64,000 nucleotides of DNA from Thermoproteota archaeon (GCA_030550585.1 JAUQPB010000001.1:384001-448000), one strand, 5' to 3'. Positions 1-64,000 are shown, numbered from the stretch's first letter. Made by a program: numbers and translations. The notes: a model not told the origin generated them from the sequence alone.

Positions 1-512
1 TTTGCTATTAGTGTTGCTATTACCGATCCCGTTAATATCCACGATATTTTCGTTATATAGTCCATTCTCTTATCTAAGGCATCTATCCTCTTGTCTAGAT
101 CATCTATTCTCTTTGTCAGCTCTGTGTATGCTCCTTCTAGCTTCGATACCCTATCCCTCAATTCTGAAATATCCCTCCTCAACTCGTTTATGTTGTTGAA
201 TACCTCTGATCTCAGGCTTTCAATAGATCTATTCACATTTTCTATGTGGCCCATAAACTCTTTTCTATGCTCTAAAAATTCGTGTCTTAAACTCTCTATA
301 GACTCTCTAAAGCTCTTTTCAAGAGATTTTATTTCGCTTCTTAAGCCATTCTCAACCCTCTCCAAATCGCTTTTCGTTGCAACATCTCTTAGAATAGCGT
401 TTATCATAGCCAATCTTATGTCAGGTTCGGAAACAAGTAGCTCAGCAAGCCTCTTCCTAGCCCTGGCATCCACCTCGAAAAGCCTAACAACATCCTCGGC
501 GGTGAGACCCAT
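1..512 (-). CDS. paREP-like coiled-coil protein (3' end runs off the window)
   Basis: Manual translation MGLTAEDVVRLFEVDARARKRLAELLVSEPDIRLAMINAILRDVATKSDL..., then heptad coiled coil (RIDDLDKRIDALDKRMD) and a C-terminal hydrophobic helix; absent from the ORF track because no stop lies in the window. Confidence 0.7.
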   Translation of the reverse strand, partial: MGLTAEDVVRLFEVDARARKRLAELLVSEPDIRLAMINAILRDVATKSDLERVENGLRSEIKSLEKSFRESIESLRHEFLEHRKEFMGHIENVNRSIESLRSEVFNNINELRRDISELRDRVSKLEGAYTELTKRIDDLDKRIDALDKRMDYITKISWILTGSVIATLIA

Positions 513-1039
513 GGAATTCACATAGAGAGTATATAGCTTTTCAACTATTTAAGCATTGCTTAGCCAAAGCCAAAAACACTAAAATAAAATAGAATTTAGT
601 GTGCCGCCTTACAGCATTGAGTTTCCTTGGAGCAACACTTAATACAACTAAAAACCTTTGCTTAAGCCCACCACCTATTCCTAGAGATGGTGTTGGAGTT
701 CAGCATTGATCGTAGGTGAAATAGCCTCGAATTAGTAAGCATATTGGTCACCTTAACATTCCCTCATCATATATCAGTAACTCGGACCCACGATCATCCC
801 AAAACTGCTACAAGTAAACGTGGGTGAATTGGAACAGTGTCGATGGCTTATTCAGCTCTGCAGGCAGCTCTGTTTACTCTCCTAGAGCTCGAGACGTCTA
901 AGAAAACTGCAGATCATGTCTATATTACAGCACCTAAAAACTTTGTGCGCACAATCACCACATAAAAGAATTGCATGGTTTCACTATCGCAATTTGAGAG
1001 AAGCTGTCGATTTAGTGTATGGGCTTTGAAAACAGTGCA

Positions 1040-1375
1040 TTAGATCAAGTAACCGTTTTGATCCCCGTATTGAATGAGGAGAAGGCTATTGGTATAGTAT
1101 TAGACGAGGTTATAAAAACTGGTGCCCTCTCAAAAACATCATAGTAGTTGATGGTGGTAGCACCGATAAAACAGTAGAAATAGCTAAATCTAAAAATGTG
1201 TTGGTGGTGCCCCAGAGAGGTAGGGACAAGGCCGATGCAATAAAAATGGGTTTAGAGTATGTGAAGATATATCGTTGTGATGGACGGTGATGGTACCTAC
1301 CCTGCAGAGTATATACCGAGGCTTCTAAGGAAAATGAAGGACGGTGGATGCTGTACCATGGATTCTATAACAAAT
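1040..1375 (+). pseudogene. Glycosyltransferase family 2 (DPM synthase-like), frameshifted and truncated
   Basis: Fragments VTVLIPVLNEEKAIG, IIVVDGGSTDKTVEIA and IVVMDGDGTYP are separated by frameshifts. Confidence 0.8.
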
Positions 1376-1565
1376 ATCGCTACACCACATGATTCTACAT
1401 GTCTAGAGGATTAAATCAGCTAAAGCATGTGCATAGGGTTCATGGAGTTGGAGTATTTTATACATTGCATTATTTTGTTCTTGCACCATGTGATCGCCTA
1501 TGCTATTGGTTTTAGAGACCTTATATTCGAGAAGAATTCGCTGGTATAATAAATTATGGAAAAGT

Positions 1566-1623
1566 TGGTCAGTGATCGAGGGCCTCTTCATCTGATTCAT
1601 CTAAACCCCGTTTTCATCATCGA
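1566..1623 (-). ncRNA. C/D box sRNA (2'-O-methylation guide)
   Basis: Minus strand: ATGATGA (C), 13-nt guide, ATGA (D'), ATGAAGA (C'), 12-nt guide, CTGA (D); typical archaeal spacing, intergenic. Confidence 0.75.
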
Positions 1624-1689
1624 GTCGATCTCTAGGCACACCCTGTTTATAAAGTATTATCATGTGCTAACATAGTTTTTGTGGTATAT

Positions 1690-1980
1690 ATGTCGATGGA
1701 ATTTGACTATGTGTTGCCTAGAAAAAGTGTGCCGCCCCAGTTCATAGTCTTGTCTATAATAGCAAAATACAACGGTTTAACGCTATCACAATTGTATTCA
1801 TTGGTTAAGCAGAGCAGATGCAATGAATCCTTCGACAAATTGTCTGTCAAGGATCTGGAGAACGATCTGAATATGTTGCGTATCCTCGGGTTGGTGGAAG
1901 AGTCTGGTGGTGTATATACTGTGACTGAGAAGGGTAGGTTTGTTCTAGGGAAATTCACAAATAATGGTAAATGCCTCTAA
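1690..1980 (+). CDS. Small winged-helix DNA-binding protein
   Basis: wHTH-like C-terminus LRILGLVEESGGVYTVTEKG. Confidence 0.6.
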   Translation: MSMEFDYVLPRKSVPPQFIVLSIIAKYNGLTLSQLYSLVKQSRCNESFDKLSVKDLENDLNMLRILGLVEESGGVYTVTEKGRFVLGKFTNNGKCL

Positions 1981-1987
1981 CAGCTGC

Positions 1988-3331
1988 TTAGAAGAAGTAT
2001 GAAATGATGTAGCCCTGCAACATGAAGAGTATTATAGATGCTGATGATGTTGTTGCAAGTAGTAGTAGTGCTGCTTTCGGGTTTTGAACGCTCATTCTAT
2101 CTCCATCGCTCTCCGATTTTTTGACGCACGAGTATATTATTTTGAAGGCGTACCCCGTGGACACTACGATGACGATGAAAAATAGTGCAGCGTAGAGATG
2201 GAAGATGCTACCCAATGCAAAAATTTTTAGGAAAATGAATAGCTCTGACCAGAATGTTAGGAATGGGGGTAGCCCCAGAAGCCCTAGAGAAGATGCTACT
2301 ATAACATATCTTGCAAGACTATTGTCCCACATGTAAGCATATCCAACCTCGCGAATTTGCATCATTTCCAACATTGTATATGCTATTAGGAAGACAGGTA
2401 CTTTTGATAGAGCGTGCGCCAGAATGTGAAGGGCTCCATAGTCAACAACATTGTTTGCAAATGCCAAGACAAGGTAGTTCATGTGCGCCACAGTGCTGTA
2501 GGCTAGCAGTCTCCTGAAATCGCTTTGGAACAGCGAGGCTAGCGAACCTATAAAAGCTGTTAGAATAGAGAGGGCTGAGACCAGGTTTCGAATGAGCGCG
2601 CCACCATTATACGCAAAAAGCCCAGCAACATAGGTTGCAACCGGTGTTACCGCCCCCATATGCATTATTGCCAACGTTGAAAGCATTGACACATCGGCAT
2701 CGGGCACCCAGAAGTAGAATGGAAACACAGCCGCTTCTGTCAGAAAACCTATGACAATAAACATTTTCGATGGAACAGAGGCCCTACTCAAGATTACGCT
2801 AATTGATGTCGAGTCGCATTCAGCTACACTTAGAACAATTCCTATCAAAGCCATTAGAGAGCCTATAACACACACCAGAACATACTTCATTGTTGCCTCA
2901 TATTCTTCTCTTGTGTGGCGAATATTCAAAGCCGCTATAGTTGTGTAACTCAGCCCCTCCCAATAGATGAACAGCTTAATGATGTCGTTAACCTGGGTTG
3001 TTGTTGCAAGTGTTACCAGCATTGTAAGAGAATTGAACAGGACGAGAAGCATTGAAATAAGAACCTTCCTAGGAGTGTAGATATACCTTCTAATGGATAT
3101 TATATAGCCTTCTGAAATAAGCGATACAAGCGCTGAAACAACCCCCACAAGCCCAGTTAAACCACGAATGCTAAGAGCTATTGCCATTTGCACCAACGTA
3201 GTGGCAATGGCTATGTATATTGGGATGAAGTCGTATCTTCTCCCAAGCCTTTTCAAAACTATTGTTGCCAATGCCATTAGGGTTACTGAGGATAGTGTTA
3301 CCAGTATTAAGAGCTGCTCATAGGAGATCAT
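1988..3331 (-). CDS. Antiporter-like membrane subunit (NuoN/M, MrpD-like) of group 4 hydrogenase
   Basis: Multi-TM; FPFYFWVPD and RRLLAYSTVAH motifs. Confidence 0.85.
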   Translation of the reverse strand: MISYEQLLILVTLSSVTLMALATIVLKRLGRRYDFIPIYIAIATTLVQMAIALSIRGLTGLVGVVSALVSLISEGYIISIRRYIYTPRKVLISMLLVLFNSLTMLVTLATTTQVNDIIKLFIYWEGLSYTTIAALNIRHTREEYEATMKYVLVCVIGSLMALIGIVLSVAECDSTSISVILSRASVPSKMFIVIGFLTEAAVFPFYFWVPDADVSMLSTLAIMHMGAVTPVATYVAGLFAYNGGALIRNLVSALSILTAFIGSLASLFQSDFRRLLAYSTVAHMNYLVLAFANNVVDYGALHILAHALSKVPVFLIAYTMLEMMQIREVGYAYMWDNSLARYVIVASSLGLLGLPPFLTFWSELFIFLKIFALGSIFHLYAALFFIVIVVSTGYAFKIIYSCVKKSESDGDRMSVQNPKAALLLLATTSSASIILFMLQGYIISYFF

Positions 3332-5016
3332 AGTATATGCACCAAAACAGCCAGGATCATAACAACTAAAACAAAGATTAGTAGATAGAGTAGGAAGTTA
3401 GAGGGCTTGCCTGTATGGAGAGAGGAGGCCAATGCAGCAAAATTCTTGTAGAAAACCTTTCCCAACGCCATATAGGCCTTGTCTAAATAGAGTGAAGACT
3501 CTATGAAATCTCTGAGCTCCTCCCAAGGACTCTCAGCTACTAGGGTGGTTGGGGCCTTATATAAATATAGAATTGATGCTAGTATCCCTATCAATGTTGA
3601 GATCAAGAGAATTGCATTGATGCTATATATATCACTTGTATCAATACAAACACTACAGATGTTGACTATTGGCAGAGGTAACAACAAAACAACTACTAAT
3701 AAAACAGCTATCGGTATTGCCATATACCAATCAATTCTATGCTCAAAAACCTTTTCCGGTTTGCCGTAAAAGAATGTTATTATTGCTGCTCTCATAATGA
3801 ATAGAGCCAGCATAAAAGAGAGCAACGAGGAAATTGTCAATGCTACTGCATGCGGCACCACACCTGTCAAACCCTCTAATATATGCTCTTTAACAAAGCC
3901 TGAGAAAAGAGGTGGTATGCCAGCAGCGCTCAACGCGCCAATAACAAACGCTATTGCCTCGAACTTGAAGTTTTGGTGATATAACCCATGAACTATTCTC
4001 ATATCTCTTGAATGCGCTGAATGCTCAACCACACCAGCTGTATAGAATAGCATTGCCTTGAAGGTTGCATGACTAATGAAATACAGAACTGCTAGCGCAT
4101 AGTTCTTTTGGATTATGGCTAGAAGCATTATCGAGATGCTTGAAACGGTGCTGTAAGCCAAAACTCTTTTGATATCGTATGCTACTAGCCCTGCTAAAGA
4201 GGCTAAAAACAATGTTGCTAGCAAAGCTATGAAAAGAATATTTGCAGCCATTGTATCGGCTATTATGACATTGGAAAAGCGCAGAACCAGATAAACCCCT
4301 GCCTTAACCAATGTTGCTGCATGCAAAAGCGCGCTCACAGGAGTCGGACCCTCCATCGCATCTGGCAACCAGGTGTGCAATGGGAATTGAGCTGATTTTC
4401 CTATAGCAGACAAAACTATGGCTATAGATACAAATGATGGTATAATGCTTGACTCTAACCGTGAAATAGATGTTATTCCATGCATTAATGCATATGCCAC
4501 AGCGATAGCCAAGCCAATGTCGCTCATACGCGTCATTACAAGTGCTTTTACCCCTGCAATCCTAGCTTCTTCCTTCCACCACCAATAGGCAATCAAGAGT
4601 GCGCTACAAAGACCTATAAGCTCCCAATGCATAAAGAGGTGCAAGATATCATCTGTTAACACAAGATTGGTCATGGAGCCTATGAACAATACGAATAGAG
4701 AATAGTATCTTACATAGTCTCTCTCGCTATGCATATAGCCTATGCTATACAATGTTGATAGAAACCCAATTAGATTTACCATCAAGGCAAAAATCTTTGA
4801 TATTGCATCGACTCTAAACGTTATCCCTGCTATTGTTAGAATGGTGTTGTTATTGACAACAATTTGCAGTAGTACTGAGGCTAAGAAAGAGATGAGTGTC
4901 GAGGCTACAGATACTAGCTCAACTAACCTCCTCCTACCAACACCAAACAACAGTATTAATGCCACACCTATGAAGTTTGTGAACAGAGCTAGGAACAATA
5001 TCAATTCTCCAACCAT
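3328..5016 (-). CDS. NuoL/MrpA-like antiporter subunit
   Basis: GKSAQFPLHTWLPDAMEGPTPVSALLHAATLVKAGVYL. Confidence 0.92.
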   Translation of the reverse strand: MVGELILFLALFTNFIGVALILLFGVGRRRLVELVSVASTLISFLASVLLQIVVNNNTILTIAGITFRVDAISKIFALMVNLIGFLSTLYSIGYMHSERDYVRYYSLFVLFIGSMTNLVLTDDILHLFMHWELIGLCSALLIAYWWWKEEARIAGVKALVMTRMSDIGLAIAVAYALMHGITSISRLESSIIPSFVSIAIVLSAIGKSAQFPLHTWLPDAMEGPTPVSALLHAATLVKAGVYLVLRFSNVIIADTMAANILFIALLATLFLASLAGLVAYDIKRVLAYSTVSSISIMLLAIIQKNYALAVLYFISHATFKAMLFYTAGVVEHSAHSRDMRIVHGLYHQNFKFEAIAFVIGALSAAGIPPLFSGFVKEHILEGLTGVVPHAVALTISSLLSFMLALFIMRAAIITFFYGKPEKVFEHRIDWYMAIPIAVLLVVVLLLPLPIVNICSVCIDTSDIYSINAILLISTLIGILASILYLYKAPTTLVAESPWEELRDFIESSLYLDKAYMALGKVFYKNFAALASSLHTGKPSNFLLYLLIFVLVVMILAVLVHIL

Positions 5017-5019
5017 AAG

Positions 5020-5307
5020 CTACCCCCTCATCGAGCTTAGCTCATCTATATTCTCAATCTTGAATTTCCTAGCAAGAGATATCATAAAGGAAATAAGCAC
5101 TGCTTCACCTCCCCCAAACAAAGAGGTCAATACTATGATTATCCATTGCGCAGTTTCCAAGTTGCTAAGCAAAACTGCGGCAAGAAGTAATATGGACAGT
5201 TCTATTGATAGAAAACCAATTAAAGTCTTCAACATGTTTTTCCATTGAATTATTGCAATTATGCCCGCAAAAAACAATATTAAACTCGGTATAAGAGCTT
5301 CTATCAC
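5020..5307 (-). CDS. NuoK-like small membrane subunit
   Basis: 3 TM, conserved Glu (LSIELS, GEAVL), C-terminal IDELSSMRG. Confidence 0.8.
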   Translation of the reverse strand: MIEALIPSLILFFAGIIAIIQWKNMLKTLIGFLSIELSILLLAAVLLSNLETAQWIIIVLTSLFGGGEAVLISFMISLARKFKIENIDELSSMRG

Positions 5308-5750
5308 TTGCCCTCACCCATGAGAGTTATTATAGCAACATTTATGCTGACAAAAAATAGTATTACTGCGAGAAAGTCTTGGATAGGCACCTTTAGAACA
5401 ACACTAGCTTTTCCGCCGGGTTGAGCTTGTAGACCAAGGCCACCGATAACAGCAAGAGAACAAGCAACGCTAATTATGGTTAATACAACAATTTTTATGG
5501 CATTGCTACGCCAATTTATGCTACTAGGCTGTGGTAGCACAAGTGTGGCTAGATACATTAGAGCTACAATAATGCCAGAAAACATGAATATCACGATCAA
5601 ACCAACATACACTGCTATGTAAATACCTATTGAAACACCAATTAGAAGGCTCCCTACAAAGATCTCCAGTATACATCTCCAAGCCTTTACATCTAGCAAG
5701 GCCAAGACAATCATTATCGCTCCAGCGAAACTAAGCAGAACCTCTAGCAT
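5304..5750 (-). CDS. NuoJ-like membrane subunit
   Basis: Hydrophobic 4-5 TM protein between the I and K subunits. Confidence 0.6.
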   Translation of the reverse strand: MLEVLLSFAGAIMIVLALLDVKAWRCILEIFVGSLLIGVSIGIYIAVYVGLIVIFMFSGIIVALMYLATLVLPQPSSINWRSNAIKIVVLTIISVACSLAVIGGLGLQAQPGGKASVVLKVPIQDFLAVILFFVSINVAIITLMGEGK

Positions 5751-6100
5751 TTTGACCTCGGCCTCAATATGACTAAATCTCTCCTCATTTCAATAGCATT
5801 AAACTGGCAAACTTGTGCACATAAACCACAGTATATACATTTGAAGTAATTGAACTCCGGTCTTCTAACTGGCAATGTCTTGCCACCAACATTCTTCTCA
5901 CCAACGATCTTCATCGTTATGGCATTGCTAGGGCAGTTCATAGCGCATAGTGAACAACCAGTGCATTTCTCCGGTATTAATACGGGGCATCCTCTGCTAT
6001 ATGGGCTAAAAACACCTTTTTCTACCTCTGCCAGAGGCTCTGTAGATGGTTTTGAAAAAAGGCTCTTCAAAACTTCCTTCAACATTGTTAACCGGGTCAT
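5744..6100 (-). CDS. NuoI-like 2[4Fe-4S] subunit
   Basis: CTGCSLCAMNCP and CIYCGLCAQVC; ATG at 6100 overlaps the upstream TAA (TAATG). Confidence 0.9.
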   Translation of the reverse strand: MTRLTMLKEVLKSLFSKPSTEPLAEVEKGVFSPYSRGCPVLIPEKCTGCSLCAMNCPSNAITMKIVGEKNVGGKTLPVRRPEFNYFKCIYCGLCAQVCQFNAIEMRRDLVILRPRSKC

Positions 6101-7059
6101 TATATCAGCCCAACATCTTTCAATATGAACAATATAAAGGCTTGGATAACAAGCATTATTATACCTCTTTCCCAAAGCCGCTGGGGCATAAAAACTTCTC
6201 TGACCCTGACAGCCATGCCTTGTAATATTACAAGCAGTAGTAATACGATAATCATCTTGACAATAAAGTATATTGGATATAGCCAGGGAAAATCATAGGT
6301 CATGGGGCCTTGTCCACCCCCCAGAAACACTGTTGTTATTAAAGCAACGCCATACACCATTTCCAGATCCTTGCCCAGCTGTATGAAGGCTAATCTTCTA
6401 CAACAGTATTCGGTCATCCAGCCAGCAGCTATCTCCTGCTTCGCATGAGGTAGATCAAATGGTGGTTTCTCTAGCTTTGCAAGAAGAGCTATTAGCGCTA
6501 CAACAAAGCCTAGGGGCTGCACTAATAGTATTGGGTACCGAGACTGCACTTTAACTATATCGGACATTGATAGTGTGTTGCATTGCATAAAAGGTAGAGC
6601 TAGTGTTATTAACAGAAGCGATTCATACATTGCATACTGTACAACGAGCCTTCCTGTACCGACAACTGTAAATGATGATTGGATAGATAATCCCATTAGA
6701 GTTTGCGCTACTGCCGACAACGCAAAGGTTAGCGGTACTACAATGAAATCCTCATTGAAGCTGTAAAGAGATGTCGAAACAAATAAGGGTATAAAGAGTA
6801 GACCAAGTACAGAGCTCAGCACATAGAGAATAATAGAAAAGTCGGCTAGATAAGTATTCATACCTTCAATCTCAACCTCCTCTTTTAGAAGTAATTTTGC
6901 AAAATCATAAAATGGTTGTAAAACACCTTTAAACCCTGTTAACAACGGGCCTACACGCCACTGGATTCTAGCGATAAGTTTTCTTTCAATCCATTCGAAA
7001 ATTAGAGCCAAGACTATGAACGCGATTAAAAAGATTAGCGTAAGAACTACTACAAACGT
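6100..7059 (-). CDS. NuoH/HycD-like membrane subunit (start proposed at ACG 7059)
   Basis: ERKLIARIQWRVGP, LQPFYDFAKLLLKE, PFDLPHAKQEIAAGWMTEY; first TM helix extends upstream of TTG 7011. Confidence 0.88.
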   Translation of the reverse strand, partial: TFVVVLTLIFLIAFIVLALIFEWIERKLIARIQWRVGPLLTGFKGVLQPFYDFAKLLLKEEVEIEGMNTYLADFSIILYVLSSVLGLLFIPLFVSTSLYSFNEDFIVVPLTFALSAVAQTLMGLSIQSSFTVVGTGRLVVQYAMYESLLLITLALPFMQCNTLSMSDIVKVQSRYPILLVQPLGFVVALIALLAKLEKPPFDLPHAKQEIAAGWMTEYCCRRLAFIQLGKDLEMVYGVALITTVFLGGGQGPMTYDFPWLYPIYFIVKMIIVLLLLVILQGMAVRVREVFMPQRLWERGIIMLVIQAFILFILKDVGLI

Positions 7060-7065
7060 TTTTAC

Positions 7066-8706
7066 TCACCTAATTCTTTTATTTTCCTTTCTCAACTTGT
7101 TAAAGTCGACGAAAAACACGCTATTATGATTTTTATCAACAACGAGAGCTCTGTCCATGCAGCTAAAACATGGGTCAATAGATGTTATGATTACTGGCAC
7201 ATCTGATAAGGTATAGCCCTTCAGCATATCAGCCGCTAGAAGAATATTTGCTAGTGTAGGTGTCCTTATCTTAACTCTGTGGGGATTTCTAGAGTTTGCC
7301 GCTTTAACATAATAGAATAGTTCTCCTCTTGGTGCCTCTGTCCTAGCCACAGCCTCTCCTTCTTTAACTACTCCAATGACAAGAGTTTTTGGAACTGGAT
7401 TCTCATTTCTAGGCATTTTCTCGATACACTGTCTTATTATATTAATAGACTCTAGCACTTCTTTGATTCTCACCATAGTCACATTAAACACGTCGCCACC
7501 CTTACCTGTAACCACATTAAAATCTATCTCATCGTAGGCCCCATAGGGCTCAACTTTTCTTATGTCATAGGGAATCCCAGTAGCTCTTATCATTGGTCCA
7601 ACAGCACCTAATCTAATTGCATGCTCAGCATTATACATTCCAATACCTTTGATTCTTTCTACTAGTGGTTCATACGACATTATCTCGTCTATGAGTTTCT
7701 TATAGTCTTTCTCAAATTCTGCTATAGTCTTTGCAACTGTATTCAGTTTTTCGTCTGTCACATCCCTTCTTACACCACCAAATGCTATAAATGATTTGTG
7801 AACCCTATTACCTGTTAAAAGGTCGAGCAAAGACATTATTTTTTCTCTTAATCTCCAAATCCACATGAACATGCTTTCGAATCCAGTCCAATAGCCTAAG
7901 AGACCTATCCACAACACATGGCTGTGAATCCTCTCGAGCTCTGCTATCATAGTCCTTAGATACTCAGCTTTTTTACTTGGCTTAACATTCAGAAGCTCTT
8001 CAACAGCTAATGTAAATGTCCATGAGTGTATAAAGCTGCAAATACCGCAAATCCTTTCAACTAGAAACAGATCCTGCAGAAAGGTCCTACCCTCAGCAAT
8101 TTTTTCTATACCTCTGTGCACATGGCCTATCTTCGGAATTACATCAACTATTGTCTCCCCTTCCAATACTAGAATAAATCTCTCCGGCTCTTTTAATGCT
8201 GGGTGATATGGACCAAAAGGTAAGAGGATAACCGACTCAGCACTATACCTAGACGAGCCGGTGACATAAATCTGTGGCTCTCCCAACATGCAACCTGCTA
8301 CAACCTTCTCCAAATCTTCTTGTTTCACATTCCTAAGCAACGGATGTACATCATTGGGGAAGCAGTCTGGTAGTAAAACCCTTTTCCCAGTGAATGGGTT
8401 TCCATCAAATGCCACACCAAAGAGTTCAGAAACCTCCTGTTCATATATGGAGGCTGCTGGAGCTACTGAGGCTATGGATGGTAGAGTCTTCTTGTCCTCT
8501 GGTATTCTAGTTGAAATATTTTTTAATGCGCCTCTGAAATCGCTGAAGGTGTATATAAGCTCTATGCTCTTCTCTTTTTCATCATGCACAGCAGTTACTG
8601 AGACTAGATGTGGATAACTCGACAGCGTCTTGCTGGCAACCTCTACAATACTATGGGGCTCTGTATATGCCTTATCCTCTATTCTGCTCCTCCCCACAAC
8701 CACCAC
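7066..8706 (-). CDS. Group 4 [NiFe]-hydrogenase large subunit, fused NuoC-NuoD type
   Basis: N-terminal NuoC domain (EQEVSELFGVAFDG); intact L1 ERICGICSFIH and L2 DPCFSCMDR Ni-binding motifs plus a C-terminal extension. Confidence 0.93.
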   Translation of the reverse strand: MVVVGRSRIEDKAYTEPHSIVEVASKTLSSYPHLVSVTAVHDEKEKSIELIYTFSDFRGALKNISTRIPEDKKTLPSIASVAPAASIYEQEVSELFGVAFDGNPFTGKRVLLPDCFPNDVHPLLRNVKQEDLEKVVAGCMLGEPQIYVTGSSRYSAESVILLPFGPYHPALKEPERFILVLEGETIVDVIPKIGHVHRGIEKIAEGRTFLQDLFLVERICGICSFIHSWTFTLAVEELLNVKPSKKAEYLRTMIAELERIHSHVLWIGLLGYWTGFESMFMWIWRLREKIMSLLDLLTGNRVHKSFIAFGGVRRDVTDEKLNTVAKTIAEFEKDYKKLIDEIMSYEPLVERIKGIGMYNAEHAIRLGAVGPMIRATGIPYDIRKVEPYGAYDEIDFNVVTGKGGDVFNVTMVRIKEVLESINIIRQCIEKMPRNENPVPKTLVIGVVKEGEAVARTEAPRGELFYYVKAANSRNPHRVKIRTPTLANILLAADMLKGYTLSDVPVIITSIDPCFSCMDRALVVDKNHNSVFFVDFNKLRKENKRIR

Positions 8707-9163
8707 CAGCTACCTTTATCTCCCCTTTGTATATAGCCTCCAAAGCCCTGAAAATCTCTTTTGGATTTGGAGGGCACCCAGGTACACAAATGGTGACTGG
8801 AATAACCTTTTCAACACCACCCAAAACTGTGTATCCACCAGAAAATATGCCCCCACTGCATGCACAAGTTCCAATAGCGACGACATACTTCGGCTCTGGC
8901 ATCTGATCATATATGAGTTTTAGGGATTTCGCTACCTGTAGTGTTACCGGACCTGTGACAACAAGAACATCTGCATGCTTGGGAGAGGCAACTAGCTTAG
9001 CTCCCAAACGCTCAACATCATATAACGGTGTTAACGCTGCAACAAACTCTATATCACATCCGTTACAGCCTCCACTATTAAAATGGAAAATCCATGGACT
9101 CTTCCTAACAAGCCTTCTGTCAAATGACTCATGCTCACTTCTTTGCCCATCTGCCATAGTCAC
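8672..9163 (-). CDS. Hydrogenase small subunit (NuoB-like)
   Basis: GCNGCDIE, GTCACSGG, PGCPP. Confidence 0.93.
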   Translation of the reverse strand: MTMADGQRSEHESFDRRLVRKSPWIFHFNSGGCNGCDIEFVAALTPLYDVERLGAKLVASPKHADVLVVTGPVTLQVAKSLKLIYDQMPEPKYVVAIGTCACSGGIFSGGYTVLGGVEKVIPVTICVPGCPPNPKEIFRALEAIYKGEIKVAGGGCGEEQNRG

Positions 9164-9522
9164 ACACCTTCAATTGATAGTATAGCAAGCAAAACATAGA
9201 TTACAAAACCCAGCAAGAATGAAAACAAAGCATAATAAGAAAATTCTGTAAACAGAAATATCGTTACAATACATTCAATGGATAAAAGCAAAGGCAAAAC
9301 CACTACAATACTCGTTACATACCTATAGAAGTGCTCCGGAATTATAAGCCCACCCTCAAAAGGCTTAACAAAATTGATTTTAGATCTACATCCAGAACCT
9401 TTGACACATCTAATTAGTATTGGCAAGTAAAACAAAGCAACAACAAAAACTACTAAAGAGGTGATTGCATAAAATATGCCTGATATCAAACTTGTTACCC
9501 TCTTAGCTAAAGAGACTTGCAT
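9160..9522 (-). CDS. Membrane protein, putative NuoA-like subunit
   Basis: 3 TM, KPFEGG loop resembling NuoA, first gene of the operon. Confidence 0.55.
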   Translation of the reverse strand: MQVSLAKRVTSLISGIFYAITSLVVFVVALFYLPILIRCVKGSGCRSKINFVKPFEGGLIIPEHFYRYVTSIVVVLPLLLSIECIVTIFLFTEFSYYALFSFLLGFVIYVLLAILSIEGV

Positions 9523-10297
9523 ACACTATATTTAAGACTTTAGTCTTGTTTCTGATACATAGTTATACTCAGTTATACTGAGTCTTAATTATAATTGCAA
9601 ACTAGAAACATAAAAATACAAACTGTTTCAGAATAGAATGGGCGTAATCGAATTCAAACGATCCCTACCATACAGCGTTCAAGATAGTTAGCATGAATAT
9701 TCTAAAACACCAATATGCCGGGTTTTCTCAGCTGAAAAATTAGGTGATATCCCTCTTGTTTGCAACTGATGAAGCCAACATACATATCTATACAGTTGAT
9801 ATAACCACTAAAAGGTGGTTGCGCTGACCTCATTGCACTAGCTAAGCCATATGGTTTTGGAGGCTCCGCTGTTATATGGACTATGACTAGTTATAAAGTA
9901 GTAGAAAGTAATGGTAGGTAAAGAAATAGTTGGTGCCGACACACTCATGGTTTGCATAGAATCAATTAAATATTATGATTCTTCAGCAAGGAGAAGAACC
10001 TTCTATTTCCAATGCCAGAGCCGCGGATTACCAGCTTAGTTGTCGCTGAAATAGCACTAATAGTTTTCTATTATGTGGCCAAGAATGCGATTCATCTAGC
10101 ATTAATAATAATATTGTGTTAAAACCTTATGTAGTTAATCTCCCATAGGCTTCAGGAAGAGACCTTGAAAACTTTAAAGCACAATATTTCTATGACCAGT
10201 CTCTAACGATATGCCTGTCAATGATCCCTACTATAGGCCTGAAAAGCTGGGTTCTGCCAAGAATTTTCCCATATAGGTTAAACGTAGAAGAGAAGAA

Positions 10298-10373
10298 TGC
10301 GGCGGCCGGGATTTGAACCCGGGATCTCCGGCTTGGAAGGCCGGCGTCCTAGACCAGGCTAGACGACCGCCGC
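10298..10373 (-). tRNA. tRNA-Gly(TCC)
   Basis: Cloverleaf; anticodon arm CCGGC-CTTCCAA-GCCGG; GGTTCAAATCC T-arm. Confidence 0.96.
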
Positions 10374-10402
10374 CTTTTGTTAATAATAAAATGATTGGAT
10401 TT

Positions 10403-11110
10403 TTAAGTGTTTGTGGTTTGTTTTTGTTTTTTGAATTCGTTTGCTACATTGGTGAAGATTTCAATTACCTTTCTCTGGTATTCTTGGTCAATCCTATACC
10501 AATACACCGGTTTTTCAAGACCTTTCAATGCTTTAATTAGTAACACCACACCCCTGACAACGTTAGCTACATCAAGTAAGAAGCTTTTGTTTTCTATTGG
10601 ATCTTCTTCAGATTCATGGTATGCTAGAGCCCACGGCGGGATTGCCACACCCATACTATTTAGTGTTACCATGAGATTTTGTATTACAGCCAAAGCACCT
10701 GTGTCATTGCCTACGGCTATAAATCCTGCTACTTTCCCCTCTAATCTGCTTCTACCTTCAATGAATATAGCATTCTCAAAAACTGTTAGCCTGTCGATGA
10801 AGTTCTTTAATGGTCCCGGTACGTTGTACCAGTAGACTGGAGACACAAATATCATTCCATCAGCTTGCTCAACCACGCTATAGATCTTTTTCATATCATC
10901 TTCGTACACACATGGCACTTTGCATAACATAACATCGTCTGAGACACAGCCCTTGCAAGGCTTAATATCATAGTCGTAAACATCGATTTTAATAGCATTA
11001 ACATTTTCAATTTCTATAGCCATTCTCCTCGCAGCTTCAGCTACAAGCCTAGCAACTCCATATTTCCTTGGCGATGCACTTACAATTAAGATTGAGATTG
11101 TTGAGCCCAT
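10403..11110 (-). CDS. Flavodoxin-family / iron-sulfur flavoprotein (NADPH-dependent FMN reductase)
   Basis: SASPRKYG, CKGC..C..C, SPVYWYNVPGPLKNFIDR. Confidence 0.88.
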   Translation of the reverse strand: MGSTISILIVSASPRKYGVARLVAEAARRMAIEIENVNAIKIDVYDYDIKPCKGCVSDDVMLCKVPCVYEDDMKKIYSVVEQADGMIFVSPVYWYNVPGPLKNFIDRLTVFENAIFIEGRSRLEGKVAGFIAVGNDTGALAVIQNLMVTLNSMGVAIPPWALAYHESEEDPIENKSFLLDVANVVRGVVLLIKALKGLEKPVYWYRIDQEYQRKVIEIFTNVANEFKKQKQTTNT

Positions 11111-11386
11111 AAATAACACCTTGACACAATTCAACCATAGTATTGAATATTGTTTTTACAAAATTTTGGGCAACGCCTATACAGTTTGTTGCTAAACCAG
11201 AAACGCTAAGGTAGAAATTATAAGCTTTAATCAATCTAGTTAGAAATTCATTAGAGATAACGATATCGACTATACATTGAATCAGTAGTAATGTCGCATT
11301 AGACAGCATTTGTTAACAGAAAAGTTTTTTATGAGTCTAATACTATTTGACTATAGTATATCGGTTAAGCTGAAGGGTGTAACAAT

Positions 11387-12055
11387 ATGGCTTTAGAGGA
11401 TTGGAGAACATATAAGAGGGTTGAAGCAGAAGTAAAGAAGGGTCTGACGGATGAGATACACGAGTTTCTAACAAAGGTCTTCAACGTATATATCGTTAGG
11501 TTTGGCCCCGATATGTTCAAGTATATAGAGGGTTTGAGGGATAAACTAATTTCTTTAACTACACGTTTTGATAACGATAAATATATAGATTTTTGCGATT
11601 CTTTTTCCAAGGTCTACAAGACAATCATGTTCGATAAGAATGTTGATTCTAAAAGCAAGGAAATAATTAAAGAGCTTGCCCAAAAAACAAATAGTTTCTT
11701 TAATTCCAAGGGTTTGCAGCTATGTGTAAAAGAATTGAAATATTATAAGCTGAAAATTAAGACTTTGTTTAGCGGCAAAAACCTTGATAATGCTATTGTG
11801 AGTATAGAGTCAGAAGGGCGTGTAGTAGCATCAACGAAAACAGATGAAAGTGGCTTGGCAGAAGTCGAGGTACCGGAAGGGAGATACACCATCTATGTAT
11901 ATAAAGATTTTGGAGAAGGAAAATACATCTATGAAGAGAAAGCAGTCTCAGTTCCGCAAGAAATGGAGATAATATTTGATGTCAAGGAGACAAAAAGCAG
12001 ATCAGAAATTGAAAAAGAGCGTGGCGGCAAACCTCTTATAAAAGAGGTTGCATAG
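11387..12055 (+). CDS. Hypothetical protein with carboxypeptidase-regulatory-like beta-sandwich domain
   Basis: TDESGLAEVEVPEGRYTI motif. Confidence 0.6.
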   Translation: MALEDWRTYKRVEAEVKKGLTDEIHEFLTKVFNVYIVRFGPDMFKYIEGLRDKLISLTTRFDNDKYIDFCDSFSKVYKTIMFDKNVDSKSKEIIKELAQKTNSFFNSKGLQLCVKELKYYKLKIKTLFSGKNLDNAIVSIESEGRVVASTKTDESGLAEVEVPEGRYTIYVYKDFGEGKYIYEEKAVSVPQEMEIIFDVKETKSRSEIEKERGGKPLIKEVA

Positions 12056-12111
12056 CTGAGAACAAGCTGTACAACAGCTCAATAACCATCAACATTATTT
12101 TGTAGAGTAGA

Positions 12112-13182
12112 TTACATGATCAGCGTATCGACATCTACCACACACTGTTTTACAAATTCACTGTTTGGAGACTTGAATTGTAGATAAATAGCCGAGTTGT
12201 TTATCACTGCCATCGCTACTATGTTACGCAGATCTTCTATAGAATTGATCTTCATGTTATTGGCCTCTACCAGAATATCACCAACACCTACTTTACAGAT
12301 GTCAACCAATTTTTTGTTTAGAATGCCAACCACTATCACCCCGTTCTCAGCTCTAAGGTTCTTTAGCAAGCTAGATGACTGCAACAGTTTTAGTCCAAGC
12401 TTGACTGTAACTATCCTGCCAAATTTCTTTAACATAAGCAAATCCCTTGCAATTCTTGTAGAAGGTATTGCCAAAGAAAGCTCGTTAAATAGAACTGATC
12501 TTGAGATCGCCATGCCAACAACATTTCCATAGATATCAATTATAGGTGCGCCGCTCATCCCAGGGAGTATTGGCATATTCAACAGCATTAACCCCTCGAG
12601 CTCAGTATCGTCAACCGATGCTTTGACATCTAATCCGCTAACAAATCCATATGTTATAAAGTATCTGAGAAGCCCATAAGCAAAACCTGCCGATAAAACA
12701 ATAGAGCCTATATCAGCCACTGCGTTTCTTATATTCAGGGGCTTACCATTTCTTTCGGTAGCTAAGAAGATGATGTCATCATCTTTGCTCTCAGCAATTA
12801 TAGAAGCCTTTGAATAGTCCCCATCGTATGTCAACACATATAGATTATCCCCATTGCCAAATTTTTTAACAACATGATGAGCCGATAAAATGATGTTCTT
12901 GTCTACATAGAAACCTGTTGCAAGAGAGCTGTTAAAGCAATCATTATTAGTTTGGCCGTTGACACAAGCATCTTTACCAACCATAACCATTACTATAGAT
13001 TCTAATATAGAATGAATGACAGCTTTAACGCTATCTTCCAAACTCTTTAAGAAGGTATGTGAAAATGTGACAACATCATTTATAGGTTTTATCCTAGACA
13101 ATTCTGAATCCCTCTTACTACTTATACCCGCTATACTGCATCTTGATAATAGAACAATTATATCAAGACTGCCCCTCAACAA
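12112..13182 (-). CDS. Divergent HtrA-like trypsin serine protease with PDZ domain
   Basis: SAHHVV, DDIIF, PGMSGAP triad; GDILVEAN PDZ motif. Confidence 0.8.
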   Translation of the reverse strand: MLRGSLDIIVLLSRCSIAGISSKRDSELSRIKPINDVVTFSHTFLKSLEDSVKAVIHSILESIVMVMVGKDACVNGQTNNDCFNSSLATGFYVDKNIILSAHHVVKKFGNGDNLYVLTYDGDYSKASIIAESKDDDIIFLATERNGKPLNIRNAVADIGSIVLSAGFAYGLLRYFITYGFVSGLDVKASVDDTELEGLMLLNMPILPGMSGAPIIDIYGNVVGMAISRSVLFNELSLAIPSTRIARDLLMLKKFGRIVTVKLGLKLLQSSSLLKNLRAENGVIVVGILNKKLVDICKVGVGDILVEANNMKINSIEDLRNIVAMAVINNSAIYLQFKSPNSEFVKQCVVDVDTLIM

Positions 13183-13269
13183 CTAATATCTAGACACCGA
13201 CAGAACAAATCGTTAACCTGATTTGCGAACAAATATAGTTGGCGAGCGAAATCGGCTAGGACTATTCTA

Positions 13270-13560
13270 CTACCCATAATCTTTTTCAATAATATCAATA
13301 TCGCTATATCGAGGGTTGCATGAGTCAACAGGAAAGACGTCAATGTCACTTATGATAACATATGGCATTTCATTTTTTATCTCATTAACAATTTCATTGA
13401 TATTCATATGGTCTGCATTCTCAATACATACAAGTATTTCATCTGAATCTATGTCTTCTATGAAGCCACGTAGCTTTCTTATACGCATTTTCTCATATAT
13501 GAACCCCTTTAATCCAAACCCCCTTATAACGCCTTTGACAAGAATGAAATACGAACTCAT
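13270..13560 (-). CDS. Acylphosphatase-like protein (degenerate active site)
   Basis: VKGVIRGFGLK resembles VxGxVQGVGFR; catalytic Arg/Asn appear replaced. Confidence 0.55.
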   Translation of the reverse strand: MSSYFILVKGVIRGFGLKGFIYEKMRIRKLRGFIEDIDSDEILVCIENADHMNINEIVNEIKNEMPYVIISDIDVFPVDSCNPRYSDIDIIEKDYG

Positions 13561-13748
13561 TTCGTCTTCACCTTCACAATTAATTTCAATTCTAAATTAA
13601 TCTCCAACATTTAGCATATGTGTTAACACAATGTTATTACATTTTTCAATAAAATCTGATTAATAATCTTATCTCAGAAAAGCCTCTTTGCACTCTTTTT
13701 AAGTTCTACCCTACTGCACTATCGATGAACGAATATGTTGATACAGTT

Positions 13749-14696
13749 TCAAAGTTCTTCAATCATAATGGGTACCTCTAACCTGATTACTGATCTTCCT
13801 CTATACAACTCCAATTCTACATAGCCTTTATCAATGCTCTCCTCTATCGCTATTCTAAGATCTTTTACGCTCTTTACACTTTTTCCATTCGCTTTTACTA
13901 TCACATCACCTTCTCTTATTCTTGCTCTATAAGCAGGTGATCCAGGAACCACTCGTACAACAACAACACCTTCTGAGGCTGGAAGCGATAAAACTGATGC
14001 TGTTGTTGGATTTAGTGGCGCTACATAGACTCCTATCCAGACCCTGACAGGTCTTCCAAACCTTCTAAGCATCTCTAGAAATCTTCTCACGGAGTTTATG
14101 GGGATTGCGAATCCTATTCCCTGGGCATATGGTATTATAGCTGTTGTCACTCCTATAGCCTGCCCCTCAACATTTATTAAAGGCCCTCCACTGTTACCAG
14201 GGTTTATCGCTGCATCGGTTTGGATTAGATCCTCTAATATTATGTCCTCGCCAACAATTGTTCTCCCAGTAGCGCTAACAACTCCTAGAGTTACTGATGG
14301 TCCTGGAAGACCGAGCGGAGAACCTATTGCCAGTACAAGCTCGCCAACCTTAACGGCATCTGAATCTCCTAGCTCAATTGGTTTAACACTTCTACGCACT
14401 CTCAGCAATGCTAAATCTCTTTGGTGATCCACAGCCAACACTGTTGCCTCTTCTGATGAACCATCATGATAAAGTACGTTAACGCTTACAGCATTTCTAA
14501 CAACATGAGCATTTGTAATAATGTATCCGGGCTCAATGACAAATCCTGATCCAAAGCCTGTGAAAGGCCTGTAGCCAAATAGTGTAAAGAGATGCGGTAT
14601 CTCCGTTATTATTGTTACAACAGATTCTTTAATATCCTCTACTAGCCTAGATATGTCTGAGCTGATTCTAGCCAAATAAGATTTTGTTGACTCCAT
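13749..14696 (-). CDS. htrA: HtrA/DegP serine protease
   Basis: TNAHVV, DLALL, QTDAAINPGNSGGPL, PDZ domain. Confidence 0.95.
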   Translation of the reverse strand: MESTKSYLARISSDISRLVEDIKESVVTIITEIPHLFTLFGYRPFTGFGSGFVIEPGYIITNAHVVRNAVSVNVLYHDGSSEEATVLAVDHQRDLALLRVRRSVKPIELGDSDAVKVGELVLAIGSPLGLPGPSVTLGVVSATGRTIVGEDIILEDLIQTDAAINPGNSGGPLINVEGQAIGVTTAIIPYAQGIGFAIPINSVRRFLEMLRRFGRPVRVWIGVYVAPLNPTTASVLSLPASEGVVVVRVVPGSPAYRARIREGDVIVKANGKSVKSVKDLRIAIEESIDKGYVELELYRGRSVIRLEVPIMIEEL

Positions 14697-14714
14697 AAGA
14701 AATATTTGAAAAAG

Positions 14715-15401
14715 TTATTTTTTAAAAGCTTTTGCAGCAGCCATAGCCATATCATTTATTACTTTCGCAGGGTTTTGAGCCTTCATTATTGCAGAAGCCA
14801 CCAACACACCTGCTGTTCCAAGCCTAATCGCAGCCTCAACATCCTCTGCAGATGATATGCCTGCTCCAGTGAGAATGATAACATCTTTGTTTACTTCACG
14901 AACCCTCTGCACAGTATTTGTTATAACCTCTGGCTTGGCCTTTGAAACAGCTATTCCCGTTCCTATCAACTCCGGTGGCTCAACAGCTAGCGCCACAGGC
15001 TTTATTGCTGCAATAGCAGCTGCCGCAATTGGTGTATCAGCACAGACGAGGGTCTCAAGCCCATATTTTCTTGCAGCCTCAACAATGGCCACAATCTCGT
15101 CTAGCCTAATTCTGTGCTCACTGTGATTGATGAGAACGCCCTTAACATTCATTTCTTTCAGAGCTGCTACAGGCAACCACCCAGTATAAGCACCAAATTC
15201 ATATGGATCTGCATGCTGTGCAAAGACTGGTATTGAAACCTCTGAAGCAATTCTTCTAAGCTCTGTAGCTGGTGGAATAACTATAACCTCTACATCATAT
15301 TCCTTTGCCGCTTTCTCTGCAGCTTTAGCAATTTCCAACGCTTTTTGGCCAAAAGCTGTATTGTATGCCTTGAAATTGATTGCGAGTACAGGTGTTCTCA
15401 A
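14715..15401 (-). CDS. tpiA: Triosephosphate isomerase (archaeal type)
   Basis: AINFKAY, NHSEHR, VEPPELIGTG; TTG start after SD. Confidence 0.96.
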   Translation of the reverse strand: MRTPVLAINFKAYNTAFGQKALEIAKAAEKAAKEYDVEVIVIPPATELRRIASEVSIPVFAQHADPYEFGAYTGWLPVAALKEMNVKGVLINHSEHRIRLDEIVAIVEAARKYGLETLVCADTPIAAAAIAAIKPVALAVEPPELIGTGIAVSKAKPEVITNTVQRVREVNKDVIILTGAGISSAEDVEAAIRLGTAGVLVASAIMKAQNPAKVINDMAMAAAKAFKK

Positions 15402-15480
15402 GGTGTTTCCACCATTTGTTTGCGAACCCAAAAGCAATTAAGATATATTAAAAAAATAAAATAATTTATTAATTATATTT

Positions 15481-16638
15481 TTAGTCGTGGAGTAGCTCGG
15501 TCTTGACCTTTGGCCCTTTGACTTCGTATAGTTTTGACTCTATGAACCTGTTCTGGAGTTTCTGTAGAACAGCAGGTAATGTTGTGTACTCCATTTCTTC
15601 TGGCCCTAGCCTGTGTGGCATGAATGGTCCGTGCCTTCTCATATAATCTGCTATTACCTGTGCTGTCCTCCTCGCCTCGTCGAATGCTGGGTCGTCGAAT
15701 AGATCAGCTGGGCCTATCAGACGACCGTTCTTAACTTGGAATCCTAGGGCAACTACTCTTGGTGGTCCGTCGAATCTTGTGCACCTAGCATTTCTTTGGG
15801 ATACTGGCATTAGTGGTCCGAAGTGGCTTCCTCTCATCCACCCAGCTACTAGATGTGGGAATGCAAAGGGCTCTAGAACCTCACCAACTGCTGGGAAACC
15901 TGATTGAGCTCTCACAATTGCAACTGGATCATCTTTTCCTACATATTGGCCTGCAATCAGGTTTAGTCTCTCAACCGCTACAACAGCTGCAATTTCATTA
16001 TCTGATTTTCTATAGACCCTTCTAACAACAAACCTCCCGGGAGTGCCTATCAGTGCTAGTATATCATACATTTCTTCAGGAGAATTCATTACGACATATT
16101 TTCCAGCGATAACATCGTATATTTCAAATTTGAAGCCATCATGAAGTTTTGGATCTATTACTAGGCCTGCTGTTGTAAATGGATCTGCGAATATTCTGAA
16201 TAGTGGTAGGTTGAATGCGCCTGGCTCTGTCTTGTCAGCCATGAAGATGACTATGGGTTCTGCAGGCCTTTCAACAAACTCCATTTCAGCTGCAGCAGGA
16301 CCCAAACCTCTCACATTGCCTGAGAAAGCATCTGTTAAAAGGTCTTGGCCTGCAGCATATAGTCCGAGCTCTTTAGCTACTTTTGCTGCTTCTTTAAAAG
16401 CGTTCCATGCTGTTTCATGGATCTCGGGAGCGTCAACGCCTTTTCTATGGGACATTATGAGCTGTAGGTCGTCGCCTACATGAGTCACATAGTAGTCGAT
16501 TATTATGCCTTTGCTTTTTGCCTCGGCAAGAACTTTTGCAGCTGCTGCCATTGTGTCAGGGTGAACCACGTGGTGCCCTGCTAAAGATCCTATATCTGCC
16601 TTTATTACTGATATTGTCGTTTTTTGTTTTTCACTCAA
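15481..16638 (-). CDS. fbp: Fructose-1,6-bisphosphate aldolase/phosphatase
   Basis: KADIGSLAGH, YVGKDDP, GWMRGSH, HGPFMPHRL. Confidence 0.97.
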   Translation of the reverse strand: MSEKQKTTISVIKADIGSLAGHHVVHPDTMAAAAKVLAEAKSKGIIIDYYVTHVGDDLQLIMSHRKGVDAPEIHETAWNAFKEAAKVAKELGLYAAGQDLLTDAFSGNVRGLGPAAAEMEFVERPAEPIVIFMADKTEPGAFNLPLFRIFADPFTTAGLVIDPKLHDGFKFEIYDVIAGKYVVMNSPEEMYDILALIGTPGRFVVRRVYRKSDNEIAAVVAVERLNLIAGQYVGKDDPVAIVRAQSGFPAVGEVLEPFAFPHLVAGWMRGSHFGPLMPVSQRNARCTRFDGPPRVVALGFQVKNGRLIGPADLFDDPAFDEARRTAQVIADYMRRHGPFMPHRLGPEEMEYTTLPAVLQKLQNRFIESKLYEVKGPKVKTELLHD

Positions 16639-16795
16639 CTCATATCCACCATAAATTGTGTCTTTAGATAGGTCTCCTTTTACTCAAATATAAACTTGTT
16701 TAATATGCTTTTTATATCAGAGTAAAATCAGTAAACTATACAATAATTAAATGTACTAAATAATGTATTAAATGTAGCCATCCAAAACAATAGAT

Positions 16796-18604
16796 CTAGG
16801 CTGTGTAGAAATATTGCCCAAGAGCTTTTTGCTCTCTGTCCAAGTAGCTACCAGGTTTGTTTATCCTAGGTCTACCTGTCTCTGGATCCCTTCTAACAGT
16901 TACGCCAACCTCTTTCAAGAATATATTAAAAGCTTTTGAAACAGTTGATGGTGCCATACCCAAACCTCTGACCCCAGGTTCTCCTGTAAAAACCATTAAT
17001 CTATCAACAGCATAGTCTATTAAAAGAATGTTATGATCTATTACAAATATTGGCACCTTTCTATTCCTTGCAACTCTTTTAATTGCTCTAGCAACCGATA
17101 ACTGATCCTCAACGTCTATGTGCGAGGATGGCTCGTCTAGTAGATAAACATCGGCTTCATTTATCAGAGTTTTTGCTATATAGAATTTCTGCAACTCACC
17201 ACCACTCAAACTCTCAAGTTCTTTCTTCAATATTCTGTCTACACCAAGCCTTTTGATTACCTCGATGTATAGCCAATTACCTTCTTCAAGCGCGTTTTTA
17301 TTTACCTCTTTCAAGCATTCTTCAACTATTGTACATTTGCCTCCTTCTCTACTAAGATACTGAGGTTTGTAGCTAATCTTGAGAGCTGGTGATGTAACAT
17401 AACCTTTGTCAGGCTCTAATTCACCAGCTAGAATTCTAATGAAGGTTGTTTTTCCTATCGCATTAGGACCTATTATCCCTATAACCTCTCCCTTCTTAAC
17501 TTTGCCCTCTTCAACTGAAAGCTCAAAACCTCCAAGTTTTTTGTACAGATGGCTCCAAAATATTATATCACTTTCATCGACTGCTACAATGTTCTCTCTT
17601 GAGTCATGTAACCTAAATGTTATTTGCTCATCTCTAATCCTCATATTCTCAGCTGGGAGAAACCCCTTTAGATAATGGTCTATACCAGCCTTTGCAGGGT
17701 AGGTCTTTGAGAAATATCCAAAAACTGCGGGAATTCCATATACAATCACTATAAGGTCTGCAACATAGTCTAAGAACATAATGTCATGATCAACAACAAA
17801 GATGTAAGAATTCTTTGGTTTCAACTCTGTTAAAGCCTTAAGCAAATTAATTCTCTCTCTAATATCTAGAAATGCTGTTGGCTCATCAAATATATATGCA
17901 TTAGCATCTCTCTCAAGAGCTATTGCAACTGCAAGCTTCTGCAGCTCACCACCACTAAGCGTCTTAACCTCTTTTGATAGCATGTTCTCCAGCTTTAGAT
18001 AATCTATAACATCCTTTAATATTCCTCTTTCATCAAATTTTCTCAACAGTTCATGTACGCTACCATGCTTCACATAAGCCTGAATAGCTTCTACATACTG
18101 AACCTTGTACACCACCTTAATCTTTCCACTATACAGCTTGCTAAAATAGTCATAGAATTGCGTACCTCTGAACCTCTCTAAGACGTACTCCTTTGAAGGC
18201 TCTCCATTTAATATTCCAAAATTTGGGATTAACAAACCGGACAAGATTCTCATTGCAGTTGTTTTACCGGCTCCATTAGGTCCTAACACGCCTATGATCT
18301 CATTTTCTACAGGTAGTGGTAGGCCATATAGGCTAAACGCATTTATGCCATATCTATGAACGATTCTTTCCTCTATTTCAGTTGGTAAATTGACTATATG
18401 TATAGCTTTGAATGGACATTTCCTAACACAAATACCACATGCTATACACTTGTCCTCATATATAACAGGTTTTCCCTGTTTCTCAGAGCTGAGCTCAATT
18501 GCTTTATACGGTCTTGTTTTGTTTATGGGACAAAAACGAATACATGGAATACCACATTTATTTGGCTGACACAATTCATAATCTATTGTGGCAATTCTCT
18601 TCAT
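16796..18604 (-). CDS. rli: Ribosome recycling ATPase ABCE1/Rli1
   Basis: N-terminal Fe-S cysteines, two ABC domains (LSGGELQ), C-terminal TGRPRINKPGSYLDREQK. Confidence 0.97.
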   Translation of the reverse strand: MKRIATIDYELCQPNKCGIPCIRFCPINKTRPYKAIELSSEKQGKPVIYEDKCIACGICVRKCPFKAIHIVNLPTEIEERIVHRYGINAFSLYGLPLPVENEIIGVLGPNGAGKTTAMRILSGLLIPNFGILNGEPSKEYVLERFRGTQFYDYFSKLYSGKIKVVYKVQYVEAIQAYVKHGSVHELLRKFDERGILKDVIDYLKLENMLSKEVKTLSGGELQKLAVAIALERDANAYIFDEPTAFLDIRERINLLKALTELKPKNSYIFVVDHDIMFLDYVADLIVIVYGIPAVFGYFSKTYPAKAGIDHYLKGFLPAENMRIRDEQITFRLHDSRENIVAVDESDIIFWSHLYKKLGGFELSVEEGKVKKGEVIGIIGPNAIGKTTFIRILAGELEPDKGYVTSPALKISYKPQYLSREGGKCTIVEECLKEVNKNALEEGNWLYIEVIKRLGVDRILKKELESLSGGELQKFYIAKTLINEADVYLLDEPSSHIDVEDQLSVARAIKRVARNRKVPIFVIDHNILLIDYAVDRLMVFTGEPGVRGLGMAPSTVSKAFNIFLKEVGVTVRRDPETGRPRINKPGSYLDREQKALGQYFYTA

Positions 18605-18682
18605 AATGATTCACCTTAAAAAACAGTAATATTTTGTTAAACTTCATTGCTTTACATGCGTATTTTGACTGTGACTAGCTTG

Positions 18683-18760
18683 TTACCATTCTTCTTCTTC
18701 CCACTCCTCCTCTTCTTCCCACCATTCTTCCTCTTCTTCCCACTCTTCTTCAAACATCAT
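18683..18760 (-). CDS. 25-aa Glu/Trp-rich microprotein MMFEEEWEEEEEWWEEEEEWEEEEW
   Basis: Open frame with GAGGTG SD upstream and TTTTATATA box at 18796-18804. Confidence 0.6.
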   Translation of the reverse strand: MMFEEEWEEEEEWWEEEEEWEEEEW

Positions 18761-18795
18761 AGTACAAACACCTCAAGCATTCATAGGATAGTGGG

Positions 18796-18804
18796 TATAT
18801 AAAA
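18796..18804 (-). promoter_or_regulatory. Putative TATA box for the Glu/Trp microprotein (possibly also ABCE1)
   Basis: TTTTATATA on the minus strand about 35 nt upstream of the ATG. Confidence 0.5.
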
Positions 18805-18867
18805 GCATTTCTCTAGTGTTTGCCTCAATTGCATCGATTTAAGCCTACGATTTAATTTTAATTGTGG

Positions 18868-19443
18868 TCACGATATAAATATATCTGAGTTGCCAGAGAC
18901 CCCCAGCAGAATCAATTTGTCGCAACTGATACTAGTGTTCCAATAGCTAAATAGGTAGTTCATTATGGAAAAACAACATATCTTGGTAAGAACATCAGCA
19001 CTTGTAGCATCTGTGACAAAACATCCTAATGTATCAATTTGTTGCAACACCTCCTCTCTTATACTCGCTATAGTAGCTGTATTCTCTAAGGTTTTAACGC
19101 CAGCATTTACATGTATCAGCGTTACGTAATGAGCTTGACTTTTGCATGCGCTCTCATTAATTTCATTTAATAGCTTTACAACGGTTTTTATTTGCCTGTT
19201 CCCTACAAGTCTAACAAGAGTCTCTATATCCTGTCTTTTCGCAACATTCTCTCCTCGCTTAAATGCCTTCATAGCTTTTGCAAATGCTATTACAGTGCTT
19301 TCTATTGGAAAACAACAATTTTTAATTGAGATACATGTAAAGTTTTTCTCATCAAAGTACCTCTTCAATATCTCACACAAACCTTCACATGGATTCTCAT
19401 GTTGTATTACTAGGTACAATTTATTGTAGCACCTACCCTCCAT
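18868..19443 (-). CDS. cgi121: KEOPS complex subunit Cgi121
   Basis: AMKAFKRGENVAKRQDIETLVRLVGNRQI matches the Cgi121 core; next to the Urm1-like gene and S17e. Confidence 0.75.
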   Translation of the reverse strand: MEGRCYNKLYLVIQHENPCEGLCEILKRYFDEKNFTCISIKNCCFPIESTVIAFAKAMKAFKRGENVAKRQDIETLVRLVGNRQIKTVVKLLNEINESACKSQAHYVTLIHVNAGVKTLENTATIASIREEVLQQIDTLGCFVTDATSADVLTKICCFSIMNYLFSYWNTSISCDKLILLGVSGNSDIFIS

Positions 19444-19717
19444 GGGTTATAGGAATGAAAACAATTTCATCAGTGTCCTCAACTTCGATGTCTTTATATG
19501 GATTGCTAAAAACCCTAATATCAACACCGTTGATTAAAATTAGAAACTCTCCTTCATTGATACGTCCTTCACGATTCAAAAGTTTACCTAGGTTAGGATA
19601 AGTATTTAATACTAGTTGAAAGAATTTGCCTAACTCCATCTTCTCATTGAGTCTGAATTCTATTGTTGAAACTCCCACCACATTCTTTATGTGGCCAACA
19701 AAAACTAGTTTTACTAT
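19433..19717 (-). CDS. Ubiquitin-like Urm1/SAMP (MoaD/ThiS family) protein (start proposed at ATA 19717)
   Basis: ILINGVDI..., C-terminal IPITHGG; beta1 strand VKLVFVGHIK lies upstream of GTG 19681. Confidence 0.88.
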   Translation of the reverse strand: MVKLVFVGHIKNVVGVSTIEFRLNEKMELGKFFQLVLNTYPNLGKLLNREGRINEGEFLILINGVDIRVFSNPYKDIEVEDTDEIVFIPITHGG

Positions 19718-19748
19718 CTTGACTTCACCCTAAAACGTTTGCAAAGTT

Positions 19749-19970
19749 TTATGAAGAAGACTCTTGGGCTTGTACCTGCCTACGCTTTTCTACCTTTATT
19801 AAATGCGTTATATAGCCTGCAATTTGGTTTCTAAGCTTTTTAGATGGGGTGTTAATTAATTTCTTTACCACCTCTTTATTATGTTGGAAGTTCTCTCCAA
19901 ATTCGTTACCATATTGCTGAAGCAGTTTGCGAGCTGTTCTTTTAACTACACTAATTCTGACTTTGCCCAT
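19749..19970 (-). CDS. rps17e: 30S ribosomal protein S17e
   Basis: MGKVRISVVKRTA, SKKLRNQIAGYIT. Confidence 0.96.
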   Translation of the reverse strand: MGKVRISVVKRTARKLLQQYGNEFGENFQHNKEVVKKLINTPSKKLRNQIAGYITHLIKVEKRRQVQAQESSS

Positions 19971-20175
19971 TAAATGCACCTTCTGGACTCTCTTTACATT
20001 TAATGATAACAGATTTTACACGATTTTAAGTCTTATTTAAGTCTTAGTATTCATGAATATTTATAGTCTCTCGATTTTGATGTTTCTCAAATTCATGTAT
20101 ATGGAATGACAGCATATAAGCTTATATAGAACCTCTTTTATACACTAACCATAGATCTTATAGAGGTGTGATTCG

Positions 20176-21840
20176 ATGGCAGCACAACCTGTATACGAAC
20201 CCACTGGAATACCAGTTATCATATTAAAGGAAGGGACGTCACGTAGCGCTGGAAGAGATGCGCTAAGAGCAAACATGATGGCTGCCTTGACAATAGCTGA
20301 AATGCTAAAGACCACCTATGGGCCTAAGGGCATGGATAAGATGCTTGTAGATGCGCTAGGCGATGTAACTATAACAAATGATGGTGCAACAATATTAGAT
20401 AAGATGGATGTTCAGCATCCAGCAGCTAAGATGCTTGTCCAAATAGCTAAGGGACAAGATGAAGAGGCTGGCGATGGTACTAAAACAGCTGTGATATTTG
20501 CAGGAGAGCTGTTAAGGAGGGCTGAGGAGCTATTAGACAAGGGATTGCATCCAACTACGATAGTGTCAGGCTATAAGAGAGCCCTCGACTATGCTATACA
20601 AATTGCACAAAACATTGCTGACTCTGTTGATGTAGAGTCTGCGCAAGCCGACGAAATACTAAGAAAGGTAGCTTTATCTTCGTTGACCAGCAAAGCGGTG
20701 CATGGTGCCAGAGAGCATATTGCTGACCTTGTTGTAAAAGCTGTTAAGCAGGTTGCTGAAAAGAGGGCAGATAGATGGTATGTTGATTTAGACAACATCC
20801 AGATAATAAAGAAGAAGGGTGCTGGACTAATAGACAGTATGCTTGTTTATGGTGTTGTTTTGGATAAGGAGGTTGTTCACCCTGCTATGCCTAGGAGGGT
20901 TGAGAACGCTAAGATTGCTTTGCTCGATGCACCACTAGAAATAGAGAAACCGGAGATCGATGCAGAAATAAGGATTAGCGACCCACTACAGATGAGGAAA
21001 TTCCTAGAGGAGAAAGAAAACATTCTAAGGGATATGGTTGAGAAGATTTCTGCTGTTGGTGCTAATGTTGTTATTTGTCAGAAGGGTATTGATGATGTTG
21101 CCCAGCACTATCTGGCTAAGAAGGGTATTATGGCTGTTAGAAGGGTTAAGAGAAGTGACATGGAGAAACTGGAAAGAGCAACTGGCGGGAGAATTGTAAG
21201 CAACATTGAGGATCTGACAGAGAAGGATCTTGGAACATGTGCCCTTGTCGAAGAGAGGAAGGTTGGCGAAGACAAGATGGTGTTTGTCGAGAACTGCAAG
21301 AACCCAAGAGCAGTTTCAATAGTTCTTAGAGCAGGTCTAGAAAGATTGGTTGACGAAGCGGAAAGAAGTGTTAGAGATGCTTTAAGTGCAGTTGCAGATG
21401 TGTATAGAGTTCCAAAGGTGGTTTATGGAGCAGGTGCATTTGAAATAGAGTTGGCTAAGCATATCAGAGACTACGCTAATAAAGTAGGTGGCAAAGAGGG
21501 GCTAGCAGTAGAAGCGTTTGCAAGAGCTTTAGAGGGTGTGGTAGAGACCCTTATAACAAATGCAGGTTTAGACCCTGTCGACATGCTAATGAGATTGAGA
21601 GCCGAGCACATGAAACCCGATGGTAAGTGGGTAGGTGTTGATGTCTTCACAGGAAAGCTTGTCGATGCGAGATCGCTAGGTGTTGTCGAACCTTTACTAG
21701 TGAAAATCTCGGCTCTAAAAGCCGGTACAGAAGCTGCTACACTAATACTCAGAATAGATGATGTGATAGCTGCTGCCAGGAGGAAAGAAGAGGAAAAGAA
21801 GGGAGAAGGAGAGAAGAAAGAAAAAGAAGAGGAGAAGTAA
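20176..21840 (+). CDS. ths: Thermosome (group II chaperonin) subunit
   Basis: [24 protein letters not shown]. Confidence 0.97.
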
Positions 21841-21841
21841 A

Positions 21842-23482
21842 CTAATCAGATAACAAACCAATTTTTACTAAAACAGGTTCTGGAAGCTCAGGTACTAAAA
21901 CAAGTGCTTCACCAGGTCGTAGCGAAGGAATTATCTTTTTGTATTCTTTTTTTAGAATAGATAAGCCCAACAAAACCTTTATATCCATTGAAGATTTCAT
22001 TGTGTGAATTATCCTTGTGTTTGTATTTCTTAACACAACCGATGATAATAGTGATGGCGACTGTGTAACAACGACAAATCCCATTCCCCATTTCCTAACC
22101 TCTGCAACGAGATTCGATATAGGATTATCTTTTGTAAACACATTATGAGCTTCATCGACTATTATTAACAATGGTTTTTCAATTTCATTGTATTGAGCTT
22201 TTAGCGATGCTGTTTTTATCGATATAGATGCTAAAATTCTCTTTACCCTAGTATTAGGTATTTGCGATAAATCGAATATCGTTATTTTACCTTTTTCGAC
22301 ACCTATCTCCTTTAGGTTCCTCCACTTTATATTCAAATAGTCACTTGATAAAACCTTCAGTTTCCTAATTAAAGCTTCTCTAGATTCGGCAACCCATCTA
22401 GCTGAAATTGAAGTGTTTTGTATAATATCTATTAGCAAATCAATATCATATATATCCATTGATTTTCTATTCAATAGAGTCTTCATAGCCTCTTCCAGTA
22501 TGTGAACTTGTGGTGGTGTTAATTCAAGAGCGTTTTCAAGTATTTCTATAAATGCTAGGGGCTCGTATTCCACAATGCTTCTCAAGTTAAGAAAAGTAGG
22601 TATTGATCCTCCAACCGGATTAGAATATTCAACACCAGCAAAATTATTTAGTAGTGAGAGGTATTCGCCATGCCAATCAATAACAAAGACTAGATAGCCG
22701 TTCTTAGCAGCTTCACGAGCAATAATTGATGCCGTTGTTGATTTTCCACTTCCAGTTGCCCCAACAATTATTATATGTTTTGCTATATGATCTGCTTTCA
22801 ATTTTGCTACTATATTTGTTGAATAGACCAAACCAAGATTTATTATACCATCTTCAAATATCTTTGACAGGTATTCATATTTGCTAGGCTCTACACTAGG
22901 GTAACCCCATTCAAAAGATAGTGGATGTTCAAGTGGAAGATCGTTTTCCATGTTATTTGAGTTAAATTTCTTTTGGAAGGTGTTTAATAACCATTTGAAT
23001 GGATTTTCATGCAAATGCCTATCTATACATTCTTTCAAAATCTTTATTGCATTACCAGAATTCTCAATACCACAATATATACTGTTGTTAGACACATTTT
23101 CGACTATGGAGCACATTACCTCAGCTTCTCTGCTAACATCCTCTTTTTCACTAGATAATATCAGTACATGTGTAGATACCCTAGCCGAATCCAAACAGCT
23201 TAACAATATATATCGCTTACCATGCTCTATAACTCTATTAACCAGCGATTCCAGCAATTTGATTCCAGTGCTTTTTATATGCCCCTGCTCAACAACCTCG
23301 TCACTCCTGTTAACAAATTTTAATGTTACAACAAGACCATAGATATTTGTATTAGGATAGAGTCCTATGCGCAGTACCTCCTTATCATATTTTTCAAAGT
23401 AAATAACAAGATTTTTACGATTCAGTTCCACATCCAATAAAGCCCCCAAATTATATAGACACAAAAATAAGGTGTTTTTCAA
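21842..23482 (-). CDS. HerA/FtsK-like ATPase (DUF87)
   Basis: Walker A GATGSGKST, DWHGEY, Walker B IIVDEAH, RKWG, TQSPS. Confidence 0.85.
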   Translation of the reverse strand: MKNTLFLCLYNLGALLDVELNRKNLVIYFEKYDKEVLRIGLYPNTNIYGLVVTLKFVNRSDEVVEQGHIKSTGIKLLESLVNRVIEHGKRYILLSCLDSARVSTHVLILSSEKEDVSREAEVMCSIVENVSNNSIYCGIENSGNAIKILKECIDRHLHENPFKWLLNTFQKKFNSNNMENDLPLEHPLSFEWGYPSVEPSKYEYLSKIFEDGIINLGLVYSTNIVAKLKADHIAKHIIIVGATGSGKSTTASIIAREAAKNGYLVFVIDWHGEYLSLLNNFAGVEYSNPVGGSIPTFLNLRSIVEYEPLAFIEILENALELTPPQVHILEEAMKTLLNRKSMDIYDIDLLIDIIQNTSISARWVAESREALIRKLKVLSSDYLNIKWRNLKEIGVEKGKITIFDLSQIPNTRVKRILASISIKTASLKAQYNEIEKPLLIIVDEAHNVFTKDNPISNLVAEVRKWGMGFVVVTQSPSLLSSVVLRNTNTRIIHTMKSSMDIKVLLGLSILKKEYKKIIPSLRPGEALVLVPELPEPVLVKIGLLSD

Positions 23483-23661
23483 GAATGTCTTTCATCTATT
23501 GCTTATAGATCTCGCTAAATCTGTAACCCAAGCCACATGCTTCGCTTTAGGAAAAACTGTGTATAATTCATGTGGCTATGGTTCTTGTCAGATTTTGGCA
23601 AGCATATAGAAGTTTATTGGTTTCAGTTTGCTAATATTGTTCCCAACTTCAATTTATGAAT

Positions 23662-24021
23662 CTAATGAGATATCTTTATATAGACTTTGTCCATAACATT
23701 GAAGCTTTTTGCCACCTCTTCATCAGAGGTTGTGAGCAATACTAAAAACCCCCAGAGACTGATGTATATGACTATATTCTCGTTTTCACTTCTCTTCGCA
23801 ACTACGTAGCCATGGGCAACAAAGTCTTTGCCTTCATTGTATTGCGGAAGGTTCTTTGAGATAACAAAAGTAACTTTTTCGCTAGGCTTGAACAGATTTA
23901 ATTTTCTGTGCATATCCATTTTGATTTTAATATTGTTGTTGCACAGCATTTCCATTATTTTAATCTCTGGTATACGAGAATCCGTAATACTTTCTATGTT
24001 ACATGTTAATGTTAAGCTCAT
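23662..24021 (-). CDS. rpo8: RNA polymerase subunit Rpo8 (RpoG)
   Basis: Size and HGYVV...YISLWGFLV OB-fold motif of crenarchaeal Rpo8. Confidence 0.8.
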   Translation of the reverse strand: MSLTLTCNIESITDSRIPEIKIMEMLCNNNIKIKMDMHRKLNLFKPSEKVTFVISKNLPQYNEGKDFVAHGYVVAKRSENENIVIYISLWGFLVLLTTSDEEVAKSFNVMDKVYIKISH

Positions 24022-24192
24022 AAGGCATTACCTATCAAATCACTATAATAAGTTACTTATTAATAAGCCTGAGCTTATATTTTGTAATTAAAAGCTGATG
24101 TTTCTTTAAGAGAATTTCTTTTAGACTGCAAATATTAAAGCTTTTATTTTCATATTTTTAATATAATGCACATAGACCGGTGGTGATATTTA

Positions 24193-24627
24193 TTGAGTTA
24201 CGGTAGTAGAAGCATTATCGGAGAGCTCTCTAAGGCCATAGATAAAAAGATAATAGTCAGACTTGTTGATGGAAAGACCTATATGGGCAAACTTATTTCA
24301 TTCGACCAGAGCTCTCTTCACATTGTATTAGGCAATGCTGAAAGTAGCGATGGTGGAAAATATTATAGAGTTATAGTCAATGGATCGAGAATTTCAGAGA
24401 TTATTATTCAAGAGCAGCCCATGTTTAGCGCTGAAGAGTTTGCCTCAATAATTATCTCGCGCCTTGGGTTACGACCAGATGTTGTAAAGGTTTTATCGGA
24501 TACAAATTCTATTATAATTTATGATAGAATAAAGGTTAGCGAGACAGGTGTTGAGGGTTCTGGCAGTCTAGCACAAAAAATCTATGAAATCTATAACGAA
24601 TATATAGAGAGTAAAAAGAAGGGTTGA
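24193..24627 (+). CDS. Sm-like protein SmAP3 (Lsm plus C-terminal domain)
   Basis: Sm1/Sm2 motifs (YMGKLISFD, VIVNGSRI) plus Lsm_C extension. Confidence 0.88.
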   Translation: MSYGSRSIIGELSKAIDKKIIVRLVDGKTYMGKLISFDQSSLHIVLGNAESSDGGKYYRVIVNGSRISEIIIQEQPMFSAEEFASIIISRLGLRPDVVKVLSDTNSIIIYDRIKVSETGVEGSGSLAQKIYEIYNEYIESKKKG

Positions 24628-24633
24628 ACAAAA

Positions 24634-26209
24634 TTGTTTTGAGATTAGAGATCAAGATCTTGCTGGAAGAATAGGAAGATTGAAGACCAGATCCGGAGTT
24701 ATTGAGACTCCCTATCTCTTTCCGGTAGTTGATCCCTCTCTTCAGGAACAATATGTTAAACCATCTGAGCTAATGGAAATAGGATTTCGTGGCATAATTA
24801 CAAATGCTTATCTGCTGAAAAAAGTTTCTCCTTCACCGATAGACGTTCACAAGCACTTGAATTTCAATGGCGTTGTAATGACTGATTCAGGAGCCTATCA
24901 AATTCTCAAATATGGTGGTATTGAGGTTAGCAACAGAGAGATTATTGAGTATCAATGTGCTATTAAAAGCGATATAGGAGTGATTCTCGATATACCAACC
25001 GGATTTGATGCAAGCAGAGATGAAGCTTTTAGTAGCGCAGACGAGACTTTGAAGAGAGCTCAAGAAGCTGTTAACATTATTTCTGACCCCCTATGCAGAG
25101 AAACTTTATGGACATTACCAGTTCAAGGTGGTATACACCTAGACATACTTCGTGATTATGCTAAAAAGTCTGTAGATATTTTCTACGATGGATTCAGCAT
25201 ATTTGCTTTAGGTAGTCCAACAACACTATTGGAACAGTACATGTTTGATAAAGTAGCAGAAATGATATACACTGTTAGGTCTGAGATACCATTTGCCGCT
25301 CCACTTCATTTGTTTGGTGCCGGACACCCATTAATAATACCCTTTGCCGTTGCCCTTGGTGTAGATCTATTCGATTCTGCAAGTTACATACTCTACGCTA
25401 AAGATGATAGGTATATCACACGCAGAGGAACATATAAACTGAAAAACCTAGACTATAGTACCTGTCAATGCCCAGTATGTTCAAAATATTCACCAAAAGA
25501 GCTATTGGAACTTCCAAAAAAGGAAAGAGTAAGACTTCTGTCTCTACATAATTTATATGTAATTAGGGAAGAAATTAATGAAGTAAAGCAAGCCATTAAA
25601 GAGAATAGACTGTGGGAATACCTCGAATACAAGGCAAACAGCCATCCAGCAGCTAAGAGAATTTTTATGACAATGCTAAAATATTTAGAATATCTCTATA
25701 AGCATTCCCCCCAGTCAAAACCCAACACCCGTGCTGTATTCATCTTATCTGAATACTCCATCTATAACCCAAAGATATTGAGTTCAAGGAGACGATCTAT
25801 TCAGATAAGAAACAGAGGCGGGGAAAATACCTTGGCTTTTCTGCCATATTCTCTTGCAGAAAACAATAGAATAGAAAAGCTTGTAGCCCACTTTTCAAAG
25901 GAATTAAACATTAATCTCCAAACTCTAAAGCTATATCTATACTATCCAATTATAGGGGTTATTCCTGCGGAGCTACATTCTGTATATCCATATTCGCATT
26001 TTGAGTTAGGATTCAGTCCAACAGATAACGCTATTTCTGATCTTGCATATCTAATCTTTGAGATCTTTTTGAAATCAGATAATGTAAATGGGGTATGGAT
26101 AGTCACATGTAAAGAGGATTGGCAAGAAAAATTATATGGGAAGATAGCTAAAATTGCTGAAAATTCTGATATAGGGAGTAAAGTTAAGAAAATTGAATTT
26201 GCCTGCTAA
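24634..26209 (+). CDS. tgtA: Archaeosine tRNA-guanine(15) transglycosylase (5' +1 frameshift after codon 2)
   Basis: MTDSGAYQ, HLFGAGHP, GVDLFDSASY, CQCPVC; conserved FEIRDQDLAGRIG N-terminus is reached only via TTG TTT T GAG. Confidence 0.9.
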
Positions 26210-26214
26210 CAATT

Positions 26215-26946
26215 CTATGTATGCATAACACTTTCTCTTTTTTCCATTCCCGACAAAATCTCTTGCACGCTTTTCTCCAGCTCCTCAATTTTTTCGGCAT
26301 ACTTTATAAGTTCTTGGACATCAACTGAGAGACCCAACAAAGAGTTCAAGACTCTAACAGCTACAGCTGCAGCTCTATGATCAACGCTTTCAGGCTCTGT
26401 GTAGGGAAATATTGCAATAGCTGGTATATTTCTATTTTCTAACATGAGTAATAGGGATGCTATTGGACCTACTATATATGCTCCTTTTACAAAATATGGT
26501 TTATCCAATACCACATTACTCGCCTTTGTCTTTAGCCACCTGAATTCCTCGTCTCCCTCGCGAAAACGTATATCTAAACCCCCTATGAGATACGTTTCGC
26601 TTATTCTTAGCTTTTCTATTAGTGTTTTAAACGCGTTGACAAATGATGTTAAATGTCTTCTATCTGGGTTTACCCTATTAAGCAGTACGACAACACCCAA
26701 ATTTCCGGCATCTTTGAAGAAAATTTCGTGAGGCATGCTTAGACCATATTCTTCCACAGATGTAAAATCTGGTGTATATGGAGGCTCTATGTAGCCGATT
26801 AAACTCATCCCCAATTTTGATACTAAATACCTTGTTGTTAAATACCCAACTGCGCCAAACCCTTGGAAACCTGTAACTAGTGCCATCCTACCCTTTATTA
26901 TAGTAGTTGCGTCTACAAGTATGTTTAATTCATATCCTCTTCTCAT
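26215..26946 (-). CDS. PAC2-family proteasome assembly chaperone (PbaB-like)
   Basis: TGFQGFGAVGYLTT, DHRAAAVAV, C-terminal MHT; co-oriented with PAN. Confidence 0.85.
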   Translation of the reverse strand: MRRGYELNILVDATTIIKGRMALVTGFQGFGAVGYLTTRYLVSKLGMSLIGYIEPPYTPDFTSVEEYGLSMPHEIFFKDAGNLGVVVLLNRVNPDRRHLTSFVNAFKTLIEKLRISETYLIGGLDIRFREGDEEFRWLKTKASNVVLDKPYFVKGAYIVGPIASLLLMLENRNIPAIAIFPYTEPESVDHRAAAVAVRVLNSLLGLSVDVQELIKYAEKIEELEKSVQEILSGMEKRESVMHT

Positions 26947-27469
26947 TTTCACCTTTTCCCACCTTCTCACGTACTTGTACTGCAGGCCCTCTCAAACTGG
27001 TTATCATCGCCTCGTAACTAATTATAGCTCTTCCTACCCCAATCAAATTATCTTCTTCGTCTACTATCAAAATTTCGTCAAAAGGTTTTATGTTTTCATC
27101 ACCGTATATAATATGCTTAGAAAAAACAGTATGGGATTCGAGAACATCTGGCACAATTTCGTTGACGACAACAACGCGGTGTTTGGGAAATGGCAGTGAT
27201 TTATGTAATAGAATTGCTAGGGGAATGTGAGGAATCAACCTAAAGTCAGATGCTCTAATAGATGCAAATAACTCATCTCTATATAGTATGGATCTTAATC
27301 TACCTGTTCTCCTGGAATGACAAAAAGTTAGCTCATTATGATCTATATCTTCAATAGCTTTTCTTGCTGCATCTCCATAAAAATATGTTGTTAGGTATAT
27401 CAATAAATTAACTTCGTTTTTTTCAGGCTTTTTACAATATTGAGACACACTAGACATTGCCTGCCACAT
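26930..27469 (-). CDS. Stand-alone TGT-C2/PUA domain protein
   Basis: SRRTGRLR, RASDFRL, VFSKHI, GVGRA, AVQVRE resemble the TgtA C-terminal domains. Confidence 0.8.
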   Translation of the reverse strand: MWQAMSSVSQYCKKPEKNEVNLLIYLTTYFYGDAARKAIEDIDHNELTFCHSRRTGRLRSILYRDELFASIRASDFRLIPHIPLAILLHKSLPFPKHRVVVVNEIVPDVLESHTVFSKHIIYGDENIKPFDEILIVDEEDNLIGVGRAIISYEAMITSLRGPAVQVREKVGKGENEKRI

Positions 27470-27486
27470 TAGGAGAGCTTATTCTT

Positions 27487-28689
27487 TCACAAGTGATACT
27501 CTGTTATATCACTATTTCTCAACGACTGCGCTGTTAATTGAGAAGAGGTGGCATACGGTCTAAACCTTTTCTTTAAAATCTTGTCTATTGCATAGAGAAA
27601 GTCCTTCTTCTCTACAACAACTCTGCCCTCTCTTATAGCGTGAAGAGCTGCTTCAGTACATATAGCTTTTATTTCGGCTCCTGTAGCCCCCTCTGAAATC
27701 TTGGCCAATTCAACTAAGTCGACATCTATAGCTAACGGCATTTTTCTTGTATGAATCTTGAATATTTCGTAACGGCCTTTGAGATCTGGTAACGGTATCT
27801 CAATTATTTTATCAAATCTTCCGGGCCGCAAAATCGCTGGGTCTAATATATCTATTCTATTCGTTGTTGCAATAATCTTGACATTGTCTAGAGGGTCAAA
27901 TCCGTCGATCTCTGCTAATAGTTGAGTTAAAGTTCTATGTATCTCTCGCTCACCGCTCGTTCCAACATCAAGTCTTCTAGCTGCTATAGCATCAATTTCG
28001 TCTATTAGTATTATTGCTGGTGCTTTCCTCCTCGCCAATGCGAAGATTTCTTTAACAAGCCTAGCACCTTCACCAATGAATTTTTGAGCGAGTTCAGAGG
28101 CTATGATACGAATAAATGTTGCATTGCTCTCATGGGCAACTGCCTTTGCTAGCAAGGTTTTTCCACAGCCAGGAGGTCCATAAAGTAAAACACCTTTTGG
28201 AGGTTCAATACCCATTGCCTTAAATATCAAGGGATTCTTTAAAGGAAGTTCTACGACCTCCCTCAGTTCCGCGACCTGCTCTTCCAAACCCCCAACATCG
28301 GCGTATGTGACATTGGGCCTTTCAATAATTTCAAACACCCTTACACTAGGATCCTCAACCTTTGGTAGGACCTCCACAATGGCTGAGCCTCTTTGATTCA
28401 ATGCCACAGAAGCGCCAGGCCTTAATTTGGATCTATCAACAGACTCTAGAATATTCACTATTAGGATGGGGCCTGAAGAACTTCTCACAATAGCTCTCCC
28501 ATCTGGTAGAACATCTATTAATGTGGCCTCTACAAGTGGTGGTGCTGTAAGCTTCTCTAGCTGAGACTTGTAATACTCTATTTCCTCTCTGTATTTTAGC
28601 AATAACTCTCTTAGAGTTGAAGGATCCGACAAATCTATATTTAATTCAGCATCGTCCTTAGGTTTGTCAATAATGTTTTCATATTCCAT
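27487..28689 (-). CDS. pan: Proteasome-activating nucleotidase
   Basis: [29 protein letters not shown]. Confidence 0.96.
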
Positions 28690-28788
28690 TAACTATTTCG
28701 CCTCTACAGCATCTGCTAAACTATTAATTAAGCTGATCTAAAGCTAAAAACATTTTTCCCAATAGTTTATATAGAAGGTGAGTCTAGA

Positions 28789-29331
28789 CTGAAAGATCAG
28801 AAGATAGTTTATTGCGAGCTATGTGGAAATCCGATAATTGATGGAAAGGCTCACAAAGTTTTGATAGACAATGCAATTCTTACTGTATGCGATAATTGCT
28901 TTAATAAGCTAAGTAAGAAAAAAGCGGATCAAACATCAGTTAAAGAATCTAGTACACCTGCTTCTCAAATTAGAGGTGTAGCACAACCAAAAAGTTCACA
29001 AGACTCTAAAGCTTTGAAAGAGTCTAAGAAGAGAACTACAATTGCATACGAACGCTACGAACTTGTTGAAGACTATGCCGAGAGAATTAGAAGAGCCCGC
29101 GAATCATTAGGATGGAGCCAAAGCGTTCTAGCTGTCAAGGCAAAGGTTGGTGAGAATATCATTAAAAGGATAGAAAGTGGAAAACTTAGGCCATCATTCG
29201 ACTTAGCAAAAAGACTTGAGGAAATTTTAAACATAAGACTCCTTGTGCCGGTTGTTGAAGAGGAAATCAAGGAAAGCAAAAGTGTATCGAAGGAGGTTAC
29301 ACTAGGGGAAATTGTAAATATAAGAGAATGA
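28789..29331 (+). CDS. mbf1: Archaeal MBF1 (Zn ribbon + HTH) (start proposed at CTG 28789)
   Basis: CELCG...VCDNC Zn ribbon, IRRARESLGWSQ HTH, C-terminal TLGEIV. Confidence 0.9.
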   Translation: MKDQKIVYCELCGNPIIDGKAHKVLIDNAILTVCDNCFNKLSKKKADQTSVKESSTPASQIRGVAQPKSSQDSKALKESKKRTTIAYERYELVEDYAERIRRARESLGWSQSVLAVKAKVGENIIKRIESGKLRPSFDLAKRLEEILNIRLLVPVVEEEIKESKSVSKEVTLGEIVNIRE

Positions 29332-29340
29332 TTATGGGGA

Positions 29341-30492
29341 TTGATAATTAAATCAACAAGAGAGACTGTTATTTTAATCATTAAAAAAGATGATGTGCAA
29401 TATCTAGATGAAATTACAGCTGTTGTTAGAGAAGCCGGTTTCGAGCCGAGAAACATTGTCAAAATTTCAAAAACTGATACAAGTTGTTATCTTCCATACG
29501 GCAAAATAATGAAGTTAAAATATGAAATAGAGAACAGTAATGTGAAGAGAATATGTGTTTATGATCATCTAAAACCTAGGCAGATAACTTGTTTAATGAG
29601 AGAATTAAATGTTGATGTAGTAGATCAGGTTATGTTATTGCTTAGAATATTTCAAATGCATGCAGGTTCAAAAGAGGCGTTACTTCAAATTGAAATGGCT
29701 AGACTGAATCATGAACTGCCATTAATTAGGGAGTGGATACGAAGAAGCAAAATGGGTGAGTTACCCGGTTTCTTAGGAGGAGGTAGATATGCTATAGACA
29801 TTCAATATGAACACGTAAAAAGGAGATTGGCTAAAATAAGAAAAGAACTAGCTGAGTTAAGAAATAAGAAAAGAAGTGAAAGGGAAAGAAGAAGACGTTC
29901 AGGATGGATACACATAGCCTTGATTGGCTACACCAATGCCGGTAAAACATCTCTCTTCAACGCTTTAACCAATTTAAATAAACCTACAGGAGATGAATTG
30001 TTTACAACATTAACGCCAAAAACGTATGCACTAAATATTTGTGGTGATGAAGTTGGAAAAATAGTTCTTGTAGATACAATTGGATTTATAAAAAAACTGC
30101 CTATGGAAATTGTCGAAGCTTTTAAAGTTGTTCTCGAAGAAATAAAGGCTGCTGACATTCTGCTATTTGTTATAGATGCTAGCAAAGATCTTCATCTAAT
30201 GTATAATGAGATTGGCACCGCCCTTGACATTCTTCAAAACATAGGTTTTGAAGGAAAACCAATTATTGTTGCACTAAATAAGATCGACCTGTTAAACCCA
30301 AACCCTGAAAGCAAGAGAAATATTGATGATATAGCTAAGTCTGTGACTGAGTATCTTCATAGCAAAAATGTGAATGCCGCAAGAATAGTACCTATATCAG
30401 CCTTAAAGAATATAAATATTGACATGCTAAAGGAGTCTATATGTCAAGTTGTACATCAGCTGAAACCCTTGAAAAACACGTGTATGTACTAA
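29341..30492 (+). CDS. hflX: GTPase HflX
   Basis: GYTNAGKTSLFN, LFTTL, DTIGFI, NKID. Confidence 0.95.
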   Translation: MIIKSTRETVILIIKKDDVQYLDEITAVVREAGFEPRNIVKISKTDTSCYLPYGKIMKLKYEIENSNVKRICVYDHLKPRQITCLMRELNVDVVDQVMLLLRIFQMHAGSKEALLQIEMARLNHELPLIREWIRRSKMGELPGFLGGGRYAIDIQYEHVKRRLAKIRKELAELRNKKRSERERRRRSGWIHIALIGYTNAGKTSLFNALTNLNKPTGDELFTTLTPKTYALNICGDEVGKIVLVDTIGFIKKLPMEIVEAFKVVLEEIKAADILLFVIDASKDLHLMYNEIGTALDILQNIGFEGKPIIVALNKIDLLNPNPESKRNIDDIAKSVTEYLHSKNVNAARIVPISALKNINIDMLKESICQVVHQLKPLKNTCMY

Positions 30493-31007
30493 GACTTGGC
30501 CATAGACCACATAGAGACCGTAGAATTACGACACATGTTGCACTTGTAGCTAGAGCCTTTGGTGCTAGAGGTTTATATCTTGCTGATGTTACAGACGAAA
30601 ATGTTAAGCAATCTATCGCCAAGGTTGTTAGTCGATGGGGCGGATCCTACTTTAAGGTTGTAGACGGTGTCAGCCCATTTGAGATCATAAGACAGTTCAA
30701 GAAGGAGAAATCATGTGTTGTACACTTGACTATGTATGGACTTCCTGTGGACAGCGTGATTAGAGATATTGTGGAAAAATGTGAAGAGATTTTGGTAATA
30801 GTTGGTGCCGAGAAAGTGGATAGGGTATTTTATGATTTGGCTGATTATAATGTTGCTATAGGTAATCAGCCCCATTCTGAAGTTTCTGCTTTGGCAATAT
30901 TTCTAGACAGACTGTGGCAAGGACGCGAAATGAGCTTATGTTTCCCCGACGCAAAATACTATATTGTGCCCAGTGCGAGAGGTAAGGTGGTGAAACCCTT
31001 TGAATGA
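30441..31007 (+). CDS. trm56: tRNA (cytidine56-2'-O)-methyltransferase
   Basis: RLGHRPHRDRRITTHVAL, HLTMYG, GNQPHSEV. Confidence 0.95.
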   Translation: MSSCTSAETLEKHVYVLRLGHRPHRDRRITTHVALVARAFGARGLYLADVTDENVKQSIAKVVSRWGGSYFKVVDGVSPFEIIRQFKKEKSCVVHLTMYGLPVDSVIRDIVEKCEEILVIVGAEKVDRVFYDLADYNVAIGNQPHSEVSALAIFLDRLWQGREMSLCFPDAKYYIVPSARGKVVKPFE

Positions 31008-31506
31008 TAGTGGCATAATCAAAATCGTGGAGCAGATGTATGGAGCAAATGGCAGAAAGATTCTAGAGGTTCTCTTGAATTCTCCCAATGGAAGAACAAT
31101 TGAAGAAATTGCGCAGGAGACAAGTATTAGAGTTAATGATGTGAGAAGACTATTGTATGAAATGAGCCAAGATGGGCTTGTTGCATATATTCGTAGTCAA
31201 CGTGGCGAGAGCCATTGGTATAGCTATAGGTGGTACTCAAATTACTCGATGCTTAAAGCCTCTCTTGCAAGGAGGCTTAAAGAAGTTATTAGAGTTTTGC
31301 AAGAGAGATTAAACTTTGAAACAAGCAACACATTCTACATATGCCCAAATGATCAATCAGTATATACATTTGAGGAAGCATTCGAAAACAACTTTCAATG
31401 TATACAGTGTGGTTCAGATCTAGTAGAATTTGATAATAGACCAATAGTATCATATCTGAGCAATATTATTGAAAAGCTCAAAAAATATGATAATAGTGTT
31501 GGCTGA
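31000..31506 (+). CDS. tfe: Transcription factor E (TFE alpha)
   Basis: wHTH (VRRLLYEM) plus Zn ribbon FYICP...FEEAFENNFQCIQCG. Confidence 0.9.
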   Translation: MNDSGIIKIVEQMYGANGRKILEVLLNSPNGRTIEEIAQETSIRVNDVRRLLYEMSQDGLVAYIRSQRGESHWYSYRWYSNYSMLKASLARRLKEVIRVLQERLNFETSNTFYICPNDQSVYTFEEAFENNFQCIQCGSDLVEFDNRPIVSYLSNIIEKLKKYDNSVG

Positions 31507-31514
31507 TTGGAATA

Positions 31515-32465
31515 ATGAAACCCACAGTCATAGATTTGTTCTGTGGCGCAGGAGGCTTTTCAAGAGGCTTTAAAGAAGCTGGTTTTAATATAGTCCTCGC
31601 CATTGACAATGATCCTGCATGTGGAAAAGCATTCAAAATAAATTTTCCGAATGCTGTCGTACTTGTAGAAGATATAAAAGATGTTACCAGTTCTGATATA
31701 ACCTACCACACTAGAAATTACGATATTGTTATTGGAAGCCCACCCTGCGAACCTTTTACAGGTGCTAACCCAAAAAGGGAGGTTGACCCCATTGACAGGC
31801 TTTACAAGGACCCCATGGGCAAATTAACACTAGAGTTTATTCGTCTTGTGGGAGAACTAAAACCTCGAATATTTGTCATGGAAAATGTTCCCGCAATTCT
31901 AGAAGAGCCCATAAAAAAGAGTTTAATAAATGAATTCAAGTCTGTTGGATATAACCAGATATACTTTAATGTTTTGAATGCGGAGAACTATGGCACTCCA
32001 AGCAAAAGGAAAAGAGTATTTATATCAAATGTGCCAATAAATCCTAGACCAATAAACAAGGTTGTTGTAGTTGCTGAAGCATTGAAAGATCTTCCGCCAC
32101 CCTATGAGTCAACTATTCCGAACCATGAGTTCGTACCAATTTCAGAGAAGAAATTGAGGAGAATATCGAGGGTAAGACATGGTAAAGCTGCATACTATTA
32201 TTATGGTTCATCAAAACTTCTTCCAAACTTCGTTAAGCTAAAGCCATATGAAGTTGCACCAACAGTATTAGGATCATCGAGATTTATACACCCGTTTGAG
32301 AATAGACTTTTGACAGTTCGTGAGCAGGCTAGGCTCATGGGATATCCCGATGATCATATATTTTTCGGTGGAAGGGATCAACAGTTTAATCAGGTTGGAG
32401 AGTCGGTGCCACCGCCTTTGTCATATGCCATAGCAAAATTTTTAATGGAAAAAATATTAATGTAG
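31515..32465 (+). CDS. Orphan C5-cytosine methyltransferase
   Basis: DLFCGAGG, SPPCEPF, MENV, RKRVF, REQARLMGYPD, GESVPP. Confidence 0.92.
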   Translation: MKPTVIDLFCGAGGFSRGFKEAGFNIVLAIDNDPACGKAFKINFPNAVVLVEDIKDVTSSDITYHTRNYDIVIGSPPCEPFTGANPKREVDPIDRLYKDPMGKLTLEFIRLVGELKPRIFVMENVPAILEEPIKKSLINEFKSVGYNQIYFNVLNAENYGTPSKRKRVFISNVPINPRPINKVVVVAEALKDLPPPYESTIPNHEFVPISEKKLRRISRVRHGKAAYYYYGSSKLLPNFVKLKPYEVAPTVLGSSRFIHPFENRLLTVREQARLMGYPDDHIFFGGRDQQFNQVGESVPPPLSYAIAKFLMEKILM

Positions 32466-32480
32466 TTTATGTGATCAACT

Positions 32481-32945
32481 ATGAAGAAACTATATTTGGT
32501 TGCATATGCGCCATCAAGTCCCTATAGATTGATTGATTTAGCAAAGGTTGCATATTCCTTCAATTTTGTAACAGGTTTTGTAGTTGTTAGACCAACTGGT
32601 CTGGCTGCTCAAAGTGGTCTTCCAGAAGTATTTAAGTTAGCCTATAAATATGGAAAATCCCTTTTCGTATTATCGCAACTGAGAGAGCTAAAAGATCTTC
32701 TATCTATTGATAAACTAATATTCATCATTCAAAACAATAAAGAGGCTCCAGACATAGAACAAGTAATAGACATGGCTTCAGATTCCGTGGCTATAATTAT
32801 TCAAGCAGGAGAGTCCCCATTTAGCAAAGAGGATATTTCCATGGGATATGTTTCAAGAATCAATGAAATGAACGAATCTTTTTCACCCAATGCAGTAGCA
32901 GAGGCAACCGCTGCCATTTTAAAGATCATGCGACTACTAAGGTAA
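32481..32945 (+). CDS. DUF2122 family (SPOUT-like) protein
   Basis: SSPYRLIDLAK, GLAAQSGLPEVFKLA; typical neighbourhood. Confidence 0.7.
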   Translation: MKKLYLVAYAPSSPYRLIDLAKVAYSFNFVTGFVVVRPTGLAAQSGLPEVFKLAYKYGKSLFVLSQLRELKDLLSIDKLIFIIQNNKEAPDIEQVIDMASDSVAIIIQAGESPFSKEDISMGYVSRINEMNESFSPNAVAEATAAILKIMRLLR

Positions 32946-32951
32946 AACTGC

Positions 32952-34571
32952 ATGGAGAGAGTGATAGTAGTTGATGCAAATGCTAGGCAAAAAGGTAGGA
33001 GAGTTTCAACAGTTGATGTAATAGGCGTTGGCCCTAGGTTGGTAACCTCAATTCTTAAAATGCATGGTTTTAAGGCGAGCCTATATGCTTATGAATCAAT
33101 TCTAAACAACAAAGAAATTCTAAAAGATTTTGATGCAATAGCAATATCATTTATGGTAAGCGATTTCAAGGCTGTTAAAAAGCTCATTGACATGTGGAGA
33201 AAAGTTAATAATGGCATTATTATCTTGGGAGGTCCTGGAACCTTAAGCCGGTCGATGCTATCCTCTCTAGACTTTTCACTTGCACTTATAGGAGAATCTG
33301 AAATCACATTACAAAAACTTTTCTCTATGTACAAGAGCCTTAGTGAAGCATACTATGATCTATCAAAATCGAAGACAACAATAAAGGGGTTGGCTATTAA
33401 GGTGGACAGGGAAATTATAGATGGTGGTATAGGTGAATGGACTCCCAAAAAATTTTTGAATGTGATTCCTGAGATAAACGATCTTAAGAACTTTCCTTTT
33501 TTCTGGGCATCGAGAATATATGTTGAGGTTGTAAGGGGCTGTAGCAATTTTAGAAGACCTATACAAACATTTGATGGCAGATATTGTACCAGATGTGATT
33601 TATGTTATAAAGGTTCGCTGAGCTCCAGAATAAGCTGTCCTGTAAACATCCCTCCAGGCTGTGGATACTGTAGTGTACCGGCAATCCATGGGCCTGCACG
33701 ATCACGTGATTTGTTTACCATTGTTGAGGAAGTTGAAAAGTTGACAAAAGCAGGTGTGAGTAGAATAGTATTGAGCGCTCCTGATTTTCTTGATTTTGGA
33801 AGAGACGAGCTTGTAGAAGAGCCTTTGACGGATCCTTGCAACCCACCACCAAATGTATATAAGATAGAGGAGCTCTTAAGTAGGCTATCTAAAATTAGGG
33901 CTGTGGCGGAAGAGAGGGCTACTGTGATGGTCGAAAATGTTAAACCGTGTCTAGTAAATGATGAGGTTGCGGATGTTTTAGGAAGATACTTGAAAGATAC
34001 CCCAATCTACATAGGATTGGAGAGCTGTAGTGATGATCTTTTGAAAAAAGTTGGAAGACCTTCAACATGTTCAGAGGGTATTAGTGCGATTGAGAAGCTA
34101 AAGAAAAGTGGTCTTAGACCATATGTTTATTTGATGCATGGTCTTCCATTTGAAAGAGATGAAGATGTTCTTAAAACAGTTAAAGCAATAGAAATTCTAA
34201 GGAATATTGGTGTAGAAAGAATAGTATTGTATAGGTTTTCACCATTACCCTACACAGCCTTCGAACTGGCACCAAAACCTGGGCCAGCTATAAGTGATCC
34301 TATGAGAAAGCTCTTGTATGACAAGGTTGAAGAGTTCAACAGGGAACAGAATAAAAAAATTATTGGCAGAGTAATCAAGGCCATTGTAGCTCTTAAGCAT
34401 CCGAAAAAACCAGGCTTTCTTATTGCATATCCAATGCGGCATGGACCTGTAATAATAGTAAGAGGAGGTGAAGCTTTGGTGGGACATAGAGTCACAGTTA
34501 AAATACATAGACTACTTAGTAACAGAATTGTGTTTGGAGAGATCGTCTATGTACATGAAAAGCATTTTTAG
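32952..34571 (+). CDS. Radical SAM protein with B12-binding-like N-terminus and TRAM-like C-terminus
   Basis: ILGGP, EVVRGC-x39-CGYC, IGLES, HGLP. Confidence 0.85.
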   Translation: MERVIVVDANARQKGRRVSTVDVIGVGPRLVTSILKMHGFKASLYAYESILNNKEILKDFDAIAISFMVSDFKAVKKLIDMWRKVNNGIIILGGPGTLSRSMLSSLDFSLALIGESEITLQKLFSMYKSLSEAYYDLSKSKTTIKGLAIKVDREIIDGGIGEWTPKKFLNVIPEINDLKNFPFFWASRIYVEVVRGCSNFRRPIQTFDGRYCTRCDLCYKGSLSSRISCPVNIPPGCGYCSVPAIHGPARSRDLFTIVEEVEKLTKAGVSRIVLSAPDFLDFGRDELVEEPLTDPCNPPPNVYKIEELLSRLSKIRAVAEERATVMVENVKPCLVNDEVADVLGRYLKDTPIYIGLESCSDDLLKKVGRPSTCSEGISAIEKLKKSGLRPYVYLMHGLPFERDEDVLKTVKAIEILRNIGVERIVLYRFSPLPYTAFELAPKPGPAISDPMRKLLYDKVEEFNREQNKKIIGRVIKAIVALKHPKKPGFLIAYPMRHGPVIIVRGGEALVGHRVTVKIHRLLSNRIVFGEIVYVHEKHF

Positions 34572-34645
34572 ACTGCTATAGCTAATAAAGTTAATAAATG
34601 TTCTAAATAAAATTCTATTGTAAAAATTGCAGTGGTGCAAAGAAA

Positions 34646-34966
34646 TTGGTGAGAATATCAACAATAGAGCTTGAATCATTTGAAGATATGATACTAATGC
34701 TACATTCTAGAATGACCGCCGTAAGCATGACATCATCACTTATGTGTACAGATAAAAACTGTTTTACAATAATAAGTGCAGGCGATGAGCAAGTTTTCAT
34801 AATATCGTCTCCACCTCCTACAACAAAATGCCGATTTGCATTTGTAGACGATTTCGGAAAGGTCAGATGCAGTGAAACCCCACCTGCAGGAAGGCCAATA
34901 GTATTTGTGATATCTGTAAAGAATATCAAAGAAACTGATAGCATTATAAAGGCTTTATCAACATAA
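34646..34966 (+). CDS. Conserved crenarchaeal hypothetical protein
   Basis: SD plus TTG, coding-like composition. Confidence 0.6.
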   Translation: MVRISTIELESFEDMILMLHSRMTAVSMTSSLMCTDKNCFTIISAGDEQVFIISSPPPTTKCRFAFVDDFGKVRCSETPPAGRPIVFVISVKNIKETDSIIKALST

Positions 34967-35049
34967 TTCAACTGCATTATAAAGAACGATAAAGAAAAAT
35001 ATTTTTAATGTCTGTACACAATATTATATTGTTAGCTATTGTCATTGGT

Positions 35050-35137
35050 GCGGGGGTGCCCGAGCCAGGTCAAAGGGGTCGGGCTGAGGACCCGATGGCG
35101 TAGGCCTGCGTGGGTTCAAATCCCACCCCCCGCACCA
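35050..35137 (+). tRNA. tRNA-Leu(GAG), CCA encoded
   Basis: TCGGG-CTGAGGA-CCCGA, long variable arm. Confidence 0.96.
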
Positions 35138-35164
35138 ACACCCACCAAATATAGTGATTATGAT

Positions 35165-35467
35165 ATGAGCTATAGCTGGGAACCAAAATGGATAAGAAGA
35201 AAAATAAAGATATCAGAGGGAATTGAGGTTGAAACATGCTATGACGCTACCTCGTCAATGCTTCTATGCCCTCTATGCATAGATATTAATAGGGTGTGTC
35301 CAAGCCATACAGAGTACTCTAATATTGTGCCTGAGAGGTCTTTGTATTTCTTTTCCATAGAAGATTTGATATACCACATGAAAACCCATACTAGAGAGGG
35401 TGTTACAGGCAAACTGTATACCGAAGTTGAAGAGGAGGGAGAGGAAGAAGAGATAGAAGAAGAATAA
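35165..35467 (+). CDS. Zn-finger-like hypothetical protein with acidic tail
   Basis: MSYSWEPKW, CPLC...HMKTH, EEEGEEEEIEEE; the ORF-track start lies inside the tRNA. Confidence 0.7.
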   Translation: MSYSWEPKWIRRKIKISEGIEVETCYDATSSMLLCPLCIDINRVCPSHTEYSNIVPERSLYFFSIEDLIYHMKTHTREGVTGKLYTEVEEEGEEEEIEEE

Positions 35468-35584
35468 GAAATTCATTTCATTTTTAACAGGCTGCCCCGC
35501 TTCTGTCTATATCTACACATAAATTAATTGATTTGGTTTTCTCCTCCTATTTTGTAAAGTTCTATCATTCACCACAGTCAATGA

Positions 35585-38023
35585 CTATGTGCATATGCTG
35601 TTACGAACGTTATCATTAAGTTTGAGCAACGCTATGAAGACCACTCTATATGCTTCGGCACTTCTGTTGGGCGCTGTAAATAGTTTGACAGGTTGCGAAA
35701 CACCTGTGTAAGCTATGCTATACAATGATTGATTCACTTTTTCAATTGTTGCATAGAGTCCATATGAATCAAAATACCCCGACTCTATAGCCGGTTCTAT
35801 AACAGGCACAAAACTTGTTCCCACTAACTCGTTTCCAAGAACCCATGGAACAACCTTTATACTGTATGATGGATATAGCTTTGAAAATGTTTGAAGAATA
35901 GCCCACATATAAAGTCTTGGCATTGTAGCGTTGAGAACAGTTGATGAATTCAAGTTGAGCCCATATTCTACAGTATATTCATTTCCATTAACATTTACCC
36001 TCTTTACAACAACCCATTCATTTGATGCTAGTTCATTATATCCTCCAACCGATGATGCTGAAGCAGGATAGCTAGTGATTGTATTGAGGGGTATACCCAT
36101 AGGCGATTTATATGTTGCCAGATATATTATCGCGCTTATGAATTTCGCCATATCACCAAAACCATATTGAGGCGGTGCGTTCAAGCCTATGTATACTCTC
36201 TTTGAGGAGTGATTGACATATATGTCAATGCCGCTAAAGATCAGTACATAAACATCGCTTTTTCTACATATGCCAAACTGATTTAGATACTGCAAGGCTT
36301 TGTCATATGGCATCGCAAAGAATTCTGCTAAGACGTGGATCCTTGTCGAGTTTATGGTAGCTCCATCAGCTACTGTAGATCTATTGCCTATCACCGATAT
36401 CCAGTATCCATAGTCCCACCAACTCAACACCAATGCATTGGACGATGTGTTGTCCCTTATAAATCTTAGCGTGTCTAGCCATACTGTTGTGGGTATAAAG
36501 CCCTCGGCTCTCGAAATCATTGTATAGGAGGAGTAGTAGGCTCTGAACTCAGCATAAGCTATCGGTATCGATGCTAGAATCACTATAATAGCAAGTATGA
36601 TTCCAACTACTTGCATAAACGTTATCTTAATTTTTGTTAAACGTCCAACAACCCTGATCTCAGGTTTAATGTATTGAAATAGTGCGCCAAGTGATAGTCC
36701 AACACACGTGGCAGTCACAACATTCATGTAATCTACAAAGTAACTAAGGTTGTATGTTACATACCAAGATAGTGCAATCCATATCAACATGGTCAATAGG
36801 AATATGTTTCTTGATTTGATAGTGCTATAGACGGATATGGGTAAGAGTATGAACACTGTCAACAACAGCGTTAGAACCATGTACTGGGGTAGAGATCCCA
36901 TTTCGTATAGTGGCTGATATTCTGCAACAGTCAGTGCAACACCTGGAGGTCTAATTCCCAATCCGAGTGCAATCTTCCCAGCAATTGGCAGAATCTTTGT
37001 GAACTGATCAAACAGCCCGGGAATACTATCAAATAGCACTATAAGGGTTATTGCAGAGATTATTGTAGCTGCAAAGAGTGTTGCATAGATTTTCATAGCT
37101 TTTCTTCTCCCAAATATGATGTGGAGAGCCCAGGCAAAAACAAATATTGCTAAAGCAATGTAATAGGCTAGTGCAAGTACAAGTCTTCCACCGTGATAAG
37201 ATGGCATTAGATACATTGCAACAAATGGTATTGTCGACTCCATAGCAAAACCCATTGCATATTGCTTGAATATGCTCTTTGAAGAGAGGTCCTTGACAAA
37301 TGGCAATAGAATCATTGAAGCATATACAGGAATTGCTGTAAGGCCCACTCCAGTCCACACACTAGCTGCATATGCCAGTGCTACACCTGCAAGAGCAAAA
37401 TCTAGTGGTTTTGATGATTTCAAAGCTCTTAGATGTAGCCATATAGCTAAAGGAGCTGTGAACAAGCCAAACGAGTATTTAACTGTGAAACCTGCTACTT
37501 CTCTACTCACAAAGAACATTGCATAGACTAGTGCTGCTACTATAGAACTAATTTTACTGCCTGTTGCCTCATTAACAGATAATGCTATGAATATTGCTGC
37601 AAGAGCTCCCATAATAGGTGGTAAAACCGCCATTAGGTCATACAATGAAACTCCAAGAGGTTTGAAGATTTCGTAGAGCATGTAAATGGTTATTATGTGA
37701 CCTTGCAAATCAGTTGTAAAGAGGTTTCTACAAGACGGGTACCAAAATATGCATGTAGCTGGGTTACTGCTTGTAAGGCTGGGCCATGATAACAGCCCAT
37801 GTTTATCGAGATAAGATACAACCCAGTAATTAAAAAATGTGTCTAGCTCATCTAGTTTAGCCTCTGGATAAACAGAAGCTATACCAGAATTTACAACATT
37901 GAAATACTGCTGCATTCTAAGCCAAAACGCTAAAAAAGCTATGACTGTTATAGCAATGGCAGCAACAATTTTTGAGTGTTTGCTCCAAAATCTATAAAGC
38001 GCAACCATTATATTTGCTCTCAT
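35585..38023 (-). CDS. aglB: Oligosaccharyltransferase AglB/STT3
   Basis: Multi-TM, ELD, TVAE, WWDYGYWI, DMAK motifs. Confidence 0.93.
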   Translation of the reverse strand: MRANIMVALYRFWSKHSKIVAAIAITVIAFLAFWLRMQQYFNVVNSGIASVYPEAKLDELDTFFNYWVVSYLDKHGLLSWPSLTSSNPATCIFWYPSCRNLFTTDLQGHIITIYMLYEIFKPLGVSLYDLMAVLPPIMGALAAIFIALSVNEATGSKISSIVAALVYAMFFVSREVAGFTVKYSFGLFTAPLAIWLHLRALKSSKPLDFALAGVALAYAASVWTGVGLTAIPVYASMILLPFVKDLSSKSIFKQYAMGFAMESTIPFVAMYLMPSYHGGRLVLALAYYIALAIFVFAWALHIIFGRRKAMKIYATLFAATIISAITLIVLFDSIPGLFDQFTKILPIAGKIALGLGIRPPGVALTVAEYQPLYEMGSLPQYMVLTLLLTVFILLPISVYSTIKSRNIFLLTMLIWIALSWYVTYNLSYFVDYMNVVTATCVGLSLGALFQYIKPEIRVVGRLTKIKITFMQVVGIILAIIVILASIPIAYAEFRAYYSSYTMISRAEGFIPTTVWLDTLRFIRDNTSSNALVLSWWDYGYWISVIGNRSTVADGATINSTRIHVLAEFFAMPYDKALQYLNQFGICRKSDVYVLIFSGIDIYVNHSSKRVYIGLNAPPQYGFGDMAKFISAIIYLATYKSPMGIPLNTITSYPASASSVGGYNELASNEWVVVKRVNVNGNEYTVEYGLNLNSSTVLNATMPRLYMWAILQTFSKLYPSYSIKVVPWVLGNELVGTSFVPVIEPAIESGYFDSYGLYATIEKVNQSLYSIAYTGVSQPVKLFTAPNRSAEAYRVVFIALLKLNDNVRNSICT

Positions 38024-38278
38024 GAGGCAACAACCGCCAAACTAGGCATCACAACTCTAAGGCTATCAGAAACCTATAAAAATTTAACTAAAATACTGAC
38101 CCCATTATCAGAAACTATATAGCTGTTGCTAATATAGTTTGTACAAGATCTAGAACAGTTTCATGCAATAATACAATTAACTTCACAATGTATCTTTGAT
38201 TATATTCCTGCAAAGCCCTTCATTATAACCATAGCTTAAAATCTGTGAAAGCTTGTGTGTAGCGTAGGCTGAATTTTC

Positions 38279-38824
38279 ATGATTTCGGAAAACAGTAGTA
38301 GCATAATTAGATCTTTTTTGATAGGCTCTGAGAAGTGCCCTGTCTGCGGTTCTATAGCATTAACCTATTTACATTTATACCAAGCTCCTCACAATGAAAC
38401 AGTAGCTATCGTGACAATAAAGTGTGATAAATGTGGATTCAAATACTCAACTGTTTTGTCTATAGCAACGTCTTTTTCTGATAATAAATGCATTGAAATT
38501 GAGGTGTCGGATCCCCAAGATCTAAGAACGCTCATATACCTATCTGACAACACCACAATAGAGATTCCTGATATTGGTATAAAAGTCGATTTATCCCAAT
38601 TACGATTGGGGAGCATAGTAACAGTAGACGCAATATTATCATATCTTGTAGAGTGGATAGAAAACGCGCAACATATTGAAAATAACGATGAGTTCGCTAA
38701 AACGTTGCTGCTGCTAAAATCCTTGCTTGATGAAAACATCGACAGAAAAATAAAAATTGTTATAAGAAGCGACAACGGTGTCGGCATAATAAACAGCTAT
38801 CGAAAAAACTACAGTAGATGCTAA
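38279..38824 (+). CDS. ZPR1-like zinc finger protein
   Basis: CPVCG...CDKCGFK plus ZPR1 A/B-like domain. Confidence 0.8.
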   Translation: MISENSSSIIRSFLIGSEKCPVCGSIALTYLHLYQAPHNETVAIVTIKCDKCGFKYSTVLSIATSFSDNKCIEIEVSDPQDLRTLIYLSDNTTIEIPDIGIKVDLSQLRLGSIVTVDAILSYLVEWIENAQHIENNDEFAKTLLLLKSLLDENIDRKIKIVIRSDNGVGIINSYRKNYSRC

Positions 38825-38830
38825 ATCTCT

Positions 38831-39382
38831 TCACTGTTTTACAACTTTGATTAGCTTGCCTTTCCTACCTTCTTTTTTCTTCTTTAATCGTATCTCCAAA
38901 ACACCGTTCTTGTATACAGCCTCTGCAGAATCCACATCCACCTCTACTGGCAATTCTATCTCCTTCTTATATTTTCTCTCGTGGTCAGAGCCTTCAACAA
39001 CTATATGGCGTTCATCTAATGCCTCAACCTTAATCTTATTTTCGTCAACGCCAGGCATCTCTAAAACTACTCTGATTTTGTCATCTTCTTCATATATATC
39101 AACCAGTGGCTCCATCTCTTCACTAACAATAACTCTTGGCCTACCCCTTCCACTTCTTTTGACATTGCCAAACTCATATATTTTGGGGATTCCATCAGGT
39201 CCGATCTCAATTCTGAAACCATATATTATTGGCTTGCCTAACTCCTCTCCCTCTATAGGTATGGAACCAATTCTGAATGTCCTTTCCAACTCCTCTAACT
39301 CCTCTTCCAGTTCGCTAAAAAGCTCGTCAAATATGTCAAAGAATTTTCTTCTTTTCCTTCTAGGCTCATCAGATCCCGACAC
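38831..39382 (-). CDS. hsp20: Small heat shock protein Hsp20
   Basis: YGFRIEIGPDG, EPLVDI, EMPGV, YKNGVLEI. Confidence 0.93.
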   Translation of the reverse strand: MSGSDEPRRKRRKFFDIFDELFSELEEELEELERTFRIGSIPIEGEELGKPIIYGFRIEIGPDGIPKIYEFGNVKRSGRGRPRVIVSEEMEPLVDIYEEDDKIRVVLEMPGVDENKIKVEALDERHIVVEGSDHERKYKKEIELPVEVDVDSAEAVYKNGVLEIRLKKKKEGRKGKLIKVVKQ

Positions 39383-39446
39383 AGCAAACACCTTGTTACA
39401 TGCCTATGCCTAGCTAGACTTATAAGTGTATGCTTAAATCAACCCT

Positions 39447-39719
39447 CTATTCGCTGGACCATGATCCTACTAAGATATAACACTCTCTTTCCAAACATTT
39501 TTGTTGCTTAATTATATCCGTAATATCTGGATCCAATGATGCAAATCTATCTGTATTCTCTGGCTTCAGTTCAATAATGCTTAGTTTTGGTAGTAGAAAT
39601 TTGCTTAGACTGTTCATAACCTTTTTAGCCTCATCTATACTAGTGTAAACTCCTAAAATAACCTTCATACTCTCCTTGGCCACAATACCTAAAGGACTCT
39701 TCCTGTATATGAACCACAT
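39447..39719 (-). CDS. Hypothetical protein
   Basis: ORF only. Confidence 0.5.
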   Translation of the reverse strand: MWFIYRKSPLGIVAKESMKVILGVYTSIDEAKKVMNSLSKFLLPKLSIIELKPENTDRFASLDPDITDIIKQQKCLERECYILVGSWSSE

Positions 39720-39924
39720 AATCTAACAGCCAGATAACCAAATTTTAAATATTTTTATGTTACACGTAGTTGTAGCTTTAATAATTTTACTGGAGTTGCA
39801 AAAGCTTCGGTGCTTTGTGCTAAGCATACTCTAAAGCACATATGCATTGCTTTGTTTGATTTGTGTCACAGCTTTTCTATAGCCCTCATATTACAGTACT
39901 TGTATTAAGAACAGTGTAACGGCT

Positions 39925-40275
39925 ATGAATGGCACAGTTTTAGAGGTTACAATATTAATGGGTCTTGATGATGTTAGCAACCAAGCATTGGATAATCTCA
40001 AAAAAGCTAGTGAAATTCTTTACCATAGATATAAAATAAAATTGATTCTAAATCCCATTAATCTGTGGCTAGATCCACTAAAAGCCTCTATAAATTCCCT
40101 CCCCATAATATTCATTGGGAGCAAAAAGATATTTTCAGGCTATCCTCCATCCATTAATGAAATCATACGAGAAGCAGTCAAGCTTGCTACATCTAATCAC
40201 CACACAAACTTTGAAGCATTATTACCAACGGCCATACTTAGAGAAGATTTTATTGATGCGGCTCTAATAGAATAA
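39925..40275 (+). CDS. Thioredoxin-like fold hypothetical protein
   Basis: SLPIIFIGSKKIFSGYPP cis-Pro loop; no CxxC. Confidence 0.5.
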   Translation: MNGTVLEVTILMGLDDVSNQALDNLKKASEILYHRYKIKLILNPINLWLDPLKASINSLPIIFIGSKKIFSGYPPSINEIIREAVKLATSNHHTNFEALLPTAILREDFIDAALIE

Positions 40276-40470
40276 GAACTTCTAAAGCCTTTGTATTGGA
40301 TTATCCGCTAGGCTTATTATAAATAAGAGAAGAAATTAGACTAAGCTAGCATAAGAAAATATATCACTTCTGTGCAAATAAATCTCATTTATCAAATGAT
40401 AAAGGAAATGTAACCAGAATCTGATAATAAATCCTATTGTAAAAGTTCGATCGTCATAGGTTGTAGTTTA

Positions 40471-41493
40471 ATGATAGAAACTGATGTTGTGATAATAGGC
40501 TCTGGTATTGCAGCATTAAAGGCGTACAAAGATTTTTATGATCTTGGATATAGTGCTATAATTATTGATCCAGGTCCCCTTGGAGGAAGTGTCTCTTCTG
40601 TTGGCACTTCATATAAATTTCCAAAAATTCCTATACTAATAGATTATGGACTTAGGAATATGTTTGAGGGGTGTGAATTTTCTTGCTATCCTATAGAATT
40701 AAATACGATAAAGATGGGTGATATAGTTAGTAAGATGCTTGGTTTCGAGAGATTTGAGCCACAGCGTCTGTGGTTTTATGATCTATTCAATATGAAGAAG
40801 GCTTGTTTTACAAGAAATATAGTCGACTGTGTAATTAGAAACTTGGGAATATCTTATTATCTAATTAAAAGAATTGTAAGTGGTATAAGAAGGATATACC
40901 TTGACACAAAGATAATCACTCTATCAATTGGTCTTGCTATAAAATATAAAAAAGTTGTATATACATGGCCTTTGGACATATTAAGAGACTTCATTTTAAC
41001 TAGGAAAAATGAGTTGTATTTAGCGTTAGATGATGTTGCAAAGGCTTTGAAGTATGCATCCCTATTTATTCGTGCATATGTTACTAGAGAAGGTATAGAA
41101 GGATATGGATGTAAAGAAAAGAAGATGAACATATATCTACATTCAACAAAAGCTTCACGGTTTCATACAGCCATTAAAATACCATTACATGAAGATGTAC
41201 ATGTACTTTATGCTGTTACAAGTTATTCGCAAAGCTATCCTCTATTACCAGGAATAGGAGAGAAAATAGATTCTGAGCTTAAAAAACACGGGCTTCTACG
41301 AGATTTCACCAGAGCTCTAGAGATTCAAAATATTGACATGCGCTATGGCATTCTAAACAAAATTGATAGAAAAAGCATAGAAACTCTAAAGGAGCTACTT
41401 TCGCCATTTGATATTAAATTGTTTGGAAGACTTGCTGAGTGGACAGACTACGATATACCTACAATAATTTTTAAACAAACTGCCTTATCGTAA
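40471..41493 (+). CDS. FAD/NAD(P)-binding oxidoreductase
   Basis: VVIIGSGIAAL, LGG, C-terminal GRLAEW. Confidence 0.75.
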   Translation: MIETDVVIIGSGIAALKAYKDFYDLGYSAIIIDPGPLGGSVSSVGTSYKFPKIPILIDYGLRNMFEGCEFSCYPIELNTIKMGDIVSKMLGFERFEPQRLWFYDLFNMKKACFTRNIVDCVIRNLGISYYLIKRIVSGIRRIYLDTKIITLSIGLAIKYKKVVYTWPLDILRDFILTRKNELYLALDDVAKALKYASLFIRAYVTREGIEGYGCKEKKMNIYLHSTKASRFHTAIKIPLHEDVHVLYAVTSYSQSYPLLPGIGEKIDSELKKHGLLRDFTRALEIQNIDMRYGILNKIDRKSIETLKELLSPFDIKLFGRLAEWTDYDIPTIIFKQTALS

Positions 41494-41513
41494 TAGTGAA
41501 GGTGGTGCATGAA

Positions 41514-41663
41514 TTGAAGATAGATGCTATTAGAAAATGTAATGATCTGTGTGAAGAGATTGTTAACTGTGATGAATGTGAAGATGACTTCTGTGAGGAT
41601 CTGTGTGAAGAAGTTGAAAGGTACTGTGTTACTACATGCGTTGAACAGCTTGGGAATCAATAA
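41514..41663 (+). CDS. 49-aa acidic 8-Cys microprotein
   Basis: MKIDAIRKCNDLCEEIVNCDECEDDFCEDLCEEVERYCVTTCVEQLGNQ; GAAGGTGGTG SD upstream. Confidence 0.65.
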   Translation: MKIDAIRKCNDLCEEIVNCDECEDDFCEDLCEEVERYCVTTCVEQLGNQ

Positions 41664-42291
41664 CAATTTTATCGTTTAATTCAATATAATCAATTTTTTC
41701 GGCAATCAGCTGCGCAAGCTGAATAACCTCTTTCAGCATGTTGATCTCTGCAAATAGCTCATCTTCATATTCTTCAGCACGTTTAAGAACCTTCACAAGC
41801 TTTGGTAATACATTAAATGAAAACTGTTGAAACAATCTTATATCAGTTTTCGTTAGCCTCTCTTTGATGCTCATAGTCTTTAATTTGTTTAGCCAATATC
41901 TAGGCCTTAAGCTTTGCAACTGTATTCTTACTAAGGCTATATCTGGGTCATCTAATTCTTCAGATCCTTTGGAGATGCTATTTATTATAGACTCTATTAT
42001 CTCAACGTTGTATTTGAATTTGTACCAGTGCTGGTTCGATGTTTTATACGATGTTTCAATAATTTTATAGTCTCTCTCTAAAGTCTTTAAAAGAAGCGAT
42101 GGATTATAAGAAAATCCCATACTGTTGAGCCTCTCTACAACGCCTCTATAATCGAAATCCCCAAGCATGTTGTTACCATGTAACTTATTTTCTCTTGCAG
42201 CAGCTATCGCAGCTTTCACAACAAACAAGAATCTTTGACCATATCGATGATACGCATCTAGAATGGCAATTCTTAGAGCATCCATACTCAT
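41632..42291 (-). CDS. Conserved crenarchaeal hypothetical protein (wHTH-like)
   Basis: LGDFDYRGVV, YNPSLLLKTLERDY, TSYKTSNQHWY. Confidence 0.7.
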   Translation of the reverse strand: MSMDALRIAILDAYHRYGQRFLFVVKAAIAAARENKLHGNNMLGDFDYRGVVERLNSMGFSYNPSLLLKTLERDYKIIETSYKTSNQHWYKFKYNVEIIESIINSISKGSEELDDPDIALVRIQLQSLRPRYWLNKLKTMSIKERLTKTDIRLFQQFSFNVLPKLVKVLKRAEEYEDELFAEINMLKEVIQLAQLIAEKIDYIELNDKIVIDSQAVQRM

Positions 42292-42527
42292 TTTGTAACC
42301 TCGTTATTAATTTTTCTGTTGCAAACAAAAAAGTGTAGACTATATAAATCCTCACACGTTTACACAAATGCCGATGTAGTTGCTTTGATCATAAGTTTGT
42401 ATTACTTTATCTTCTTTAACATTTCTACGTCCTCAAATTACATTGTTACTTAGCTATACCATATGAAGTGATATTAGGACTAAAGAACATGTGTCGAAAG
42501 GGGGTTATATTGTGTTCGCACAAGGTA

Positions 42528-42587
42528 ATGTCAGTTGGGTAAGTTCATATCATTGTGTTCATCAATACGGGGATAACTCATCATCTA
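42528..42587 (-). ncRNA. C/D box sRNA with rRNA-complementary guides
   Basis: ATGATGA, GTTATCCCCGTA guide, TTGA (D'), ATGATA (C'), AACTTACCCAA guide, CTGA. Confidence 0.75.
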
Positions 42588-42643
42588 AATTCCATCAACA
42601 ATTAAAAAGGTCTTTAAATTTTTAGTTTAAGTGGTATCATTAA

Positions 42644-42901
42644 ATGGTTTTAGTAAAGATTGTTGTACAAGCTTACAAGATATTTGATAGAGTAACGATC
42701 ATTGATGTAGCTAATCAGTTATTGAAACTTGATGGTGTTAAGAGCGTTGATATAAAGGTTAATGATGTGGACGCCGAATCTATTCACTTAACAATATCTA
42801 TAGAGGGAATTGACTTAGATTTTGAGAAGATAAGAAGTACATTGGATAGTCTTAATACTGTGATAAGCAGTGTTGATGAGATTATAGCGACTAAGGATTG
42901 A
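42644..42901 (+). CDS. DUF211 family protein
   Basis: LDGVKSVDIKV, IEGIDLDFEKI, SVDEI. Confidence 0.75.
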   Translation: MVLVKIVVQAYKIFDRVTIIDVANQLLKLDGVKSVDIKVNDVDAESIHLTISIEGIDLDFEKIRSTLDSLNTVISSVDEIIATKD

Positions 42902-43014
42902 AAATTTAAGTCAATTACTTGGTTTATTTATAATATTATTGTTTCTAGTCTACATGTCCATAACCACATATTAAGCTTTTTACACCGATAACAATCGGCA
43001 GCAGGTGAAGCACA

Positions 43015-43977
43015 TTAGTAAATGTTCTTTGCTCTAGATGCAAAAAGAACAATGCTATATTTTATCAAGTACATACTGGGTTAAGATTATGCAAAAACTG
43101 TTTTATTGAAGATGTTAAGCAAAGAGTTCTAGAACAGATGAACAGATATCAAATGATATTACCTGGAGATAATGTATTGATAGGGGTTTCAGGAGGGAAA
43201 GACAGCTATGTATTATTAAGAATACTAGCTGAAGTCCATAGTACTTCAAAGATTGTTGGTTTAATGATTGAAGAGGGTATCCATGAATATAACAGAGCAG
43301 ATGTGTTTGCTTTCTTGAAAAAGGTGTGCAATGAAATTGGTGTTGACTGTTTAATTACCAGCATCAAGAAAGAGCTTGGCTATAGTGTAGATGATTTCAT
43401 TTCTCTACAAATAGAGAAGTATGGTACACTCAAAATAAGTGCTTGTACATATTGTGGTATTGCAAGGAGAAGAATTTTAAATGCTTACGCCAGAATGCTA
43501 GGTGCAGATAAAGTTGCTACAGGGCATAACCTAGACGATGAGGTTCAAACCTATTTGATAAACATATTGAGAGGCGATATAATGAGACTTGTACAACTAC
43601 ACCCCCTAAGCATGACCCACAGCAAGTTACTTGTGAAAAGGGTTAAGCCACTTAGAACGATATATGAGTATGAAACATCGTTTTTAGCCTACATAGAAAA
43701 TTTCAGATTTCAAGAAACGGAATGCCCATACATTTTAGAGAGACCTACACTAAGATCAAGGATTCGGGAAATGATTAAAGAATTAGAAAGAAGTTATCCT
43801 GACATCCAAATTAGGTTTTTGAGATATATAGACAACATTTTAGAGCCTTTCGTTAAATCAAGCAATGAGAATTTTGTGAATCTACCCCTATGCTCCCAAT
43901 GTGGAGAGCCTACTGCACCAGGCAGAAGCATTTGCAAATTCTGTGAGTTGGTAAACAGCATTGTATTAAATAAGTAG
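43015..43977 (+). CDS. ttuA: tRNA 2-thiolation protein TtuA/Ncs6 (start proposed at TTA 43015)
   Basis: N-terminal CSRC...CKNC Zn finger upstream of ATG 43138; SGGKDS, CTYCG, TGHNLDD, ECPY, C-terminal Zn finger. Confidence 0.9.
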   Translation, partial: LVNVLCSRCKKNNAIFYQVHTGLRLCKNCFIEDVKQRVLEQMNRYQMILPGDNVLIGVSGGKDSYVLLRILAEVHSTSKIVGLMIEEGIHEYNRADVFAFLKKVCNEIGVDCLITSIKKELGYSVDDFISLQIEKYGTLKISACTYCGIARRRILNAYARMLGADKVATGHNLDDEVQTYLINILRGDIMRLVQLHPLSMTHSKLLVKRVKPLRTIYEYETSFLAYIENFRFQETECPYILERPTLRSRIREMIKELERSYPDIQIRFLRYIDNILEPFVKSSNENFVNLPLCSQCGEPTAPGRSICKFCELVNSIVLNK

Positions 43978-44099
43978 TGAATTGCACAATACGGATATCG
44001 CACCTTCTGTCAAAAGCTATTTGAAGACTGTATTAAGAGATATAACATTATGAATTAAAGCATTTAAAGTGTTATTTTATAAAACTGTTATAGTAGTGG

Positions 44100-45098
44100 T
44101 TGCACATTATGAGGATTAAAATAGAGGAAGAAATGCCGAAAGCAACCTTCGCCATAAATAATTTGATTGAGGACTACTCATTTCAGGGGCGTGAAACCCA
44201 AGTTGTTTCCAAGATCGCATTTCCCCAATACAAACCATTAAAGGGGTATCTAATTATAGCAGTTTCAAGTAACGATAGAATTAATGACATTATAAAATGG
44301 AAAGTATCATTAAATAACATTGCACTCACACGAGAATTTAGACCACATATAGATGTAAAAATAGATGAAAAAACCTATCAAGCAGTATTTGCATATGAAA
44401 TCTCAAAAATACTATCATCAACGGATTTGACATTGAAGATAAGCTATGAGGGTAAAGACAAAATAAAAATAGATACCGCGTCACTTCTAACGTTTCATCA
44501 GTACGACGACGACAATGTCTACGTCTCATGTATAAGTGAAGTTGTTCAATTAAATGACTATGAAATGATATTACCAACAGTTAACAATAAAGACTATAAA
44601 GAATCAACTATTTACATGGGTGTCACAGCTCAAAAGCCATCGACTCTCCTCATAAATGCTAACAATAGTAATGACAGTAATACATTTATATTAAGAGAAG
44701 GTTTCAACTTAATTGAAGCTAGTCTAAGTAGATATAGAACAGCTGATAGGATCACGCTAAAATGTGATGATCAATCAGCAAGACATTTGTTTAGATGTGT
44801 AACATATTCATCCATAAGTTATCCCAATTTAGAGCTAGAACATCGCAGAATTGATAACAGCAATATAGATTTGGTAATAAAAAACATAGGTGTTGCAAAA
44901 GCTGATCATATTGAATTAATTATATTGAGAAGCGGATTACCAATACAAAAATTTGTTGTAGGACCTATGGAAGCAAATGAAGAGAGAAATGTAAGGTTGT
45001 CATTACCGATGTTCAACGACATCAACAAGAAAATGACTATAAGAGTTATATGGAGAAAAGCATTAAGAACGTTTGTAAAAGACTATCAAATTACCTAG
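44100..45098 (+). CDS. Hypothetical protein with C-terminal CARDB/Ig-like domain
   Basis: LVIKNIGVAKA...GPMEANEERNV. Confidence 0.6.
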   Translation: MHIMRIKIEEEMPKATFAINNLIEDYSFQGRETQVVSKIAFPQYKPLKGYLIIAVSSNDRINDIIKWKVSLNNIALTREFRPHIDVKIDEKTYQAVFAYEISKILSSTDLTLKISYEGKDKIKIDTASLLTFHQYDDDNVYVSCISEVVQLNDYEMILPTVNNKDYKESTIYMGVTAQKPSTLLINANNSNDSNTFILREGFNLIEASLSRYRTADRITLKCDDQSARHLFRCVTYSSISYPNLELEHRRIDNSNIDLVIKNIGVAKADHIELIILRSGLPIQKFVVGPMEANEERNVRLSLPMFNDINKKMTIRVIWRKALRTFVKDYQIT

Positions 45099-45146
45099 TT
45101 GTACCTTTGTTCATTAGCTACATTATTCTTTTCCGACTTGTTTGCA

Positions 45147-45458
45147 TCATTGCTGAGTAGCTGTAGCTATAAATATTCTTGCTGGTTTTGCCTTTTTTGC
45201 ATTGACGAGCTCCTTTACCTGTTCTAAAAACCTCTTTAGATTTTCAACATTCTCCTTGTAAACGCTTTTTCTTCTCGGATCTATAGGTATATTGAGTTGT
45301 TTAGCTATTTTGCAATTTACTCCAGCTTCTTTTAGTTCTCCTAGGCTATATCCTTTCCCAATTTTGAATCCAACTTCAATTCCTCTGTATTTCACCAACG
45401 ATACTCTTTTAACCTTTGGTGGCGGAATCTCAATCGTGATACAACATTCTGTTGCCAT
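45147..45458 (-). CDS. rpl13e: 50S ribosomal protein L13e
   Basis: GKGYSLGELKEAG, IPIDPRRKS. Confidence 0.92.
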   Translation of the reverse strand: MATECCITIEIPPPKVKRVSLVKYRGIEVGFKIGKGYSLGELKEAGVNCKIAKQLNIPIDPRRKSVYKENVENLKRFLEQVKELVNAKKAKPARIFIATATQQ

Positions 45459-45505
45459 GTTATATAGACCCCTTTCTAAAACACCATCATTATATTACGT
45501 GGGAT

Positions 45506-45994
45506 TTATAAGCTATTCTCAGACACAGATTTTGAATTCATGAATTTGTCCAATCCTATTGAGAGCTTTCTTGAGAGATAGGTAAAAAGATCTTCAGCGC
45601 TTTCTATAACCTCCTTCCCAATTCTAATATTTTTATTCGATATAGTTTCACTTGCTATAATCTTGTTCAGTTCTATGACCCTCCATGTCTTTAATGAGTC
45701 TATCCTTATTGCAAGCAAAGGTTCTCCACCAGCTCTTCTCGCAAATTCAATAATTTTAAGAACCTGCTTAGACTCTACGTAGATAGTTTTCAATTCCTTT
45801 CTTCTTTTGACCTCAAAAACAAATATCTTAGAATCTTTTAACGCAACTAGATCTGGATATACCCCCCTCTTTATTTTAGCTCCACTAGCAGGTCCTCTGA
45901 TAACAGCAAAGCCCATTTTCCACAATTTCCTGACCAGCTCACGCTCTGCACTAGCCCCACTACTTTTAATTCTTTTCGTATTTGCATCAGACAT
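45506..45994 (-). CDS. hjc: Holliday junction resolvase Hjc
   Basis: ERELV, GFAVIRGPASG, PDLVA, FEVK. Confidence 0.93.
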   Translation of the reverse strand: MSDANTKRIKSSGASAERELVRKLWKMGFAVIRGPASGAKIKRGVYPDLVALKDSKIFVFEVKRRKELKTIYVESKQVLKIIEFARRAGGEPLLAIRIDSLKTWRVIELNKIIASETISNKNIRIGKEVIESAEDLFTYLSRKLSIGLDKFMNSKSVSENSL

Positions 45995-46016
45995 GGCACT
46001 AACTCTGCGCCCTTGT

Positions 46017-47570
46017 TTACGAAATCTTCAAGTCTATTTCAAAGCCCATTTTATCTAATTTCTTCCTTATTTTTCTCAGTATTTTTAAGGTGTTGGAGTT
46101 GTAGAATGCTCTGGGGATAGACACCGTAACTGTTTTACCACTTACATCGACGTTGGCATAGGGCATGAGCCTTCTCACAACATTTAATGCTCTTTCAGCT
46201 ATCATTTCACCATGTATTTTCCTGACAGGAACCACAACTGTTTGTTCTCCAAAAACGTATATCTCGTATTCAAGCTCATTTGTCAGGAAATCTCTAACCT
46301 CAACGACAGGTCTAGCCAGATCTGCTTCCCTTAAGCCTGTTGGCAACCTCACTGTAAGCGATAGTTCGTACACCTTTGAAACTCGTCCTCTATCTATGAA
46401 TATTACAGTGTCTATTATACTTGGTATCATACCTATGTCAACACGTCTAATAAACCTCTGTATAGCGTCTATTGGCGATGTTGCATGAACAACTCCTATC
46501 ATACCTATTCCCGCCAATCTTAGATCTGTATATATAGCGAAGTCCTCATCATCTCTCATCTCATCAAAGACCGTATAGTCTGGTCTGCTTAGCAAGAGTA
46601 TATCGTGGAGATCTCTTGAAGAAGCATAGTGCTTTGAATATTGTGCTACAGTTGGTGGCAACCTCATATCTCTTGGAGACTCAATTGTTTTCACAATTTT
46701 TCCCATCCTAGCATAGTATTCTGCCAGAGCTTGCGCAAAGGTTGTTTTTCCCATACCAGGTGCTCCTGCAATCAGTATGCCCTCCGCCTTCTCATTTAGC
46801 CTCTTAACAAGTTTTTCAGGTAAATTATAGTCCTCTAGCCTCAGCTTTACAATAGGCCTAGTAATTGTTATTTCGTATGCCAATGATACAGGCGGTGCCA
46901 CAATCACTATCCTATAATCCTTTAACTGAATCAGCATAATTCCTTGTCGCTCGGTCTCAATGATCCCCTCCCCACTTCTAGCCCTCCTAACTATATCCTC
47001 AACAAGCATCTCAGCTTCAGCCTTAGTTACAGGAGCATCACTGACTGGAACAAGCCTCCAATCACCAGGTCTTCCTTTCTTAGCTGTAATAGGCGCTCCT
47101 TCTTTTATATGCAAACTCAGCGTTTCTTCATCTATATATTTTTCAAACCACAATCCCTCACCATCTTTATCCTCTATAATCAACACATCTATGCCCATTG
47201 CTTTGCAAACTAATTGCTGTAGAGAATCCTTAGTGATGACCTTGCCACCTAGCTTCTTCGCCAAATCTCTTACCACACCATTTACAATATCTACACCAAG
47301 TTCCTTTATCTCTCTAGACCCTCCCTCAACAATCTCTATGACTGTTCCTATCTCCTCCACATCATAATTCCTCACCTCAGCCAACTCCTGCAAACCAATA
47401 TACCCAATAGCACTACCGTTCCTGGCCATAGCTTCAAGATATGTTATAAGTTCTTTGGGTATAACAATCCTTCCTCTAACCAAACCTCTCCTCACTATTT
47501 TAGATAAACTCCTCGTGATAATAACTGATACATCAGGAATATACACATCCTCAAAAGCTATTTTGACCAT
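46017..47570 (-). CDS. PIN-domain ATPase PINA
   Basis: N-terminal PIN domain, GAPGMGKTTF, ESPRD, DEMR, HATSPIDAIQRF; adjacent to hjc. Confidence 0.9.
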   Translation of the reverse strand: MVKIAFEDVYIPDVSVIITRSLSKIVRRGLVRGRIVIPKELITYLEAMARNGSAIGYIGLQELAEVRNYDVEEIGTVIEIVEGGSREIKELGVDIVNGVVRDLAKKLGGKVITKDSLQQLVCKAMGIDVLIIEDKDGEGLWFEKYIDEETLSLHIKEGAPITAKKGRPGDWRLVPVSDAPVTKAEAEMLVEDIVRRARSGEGIIETERQGIMLIQLKDYRIVIVAPPVSLAYEITITRPIVKLRLEDYNLPEKLVKRLNEKAEGILIAGAPGMGKTTFAQALAEYYARMGKIVKTIESPRDMRLPPTVAQYSKHYASSRDLHDILLLSRPDYTVFDEMRDDEDFAIYTDLRLAGIGMIGVVHATSPIDAIQRFIRRVDIGMIPSIIDTVIFIDRGRVSKVYELSLTVRLPTGLREADLARPVVEVRDFLTNELEYEIYVFGEQTVVVPVRKIHGEMIAERALNVVRRLMPYANVDVSGKTVTVSIPRAFYNSNTLKILRKIRKKLDKMGFEIDLKIS

Positions 47571-47760
47571 GTTCCGTAGACCATATACAATTCCATGACA
47601 ATTACTCTATTATCATCTATACAAGAGTCTTAGAAAGGCTTAAAAATTGATAGTATAAATTCGAATGGTTCTAACACATAACGTAAAATCTTAAGATGAT
47701 ATTCCTCGTAATCCCGATAGCTCGACAATTTATTGTATCCAACAGACCAGCATTACTATT

Positions 47761-48330
47761 TTAAATGCTAAAACCTAGGTTTCTCAGCCTTTCATATATA
47801 TGCTCTGCCTCATCCTCAAAAACCTCAATCGCGCTCTTCATCTTGTTTTTATCAATTTTTATCTCATTCCTTTTCATAAGATCGACTACCAGCGATAGCT
47901 TAGCAAGATCTTGATCCGAGCCTCTTCTTGCCTTCAGCACAATCCAACACTCTTTTGCTAAACATGTAATTTTTTCACCACCTATCTCGTATTCCTGTCT
48001 ACATAGATCTATTAATTCCTGCGGTATGTAGAAATCCATAACATTTTCAAAAAGCTCAACAACCACCTCCTCATCATTTACAGTCATTGATACTGATGGT
48101 GTTCCAAGCACCGTAACACCTGTGCTCCAGCCTCTGTTCTGAGCTATGTCATATATCCTATCAGCTTCTAGCAATGGACTCATAGAGGTTACAAATAGGT
48201 CTATGTCTCCCTCAAATGATTTGTTTCCAAGCTCAATGTTTAAACATGTATCCCCAATTACGATTCCTTCTATGCCCTCCTTGGCTAGCTCCCTAATAGC
48301 CTTTGCAATATGCTTTAATGTATATTGCGT
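47761..48330 (-). CDS. Nucleotidyltransferase-family protein (start proposed at ACG 48330)
   Basis: Catalytic VIGD...GDIDLF motif lies upstream of ATG 48183, in the same open frame. Confidence 0.75.
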   Translation of the reverse strand, partial: TQYTLKHIAKAIRELAKEGIEGIVIGDTCLNIELGNKSFEGDIDLFVTSMSPLLEADRIYDIAQNRGWSTGVTVLGTPSVSMTVNDEEVVVELFENVMDFYIPQELIDLCRQEYEIGGEKITCLAKECWIVLKARRGSDQDLAKLSLVVDLMKRNEIKIDKNKMKSAIEVFEDEAEHIYERLRNLGFSI

Positions 48331-48345
48331 AAACCATCCCCAACA

Positions 48346-48513
48346 CTACTTCTTCATAGCAACCTGCTTTCTCTTGAACCTAAGGTTAGTACTTCTGCAT
48401 CTTCTGCATCTAGTTGCTGTCGGCGGATTTAAAGCACCACATCTTCGACACACTTTCTTGTTTAAAATCCTCGACTCGACAATCTTCATTAGCTCTGGAT
48501 CTGTAACAGGCAT
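48346..48513 (-). CDS. rpl40e: 50S ribosomal protein L40e
   Basis: [49 protein letters not shown]. Confidence 0.95.
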
Positions 48514-48643
48514 TTTATATGCACTCTCTTACAATTATTCAGGATACTTCATATAAGCTCTAAAATGTTTTAAATTTATAAGCTAAACGTCCAACACATT
48601 ACATAGGAGTAAAACACCAAAACAACTATAGCATTTCAATTGA

Positions 48644-49165
48644 GTGAGTAAAACGATGAGAATACCCCTTGACACAATATGCGTTAAAAGTGGTGTTTTA
48701 TGTCCTAGATGCAGAAGACTAGTAGATAGTGGTACCTATTCACAAAGAGAAGTGGAAATAATGAAGCACCTGCTAGAATTAGAAGAACAGGATCCAAACT
48801 ATAGATTCCTCAAAGATACCACATATGTGAAAAGCTATGAGACAAACTCCATCGTAGTAACAATATTAGAAGCAGATGATTCGATACCACAATCAATGTT
48901 GATAAAGCTTGGGAAAGCACTAAGCGAAAGGATTGGAATGAAGGTACGGGTAATAAGAAAAGCCGATCCAAAAAACCTAATAGCTCAAATAATAGCTCCA
49001 GCAAGAATACATGGTGTCAATAGTGTTTGGACACCTGATGGAGATGTCCAGCACATAATTAGAATATCCAGATATGATGCACGGTTTTTGCCTTTGGAGA
49101 TAAAAGAGTTAGAGCAACTCCTTGCATCCATATTCCACGAAAACTATAGGATCAAAATATTTTAA
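48644..49165 (+). CDS. NusA-like KH domain protein with N-terminal Cys motif
   Basis: ICVKSGVLCPRC, GMKVRVI, IIAPARIHGVN. Confidence 0.8.
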   Translation: MSKTMRIPLDTICVKSGVLCPRCRRLVDSGTYSQREVEIMKHLLELEEQDPNYRFLKDTTYVKSYETNSIVVTILEADDSIPQSMLIKLGKALSERIGMKVRVIRKADPKNLIAQIIAPARIHGVNSVWTPDGDVQHIIRISRYDARFLPLEIKELEQLLASIFHENYRIKIF

Positions 49166-49229
49166 ATTAATACATTGTTTACATCTTTCTAAGACCAACA
49201 ATAGAGACATTCCAATAACGTTATTTTGA

Positions 49230-49303
49230 AGCCGCGGCCGGGATTCGAACCCGGGACCTCCGCCTTACCAGGGCGGCGCTCTACCAGGCTGAGCTACCGC
49301 GGC
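49230..49303 (-). tRNA. tRNA-Thr(GGT)
   Basis: CCGCC-CTGGTAA-GGCGG anticodon arm. Confidence 0.96.
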
Positions 49304-49497
49304 TTCACTTCAAATCGATATTTTCAGTTTCAGTTATAGTATTTAAATGTTTTTGAGTATAAACACCTCTTTGCTATGAAATAGAACTGCTGAATGCAAT
49401 ATATTGGGCTTACAGTGAGAATGCTAACCAATGAAATTCCTGAAGTAGGTAATGTCCTGTTTATTATTCTTTCAGATCAGGCCGACGTCATCATACT

Positions 49498-50376
49498 TCA
49501 GTATGGAGTGAATTCATCACTATTACAATTGGCTTTACCGAGTAGTGATTTACTTATATTGTCCAGATCTGTTTCGTTTAATGCTGGTTTGTACAACTCT
49601 TTATTGTGTAGTAGTTTTAGGCACTCTTCTTCAACTGGGTGAAGATTTTTTGCAGGTATTATAAGTGTATATAGAGTATTTTCGATAAACTCCTTCTTGA
49701 TTACTTCCTCTGTTTTTAGCACCAGTATTCTTTGCCTGTCACTTAGAGCATCCGCTATTACTACTACAATATCGTTGTTTGATAAAACATCTTCTCCTTG
49801 TCTCTTCTGAATATCTATAAGTGTTTTCACAGCCTCATTAGGCTTCATGTAATATCCGTGCTCTACATCAACCTCTAGTAAAAATAGTGTATGTAGGTTT
49901 TGACTGCGATTATTCTTTAAGACAATAAGTGGATACTCATATACAATACCGTTTTTGCTACTCACAATAGTAGCTATTTTACCAAATTTGTATGCCTGTA
50001 AACATGATATTGAAATCGCTGTATTGAATATTGATGTCGCTGGAGATATATCAATCTCGATGCCTTTTTTAAGTGCTTCAACAACTATAGTATGATGAGT
50101 TGTTGCAATCAGCGGATCTCCAATGACAGCTATACACACATCCTTTTTTGTGGACTCCCCCAAAATAGAGTCTATAGCCTTGCCTTCTAACATATCTCTC
50201 TTAGCAACAACAACCTCTTTTTTTATATTCGATAAAAGCCTTATTAAAATTCCTATGTGAGGAAACCATACACTTGTATAAGAATCCACAATTATTTTAT
50301 CGCACGTCAATAGCTTCTTTAGGTTGCCTAGTGGTATGAAGTCAACTGATAGACCCAAGCCTATGAGCCGAAGCAT
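49498..50376 (-). CDS. dph5: Diphthine synthase
   Basis: LIGLGL, DSYTS, GDPLIATTH, YKFGK, HTLFLL. Confidence 0.92.
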   Translation of the reverse strand: MLRLIGLGLSVDFIPLGNLKKLLTCDKIIVDSYTSVWFPHIGILIRLLSNIKKEVVVAKRDMLEGKAIDSILGESTKKDVCIAVIGDPLIATTHHTIVVEALKKGIEIDISPATSIFNTAISISCLQAYKFGKIATIVSSKNGIVYEYPLIVLKNNRSQNLHTLFLLEVDVEHGYYMKPNEAVKTLIDIQKRQGEDVLSNNDIVVVIADALSDRQRILVLKTEEVIKKEFIENTLYTLIIPAKNLHPVEEECLKLLHNKELYKPALNETDLDNISKSLLGKANCNSDEFTPY

Positions 50377-51668
50377 TATGTAATCTTGTCCCTCATTATT
50401 TTTGTTGCTATATCCCAGCTACTGGATAGAACATATAAGCGCTTGACATGATATTTTTTTGGAAGCTTTGGAATTATGCTGTTCTCAATGTTAGATATGG
50501 CTACAGATTGTTTGTTGCCCAATATAATCCTTGGAGCAACGTGAGGATCCTCTTCAACAATTCTAATATCATCAACGAACATAGCTATTTCATATGGTTT
50601 AACGTACTTGCTTAACTCATTTATAATACTCTTAAGCTCTTTAACATCATCATCATTTTCTAAATCAAGTATATCATTACTAAACTTCGATTTTTCTACT
50701 ACGATTTTGTATCCTCGTCTGAATAGAAAAGCTTTGATAAGATCTCTGAGTTCTTGAGATGTTAAAGAGTCTTTGTACAGCTTTATTAAAACCCCCATCA
50801 ACCAGTCGTCGTGCCACAACGCTATGTCGCCGTTTTCTATGAGTTTCTTTAAATCATTTGCACTTTTTGGAAGAAGAGCGTCACCATAATTGTTGTAGAG
50901 CATTTCGTATATTCTTCTAAGCAGTGTTTCATATCCAACAACTGTTTTGTGATAGTACACAGTTTTGTACATATGCATTCTAGCGAGATAGAAGTTTTCG
51001 AGTGCATCTATACCCTTGTCTAATATAGCTATGTTCCCATCGCCATCCACAACAAGTGTAGATATTATTCTCTGTAGATCTATTATCCCATATGTTACGC
51101 CGGTGTGTATAGCATCTCTTATTAAATAGTCCATTCTATCAACATCTATGTCACTAGATAGAAGCTGGTTATATATAGGCTCCCTATATCTACCCTCTAT
51201 TATAGCCGTAATTGTTTTTGGATCATAGCCAAAATAGTTGAGAATATCCCTAATCTCGCTTCCAAGTATAATCATCCTAGTAATTTCTTCATGACCCAAT
51301 CCAAGCAAATCTTTATAGAAGGGCTCGATAGCATGACTAAACGGAGTGTGTCCTATGTCGTGGAGAAGCGCAGATAATCTAAGCATCTGAACATCATCAA
51401 ATGAATATATGTAGCCCAGCTCTGCAAGCTTTTCTGCTACCAGCCCCATCAAATGTGTGGCGCCAATGCTGTGACTAAACCTGGTATGGGTTGCACCGGG
51501 ATAGACATACCATGCCACTGCCAATTGTTTTATATATCTAAGCCTCTGAAAATAGGCTGTGTCAACGATTTTGAGCTCCACCTCCGTCAAATCTATATAG
51601 CCGTGAACCTCATCATAGATTTTCTTTGCGCCTACACTATTCATAACCCTGCTTCTATGCTTGTACAA
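50376..51668 (-). CDS. HD-domain phosphohydrolase (YwfO/SAMHD1-like dNTPase family)
   Basis: RLRYIKQL, HTRFSHSIG, LLHDIGHTPFSH, DVDRMDYLIRD, VYYHK. Confidence 0.9.
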   Translation of the reverse strand: MYKHRSRVMNSVGAKKIYDEVHGYIDLTEVELKIVDTAYFQRLRYIKQLAVAWYVYPGATHTRFSHSIGATHLMGLVAEKLAELGYIYSFDDVQMLRLSALLHDIGHTPFSHAIEPFYKDLLGLGHEEITRMIILGSEIRDILNYFGYDPKTITAIIEGRYREPIYNQLLSSDIDVDRMDYLIRDAIHTGVTYGIIDLQRIISTLVVDGDGNIAILDKGIDALENFYLARMHMYKTVYYHKTVVGYETLLRRIYEMLYNNYGDALLPKSANDLKKLIENGDIALWHDDWLMGVLIKLYKDSLTSQELRDLIKAFLFRRGYKIVVEKSKFSNDILDLENDDDVKELKSIINELSKYVKPYEIAMFVDDIRIVEEDPHVAPRIILGNKQSVAISNIENSIIPKLPKKYHVKRLYVLSSSWDIATKIMRDKIT

Positions 51669-51731
51669 AACATTGCACCAGCAACTGTAGTACTTAAGTA
51701 TTACTTGTTCTTGCTTAGCCGCTAAGTAAAT

Positions 51732-52229
51732 CTATATGCAAATACCATATTGCTTTACAACGCTTAATATCTGCTTAGCCATATCTGAAGACACGTTCTT
51801 TCTTCTTGTTAGCTCCTCAACAACGTCATCTGGAGTTGGATAAACATCAGAACATAACATAACTAAACTTGCAACAAGCTCCAACACATAGTAATTCATT
51901 GAACCTAAAACGTTTTTTACATCAATTAGTAGATTCTCAACTCTCTGAACTGCTGCAGCTTCCACCTCACTCAATGAATTGATGTATGCTGTATTCAGAT
52001 ATTGGGCTACATAATGATAATAATTTTGAAGACCTCTCGAATAGGGGCCTCTAGAAAGCCACCCAAATTTAAATCCATAGTCAATACCACCAATTCTTTG
52101 AATCAGATAGCCCAGCTTTTGAACAACAATCTTAAACTCCATAGAATCTGGCGACAGGTTCTTCACCAAATTAGTATCATTGATTATTTTAGCGATTAGT
52201 ATTGCAATCCTCTTTCTATCATCATTCAT
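51732..52229 (-). CDS. YwgA/Panacea(DUF4065)-like protein
   Basis: QKLGYL...FKFGWLSRGPYSRGL, LELVASL; the ORF-track start lies inside the tRNA. Confidence 0.65.
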   Translation of the reverse strand: MNDDRKRIAILIAKIINDTNLVKNLSPDSMEFKIVVQKLGYLIQRIGGIDYGFKFGWLSRGPYSRGLQNYYHYVAQYLNTAYINSLSEVEAAAVQRVENLLIDVKNVLGSMNYYVLELVASLVMLCSDVYPTPDDVVEELTRRKNVSSDMAKQILSVVKQYGICI

Positions 52230-52309
52230 ACAGCAGACCTTGTTTGCCGCAAAAGATAGTCTTTCTGTAAGATTATATATGCAGTGAGGGACAACCGAAA
52301 GAATTGTTT

Positions 52310-52385
52310 TGGTGGACCGGCCGGGATTCGAACCCGGGACCTCTCGGATGCCAACCGAGCGCTCTTCCAGCTGAGCTACCGGCCC
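52310..52385 (-). tRNA. tRNA-Ala(GGC), CCA encoded
   Basis: CTCGG-TTGGCAT-CCGAG; G3:U70 acceptor pair. Confidence 0.96.
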
Positions 52386-52447
52386 ACCATACATTACTTA
52401 GTTTGTAGTGAAATGCTGGTTAAAAAGCGTAGATGTGAATACGATGT

Positions 52448-52509
52448 AGATCAGCCAAAGGGGTCCCATCATCTTTATAATCTATTAGGCCTGCGTTTAT
52501 CATCATCTT
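52448..52509 (-). ncRNA. C/D box sRNA predicted to target tRNA-Leu
   Basis: ATGATGA (C) ... ATGATG (C') ... CTGA (D); guides complementary to CAAAGGGGUC and UAGGCCUGCGU in the tRNA-Leu at 35050. Confidence 0.8.
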
Positions 52510-52617
52510 TTATTTAGCAACATATTTAGCTGTTCGTGTATTCGTTTGGAGATTTTATAAAAATATTTTATTGGTGGTTATTCGTCTAATAGTATGATGT
52601 ATATGGGTAGTCACACC

Positions 52618-53925
52618 ATGGAGACTAAATATAAGAATGTTATGTGTGGCAATATTACAAAGGAGCTTAGCGGAAAAGATGTTGTGATAGCTGGATGGGT
52701 TCATCAGATAAGGGATCTTGGAGGAAAGAAATTCATAGTTGTTAGAGATTTTAGTGGTGTTGTGCAGGTTACTATATCAAAGGATAGTGCACCAAAAGAT
52801 TTGCTGGATATTGCCGAGGAACTCACTTTCGAATCTGTTGTTCAGGTAAGAGGTTTTGTTAAAGAAGATCCTAGAGCGCCGAGGGGTGTTGAGATAGTTC
52901 CATATGAAATTAAATTGTTAAACGTAGCAAAAAAGCCTCTACCACTCGATGTAAGTGGTAAGGTTCCTGCCGATATTGATACAAGACTTAGAGAAAGGGT
53001 TCTAGATCTGAGAAGAGCTGAGATGAGAGCAGTTGCTAGGATAAGTGATACAGCATTGAAGACCATAAGAGAGGTGTTGCGAGGATATGGATTTATAGAG
53101 GTTTTCACGCCAAAGATCATAGCCTCTGCTACAGAAGGTGGTGCAAGCTTATTTCCAGTAATATACTTTGGGAAAGAGGCGTTTCTTGCACAAAGCCCAC
53201 AGCTCTACAAGGAGCTTTTGGCAGCAGCATTTGAAAGGGTATTCGAAATAGCCCCTGCTTGGAGGGCTGAGGAAAGCGATACTCCATATCATCTAGCGGA
53301 GTTTATAAGCATAGACATTGAAGCAGCTTTCATGAACTATGAAGATGTTATGAAAATTCTCGAGAACGTTGTTTACGAGGTTATGAAAGCAGTTAAAGAG
53401 GAGAACGAGGATGATCTCAAAACATTAAACTATACATTGCCAGACATTTCTCTGCCTTTACCAAGAATAAAATACATTGATGCAATTAAAATGCTTAGAG
53501 ATAAGGGAGTTAGTGTAGAGCCTGGCGAAGACTTGTCGATAACCCATCTAAGAATTTTGAGCGAGTCTATAGAATCTCCCCTATACTTCATTGTCGAGTT
53601 CCCAACTAAAATAAGAGCCTTCTACACAAAACCGAAGGATGATGATCCCACGTACAGCGAAAGCTTTGATTTGGTATGGAAGCACCTAGAGCTGGCTTCT
53701 GGCAGTTCTAGAATACATAAAAAGGACCAGTTGGTAGAGGCACTAAAAGAGCGTGGATTAAATGTTGAAAGCTTTAGCTTCTTTGTGAAATGGTTTGACT
53801 ATGGAATGCCTCCCCATGCTGGATGGGGCATGGGCTACTCAAGACTACTACTTATGCTCACTGGCAGAAGCAACGTTAAAGAGGTTACACTGTTTCCAAG
53901 AGATAAAAAGAGGTTGACACCCTAA
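52618..53925 (+). CDS. aspS: Aspartyl-tRNA synthetase (archaeal type)
   Basis: ATEGGA, LAQSPQLYKE, YGMPPHAGWGMG, LFPRD. Confidence 0.96.
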   Translation: METKYKNVMCGNITKELSGKDVVIAGWVHQIRDLGGKKFIVVRDFSGVVQVTISKDSAPKDLLDIAEELTFESVVQVRGFVKEDPRAPRGVEIVPYEIKLLNVAKKPLPLDVSGKVPADIDTRLRERVLDLRRAEMRAVARISDTALKTIREVLRGYGFIEVFTPKIIASATEGGASLFPVIYFGKEAFLAQSPQLYKELLAAAFERVFEIAPAWRAEESDTPYHLAEFISIDIEAAFMNYEDVMKILENVVYEVMKAVKEENEDDLKTLNYTLPDISLPLPRIKYIDAIKMLRDKGVSVEPGEDLSITHLRILSESIESPLYFIVEFPTKIRAFYTKPKDDDPTYSESFDLVWKHLELASGSSRIHKKDQLVEALKERGLNVESFSFFVKWFDYGMPPHAGWGMGYSRLLLMLTGRSNVKEVTLFPRDKKRLTP

Positions 53926-55148
53926 GTATATGACAGGGGGTTGCATCTGATTATCTCTCTCAGCAAAACTGTGGCGTAAGATCCTGGAGGAAGACCAAAG
54001 CTAAGTAGAATTGCGTTGCCTTCTGTTTTGTAGTTAAATCCGAAAGCCTTTGAAATAGACTCTCTGTAGTCACCATAGAAACACAGCCTCTCTAGCCTAT
54101 TTTTGCAAAACATTTTCATATCTATACCCTCTGTTTCTACAATTTCATCAAAAAACCTCTTGATATTTTCACTAAGATTAATTTTGTAGCCTGGCAAGGG
54201 AATGTATCTATATTTTTCCCTTAGCGCATGCAGCCCATCTCTAACATTATGTGTCTCTACAACACTAAGCCATATTTTTGAAAGCAATCTGTTAAACAAA
54301 TAGGCTTGATAGGCATTTACAAAAAGCTTTATAATTCTGCTGTACATGGAATTTTTTAACAAATGTTTCAATTCTTCATCGATACGAACATTATCTGCTC
54401 GACACAGTCTATCCTCTAAACTCTTATGCAATACACCTAGCTTTTTTGGAGCATCTCTACACAAAACTTTGAGAAACAAATCAAAATCTTCTTTAATAAG
54501 TGCTTTACCTAAAATGTGTGTAATTGGTCTTCGAGACCCAAATCTTTGATAACCAAAAAAGTTTAGAAACTGGTAATCATGATCCTTAAGCATATTGATT
54601 GCTCTTAATAAATTGTCTAGAGCATCATGCCTGTCTACAATTATCCTTATATCAAATTCATTTGAGTTGTGCACCAAGACCGGCTTTGATTGGCTACAAA
54701 ACCATAGATACGCCTCTACAACTGTAGAATCAGAAACTATTTTAATGCTGCCTTCAAGTTTTCTGCAACCGAATAGTATAACAACCTGATAAGCTATGGC
54801 ATGAGCATCTTTTAGACCCAGTAGCTCAAAATCCTTACAGCTAAGATTAGACTTCAAGAATTGTCCTAGAGACATTGAGTCTATGTTTTGCTTTTTAGTT
54901 ATATAAACACAGTATTCTTTGTGTACATCTCTATCAATTTGTATGAAGCTTTTAGATAACTTGTCAAAAAGCTCCTTAAGATTGACTGCATTCACATTCT
55001 CCATGACTACAAAGCCATCCGGTCTTTCTATCCAAACAGATCTACACCCAAACGATTCACACTGAGAATACGTGCTTGGATATGTATAGACTTGTAGTCC
55101 GAGCACCAGATCTAGTAATGATGTTGTTAGAAAGCTTGATAGAAACAT
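53922..55148 (-). CDS. truD: tRNA pseudouridine(13) synthase
   Basis: GLKDAHA, NFFGYQRFG, AYQAYLFN, LPPGSYATVLLREI. Confidence 0.92.
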   Translation of the reverse strand: MFLSSFLTTSLLDLVLGLQVYTYPSTYSQCESFGCRSVWIERPDGFVVMENVNAVNLKELFDKLSKSFIQIDRDVHKEYCVYITKKQNIDSMSLGQFLKSNLSCKDFELLGLKDAHAIAYQVVILFGCRKLEGSIKIVSDSTVVEAYLWFCSQSKPVLVHNSNEFDIRIIVDRHDALDNLLRAINMLKDHDYQFLNFFGYQRFGSRRPITHILGKALIKEDFDLFLKVLCRDAPKKLGVLHKSLEDRLCRADNVRIDEELKHLLKNSMYSRIIKLFVNAYQAYLFNRLLSKIWLSVVETHNVRDGLHALREKYRYIPLPGYKINLSENIKRFFDEIVETEGIDMKMFCKNRLERLCFYGDYRESISKAFGFNYKTEGNAILLSFGLPPGSYATVLLREIIRCNPLSYT

Positions 55149-55161
55149 TCGAACACCTATA

Positions 55162-55536
55162 CTATAACAATGGCAGGTCTCCAGTAACCTTATCAATTAT
55201 TTCAGCTGGTGCTGGTCCCAGGCCCAATGCTGTTATGGTTCCTGGTGGTAGCTGGGTCAAGCCCGCATCAGCTATTAGAACTGTGTTTATCCCAAGTTCA
55301 TCTGCAATCCTCTTCAAATTCAGCAACTCTTCTAAGCTTTTAACCTTAACAACTATCTTCTTCTGGCCCTGTCTCCTCCACTCAGCAATTATCTCACTAC
55401 AAGACTTTTTCTCAAGACACTGTAAAACAGCTTCGACAGCAGCATGAGCTACTTGTGTAGCCAATTTCCCTTTTCCCATCTTTATATCAGTTCTAACAAC
55501 AATTACTTGTTTCAGCTCACCCATCTTAGCACTCAC
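55162..55536 (-). CDS. pth2: Peptidyl-tRNA hydrolase Pth2
   Basis: MGKGKLATQVAHA, GQKKIV, DAGLTQ. Confidence 0.96.
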   Translation of the reverse strand: MSAKMGELKQVIVVRTDIKMGKGKLATQVAHAAVEAVLQCLEKKSCSEIIAEWRRQGQKKIVVKVKSLEELLNLKRIADELGINTVLIADAGLTQLPPGTITALGLGPAPAEIIDKVTGDLPLL

Positions 55537-55632
55537 ACATGGTTCGCTATCACCACGAAAGAATTAATAGGCTTTTAAATCTGCGCTGAACAAATCCAGT
55601 TGATAGCAAATTTTCATTAATTAAGGTGAATA

Positions 55633-55839
55633 ATGCTGGCATTAACCACAAAGATTGTGCTCCACGAAACAGCAAGTATAAGAATATGCTCAAGCTGTAA
55701 AAAACTCATAGCACCTGATGAAAAAGCTGTTAGCTTCAGATGTCCAAACTGTGGAAGCGTTGTCATATGGAGATGCCAAAAATGTAGAACAATGACCGTT
55801 CCCTACAAATGTCCTAACTGTGGTTTTGAGGGGCCATAG
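55633..55839 (+). CDS. Zn-ribbon protein (HVO_2753/DUF1610-like)
   Basis: Four CxxC motifs, ends CPNCGFEGP, upstream of EF-1beta. Confidence 0.9.
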   Translation: MLALTTKIVLHETASIRICSSCKKLIAPDEKAVSFRCPNCGSVVIWRCQKCRTMTVPYKCPNCGFEGP

Positions 55840-55852
55840 CGGTGAATAAACT

Positions 55853-56134
55853 ATGCCGGGTAATGTTATAGTCGTTTTAAGAGCTTATCCAAAAGAAGTT
55901 ATGGAGGATTTCACAAAGCTCATCGAGAAAATTCAGCTGAAAGTTAAAGAGACTGTGTATAGTTTAATGAAGTGGGAGCCTGTTGAAATAGCTTTTGGAT
56001 ACAAAGCCCTTGATCTATACTTTATAATGCCTGAGGACATCGAGGGTGGTACAGAAAATCTTGAGGAAATAATAAAAAGTGTTGATGATATAGACAATGT
56101 GGAGGTTGTGTATATTACGAGGGTAGGTATATAA
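55853..56134 (+). CDS. ef1b: Elongation factor 1-beta
   Basis: EIAFGYKAL, EGGTENLEE. Confidence 0.92.
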   Translation: MPGNVIVVLRAYPKEVMEDFTKLIEKIQLKVKETVYSLMKWEPVEIAFGYKALDLYFIMPEDIEGGTENLEEIIKSVDDIDNVEVVYITRVGI

Positions 56135-56150
56135 TAGGGAGTACACATAA

Positions 56151-56384
56151 ATGTCGACAAAGAGAAGAATACAACAGAGAATACTAGACATTGTAAGAGA
56201 GAATGGAAAGGCCGAGGACAAGGAGTTGCTAGAACTGTTAAAGAAAGAGATTGAGATCTCTTATAGTGAGCTACTAAATCTGATAATGTATTTAGAGATT
56301 GAGGGTTTTGTAGATGTTAAAAAACAGAAGGATAACTTGATAGTCACACCTAAGTCAACCACAAAAAAGATTGTGTCACAATAG
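56151..56384 (+). CDS. Small winged-helix protein
   Basis: LLNLIMYLEIEGFVDV. Confidence 0.65.
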   Translation: MSTKRRIQQRILDIVRENGKAEDKELLELLKKEIEISYSELLNLIMYLEIEGFVDVKKQKDNLIVTPKSTTKKIVSQ

Positions 56385-56425
56385 GTTTTAAATCTCTTAC
56401 GTAAAAAAGTCTTTGGAAAGGCGAC

Positions 56426-57481
56426 ATGGGTGTTAATCTAAGGGATTTGATACCACCTAGCTGTAGAATTGAAATTGCAGATCTAAGACAACTTGCAAGA
56501 AGGGTTATTGCATTAGATGCTTACAATGCTCTATACCAGTTCTTGGCTGCCATAAGACAGCCTGATGGGACGCCATTAATGGATTCGAAATCTAGAGTAA
56601 CAAGCCATTTAAGTGGTCTTTTCTACAGAACTATAAACCTGGTTGAAAATGGCATAAAACCTGTTTATGTATTTGATGGCAAACCCCCTGAGCTTAAGAG
56701 AGCTGAATTAGAGAGAAGGAGGTTGAGGAAGGAGAAGGCTCAGAGATTAGCAGAGAAAGCATATGAAGAAGGTGCTATTGAAGAAGCTGCAAAATATGTT
56801 GTCCAATCTGTGAGTCTCGAAAGTGATATGGTTAGGGATGCAAAGGAGCTTTTAGAGGCTATGGGCATACCATATGTCCAAGCATTAGAGGAGGGAGAGG
56901 CGCAAGCAGCATACCTAGCTAAGAAGGGTTTGTGCTGGGCAGCAGCAAGCCAAGACTATGATTCTCTTCTTTTTGGAAGCCCAAGACTTGTGAGAAACCT
57001 CACGATATCAGGTAAGAGAAAACTCCCAGGCAAAGACGTATACGTTGAGATAAAGCCGGAGGTTATAGAGTTAGACACGTTGCTCAAAGCTCTAGGGATA
57101 ACCAGAGAGCAATTGGTGGATGTGGCCATACTGATAGGAACTGACTATAATCCAGATGGGGTTGAGGGAGTAGGCCCTAAGACAGCCCTACAACTAATTA
57201 AAATGTATGGGTCTCTTGAAAAAGCATTGAAACATATTCCCCAGGCAAAGTTTCCTGAGGATCCCCTGAAAATAAAGTCCTACTTCCTTAATCCTCCAGT
57301 AAACGAAAAAGTTAATATTGAGTGGAGAGAGCCTGATAGAAACAAAATCATTCAGATCTTAGTTCAGGAACATGACTTTTCGCTGGATAGAGTTGAAACT
57401 GCTATTAAAAGACTTGAGAAAGGATACAAAGAATTTATAAAATCGACTACAGCAAGTCTAGATATGTGGTTTAGAAAATGA
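56426..57481 (+). CDS. fen: Flap endonuclease 1
   Basis: DAYNALYQFL, EGEAQAA, SQDYDSLLFG, PIP-box SLDMWF. Confidence 0.97.
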   Translation: MGVNLRDLIPPSCRIEIADLRQLARRVIALDAYNALYQFLAAIRQPDGTPLMDSKSRVTSHLSGLFYRTINLVENGIKPVYVFDGKPPELKRAELERRRLRKEKAQRLAEKAYEEGAIEEAAKYVVQSVSLESDMVRDAKELLEAMGIPYVQALEEGEAQAAYLAKKGLCWAAASQDYDSLLFGSPRLVRNLTISGKRKLPGKDVYVEIKPEVIELDTLLKALGITREQLVDVAILIGTDYNPDGVEGVGPKTALQLIKMYGSLEKALKHIPQAKFPEDPLKIKSYFLNPPVNEKVNIEWREPDRNKIIQILVQEHDFSLDRVETAIKRLEKGYKEFIKSTTASLDMWFRK

Positions 57482-57509
57482 AATCTACTGATATTGTTGG
57501 GTATGTACA

Positions 57510-58454
57510 ATGTTTGTGAACAGCCTGCGCAACAGAGACTTGCTATCTATAGCAGATCTTTCTGTAGAGGAGCTAAGATCGCTAATAGATTTGAGCTTCA
57601 AGCTCAAAGAGCTTTACTATAATGGGCTGAAATATCTGAATATATTGAATGGAAAGATTGTGGCACTAATATTCGAGAAGCATAGCACAAGAACCAGAAT
57701 AAGTCTACAGGTTGCTATAGAGCAGATTGGAGGGCGATCCCTCTATCTATCATCTCAGGAACTGCAACTTGCAAGAGGTGAACCGATAAAGGATACAGCA
57801 AGGGTGTTAGATAGATATGTTGATGGCGTTGCAGCTAGGGTTTATAGCCATAAGTCGCTCTTGGAACTAGCAGAATACGCCAAAATACCTGTAATAAATG
57901 CTTTAAGCGACTTTGAACACCCGCTTCAAGCTCTAGCTGATGTGATGACAATTCTAGAGTTTAAAAAAGATATGAAGAAGGTTAAGGTGGCTTTTGTAGG
58001 CGATGGTAGAGACAATGTTGCTCATAGCCTAATGCTAGCAGTTACAATGCTTGGAGGCTCTATATACATAGCCACTCCAGTAGGGTATGAGCCAGATGCC
58101 AGGCTATACAGCATAGCTAAGGACTATGCTGAGAAAAGCGGTGGCTATATTGCAATAGTTAGAAACCCTGTAGAAGCTGTTAAAGACGCTGACGTGATAT
58201 ATACCGACGTATGGGTTAGCATGGGCCAGGAGGCTGAGAGGGATAAGAGAATTAGAGACTTAAAGGAGTACCAGGTAAACAAAGAGCTTGTGGCTTATGC
58301 CAAAAAGGATTACATATTCATGCATTGTCTTCCTGCACACAGAGGTGAAGAGGTGACTGAGGATGTTATAGAGTCTCCAAACTCTGTTGTATGGCAACAA
58401 GCAGAAAACAGATTGCATACAGCAAAAGCTGTTATTGCGTCTATTCTAAGATAG
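57510..58454 (+). CDS. argF: Ornithine carbamoyltransferase
   Basis: STRTR, HPLQ, DVWVSMG, HCLP, QAENR. Confidence 0.96.
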   Translation: MFVNSLRNRDLLSIADLSVEELRSLIDLSFKLKELYYNGLKYLNILNGKIVALIFEKHSTRTRISLQVAIEQIGGRSLYLSSQELQLARGEPIKDTARVLDRYVDGVAARVYSHKSLLELAEYAKIPVINALSDFEHPLQALADVMTILEFKKDMKKVKVAFVGDGRDNVAHSLMLAVTMLGGSIYIATPVGYEPDARLYSIAKDYAEKSGGYIAIVRNPVEAVKDADVIYTDVWVSMGQEAERDKRIRDLKEYQVNKELVAYAKKDYIFMHCLPAHRGEEVTEDVIESPNSVVWQQAENRLHTAKAVIASILR

Positions 58455-58760
58455 CTCTTTTATCTTGTCCAGTGCTGTTCTAAGCCTTTCCTCTCTACAG
58501 GCATAAACACACTCTGTAAAACACTCATTGTCTCTATAGCCATTGTAGTTGTGGCACTGTGCGTTGCACTCATGATCACAAGGTAAAACATTGAGTTCTA
58601 GCACAATAAAACCATTAGTTTTGTTTACCCTAAACAGTTGTATCATGTTGAATTTTCTTAGGTACTCCACTATCCTATTCCCACTTTCTATAGGTACTAT
58701 GAGGAAGCCGTATTGCTTAACAGTTTTTTCAATTGCTCTAACAATTTCAATTGCACTCAC
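58446..58760 (-). CDS. Hypothetical protein with CX3CX3C...CX3CX3C motif
   Basis: CDHECNAQC...CFTECVYAC. Confidence 0.65.
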   Translation of the reverse strand: MSAIEIVRAIEKTVKQYGFLIVPIESGNRIVEYLRKFNMIQLFRVNKTNGFIVLELNVLPCDHECNAQCHNYNGYRDNECFTECVYACREERLRTALDKIKELS

Positions 58761-59143
58761 TTCAGCTCAGCCTCAACATTTTTCAACGCATTTCTAACCA
58801 AATAGGCCATATCTTTTTTTCCAGAGACATATCTTAGCTTTCCATCCACATATTTCATTCTAAGCAATTCCAAACCATCTTGGTTCACTACGGAAATATA
58901 GCCCTTCACTTTCTTCCGCCAGTTTATAGTTAATTCAAGTAATACAGCAAAAAAGCCATTTTCTAAATCAATGTTAACACATCTGCTCTCACCTTTTTTG
59001 TATACACCTCTGCATCTCCGAATTTCGGAGATCTTTGGTGACGTTATATCCCCTTTGTCATCAACAATAAATATTCTTGCAATTCTTCTATGCTTTCCAG
59101 TATCGCTTCGAGTATCCTCAATTCTGAATTGTATTTTACCCAA
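58757..59143 (-). CDS. Conserved hypothetical basic protein
   Basis: RSDTGKH motif; overlapping stop/start with neighbours. Confidence 0.65.
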   Translation of the reverse strand: MGKIQFRIEDTRSDTGKHRRIARIFIVDDKGDITSPKISEIRRCRGVYKKGESRCVNIDLENGFFAVLLELTINWRKKVKGYISVVNQDGLELLRMKYVDGKLRYVSGKKDMAYLVRNALKNVEAELK

Positions 59144-59417
59144 TCTTTAAAACACCTTCAGTAAAATTCCATTTCTTCACATTCTCAGCAAACATACAGA
59201 TAACATTTTTTCCCATACCTATAGAGCTCACATCAATTCTCACAGTACCACTTATCTCAATAAACTTTACATTATTGTATGTACCACCATCTACATAAGC
59301 TCCATCATCGTTGTATAGTTCAACAGTTGCATGTGAACCGACTATATCAAAGCATATCTTTGCATATCTCAAAGTCTTTGCACCAATTGCACAGCTAAAA
59401 TTGCTACTATTATTCAT
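59136..59417 (-). CDS. Hypothetical protein
   Basis: SD GTGG plus ATG; operonic overlap. Confidence 0.55.
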   Translation of the reverse strand: MNNSSNFSCAIGAKTLRYAKICFDIVGSHATVELYNDDGAYVDGGTYNNVKFIEISGTVRIDVSSIGMGKNVICMFAENVKKWNFTEGVLKIG

Positions 59418-59598
59418 ATTTTAACCACGCCTTTAATAGTTCTTTTGCATATAGACACCGATTATAGCATCTTTAACTACTTCCATGTTGGAGATTCAAA
59501 CGCATGATACATATGCTTAGCATAACGTTAGAGTTAAAGAATTATGAACGTAAACTTTTTCAGTGTACTCTATCCATAGTATCTGTGGTAAGATTGCT

Positions 59599-60096
59599 AT
59601 GTCCTCTTCCATTAAAAAAATCGAGGTTATAAACGTTCCAATACCACAGGGGGCAAACGTTATTGTGGGTCAGAGCCACTTTATTAAAACCGTGGAGGAT
59701 TTGTACGAGACTTTGGTGACTTCTGTTCCTAATATAAGATTTGGAATAGCATTCAATGAGGCTAGTGGAAAGAGGCTTGTTAGATATGATGGAAACGATG
59801 AGGAGCTTGTTAAACTTGCTATAGATGTTGCCTTGAAGATTGGGGCTGGACATGTGTTTGTACTATATATCAGAAATGCATGGCCCATTAATGTATTGAA
59901 TGCCATAAAGAATGTGCAAGAAGTTGTTAGAATATATGCTGCTACGGCAAATCCTCTACAAGTAATTGTTGCAGAGACAGATCAGGGTAGAGGAGTTATT
60001 GGTGTAGTCGATGGATTTACGCCACTAGGTGTTGAAGACGCTAATGAGAAACGTGAAAGATATGAGTTTCTTAGGAAAATAGGTTATAAGAAATGA
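59599..60096 (+). CDS. Adenosine-specific kinase (DUF355)
   Basis: [34 protein letters not shown]. Confidence 0.9.
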
Positions 60097-60707
60097 GCAA
60101 AACGAAATTTATTGATATAGCTATAGAGAAGTACTGCTTTCAACCATATGAAACCTCGCTTTTTGCCTTATATGTTCTAAGAAAATGTGGAGAGGCTCTA
60201 GAGACTCTAGAAGAAGAAGTAGCCTACAAGTTTGTGGAAAATGACGAAATATTCGAGTCTTGGATCAGCTCAAAATTTGAGAAAGAGCTTCAAGAAGGTG
60301 TTGTTAGAGCTACGATCGATTATTATGACAAGAAATATTCAACGATATTTTTCAAAGAGCCTAAAGCAGATTCTGGTTTCTTTGCCATACCTATTCCATA
60401 TCTGGCAAAACTTCTTAAGATTGTTGTTTTAAAGGATGTTAGCGATGGTGAGATAAGTGTTAAGGAAGAGGGTAATGGATTTGCAATTGATTTTTCTCAT
60501 GGCGATTTTTACGTCTTTTTCAATCCGATAAAAATGTTAGATAGTTTTGCAGGGTTGATTGTAGTAACTAATGTAGGTATAGAGCATATAAGACCAAGTG
60601 ACTTGGTCAAGATATCTGAAGGTGTAGCAAAGCGTAAGAAGAAGAGCAAGTCTAGGAAGAGAAAGAGAAGAGCTAAGAAGAGAAAATCCAAAAAAGGTAA
60701 AGGTTGA
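60093..60707 (+). CDS. Hypothetical protein with Lys/Arg-rich tail
   Basis: C-terminal [25 protein letters not shown]. Confidence 0.7.
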
Positions 60708-60765
60708 GTGGCGCTGCTTTGGGTTTGTGCATAAACAAAGAATGTCAATAAATAATTGCTTCAAA

Positions 60766-61065
60766 TTATTCCTTACTTGAAGCTATAATGGAGTAGAGAA
60801 CATCTCTAAGTGTTTTCGATAAAGAGTAGCAACCATATCCCTGCTCAACTAATCCCTTCTCAATCAATTTCCTAATCACAGCCTTTGGATCATTGATTCT
60901 ATGCAAGAACTTCAATTCTCTTATAGCAACTAATGTACCCACAGAAATATTCTGAATAAAGTACTCTAGAACCTTAACCTCCTCTGTAGACAGCGACAAT
61001 ATTTTTTTCTTTAGATCCTCATCTTTAATGTGGTTTATGATATTAGACAAAATCTTGCTGTCCAT
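60766..61065 (-). CDS. Winged-helix hypothetical protein
   Basis: IRKLIEKGLVEQGYGCYSL. Confidence 0.7.
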   Translation of the reverse strand: MDSKILSNIINHIKDEDLKKKILSLSTEEVKVLEYFIQNISVGTLVAIRELKFLHRINDPKAVIRKLIEKGLVEQGYGCYSLSKTLRDVLYSIIASSKE

Positions 61066-61268
61066 AGCACCTGCTTACCCACAACTAAATTCTCAAAGGC
61101 CATTAAATACTTTTAACATAGCCTAGCATAGACCATATTTTTATAGGGGGCCTCGTAAAAATTAAGTGAGTTATTAACTAGTTTAAATAGGGTTTTTAAG
61201 GGTCTTCAATTAATTTTCGATAGAAAAGCTTATAAATACTTCAGATACATAGCTCCCGGTGAACAGAA

Positions 61269-61637
61269 ATGAGCGCCACAAAGAGGTTAACGGTGATACA
61301 TGGCAGACATGTGGCAGGAAATCTCTACAACTGCAATTCTGAAAAGCTAGCCAATATAACATACCTAATAAATTTAGTGAAAAACGCTGCAAAAATTGGA
61401 AACATGACTCTTCTTGACATCAAATCCTGGAAAATAGGCAATGGAATTAGTGTTGTGGGAATCGTATTAGAGAGCCACATATCGATTCACACATGGCCTG
61501 AACACAGCTTTGCAACAGTAGATGTATACAGCTGTGGCGCACATACAGATCCGGAAAAAGCATTCGATTACATAGCATCATCACTAGAAGCACAAAAAAT
61601 TGAGAAAAAAGTTCTCGACAGAAGCTATGAAATATAG
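61269..61637 (+). CDS. speH: S-adenosylmethionine decarboxylase proenzyme
   Basis: LESHISIHTWPE cleavage site; DIKSWKIG and DVYSCG match crenarchaeal SAMDC rather than ArgDC. Confidence 0.88.
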   Translation: MSATKRLTVIHGRHVAGNLYNCNSEKLANITYLINLVKNAAKIGNMTLLDIKSWKIGNGISVVGIVLESHISIHTWPEHSFATVDVYSCGAHTDPEKAFDYIASSLEAQKIEKKVLDRSYEI

Positions 61638-61876
61638 CTCAATGCACCGAAAAACATACTAAGTTGTGAGCACATTTATAACCAATTTTGTGCAAAAGCT
61701 TAGACCCGATGCATAAAACCTATAGTGTTTCTAAAATCCGTAGCCATTCACATAACAATTATATTAATTTCTTTCAAGATACTCTACAGCCACATTAATA
61801 AATGCTATTGCAGACAGCAAGAAAAAGTAACACTCTTTAATTTTGAGAAAATGCTGCTGTGCCCAAGCCCTGCCTA

Positions 61877-62121
61877 TCTATGTTATCAATGTGAAGAGTT
61901 TTGGTAGCAGGGATCTGGGTATAAGCCCAGAGTATCTAAACATGATTAAGAACAGAAAGAGGAGAATAAGCGACGAGCTTCTTGAAAAGCTGCTCGAAAA
62001 GCTGACAGCCAAAGACCTCCTAGAATTTGCCACAGCAACAAACATGATTAGAGGTTGGTGGGCCCGCGGGGATTTGAACCCCGGACCTCCGCCTCGTCAG
62101 GGCGGCGTCCTACCAGACTAG
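61877..62121 (+). mobile_element. N-terminal fragment (intN) of an SSV-type tyrosine integrase overlapping tRNA-Val
   Basis: HTH-like RDLGISPEYLNMIKNRKRRISDELLEKL reads in frame into the antisense tRNA (WWARGDLNPGPP). Confidence 0.65.
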
Positions 62122-62132
62122 ACGACGGGCCC
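62056..62132 (-). tRNA. tRNA-Val(GAC), CCA encoded
   Basis: CCGCC-CTGACGA-GGCGG. Confidence 0.96.
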
Positions 62133-62214
62133 CTAAACCACAGTAGTTTAGATCTTTATGCGAGTATTATAAGCTTTAATTCAAGATAGGCAAAAAGCCT
62201 ATGTTATGATTTGG

Positions 62215-62319
62215 TGGAGCCGGGGCCGGGATTCGAACCCGGGGGATATCGGGTCTCGACGGGCGGTTGCCGGAAAGGCCGCTGCAGCCCGACGCCTTAG
62301 ACCGCTCGGCCACCCCGGC
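62215..62319 (-). tRNA. tRNA-Cys(GCA) with 27-nt intron at 37/38 (62255-62281)
   Basis: TCGGG-CTGCAG[intron]A-CCCGA; U73 discriminator. Confidence 0.92.
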
Positions 62320-62416
62320 CCACATTAGGCTTGGCTGTAGAATACTTCTGTTTATTAGGAGTAATAAGGTTATCGCTATATTGCATTGTTGTCTTATGCT
62401 TTGAAGATGTTAGAAG

Positions 62417-62543
62417 TGCCGCCGGGGGGACTTGAACCCCCGACTTCCCGGTCTTCAGCCTCGCCGAGCACCCGCCCCTAATACTTATTTTTATTTTATG
62501 TGCGGGGTGCTCACGGGCGCTCTCCCAGCTGAGCTACGGCGGC
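62417..62543 (-). tRNA. tRNA-Phe(GAA) with 54-nt non-canonical intron at 30/31 (62460-62513)
   Basis: CCCG[intron]G-CTGAAGA-CCGGG; BHB formed by CGCC/GGCG helix and GAGCACCC/GGGTGCTC stem. Confidence 0.9.
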
Positions 62544-62603
62544 GTTCTGCTGTTTATTAGTATCATTTGCTTTTCTGGTTAAAAGTTTTATTGTACCAAC
62601 CCT

Positions 62604-63779
62604 CTATTCTATGAAGTCTTGTGTTTGAATTTTTGTTGGGATGTATGTGTCCATTAGGAAGTGCAGTCCCTTTCCTGTTAGAGCCTCTATTTCTAGTTTG
62701 CTTTGTTTTTGTAGGAATATGTTTATCTCTTTTGTCCATTTTTCTGTTTTGAACCATTCATAGTTCAAGAGCTCTTGCGCTCTTTTAATATCTGTTTTCT
62801 TGGCTTTTATTATGAAGTTCCTTCTCTCAGCTTCGGAGAGATATGGCTTCTTGTTTTTATCCCCAAATATATCTGTCATGCTGACCCCCAGGAACTTCGC
62901 CTTTGGTGTTGCAAGCCTTTCGCTTTCATATGAAAGTGTTATCGAGCCTATTCTGAACACGCTGTATATGTACCATCCATATGGATCTGCATCTGTTAGT
63001 ATGTAGATGGGTAGCTTAAGCTCTTCGTTCAATCTTCTCACAAATCTTCTTGTTGCTCTATCTGGCTGCCCAGCGCTTGTGACGAGTATTGCCTTGTATT
63101 TTCTCCAGAAGCCCGCTCTATGCAGCTGCTGAAACACAGCATCTTTCTCTACAACTAGCACAAACTCTGCATTAACGTCGATAAACTCTATCAGATCTGG
63201 TGTTGGCTCTATCGCATAGGCTCCGTGACCCATTTTACTAAGGTCTATAACATCATCTCCGGATCTAATCCTCATATCGCCGACAACCTTGCCCTTCTCC
63301 TTGCTTAGAATCAGCATCTCCTCTCTAAGCAGATTAACCAAAACCTCTATATCCCTTAGAACTGCATCGCTTTCTTTTTGCTCATCCCATGTATTCTCCT
63401 CTTCAATCCTCCCTTTATGATCTCTATACCTAATGCTGTGCTTACCCCTGTAGAACAGATCTCTTATAGTTGGATACTCATTGTTTATAAGAGCATCGTA
63501 TATTATCTTAGCCATTAGAAGTGTTTGCATAAACTTTCTCGCTTCTTTAACATCTAGAAAGCTTCTCTCAAATGTTGCCGGGCCAAGTAGGAGCAGCCCC
63601 CTCTCCTTATCATATATAGTGTTTGACAAAGTTCTCTTTGGTATTATAAGCTTTGGCTCTTCACCATTTAGAACTGCTTTAACCACATTATTGAAAACCT
63701 CGCTGAATTTCTCAGCCGCTCTTATTCTGGCCTTGATGTCTACAGAAGACATGAATTTCTTTACATGTTCTTCAGACAT
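62604..63779 (-). CDS. top6A: DNA topoisomerase VI subunit A
   Basis: TIRDLFY, VVEKDAVF, GQPD, DADPYG. Confidence 0.96.
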   Translation of the reverse strand: MSEEHVKKFMSSVDIKARIRAAEKFSEVFNNVVKAVLNGEEPKLIIPKRTLSNTIYDKERGLLLLGPATFERSFLDVKEARKFMQTLLMAKIIYDALINNEYPTIRDLFYRGKHSIRYRDHKGRIEEENTWDEQKESDAVLRDIEVLVNLLREEMLILSKEKGKVVGDMRIRSGDDVIDLSKMGHGAYAIEPTPDLIEFIDVNAEFVLVVEKDAVFQQLHRAGFWRKYKAILVTSAGQPDRATRRFVRRLNEELKLPIYILTDADPYGWYIYSVFRIGSITLSYESERLATPKAKFLGVSMTDIFGDKNKKPYLSEAERRNFIIKAKKTDIKRAQELLNYEWFKTEKWTKEINIFLQKQSKLEIEALTGKGLHFLMDTYIPTKIQTQDFIE

Positions 63780-63790
63780 CTACCTCCACC

Positions 63791-64000
63791 CTACTCAAGT
63801 GACAGCACTACATCTCTAGGCGATGAAATATTCTTTAGAGAGTCTCCAAACCTGTTTTTAACCAAGTCGAAAAGCTTTGACTCTAGCACCTCAGCTTGGA
63901 TAGGCTCTGGATTTGCTTTTGCAAATACTGTTAGAGCTCGTGCAATTTCTGGTATATACTTTATCAATGTTATTGCCTTTCTAGCCATCTCCTCCTCTTT
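63791..64000 (-). CDS. top6B: DNA topoisomerase VI subunit B, C-terminal end (partial)
   Basis: KYIPEIARAL helix, directly upstream of top6A. Confidence 0.8.
   Translation of the reverse strand, partial: KEEEMARKAITLIKYIPEIARALTVFAKANPEPIQAEVLESKLFDLVKNRFGDSLKNISSPRDVVLSLE

Follow-up and report, generated by a model that had tools for sequence, protein, structure and literature searches.

Conserved near-cognate codons positioned by SD motifs as probable translation starts in a Thermoproteota archaeon

Five genes without a canonical codon at the expected start

The analyzed window is a stretch of 64,000 nucleotides from a Thermoproteota archaeon (GCA_030550585.1 JAUQPB010000001.1:384001-448000). 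Five of its genes are considered here, coding for a NuoH-like protein, the small modifier Urm1/SAMP, MBF1, TtuA and a DUF2204 nucleotidyltransferase (NTase), along with some of their neighbors (Table 1). According to the original prediction, each of these genes has a near-cognate codon 6-7 nt after GGTGA or GGGGA, and a conserved N-terminus that lacks a canonical start. All five codons were confirmed in the sequence at this spacing, and ATG, GTG and TTG are absent between the upstream in-frame stop and each of them. Every one of the five codons is, as had been noted, a single transition away from a canonical start; however, this is not a general rule, because ATT is used elsewhere.

Table 1. 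Positions of the genes, start codons and SD motifs in the window.
Feature	Position	Strand	Remarks
nuoH-like gene (PF00146 NADHdh)	6103..7059	-	read from ACG 7059-7057; Pfam and frame analysis
SD-like GGTGA of nuoH-like gene	7066..7070	-	6 nt before ACG; its TGA doubles as in-frame stop of the NuoC/D-like gene
NuoC/D-like ORF upstream of nuoH	7069-8706		Pfam Complex1_30kDa, Complex1_49kDa, NiFeSe_Hases
Urm1/SAMP gene (Urm1/ThiS-fold small modifier)	19436..19717	-	read from ATA 19717-19715
SD GGTGA of Urm1/SAMP	19725..19729	-	7 nt before ATA
Ribosomal protein S17e gene	19752-19979		Urm1/SAMP gene 29 nt downstream
SmAP3/Lsm gene	24193-24624		stop 24625-24627
tgtA (PF01702) open frame	24608..26206	+	overlaps the SmAP3/Lsm stop
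SD AGGTGA of MBF1	28776..28781	+	7 nt before CTG
MBF1 gene (N-terminal CxxC zinc ribbon, HTH_3)	28789..29328	+	read from CTG 28789-28791
SD AGGTGA of TtuA	43003..43008	+	6 nt before TTA
TtuA (2-thiouridine synthetase) gene	43015..43974	+	read from TTA 43015-43017
DUF2204 nucleotidyltransferase (NTase)	47764..48330	-	read from ACG 48330-48328
Imperfect SD GGGGAT of NTase	48336..48341	-	one mismatch to GGTGAT; 6 nt before ACG
Ribosomal protein L40e gene	48349-48513		NTase gene 15 nt downstream

The remainder of each ORF is intact, as had also been claimed, with full-length Pfam matches. The NADHdh profile is matched at positions 4-296 of 298, starting from residue 8 of the NuoH-like protein (counting ACG as the start), the ThiS profile at 3-76 of 76 from residue 6 of Urm1/SAMP, and the DUF2204 profile at 2-180 of 181 from residue 5 of NTase. 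In TtuA, the TtuA_LIM_N profile (a LIM/zinc-finger domain, positions 2-26 of 26) corresponds to residues 6-31, 5' of the first ATG at 43138. Counted from the upstream in-frame stop, the first canonical codon is codon 18 in the nuoH-like gene (a TTG, 16 codons past ACG), codon 17 in Urm1/SAMP, codon 44 in both MBF1 (TTG at 28861, past the first CxxC) and TtuA, and codon 55 in NTase. A canonical start is thus clearly incompatible with the conserved N-terminus of NTase, TtuA, MBF1 and Urm1, and less clearly so with that of the nuoH-like gene.

The genome is a 7-contig assembly of a hot-spring metagenome, so that a sequencing or assembly error affecting the start, be it a base substitution or an indel, has to be considered. 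Contigs from run X3, which belongs to a different study (word depth about 240), are identical at CTG 28789, TTA 43015 and ACG 48330, and contigs from run X5 match at the MBF1 CTG site as well; this comparison covered these three sites, all in agreement, whereas the codons at 7059 and 19717 are supported by conservation. The same codons occur in other species as well, in up to 19 genomes that were assembled separately, and the otherwise whole ORFs argue against pseudogenes as well as against error. An artefact is, in our estimate, practically negligible as an explanation.

The tgtA frame was also inspected, since a frameshift had been predicted there. The frameshift was not confirmed; the start position is simply unassigned, with no canonical or one-mismatch start codon before the conserved N-terminus CFEIRDQDLAGRIG (from 24635).

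Conservation of the putative start codons

Alignment with orthologues from independent genomes showed that the near-cognate codons recur at the homologous start. Of the 16 species in the genus, 13 keep the NTase ACG, and in 12 of these there is no in-frame canonical codon upstream; in five (G008, G014, G009, G012, G001) ACG is preceded by a stop at a distance of 1-2 codons, and ATG is found solely in the clade G003/G006/G016. The MBF1 CTG, located 5-7 nt after GGTG(A/G), is present in 9 of 16 species and abuts an in-frame TAA in two (G010, G011). For Urm1/SAMP, the start column is ATA in 15 of 17 family genomes, immediately following a stop in G008, G004 and G005, and in a TFS/RpoM-like gene ACG was found in 7 of the 19 family genomes, belonging to two clades, with ATG or GTG in the identical column elsewhere. 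It should be noted that 9 of the 15 ATA genomes (Urm1; the other 6 have none) and 5 of the 7 ACG genomes (TFS) possess some in-frame canonical codon upstream, so that the near-cognate start is not forced in those species. For TtuA, the three closest species have TTA (G000), TTA (G007) and ATA (G008) behind an identical SD at identical spacing, and in G007 and G008 there is no canonical codon within 5 codons on either side. Distant orthologues have ATG, GTG or TTG at the same start column.

The single close orthologue of the nuoH-like gene (G007) has the same ACG, together with a GTG three codons downstream. This is the weakest of the five cases, and a downstream start, at GTG in G007 or TTG in G000, could apply here. 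More generally, proteins could start at the next downstream ATG, GTG or TTG, the conserved upstream stretch being untranslated or a relic. Gene callers have made this choice for NTase, for which database entries P0005, P0009 and P0010 begin at an internal Met and public entries contain three different wrong starts, and a canonical codon does lie a few codons on in nuoH and in MBF1 of G007 and G015. However, such starts would cost NTase about 45 of the 181 DUF2204 profile positions, TtuA its whole LIM/zinc-finger domain, MBF1 its first CxxC and cytidylate kinase its P-loop. In addition, comparison with orthologues that have ATG at that column shows protein-level conservation and synonymous changes in the upstream stretches, and the next canonical codon is found at variable positions, from +6 to +40 in aIF1A (see below) and up to +155 in NTase. 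We regard downstream starts as a very improbable reading of the data.

SD geometry and codon enrichment

The 3' end of the 16S rRNA of the organism reads GGATCACCTCC, and the SD motif is complementary to it. Genome-wide, canonical starts peak at spacing 6 after GGTGA (ATG 30, GTG 9, TTG 23), compared to spacing 5 (ATG 17, GTG 4, TTG 9) and spacing 7 (ATG 10, GTG 7, TTG 8). The claim that canonical genes share the spacing of the near-cognate codons, which is 6-7 nt at the five sites and 5-7 nt in their orthologues, was thus borne out. In many relatives, the SD itself contains an in-frame GTG, 3 codons ahead of the near-cognate codon.

We then considered the codon located 6-7 nt after an SD motif of at least 5 nt in genes where homology demands an upstream start. 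One-mismatch neighbors of ATG were found at 14 of 23 such homology-forced starts, compared to 15.5% expected (p 9.5e-7), whereas control spacings yielded 0/16, 1/8, 4/21 and 1/11 (6/56 in total). The codon spectrum of the forced starts was CTG 5, ATA 3, ATT 3, ACG 2, AAG 1 and AGG 0. In a strict genome-wide scan at spacing 5-7 (n=177), there were 5 ACG codons versus 0.87 expected (p 0.0019) and 6 CTG codons versus 2.16 expected (p 0.022); the scan at spacings 11-19 (n=504) returned 3 ACG and 6 CTG codons. TTA and GTA were not enriched genome-wide (4 and 3 of 177 at spacing 5-7 versus 9 and 10 of 504 at 11-19). Total non-canonical counts of the strict scan were flat across spacings, indicative of a high background, and therefore the number of near-cognate genes in the genome is bounded only roughly. 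UUA and GUA each have two mismatches to the CAU anticodon and are not enriched, and the assignment of the TtuA start codon is therefore insecure in both G000 and G007.

About 8 of 352 orthologue pairs had putative near-cognate starts in G000, and in an outgroup family (G028) there were 5 among 197 pairs (ATA, ATT twice, ACG and CTG); thus, the phenomenon is not genus-specific. The other candidates include cytidylate kinase, phosphoribosyltransferase, CbiZ, GHMP kinase, PdxT, the TFS/RpoM-like protein and a P-type ATPase, and this functionally mixed list does not support the proposed dedicated feedback set of Urm1, TtuA, MBF1 and tgtA.

The codon spectrum also bears on RNA editing, by which a canonical start would be restored and the DNA codon never read as such, through C-to-U (ACG to AUG, CUG to UUG) or A-to-I (AUA to AUG, UUA to UUG) conversion. 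All five codons are indeed one deamination-type transition away from ATG or TTG. Among the sequencing runs listed as containing this DNA, none was an RNA run. However, ATT, which deamination cannot convert to a start, is located at SD+6 in homology-forced starts of G015 (index 168952) and of two G028 genes, and G000 has 8 ATT candidates. Editing would also require a machinery able to target specific sites in dozens of unrelated genes, and start-restoring mRNA editing of either kind is not known in archaea. We consider editing a very unlikely source of these codons.

Initiation factors and initiator tRNA

Altered aIF1 or aIF2 had been suggested as the cause of a loosened, lineage-specific codon discrimination. 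The genes for aIF1 and aIF2 alpha, beta and gamma are intact, with ATG starts, and the initiator tRNA looks ordinary (A1, a G:C-rich GGGG/CCCC anticodon stem, CAU anticodon), which speaks against this cause; the outgroup codons likewise speak against loosening confined to one lineage. The suggestion of initiation by SD geometry with loosened discrimination therefore holds with respect to SD-placed near-cognate starts in intact conserved genes, and is not supported with respect to the lineage-specific aIF1/aIF2 cause.

A link to translation fidelity nevertheless appears to exist in the aIF1A gene (PF01176, E 1e-21), which lies outside the window, through a family-wide ATA start. The start is ATA in 19 of 19 genomes of family f1, located 4-7 nt after the GGTGA core, and in 17 of these genomes an in-frame canonical codon is absent upstream. 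The basic tail following ATA is homologous to tails that follow ATG or TTG in other families. In a second family (f2), the start is CTG in 4 of 5 genomes, in one of them (G063) right after an in-frame TAA. In vitro, discrimination against AUU has been demonstrated for aIF1, rather than aIF1A, in Sulfolobus, in the accounts given by PMC4705826 and PMC6237735, and in the literature on archaeal initiation we found no report of a role of aIF1A in start-codon discrimination.

Initiation could also be non-standard, using a modified tRNA (e.g., an agmatidine-type C34 reading AUA) or termination-reinitiation with little checking of the codon. Several observations fit this possibility: nuoH, cytidylate kinase, CbiZ and tgtA abut or overlap an upstream stop, the TAG that follows the TFS-like gene is overlapped by an ATA, no near-cognate candidate could be identified for tgtA, and UUA and GUA are hard to fit to a single-mismatch rule. 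Conversely, a divergent intergenic region precedes MBF1, the first gene behind it, and 113 nt separate TtuA from the preceding gene; a single initiator-type tRNA gene was found, in a scan without intron search; and the forced-start spectrum, with one AAG and no AGG, is the single-mismatch expectation for CAU. Non-standard initiation is, on balance, quite unlikely.

Proposed mechanism and significance

We favor genuine SD-anchored initiation at near-cognate codons (ACG, AUA, CUG and also AUU), probably used as weak starts, and assign this reading a probability of roughly 80%; UUA and GUA may be start codons as well, more doubtfully. In the published model of SD-led archaeal initiation, the initiator tRNA tests P-site triplets after SD pairing, with aIF1 as a fidelity factor (PMC6237735). 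In our proposal, GGTGA in the mRNA (the core of GGAGGTGATCC) would pair with the 3' end of 16S rRNA and bring the codon 5-7 nt downstream into the P site, where the normal initiator Met-tRNA (CAU), brought by aIF2, would accept a single mismatch. We infer that such starts are weak and apparently kept by selection as attenuators; several of them lie on enzyme or regulator cistrons directly following highly expressed genes (L40e and NTase, S17e and SAMP, L34e and cytidylate kinase, NuoC/D and NuoH). This attenuator idea is based on 4-5 gene neighborhoods, MBF1 and TtuA not being directly behind another gene.

The poor start of aIF1A could tie synthesis of the factor to the start-codon stringency of the cell. 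We tentatively propose a circuit, possible although less probable than not, in which aIF1A, made from a poor start (AUA, CUG or UUG, depending on the family), would report and correct initiation stringency, while some tens of SD-anchored ACG, AUA, CUG and AUU genes would co-vary with it, among them the tRNA 2-thiolation pair SAMP/TtuA, MBF1, the TFS/RpoM-like factor, cytidylate kinase and the L40e-linked NTase. The conserved start on this initiation factor gene hints at a built-in control of the strictness of translation starts.

Gene finders assume AUG, GUG or UUG starts. Reviews likewise give these three as the archaeal initiation codons (PMC4705826). If near-cognates are regular primary starts, roughly 2-3% of genes would have wrong annotated N-termini, as estimated from the orthologue pairs of G000 and the outgroup. 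The archaeal aIF1/aIF1A/aIF2 machinery would then tolerate eukaryote-like near-cognates once the SD has fixed the position, and the AUA or CUG start of aIF1A would make this archaeal initiation factor a candidate for autoregulation at the level of translation. If real, the stringency circuit would be without precedent in Archaea and would link the bacterial and eukaryotic versions of such feedback.

Comparison with known systems

In plant organelles, where start codons are edited from ACG to AUG, intact conserved genes likewise begin with ACG at the DNA level; this editing relies on C-to-U conversion, whereas the ATT starts described here are not explicable that way. Among prokaryotes, Deinococcus deserti also has several conserved core genes with starts other than ATG, GTG or TTG that annotation missed, and its ATC (dnaA) and CTG (rpsL) starts were reported from N-terminal proteomics (PMC2830850). 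That system is bacterial, IF3-based and comprises few genes, whereas the present one is archaeal, includes ACG and ATA, extends over up to 19 genomes and is known from sequence alone. An experimental hint that archaeal ribosomes initiate at such codons comes from harringtonine ribosome profiling of Haloferax volcanii, a mostly leaderless euryarchaeon, where about 30% of putative alternative initiation sites were near-cognate (PMC7261190). As presented in that report, these sites were alternative rather than primary, came without a conservation analysis and were left aside by the authors as possible false positives.

The AUU start of bacterial infC mediates start-codon autoregulation of IF3 (PMC4705826). 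Both infC and the aIF1A gene are initiation factor genes with a conserved non-canonical start behind an SD, and the poor start of aIF1A might act in a similar manner. However, the two belong to different domains of life, aIF1A is homologous to IF1/eIF1A rather than analogous to IF3, AUA/CUG are used in place of AUU, and aIF1A autoregulation is a candidate mechanism. Near-cognate initiation in eukaryotes involves the same factors (e/aIF1, e/aIF1A, e/aIF2 and Met-tRNAi), and its codon spectrum resembles that of the archaeal forced starts. In the stringency feedback involving eIF1 and eIF5, eukaryotic initiation factor genes gauge stringency via their own poor starts, as described in PMC6237735 and PMC3326321. 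Unlike the eukaryotic cases, the archaeal ones involve neither scanning nor Kozak context, the codon being picked by SD spacing, and they represent the main and sole starts of housekeeping genes rather than uORFs or N-terminal extensions.

Results

Near-cognate codons behind Shine-Dalgarno motifs

The archaeal genome under study (G000; 1.76 Mb, 7 contigs, 41% G+C), to which the window belongs as G000:C4:384001-448000, has a 16S rRNA with the 3' end GGATCACCTCC, which makes GGTGA the central element of the Shine-Dalgarno (SD) motif in this organism. Canonical starts are most frequent 6 nt after GGTGA (ATG 30, GTG 9, TTG 23). Re-reading the sequence, we found near-cognate codons, i.e., codons other than ATG, GTG and TTG that mostly differ from ATG by one mismatch, behind an SD motif at exactly the five predicted positions, and none of the five stop-to-stop frames has a canonical start ahead of the named codon, as had been claimed. 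The next ATG, GTG or TTG is in each case far inside the protein. If these downstream codons were the true starts, conserved domains would be destroyed: the Pfam family profiles of four of the genes begin upstream of the first canonical codon, and in MBF1 the first CxxC of the zinc ribbon precedes it. We regard downstream initiation as very unlikely.

Near-cognate start codons in the window, with the SD motifs that precede them and the Pfam matches of the encoded proteins
Gene	Strand	SD	Spacer	Codon	Position	Pfam profile (positions/length)	Residues
nuoH-like	minus	GGTGA	GTAAAA	ACG	7059	NADHdh (4-296/298)	from 8
Urm1/SAMP	minus	GGTGA	AGTCAAG	ATA	19717	ThiS (3-76/76)	from 6
MBF1	plus	GGTGA	GTCTAGA	CTG	28789		
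TtuA	plus	GGTGA	AGCACA	TTA	43015	TtuA_LIM_N (2-26/26)	6-31
DUF2204 nucleotidyltransferase (NTase)	minus	GGGGA	TGGTTT	ACG	48330	DUF2204 (2-180/181)	from 5

Stop-codon readthrough from the upstream gene was considered because a TGA lies in frame before nuoH, TtuA, aIF1A and other genes. This possibility was rejected, since GGTGA at a spacing of 6 always has its TGA in frame and since a long in-frame ORF is present upstream of nuoH alone. This TGA of the SD, two codons upstream of the start (e.g., 7066-7068 and 43006-43008), mimics a stop just before the gene; at nuoH it is also the stop of the upstream gene.

Agreement of independent assemblies

The DNA of the window is found in hot-spring metagenomes, and we compared 19.7 kb of it, including sites 28789, 43015 and 48330, with contigs of metagenome runs. 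Run X3, which comes from a different study than the likely source sample and has a word depth of about 240, yielded contigs spanning 28700-34714, 36200-43155 and 43126-48400, which differ from the window by 1, 5 and 17 letters, respectively. None of these differences falls in CTG 28789-28791, TTA 43015-43017 or ACG 48328-48330, so that the consensus errors envisaged in the original prediction did not appear at any of the three sites compared; a second run, X5, has the same letters at the MBF1 CTG. Sequencing or assembly errors are thus excluded at these three sites and made unlikely at 7059 and 19717 by the conservation described below, and as a general explanation they are extremely improbable.

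Over the 19.7 kb compared, X3 differs from the window by a single indel: it is one base shorter at 47759, a few nt past the stop codon of NTase. In each of the four metagenome runs, the segment 35047-35140 reaches word depths in the thousands and shows many loose ends, acting like a tRNA gene common to many organisms.

Conservation of the start codons

Each of the five genes was searched in 30 related genomes, and the start regions were read; counts for NTase and MBF1 come from direct reading, because the MAFFT start-column table was off by one codon in part of its rows. For NTase, MBF1, Urm1/SAMP and TtuA, near-cognate codons recur at the homologous start in relatives. Here the genus comprises genomes G000-G016, and the family is f1.

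Of the 16 species of the genus, 13 have an NTase ACG that follows (A)GGTG by 6-7 nt, and 12 of these lack an in-frame canonical codon between the upstream stop and the ACG; in five (G008, G014, G009, G012 and G001) that stop is only 1-2 codons 5' of the ACG. The remaining three species (G003, G006 and G016) have ATG in this column and, in a tree of three concatenated proteins, form one clade, sister to (G008,(G000,G007)); ACG is therefore the ancestral state in the genus, with a single replacement. Among 18 orthologues read from other families, none has ACG; all have a canonical start, which in 13 stands exactly in the homologous column and in the others no more than a few codons away. Among the genomes compared, the NTase ACG is restricted to family f1. 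Public entries from this genus that are homologous to 47764-48330 (P0001, P0005, P0006, P0009 and P0010) place the start at three different wrong positions, and the ACG is used by none. Some take an ATT as Met and lose 7 residues, some open at internal ATGs and lose about 16 to 33, and others begin at a GTG within the SD.

In MBF1, CTG follows GGTG(A/G) by 5-7 nt in 9 of 16 species, with an in-frame TAA immediately before it in G010 and G011; the remaining species have TTG (5), GTG (1) and ATA (1). The Urm1/SAMP gene has ATA in the start column of 15 of 17 family genomes, directly preceded by a stop in G008, G004 and G005; nine of the 15 contain an in-frame canonical codon upstream, usually GTG three codons before, and in those species ATA is therefore not forced. 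A single column of TtuA is TTA in G000 and its close relative G007 and ATA in G008, with AGGTGA and a 6-nt spacing in all three; more distant species have GTG, TTG or ATG. The nuoH case is the weakest of the five: its sole close orthologue, in G007, also has ACG, plus a GTG three codons downstream.

Frequency in the genome and in other lineages

Stop-to-stop ORFs of G000 were compared with 381-kb samples of three genomes: G015, of the same genus (median identity 58%), G028, from a different family of the order (42%), and G007 (91%). Genes were flagged if homology reached 5 or more codons 5' of the first canonical codon. The comparison of G000 and G015 flagged 22 of 352 genes in either genome; that of G000 and G028 flagged 15 of 197 G000 genes and 18 of 197 G028 genes. 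Several of the 22 G000 genes flagged against G015 were set aside. Canonical starts slightly further in exist for aIF5B and FBP aldolase/phosphatase, where they are SD-led, and for a gene at C4 index 529965; a further gene is a fragment, and another is the probable downstream part of a split Cbf5. The last, G000:C7:122989-123832, aligns to its G015 orthologue from codon 16 only, with no start nearby, and resembles the downstream exon of Cbf5, a gene with a known pre-mRNA intron in crenarchaea.

After reading, the G000 cases left were four of the five window genes, cytidylate kinase (CTG; the next canonical codon is 67 codons on, past the P-loop), a phosphoribosyltransferase (ATA), CbiZ (ACG; ATG in G007, ATA in G028), an unnamed 122-residue protein (GTA), a 527-residue protein (CTG) and, doubtfully, UPP synthase (ACG). 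G015 has CTG for PurQ (ATG in G000) and one ATT case, and the G028 cases have ATA, ATT (twice), ACG and CTG. Near-cognate starts therefore extend beyond the genus, and the lineage peculiarity that had been suggested is not supported. RNA editing restoring a canonical start is compatible with all five window codons but incompatible with the ATT starts, and we give it little credence.

Ungapped start-column mapping of distant orthologues was too noisy; manual reading was used instead, together with a rule-based count of flagged genes with a non-canonical codon 6-7 nt after an SD of at least 5 nt. In this count, one-mismatch neighbours of ATG made up 14 of 23 codons (CTG 5, ATA 3, ATT 3, ACG 2, AAG 1), compared to 15.5% predicted from codon usage (binomial p 9.5e-7); at control spacings of 2-3, 10-11, 12-13 and 14-15 they made up 0/16, 1/8, 4/21 and 1/11. 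A whole-genome scan (ACG 5 and CTG 6 of n = 177 at spacings 5-7; ACG 3 and CTG 6 of n = 504 at spacings 11-19) is noisier, yet agrees. The rule-based count is the clearest statistic; enrichment is only modest in plain SD-anchored scans, which have a high flat background of spurious ORFs and 5' leaders and are unfit for comparing lineages: one-mismatch codons in the functional window versus a control window twice as large numbered 57 versus 78 in G000 and, in the samples, 13 versus 15 (G007), 10 versus 16 (G015) and 18 versus 21 (G028). As a rough estimate, 2-3% of genes have near-cognate starts.

Whole-genome scan candidates with Pfam-confirmed N-termini include a TFS/RpoM-like zinc-ribbon protein (ACG), GHMP kinase (ACG), PdxT (ATA) and a P-type ATPase (ATT). 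In the TFS-like gene, 7 of the 19 family genomes, drawn from two clades, have ACG, and ACG and ATG have been swapped repeatedly among the family genomes. In G000 (G000:C7:23813-24115), its ACG comes immediately after TGA-AAA, and its stop overlaps, as ATAG, the ATA with which a following ORF of 300 codons begins; this ATA lies 6 nt behind a GGTGA contained in the codons for the conserved C-terminal EEYGGEE. The junction resembles the overlapping ATGA-type stop/start, but with ATA.

Initiation factors and tgtA

The proposed alteration of aIF1 or aIF2 was not found: aIF1 is near-identical across species and starts with ATG, as do aIF2 alpha, beta and gamma, and the single initiator-type tRNA carries A1, the anticodon CAU and GGGG/CCCC in its anticodon stem; nothing in these is unusual. 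The whole-genome scan brought up aIF1A (PF01176), which lies outside the window on the minus strand (G000:C3:58140-58457) as gene four of an operon opening with aIF2 beta. Its start is an ATA, 6 nt behind GGTGA. All 19 family genomes examined have ATA in this column, even those of the clade with canonical starts in the other genes, and 17 of the 19 lack an in-frame canonical codon upstream. The basic tail that follows (A/P-K-x-K-K) has synonymous changes and aligns with its counterparts in other families, where the codon before the tail is ATG, TTG or GTG. Of five genomes of a second family, f2, four have CTG in the start column (in G063, immediately after an in-frame TAA), and all 6 of the large-genome family f13 have TTG; a near-cognate or weak aIF1A start has thus evolved on more than one occasion.

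The translation-fidelity feedback set proposed for Urm1, TtuA, MBF1 and tgtA is unsupported. No defensible slippery site was found for the claimed tgtA frameshift, and the tgtA N-terminus in G000 has no near-cognate start; in G000, G007 and G015 the conserved N-terminus, CFEI(R/K), is preceded by neither a canonical nor a one-mismatch start. The frame of tgtA begins at 24608 and overlaps the TGA (24625-24627) of the SmAP3/Lsm gene (24193-24624); in G015 it lies in the same frame after the SmAP3 stop, with GTT 7 nt after GAGGTGG. Reinitiation without codon checking, or a modified initiator, is a possible explanation for tgtA, UUA, GUA and the cases that abut a stop.

Discussion

The five-codon observation is confirmed and is real biology, as seen in geometry, conservation, enrichment and the agreement of independent assemblies. 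We argue that the near-cognate codons are functional states rather than decay, since ACG has been kept across the genus although ATG is one transition away, and since ACG and ATG have repeatedly been exchanged in the TFS-like gene.

Of the mechanism in the original prediction, SD-anchored near-cognate initiation stands, and a peculiarity of aIF1/aIF2 in this lineage does not. SD pairing would fix which codon sits in the P site, and Met-tRNAi would accept one mismatch, at position 1 for CUG, 2 for ACG and 3 for AUA and AUU; such starts should be weak. This fits a published model in which the initiator tRNA samples triplets on SD-led archaeal mRNAs and aIF1 guards fidelity (PMC6237735).

The gene contexts suggest a use for weak starts: NTase is 15 nt behind the L40e gene, SAMP 29 nt behind S17e, nuoH behind nuoC/D and CbiZ 2 nt behind its neighbour, and cytidylate kinase overlaps the 3' end of an L34e-like gene (a name read from sequence alone). 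A weak start would hold low-abundance enzymes low on highly expressed transcripts. In the neighbourhoods compared, MBF1 and TtuA lie outside this pattern of a cistron behind a highly expressed gene.

Near-cognate starts, including that of aIF1A, are open to direct testing. Our literature search, with most subscription journals outside its coverage, found no report of conserved ACG, AUA or CUG primary starts in archaea; nor, within that incomplete coverage, was there one of an aIF1A start-codon feature. Reviews give AUG, GUG and UUG as archaeal start codons, with aIF1 rejecting AUU in vitro (PMC4705826; PMC8211752), and in Haloferax ribosome profiling near-cognates were about 30% of putative alternative sites and were set aside (PMC7261190). 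A bacterial precedent with proteomic proof is Deinococcus deserti (PMC2830850). The aIF1A start codon is a better candidate for fidelity feedback than the four-gene set, the obvious counterpart of its AUA being the AUU of infC.
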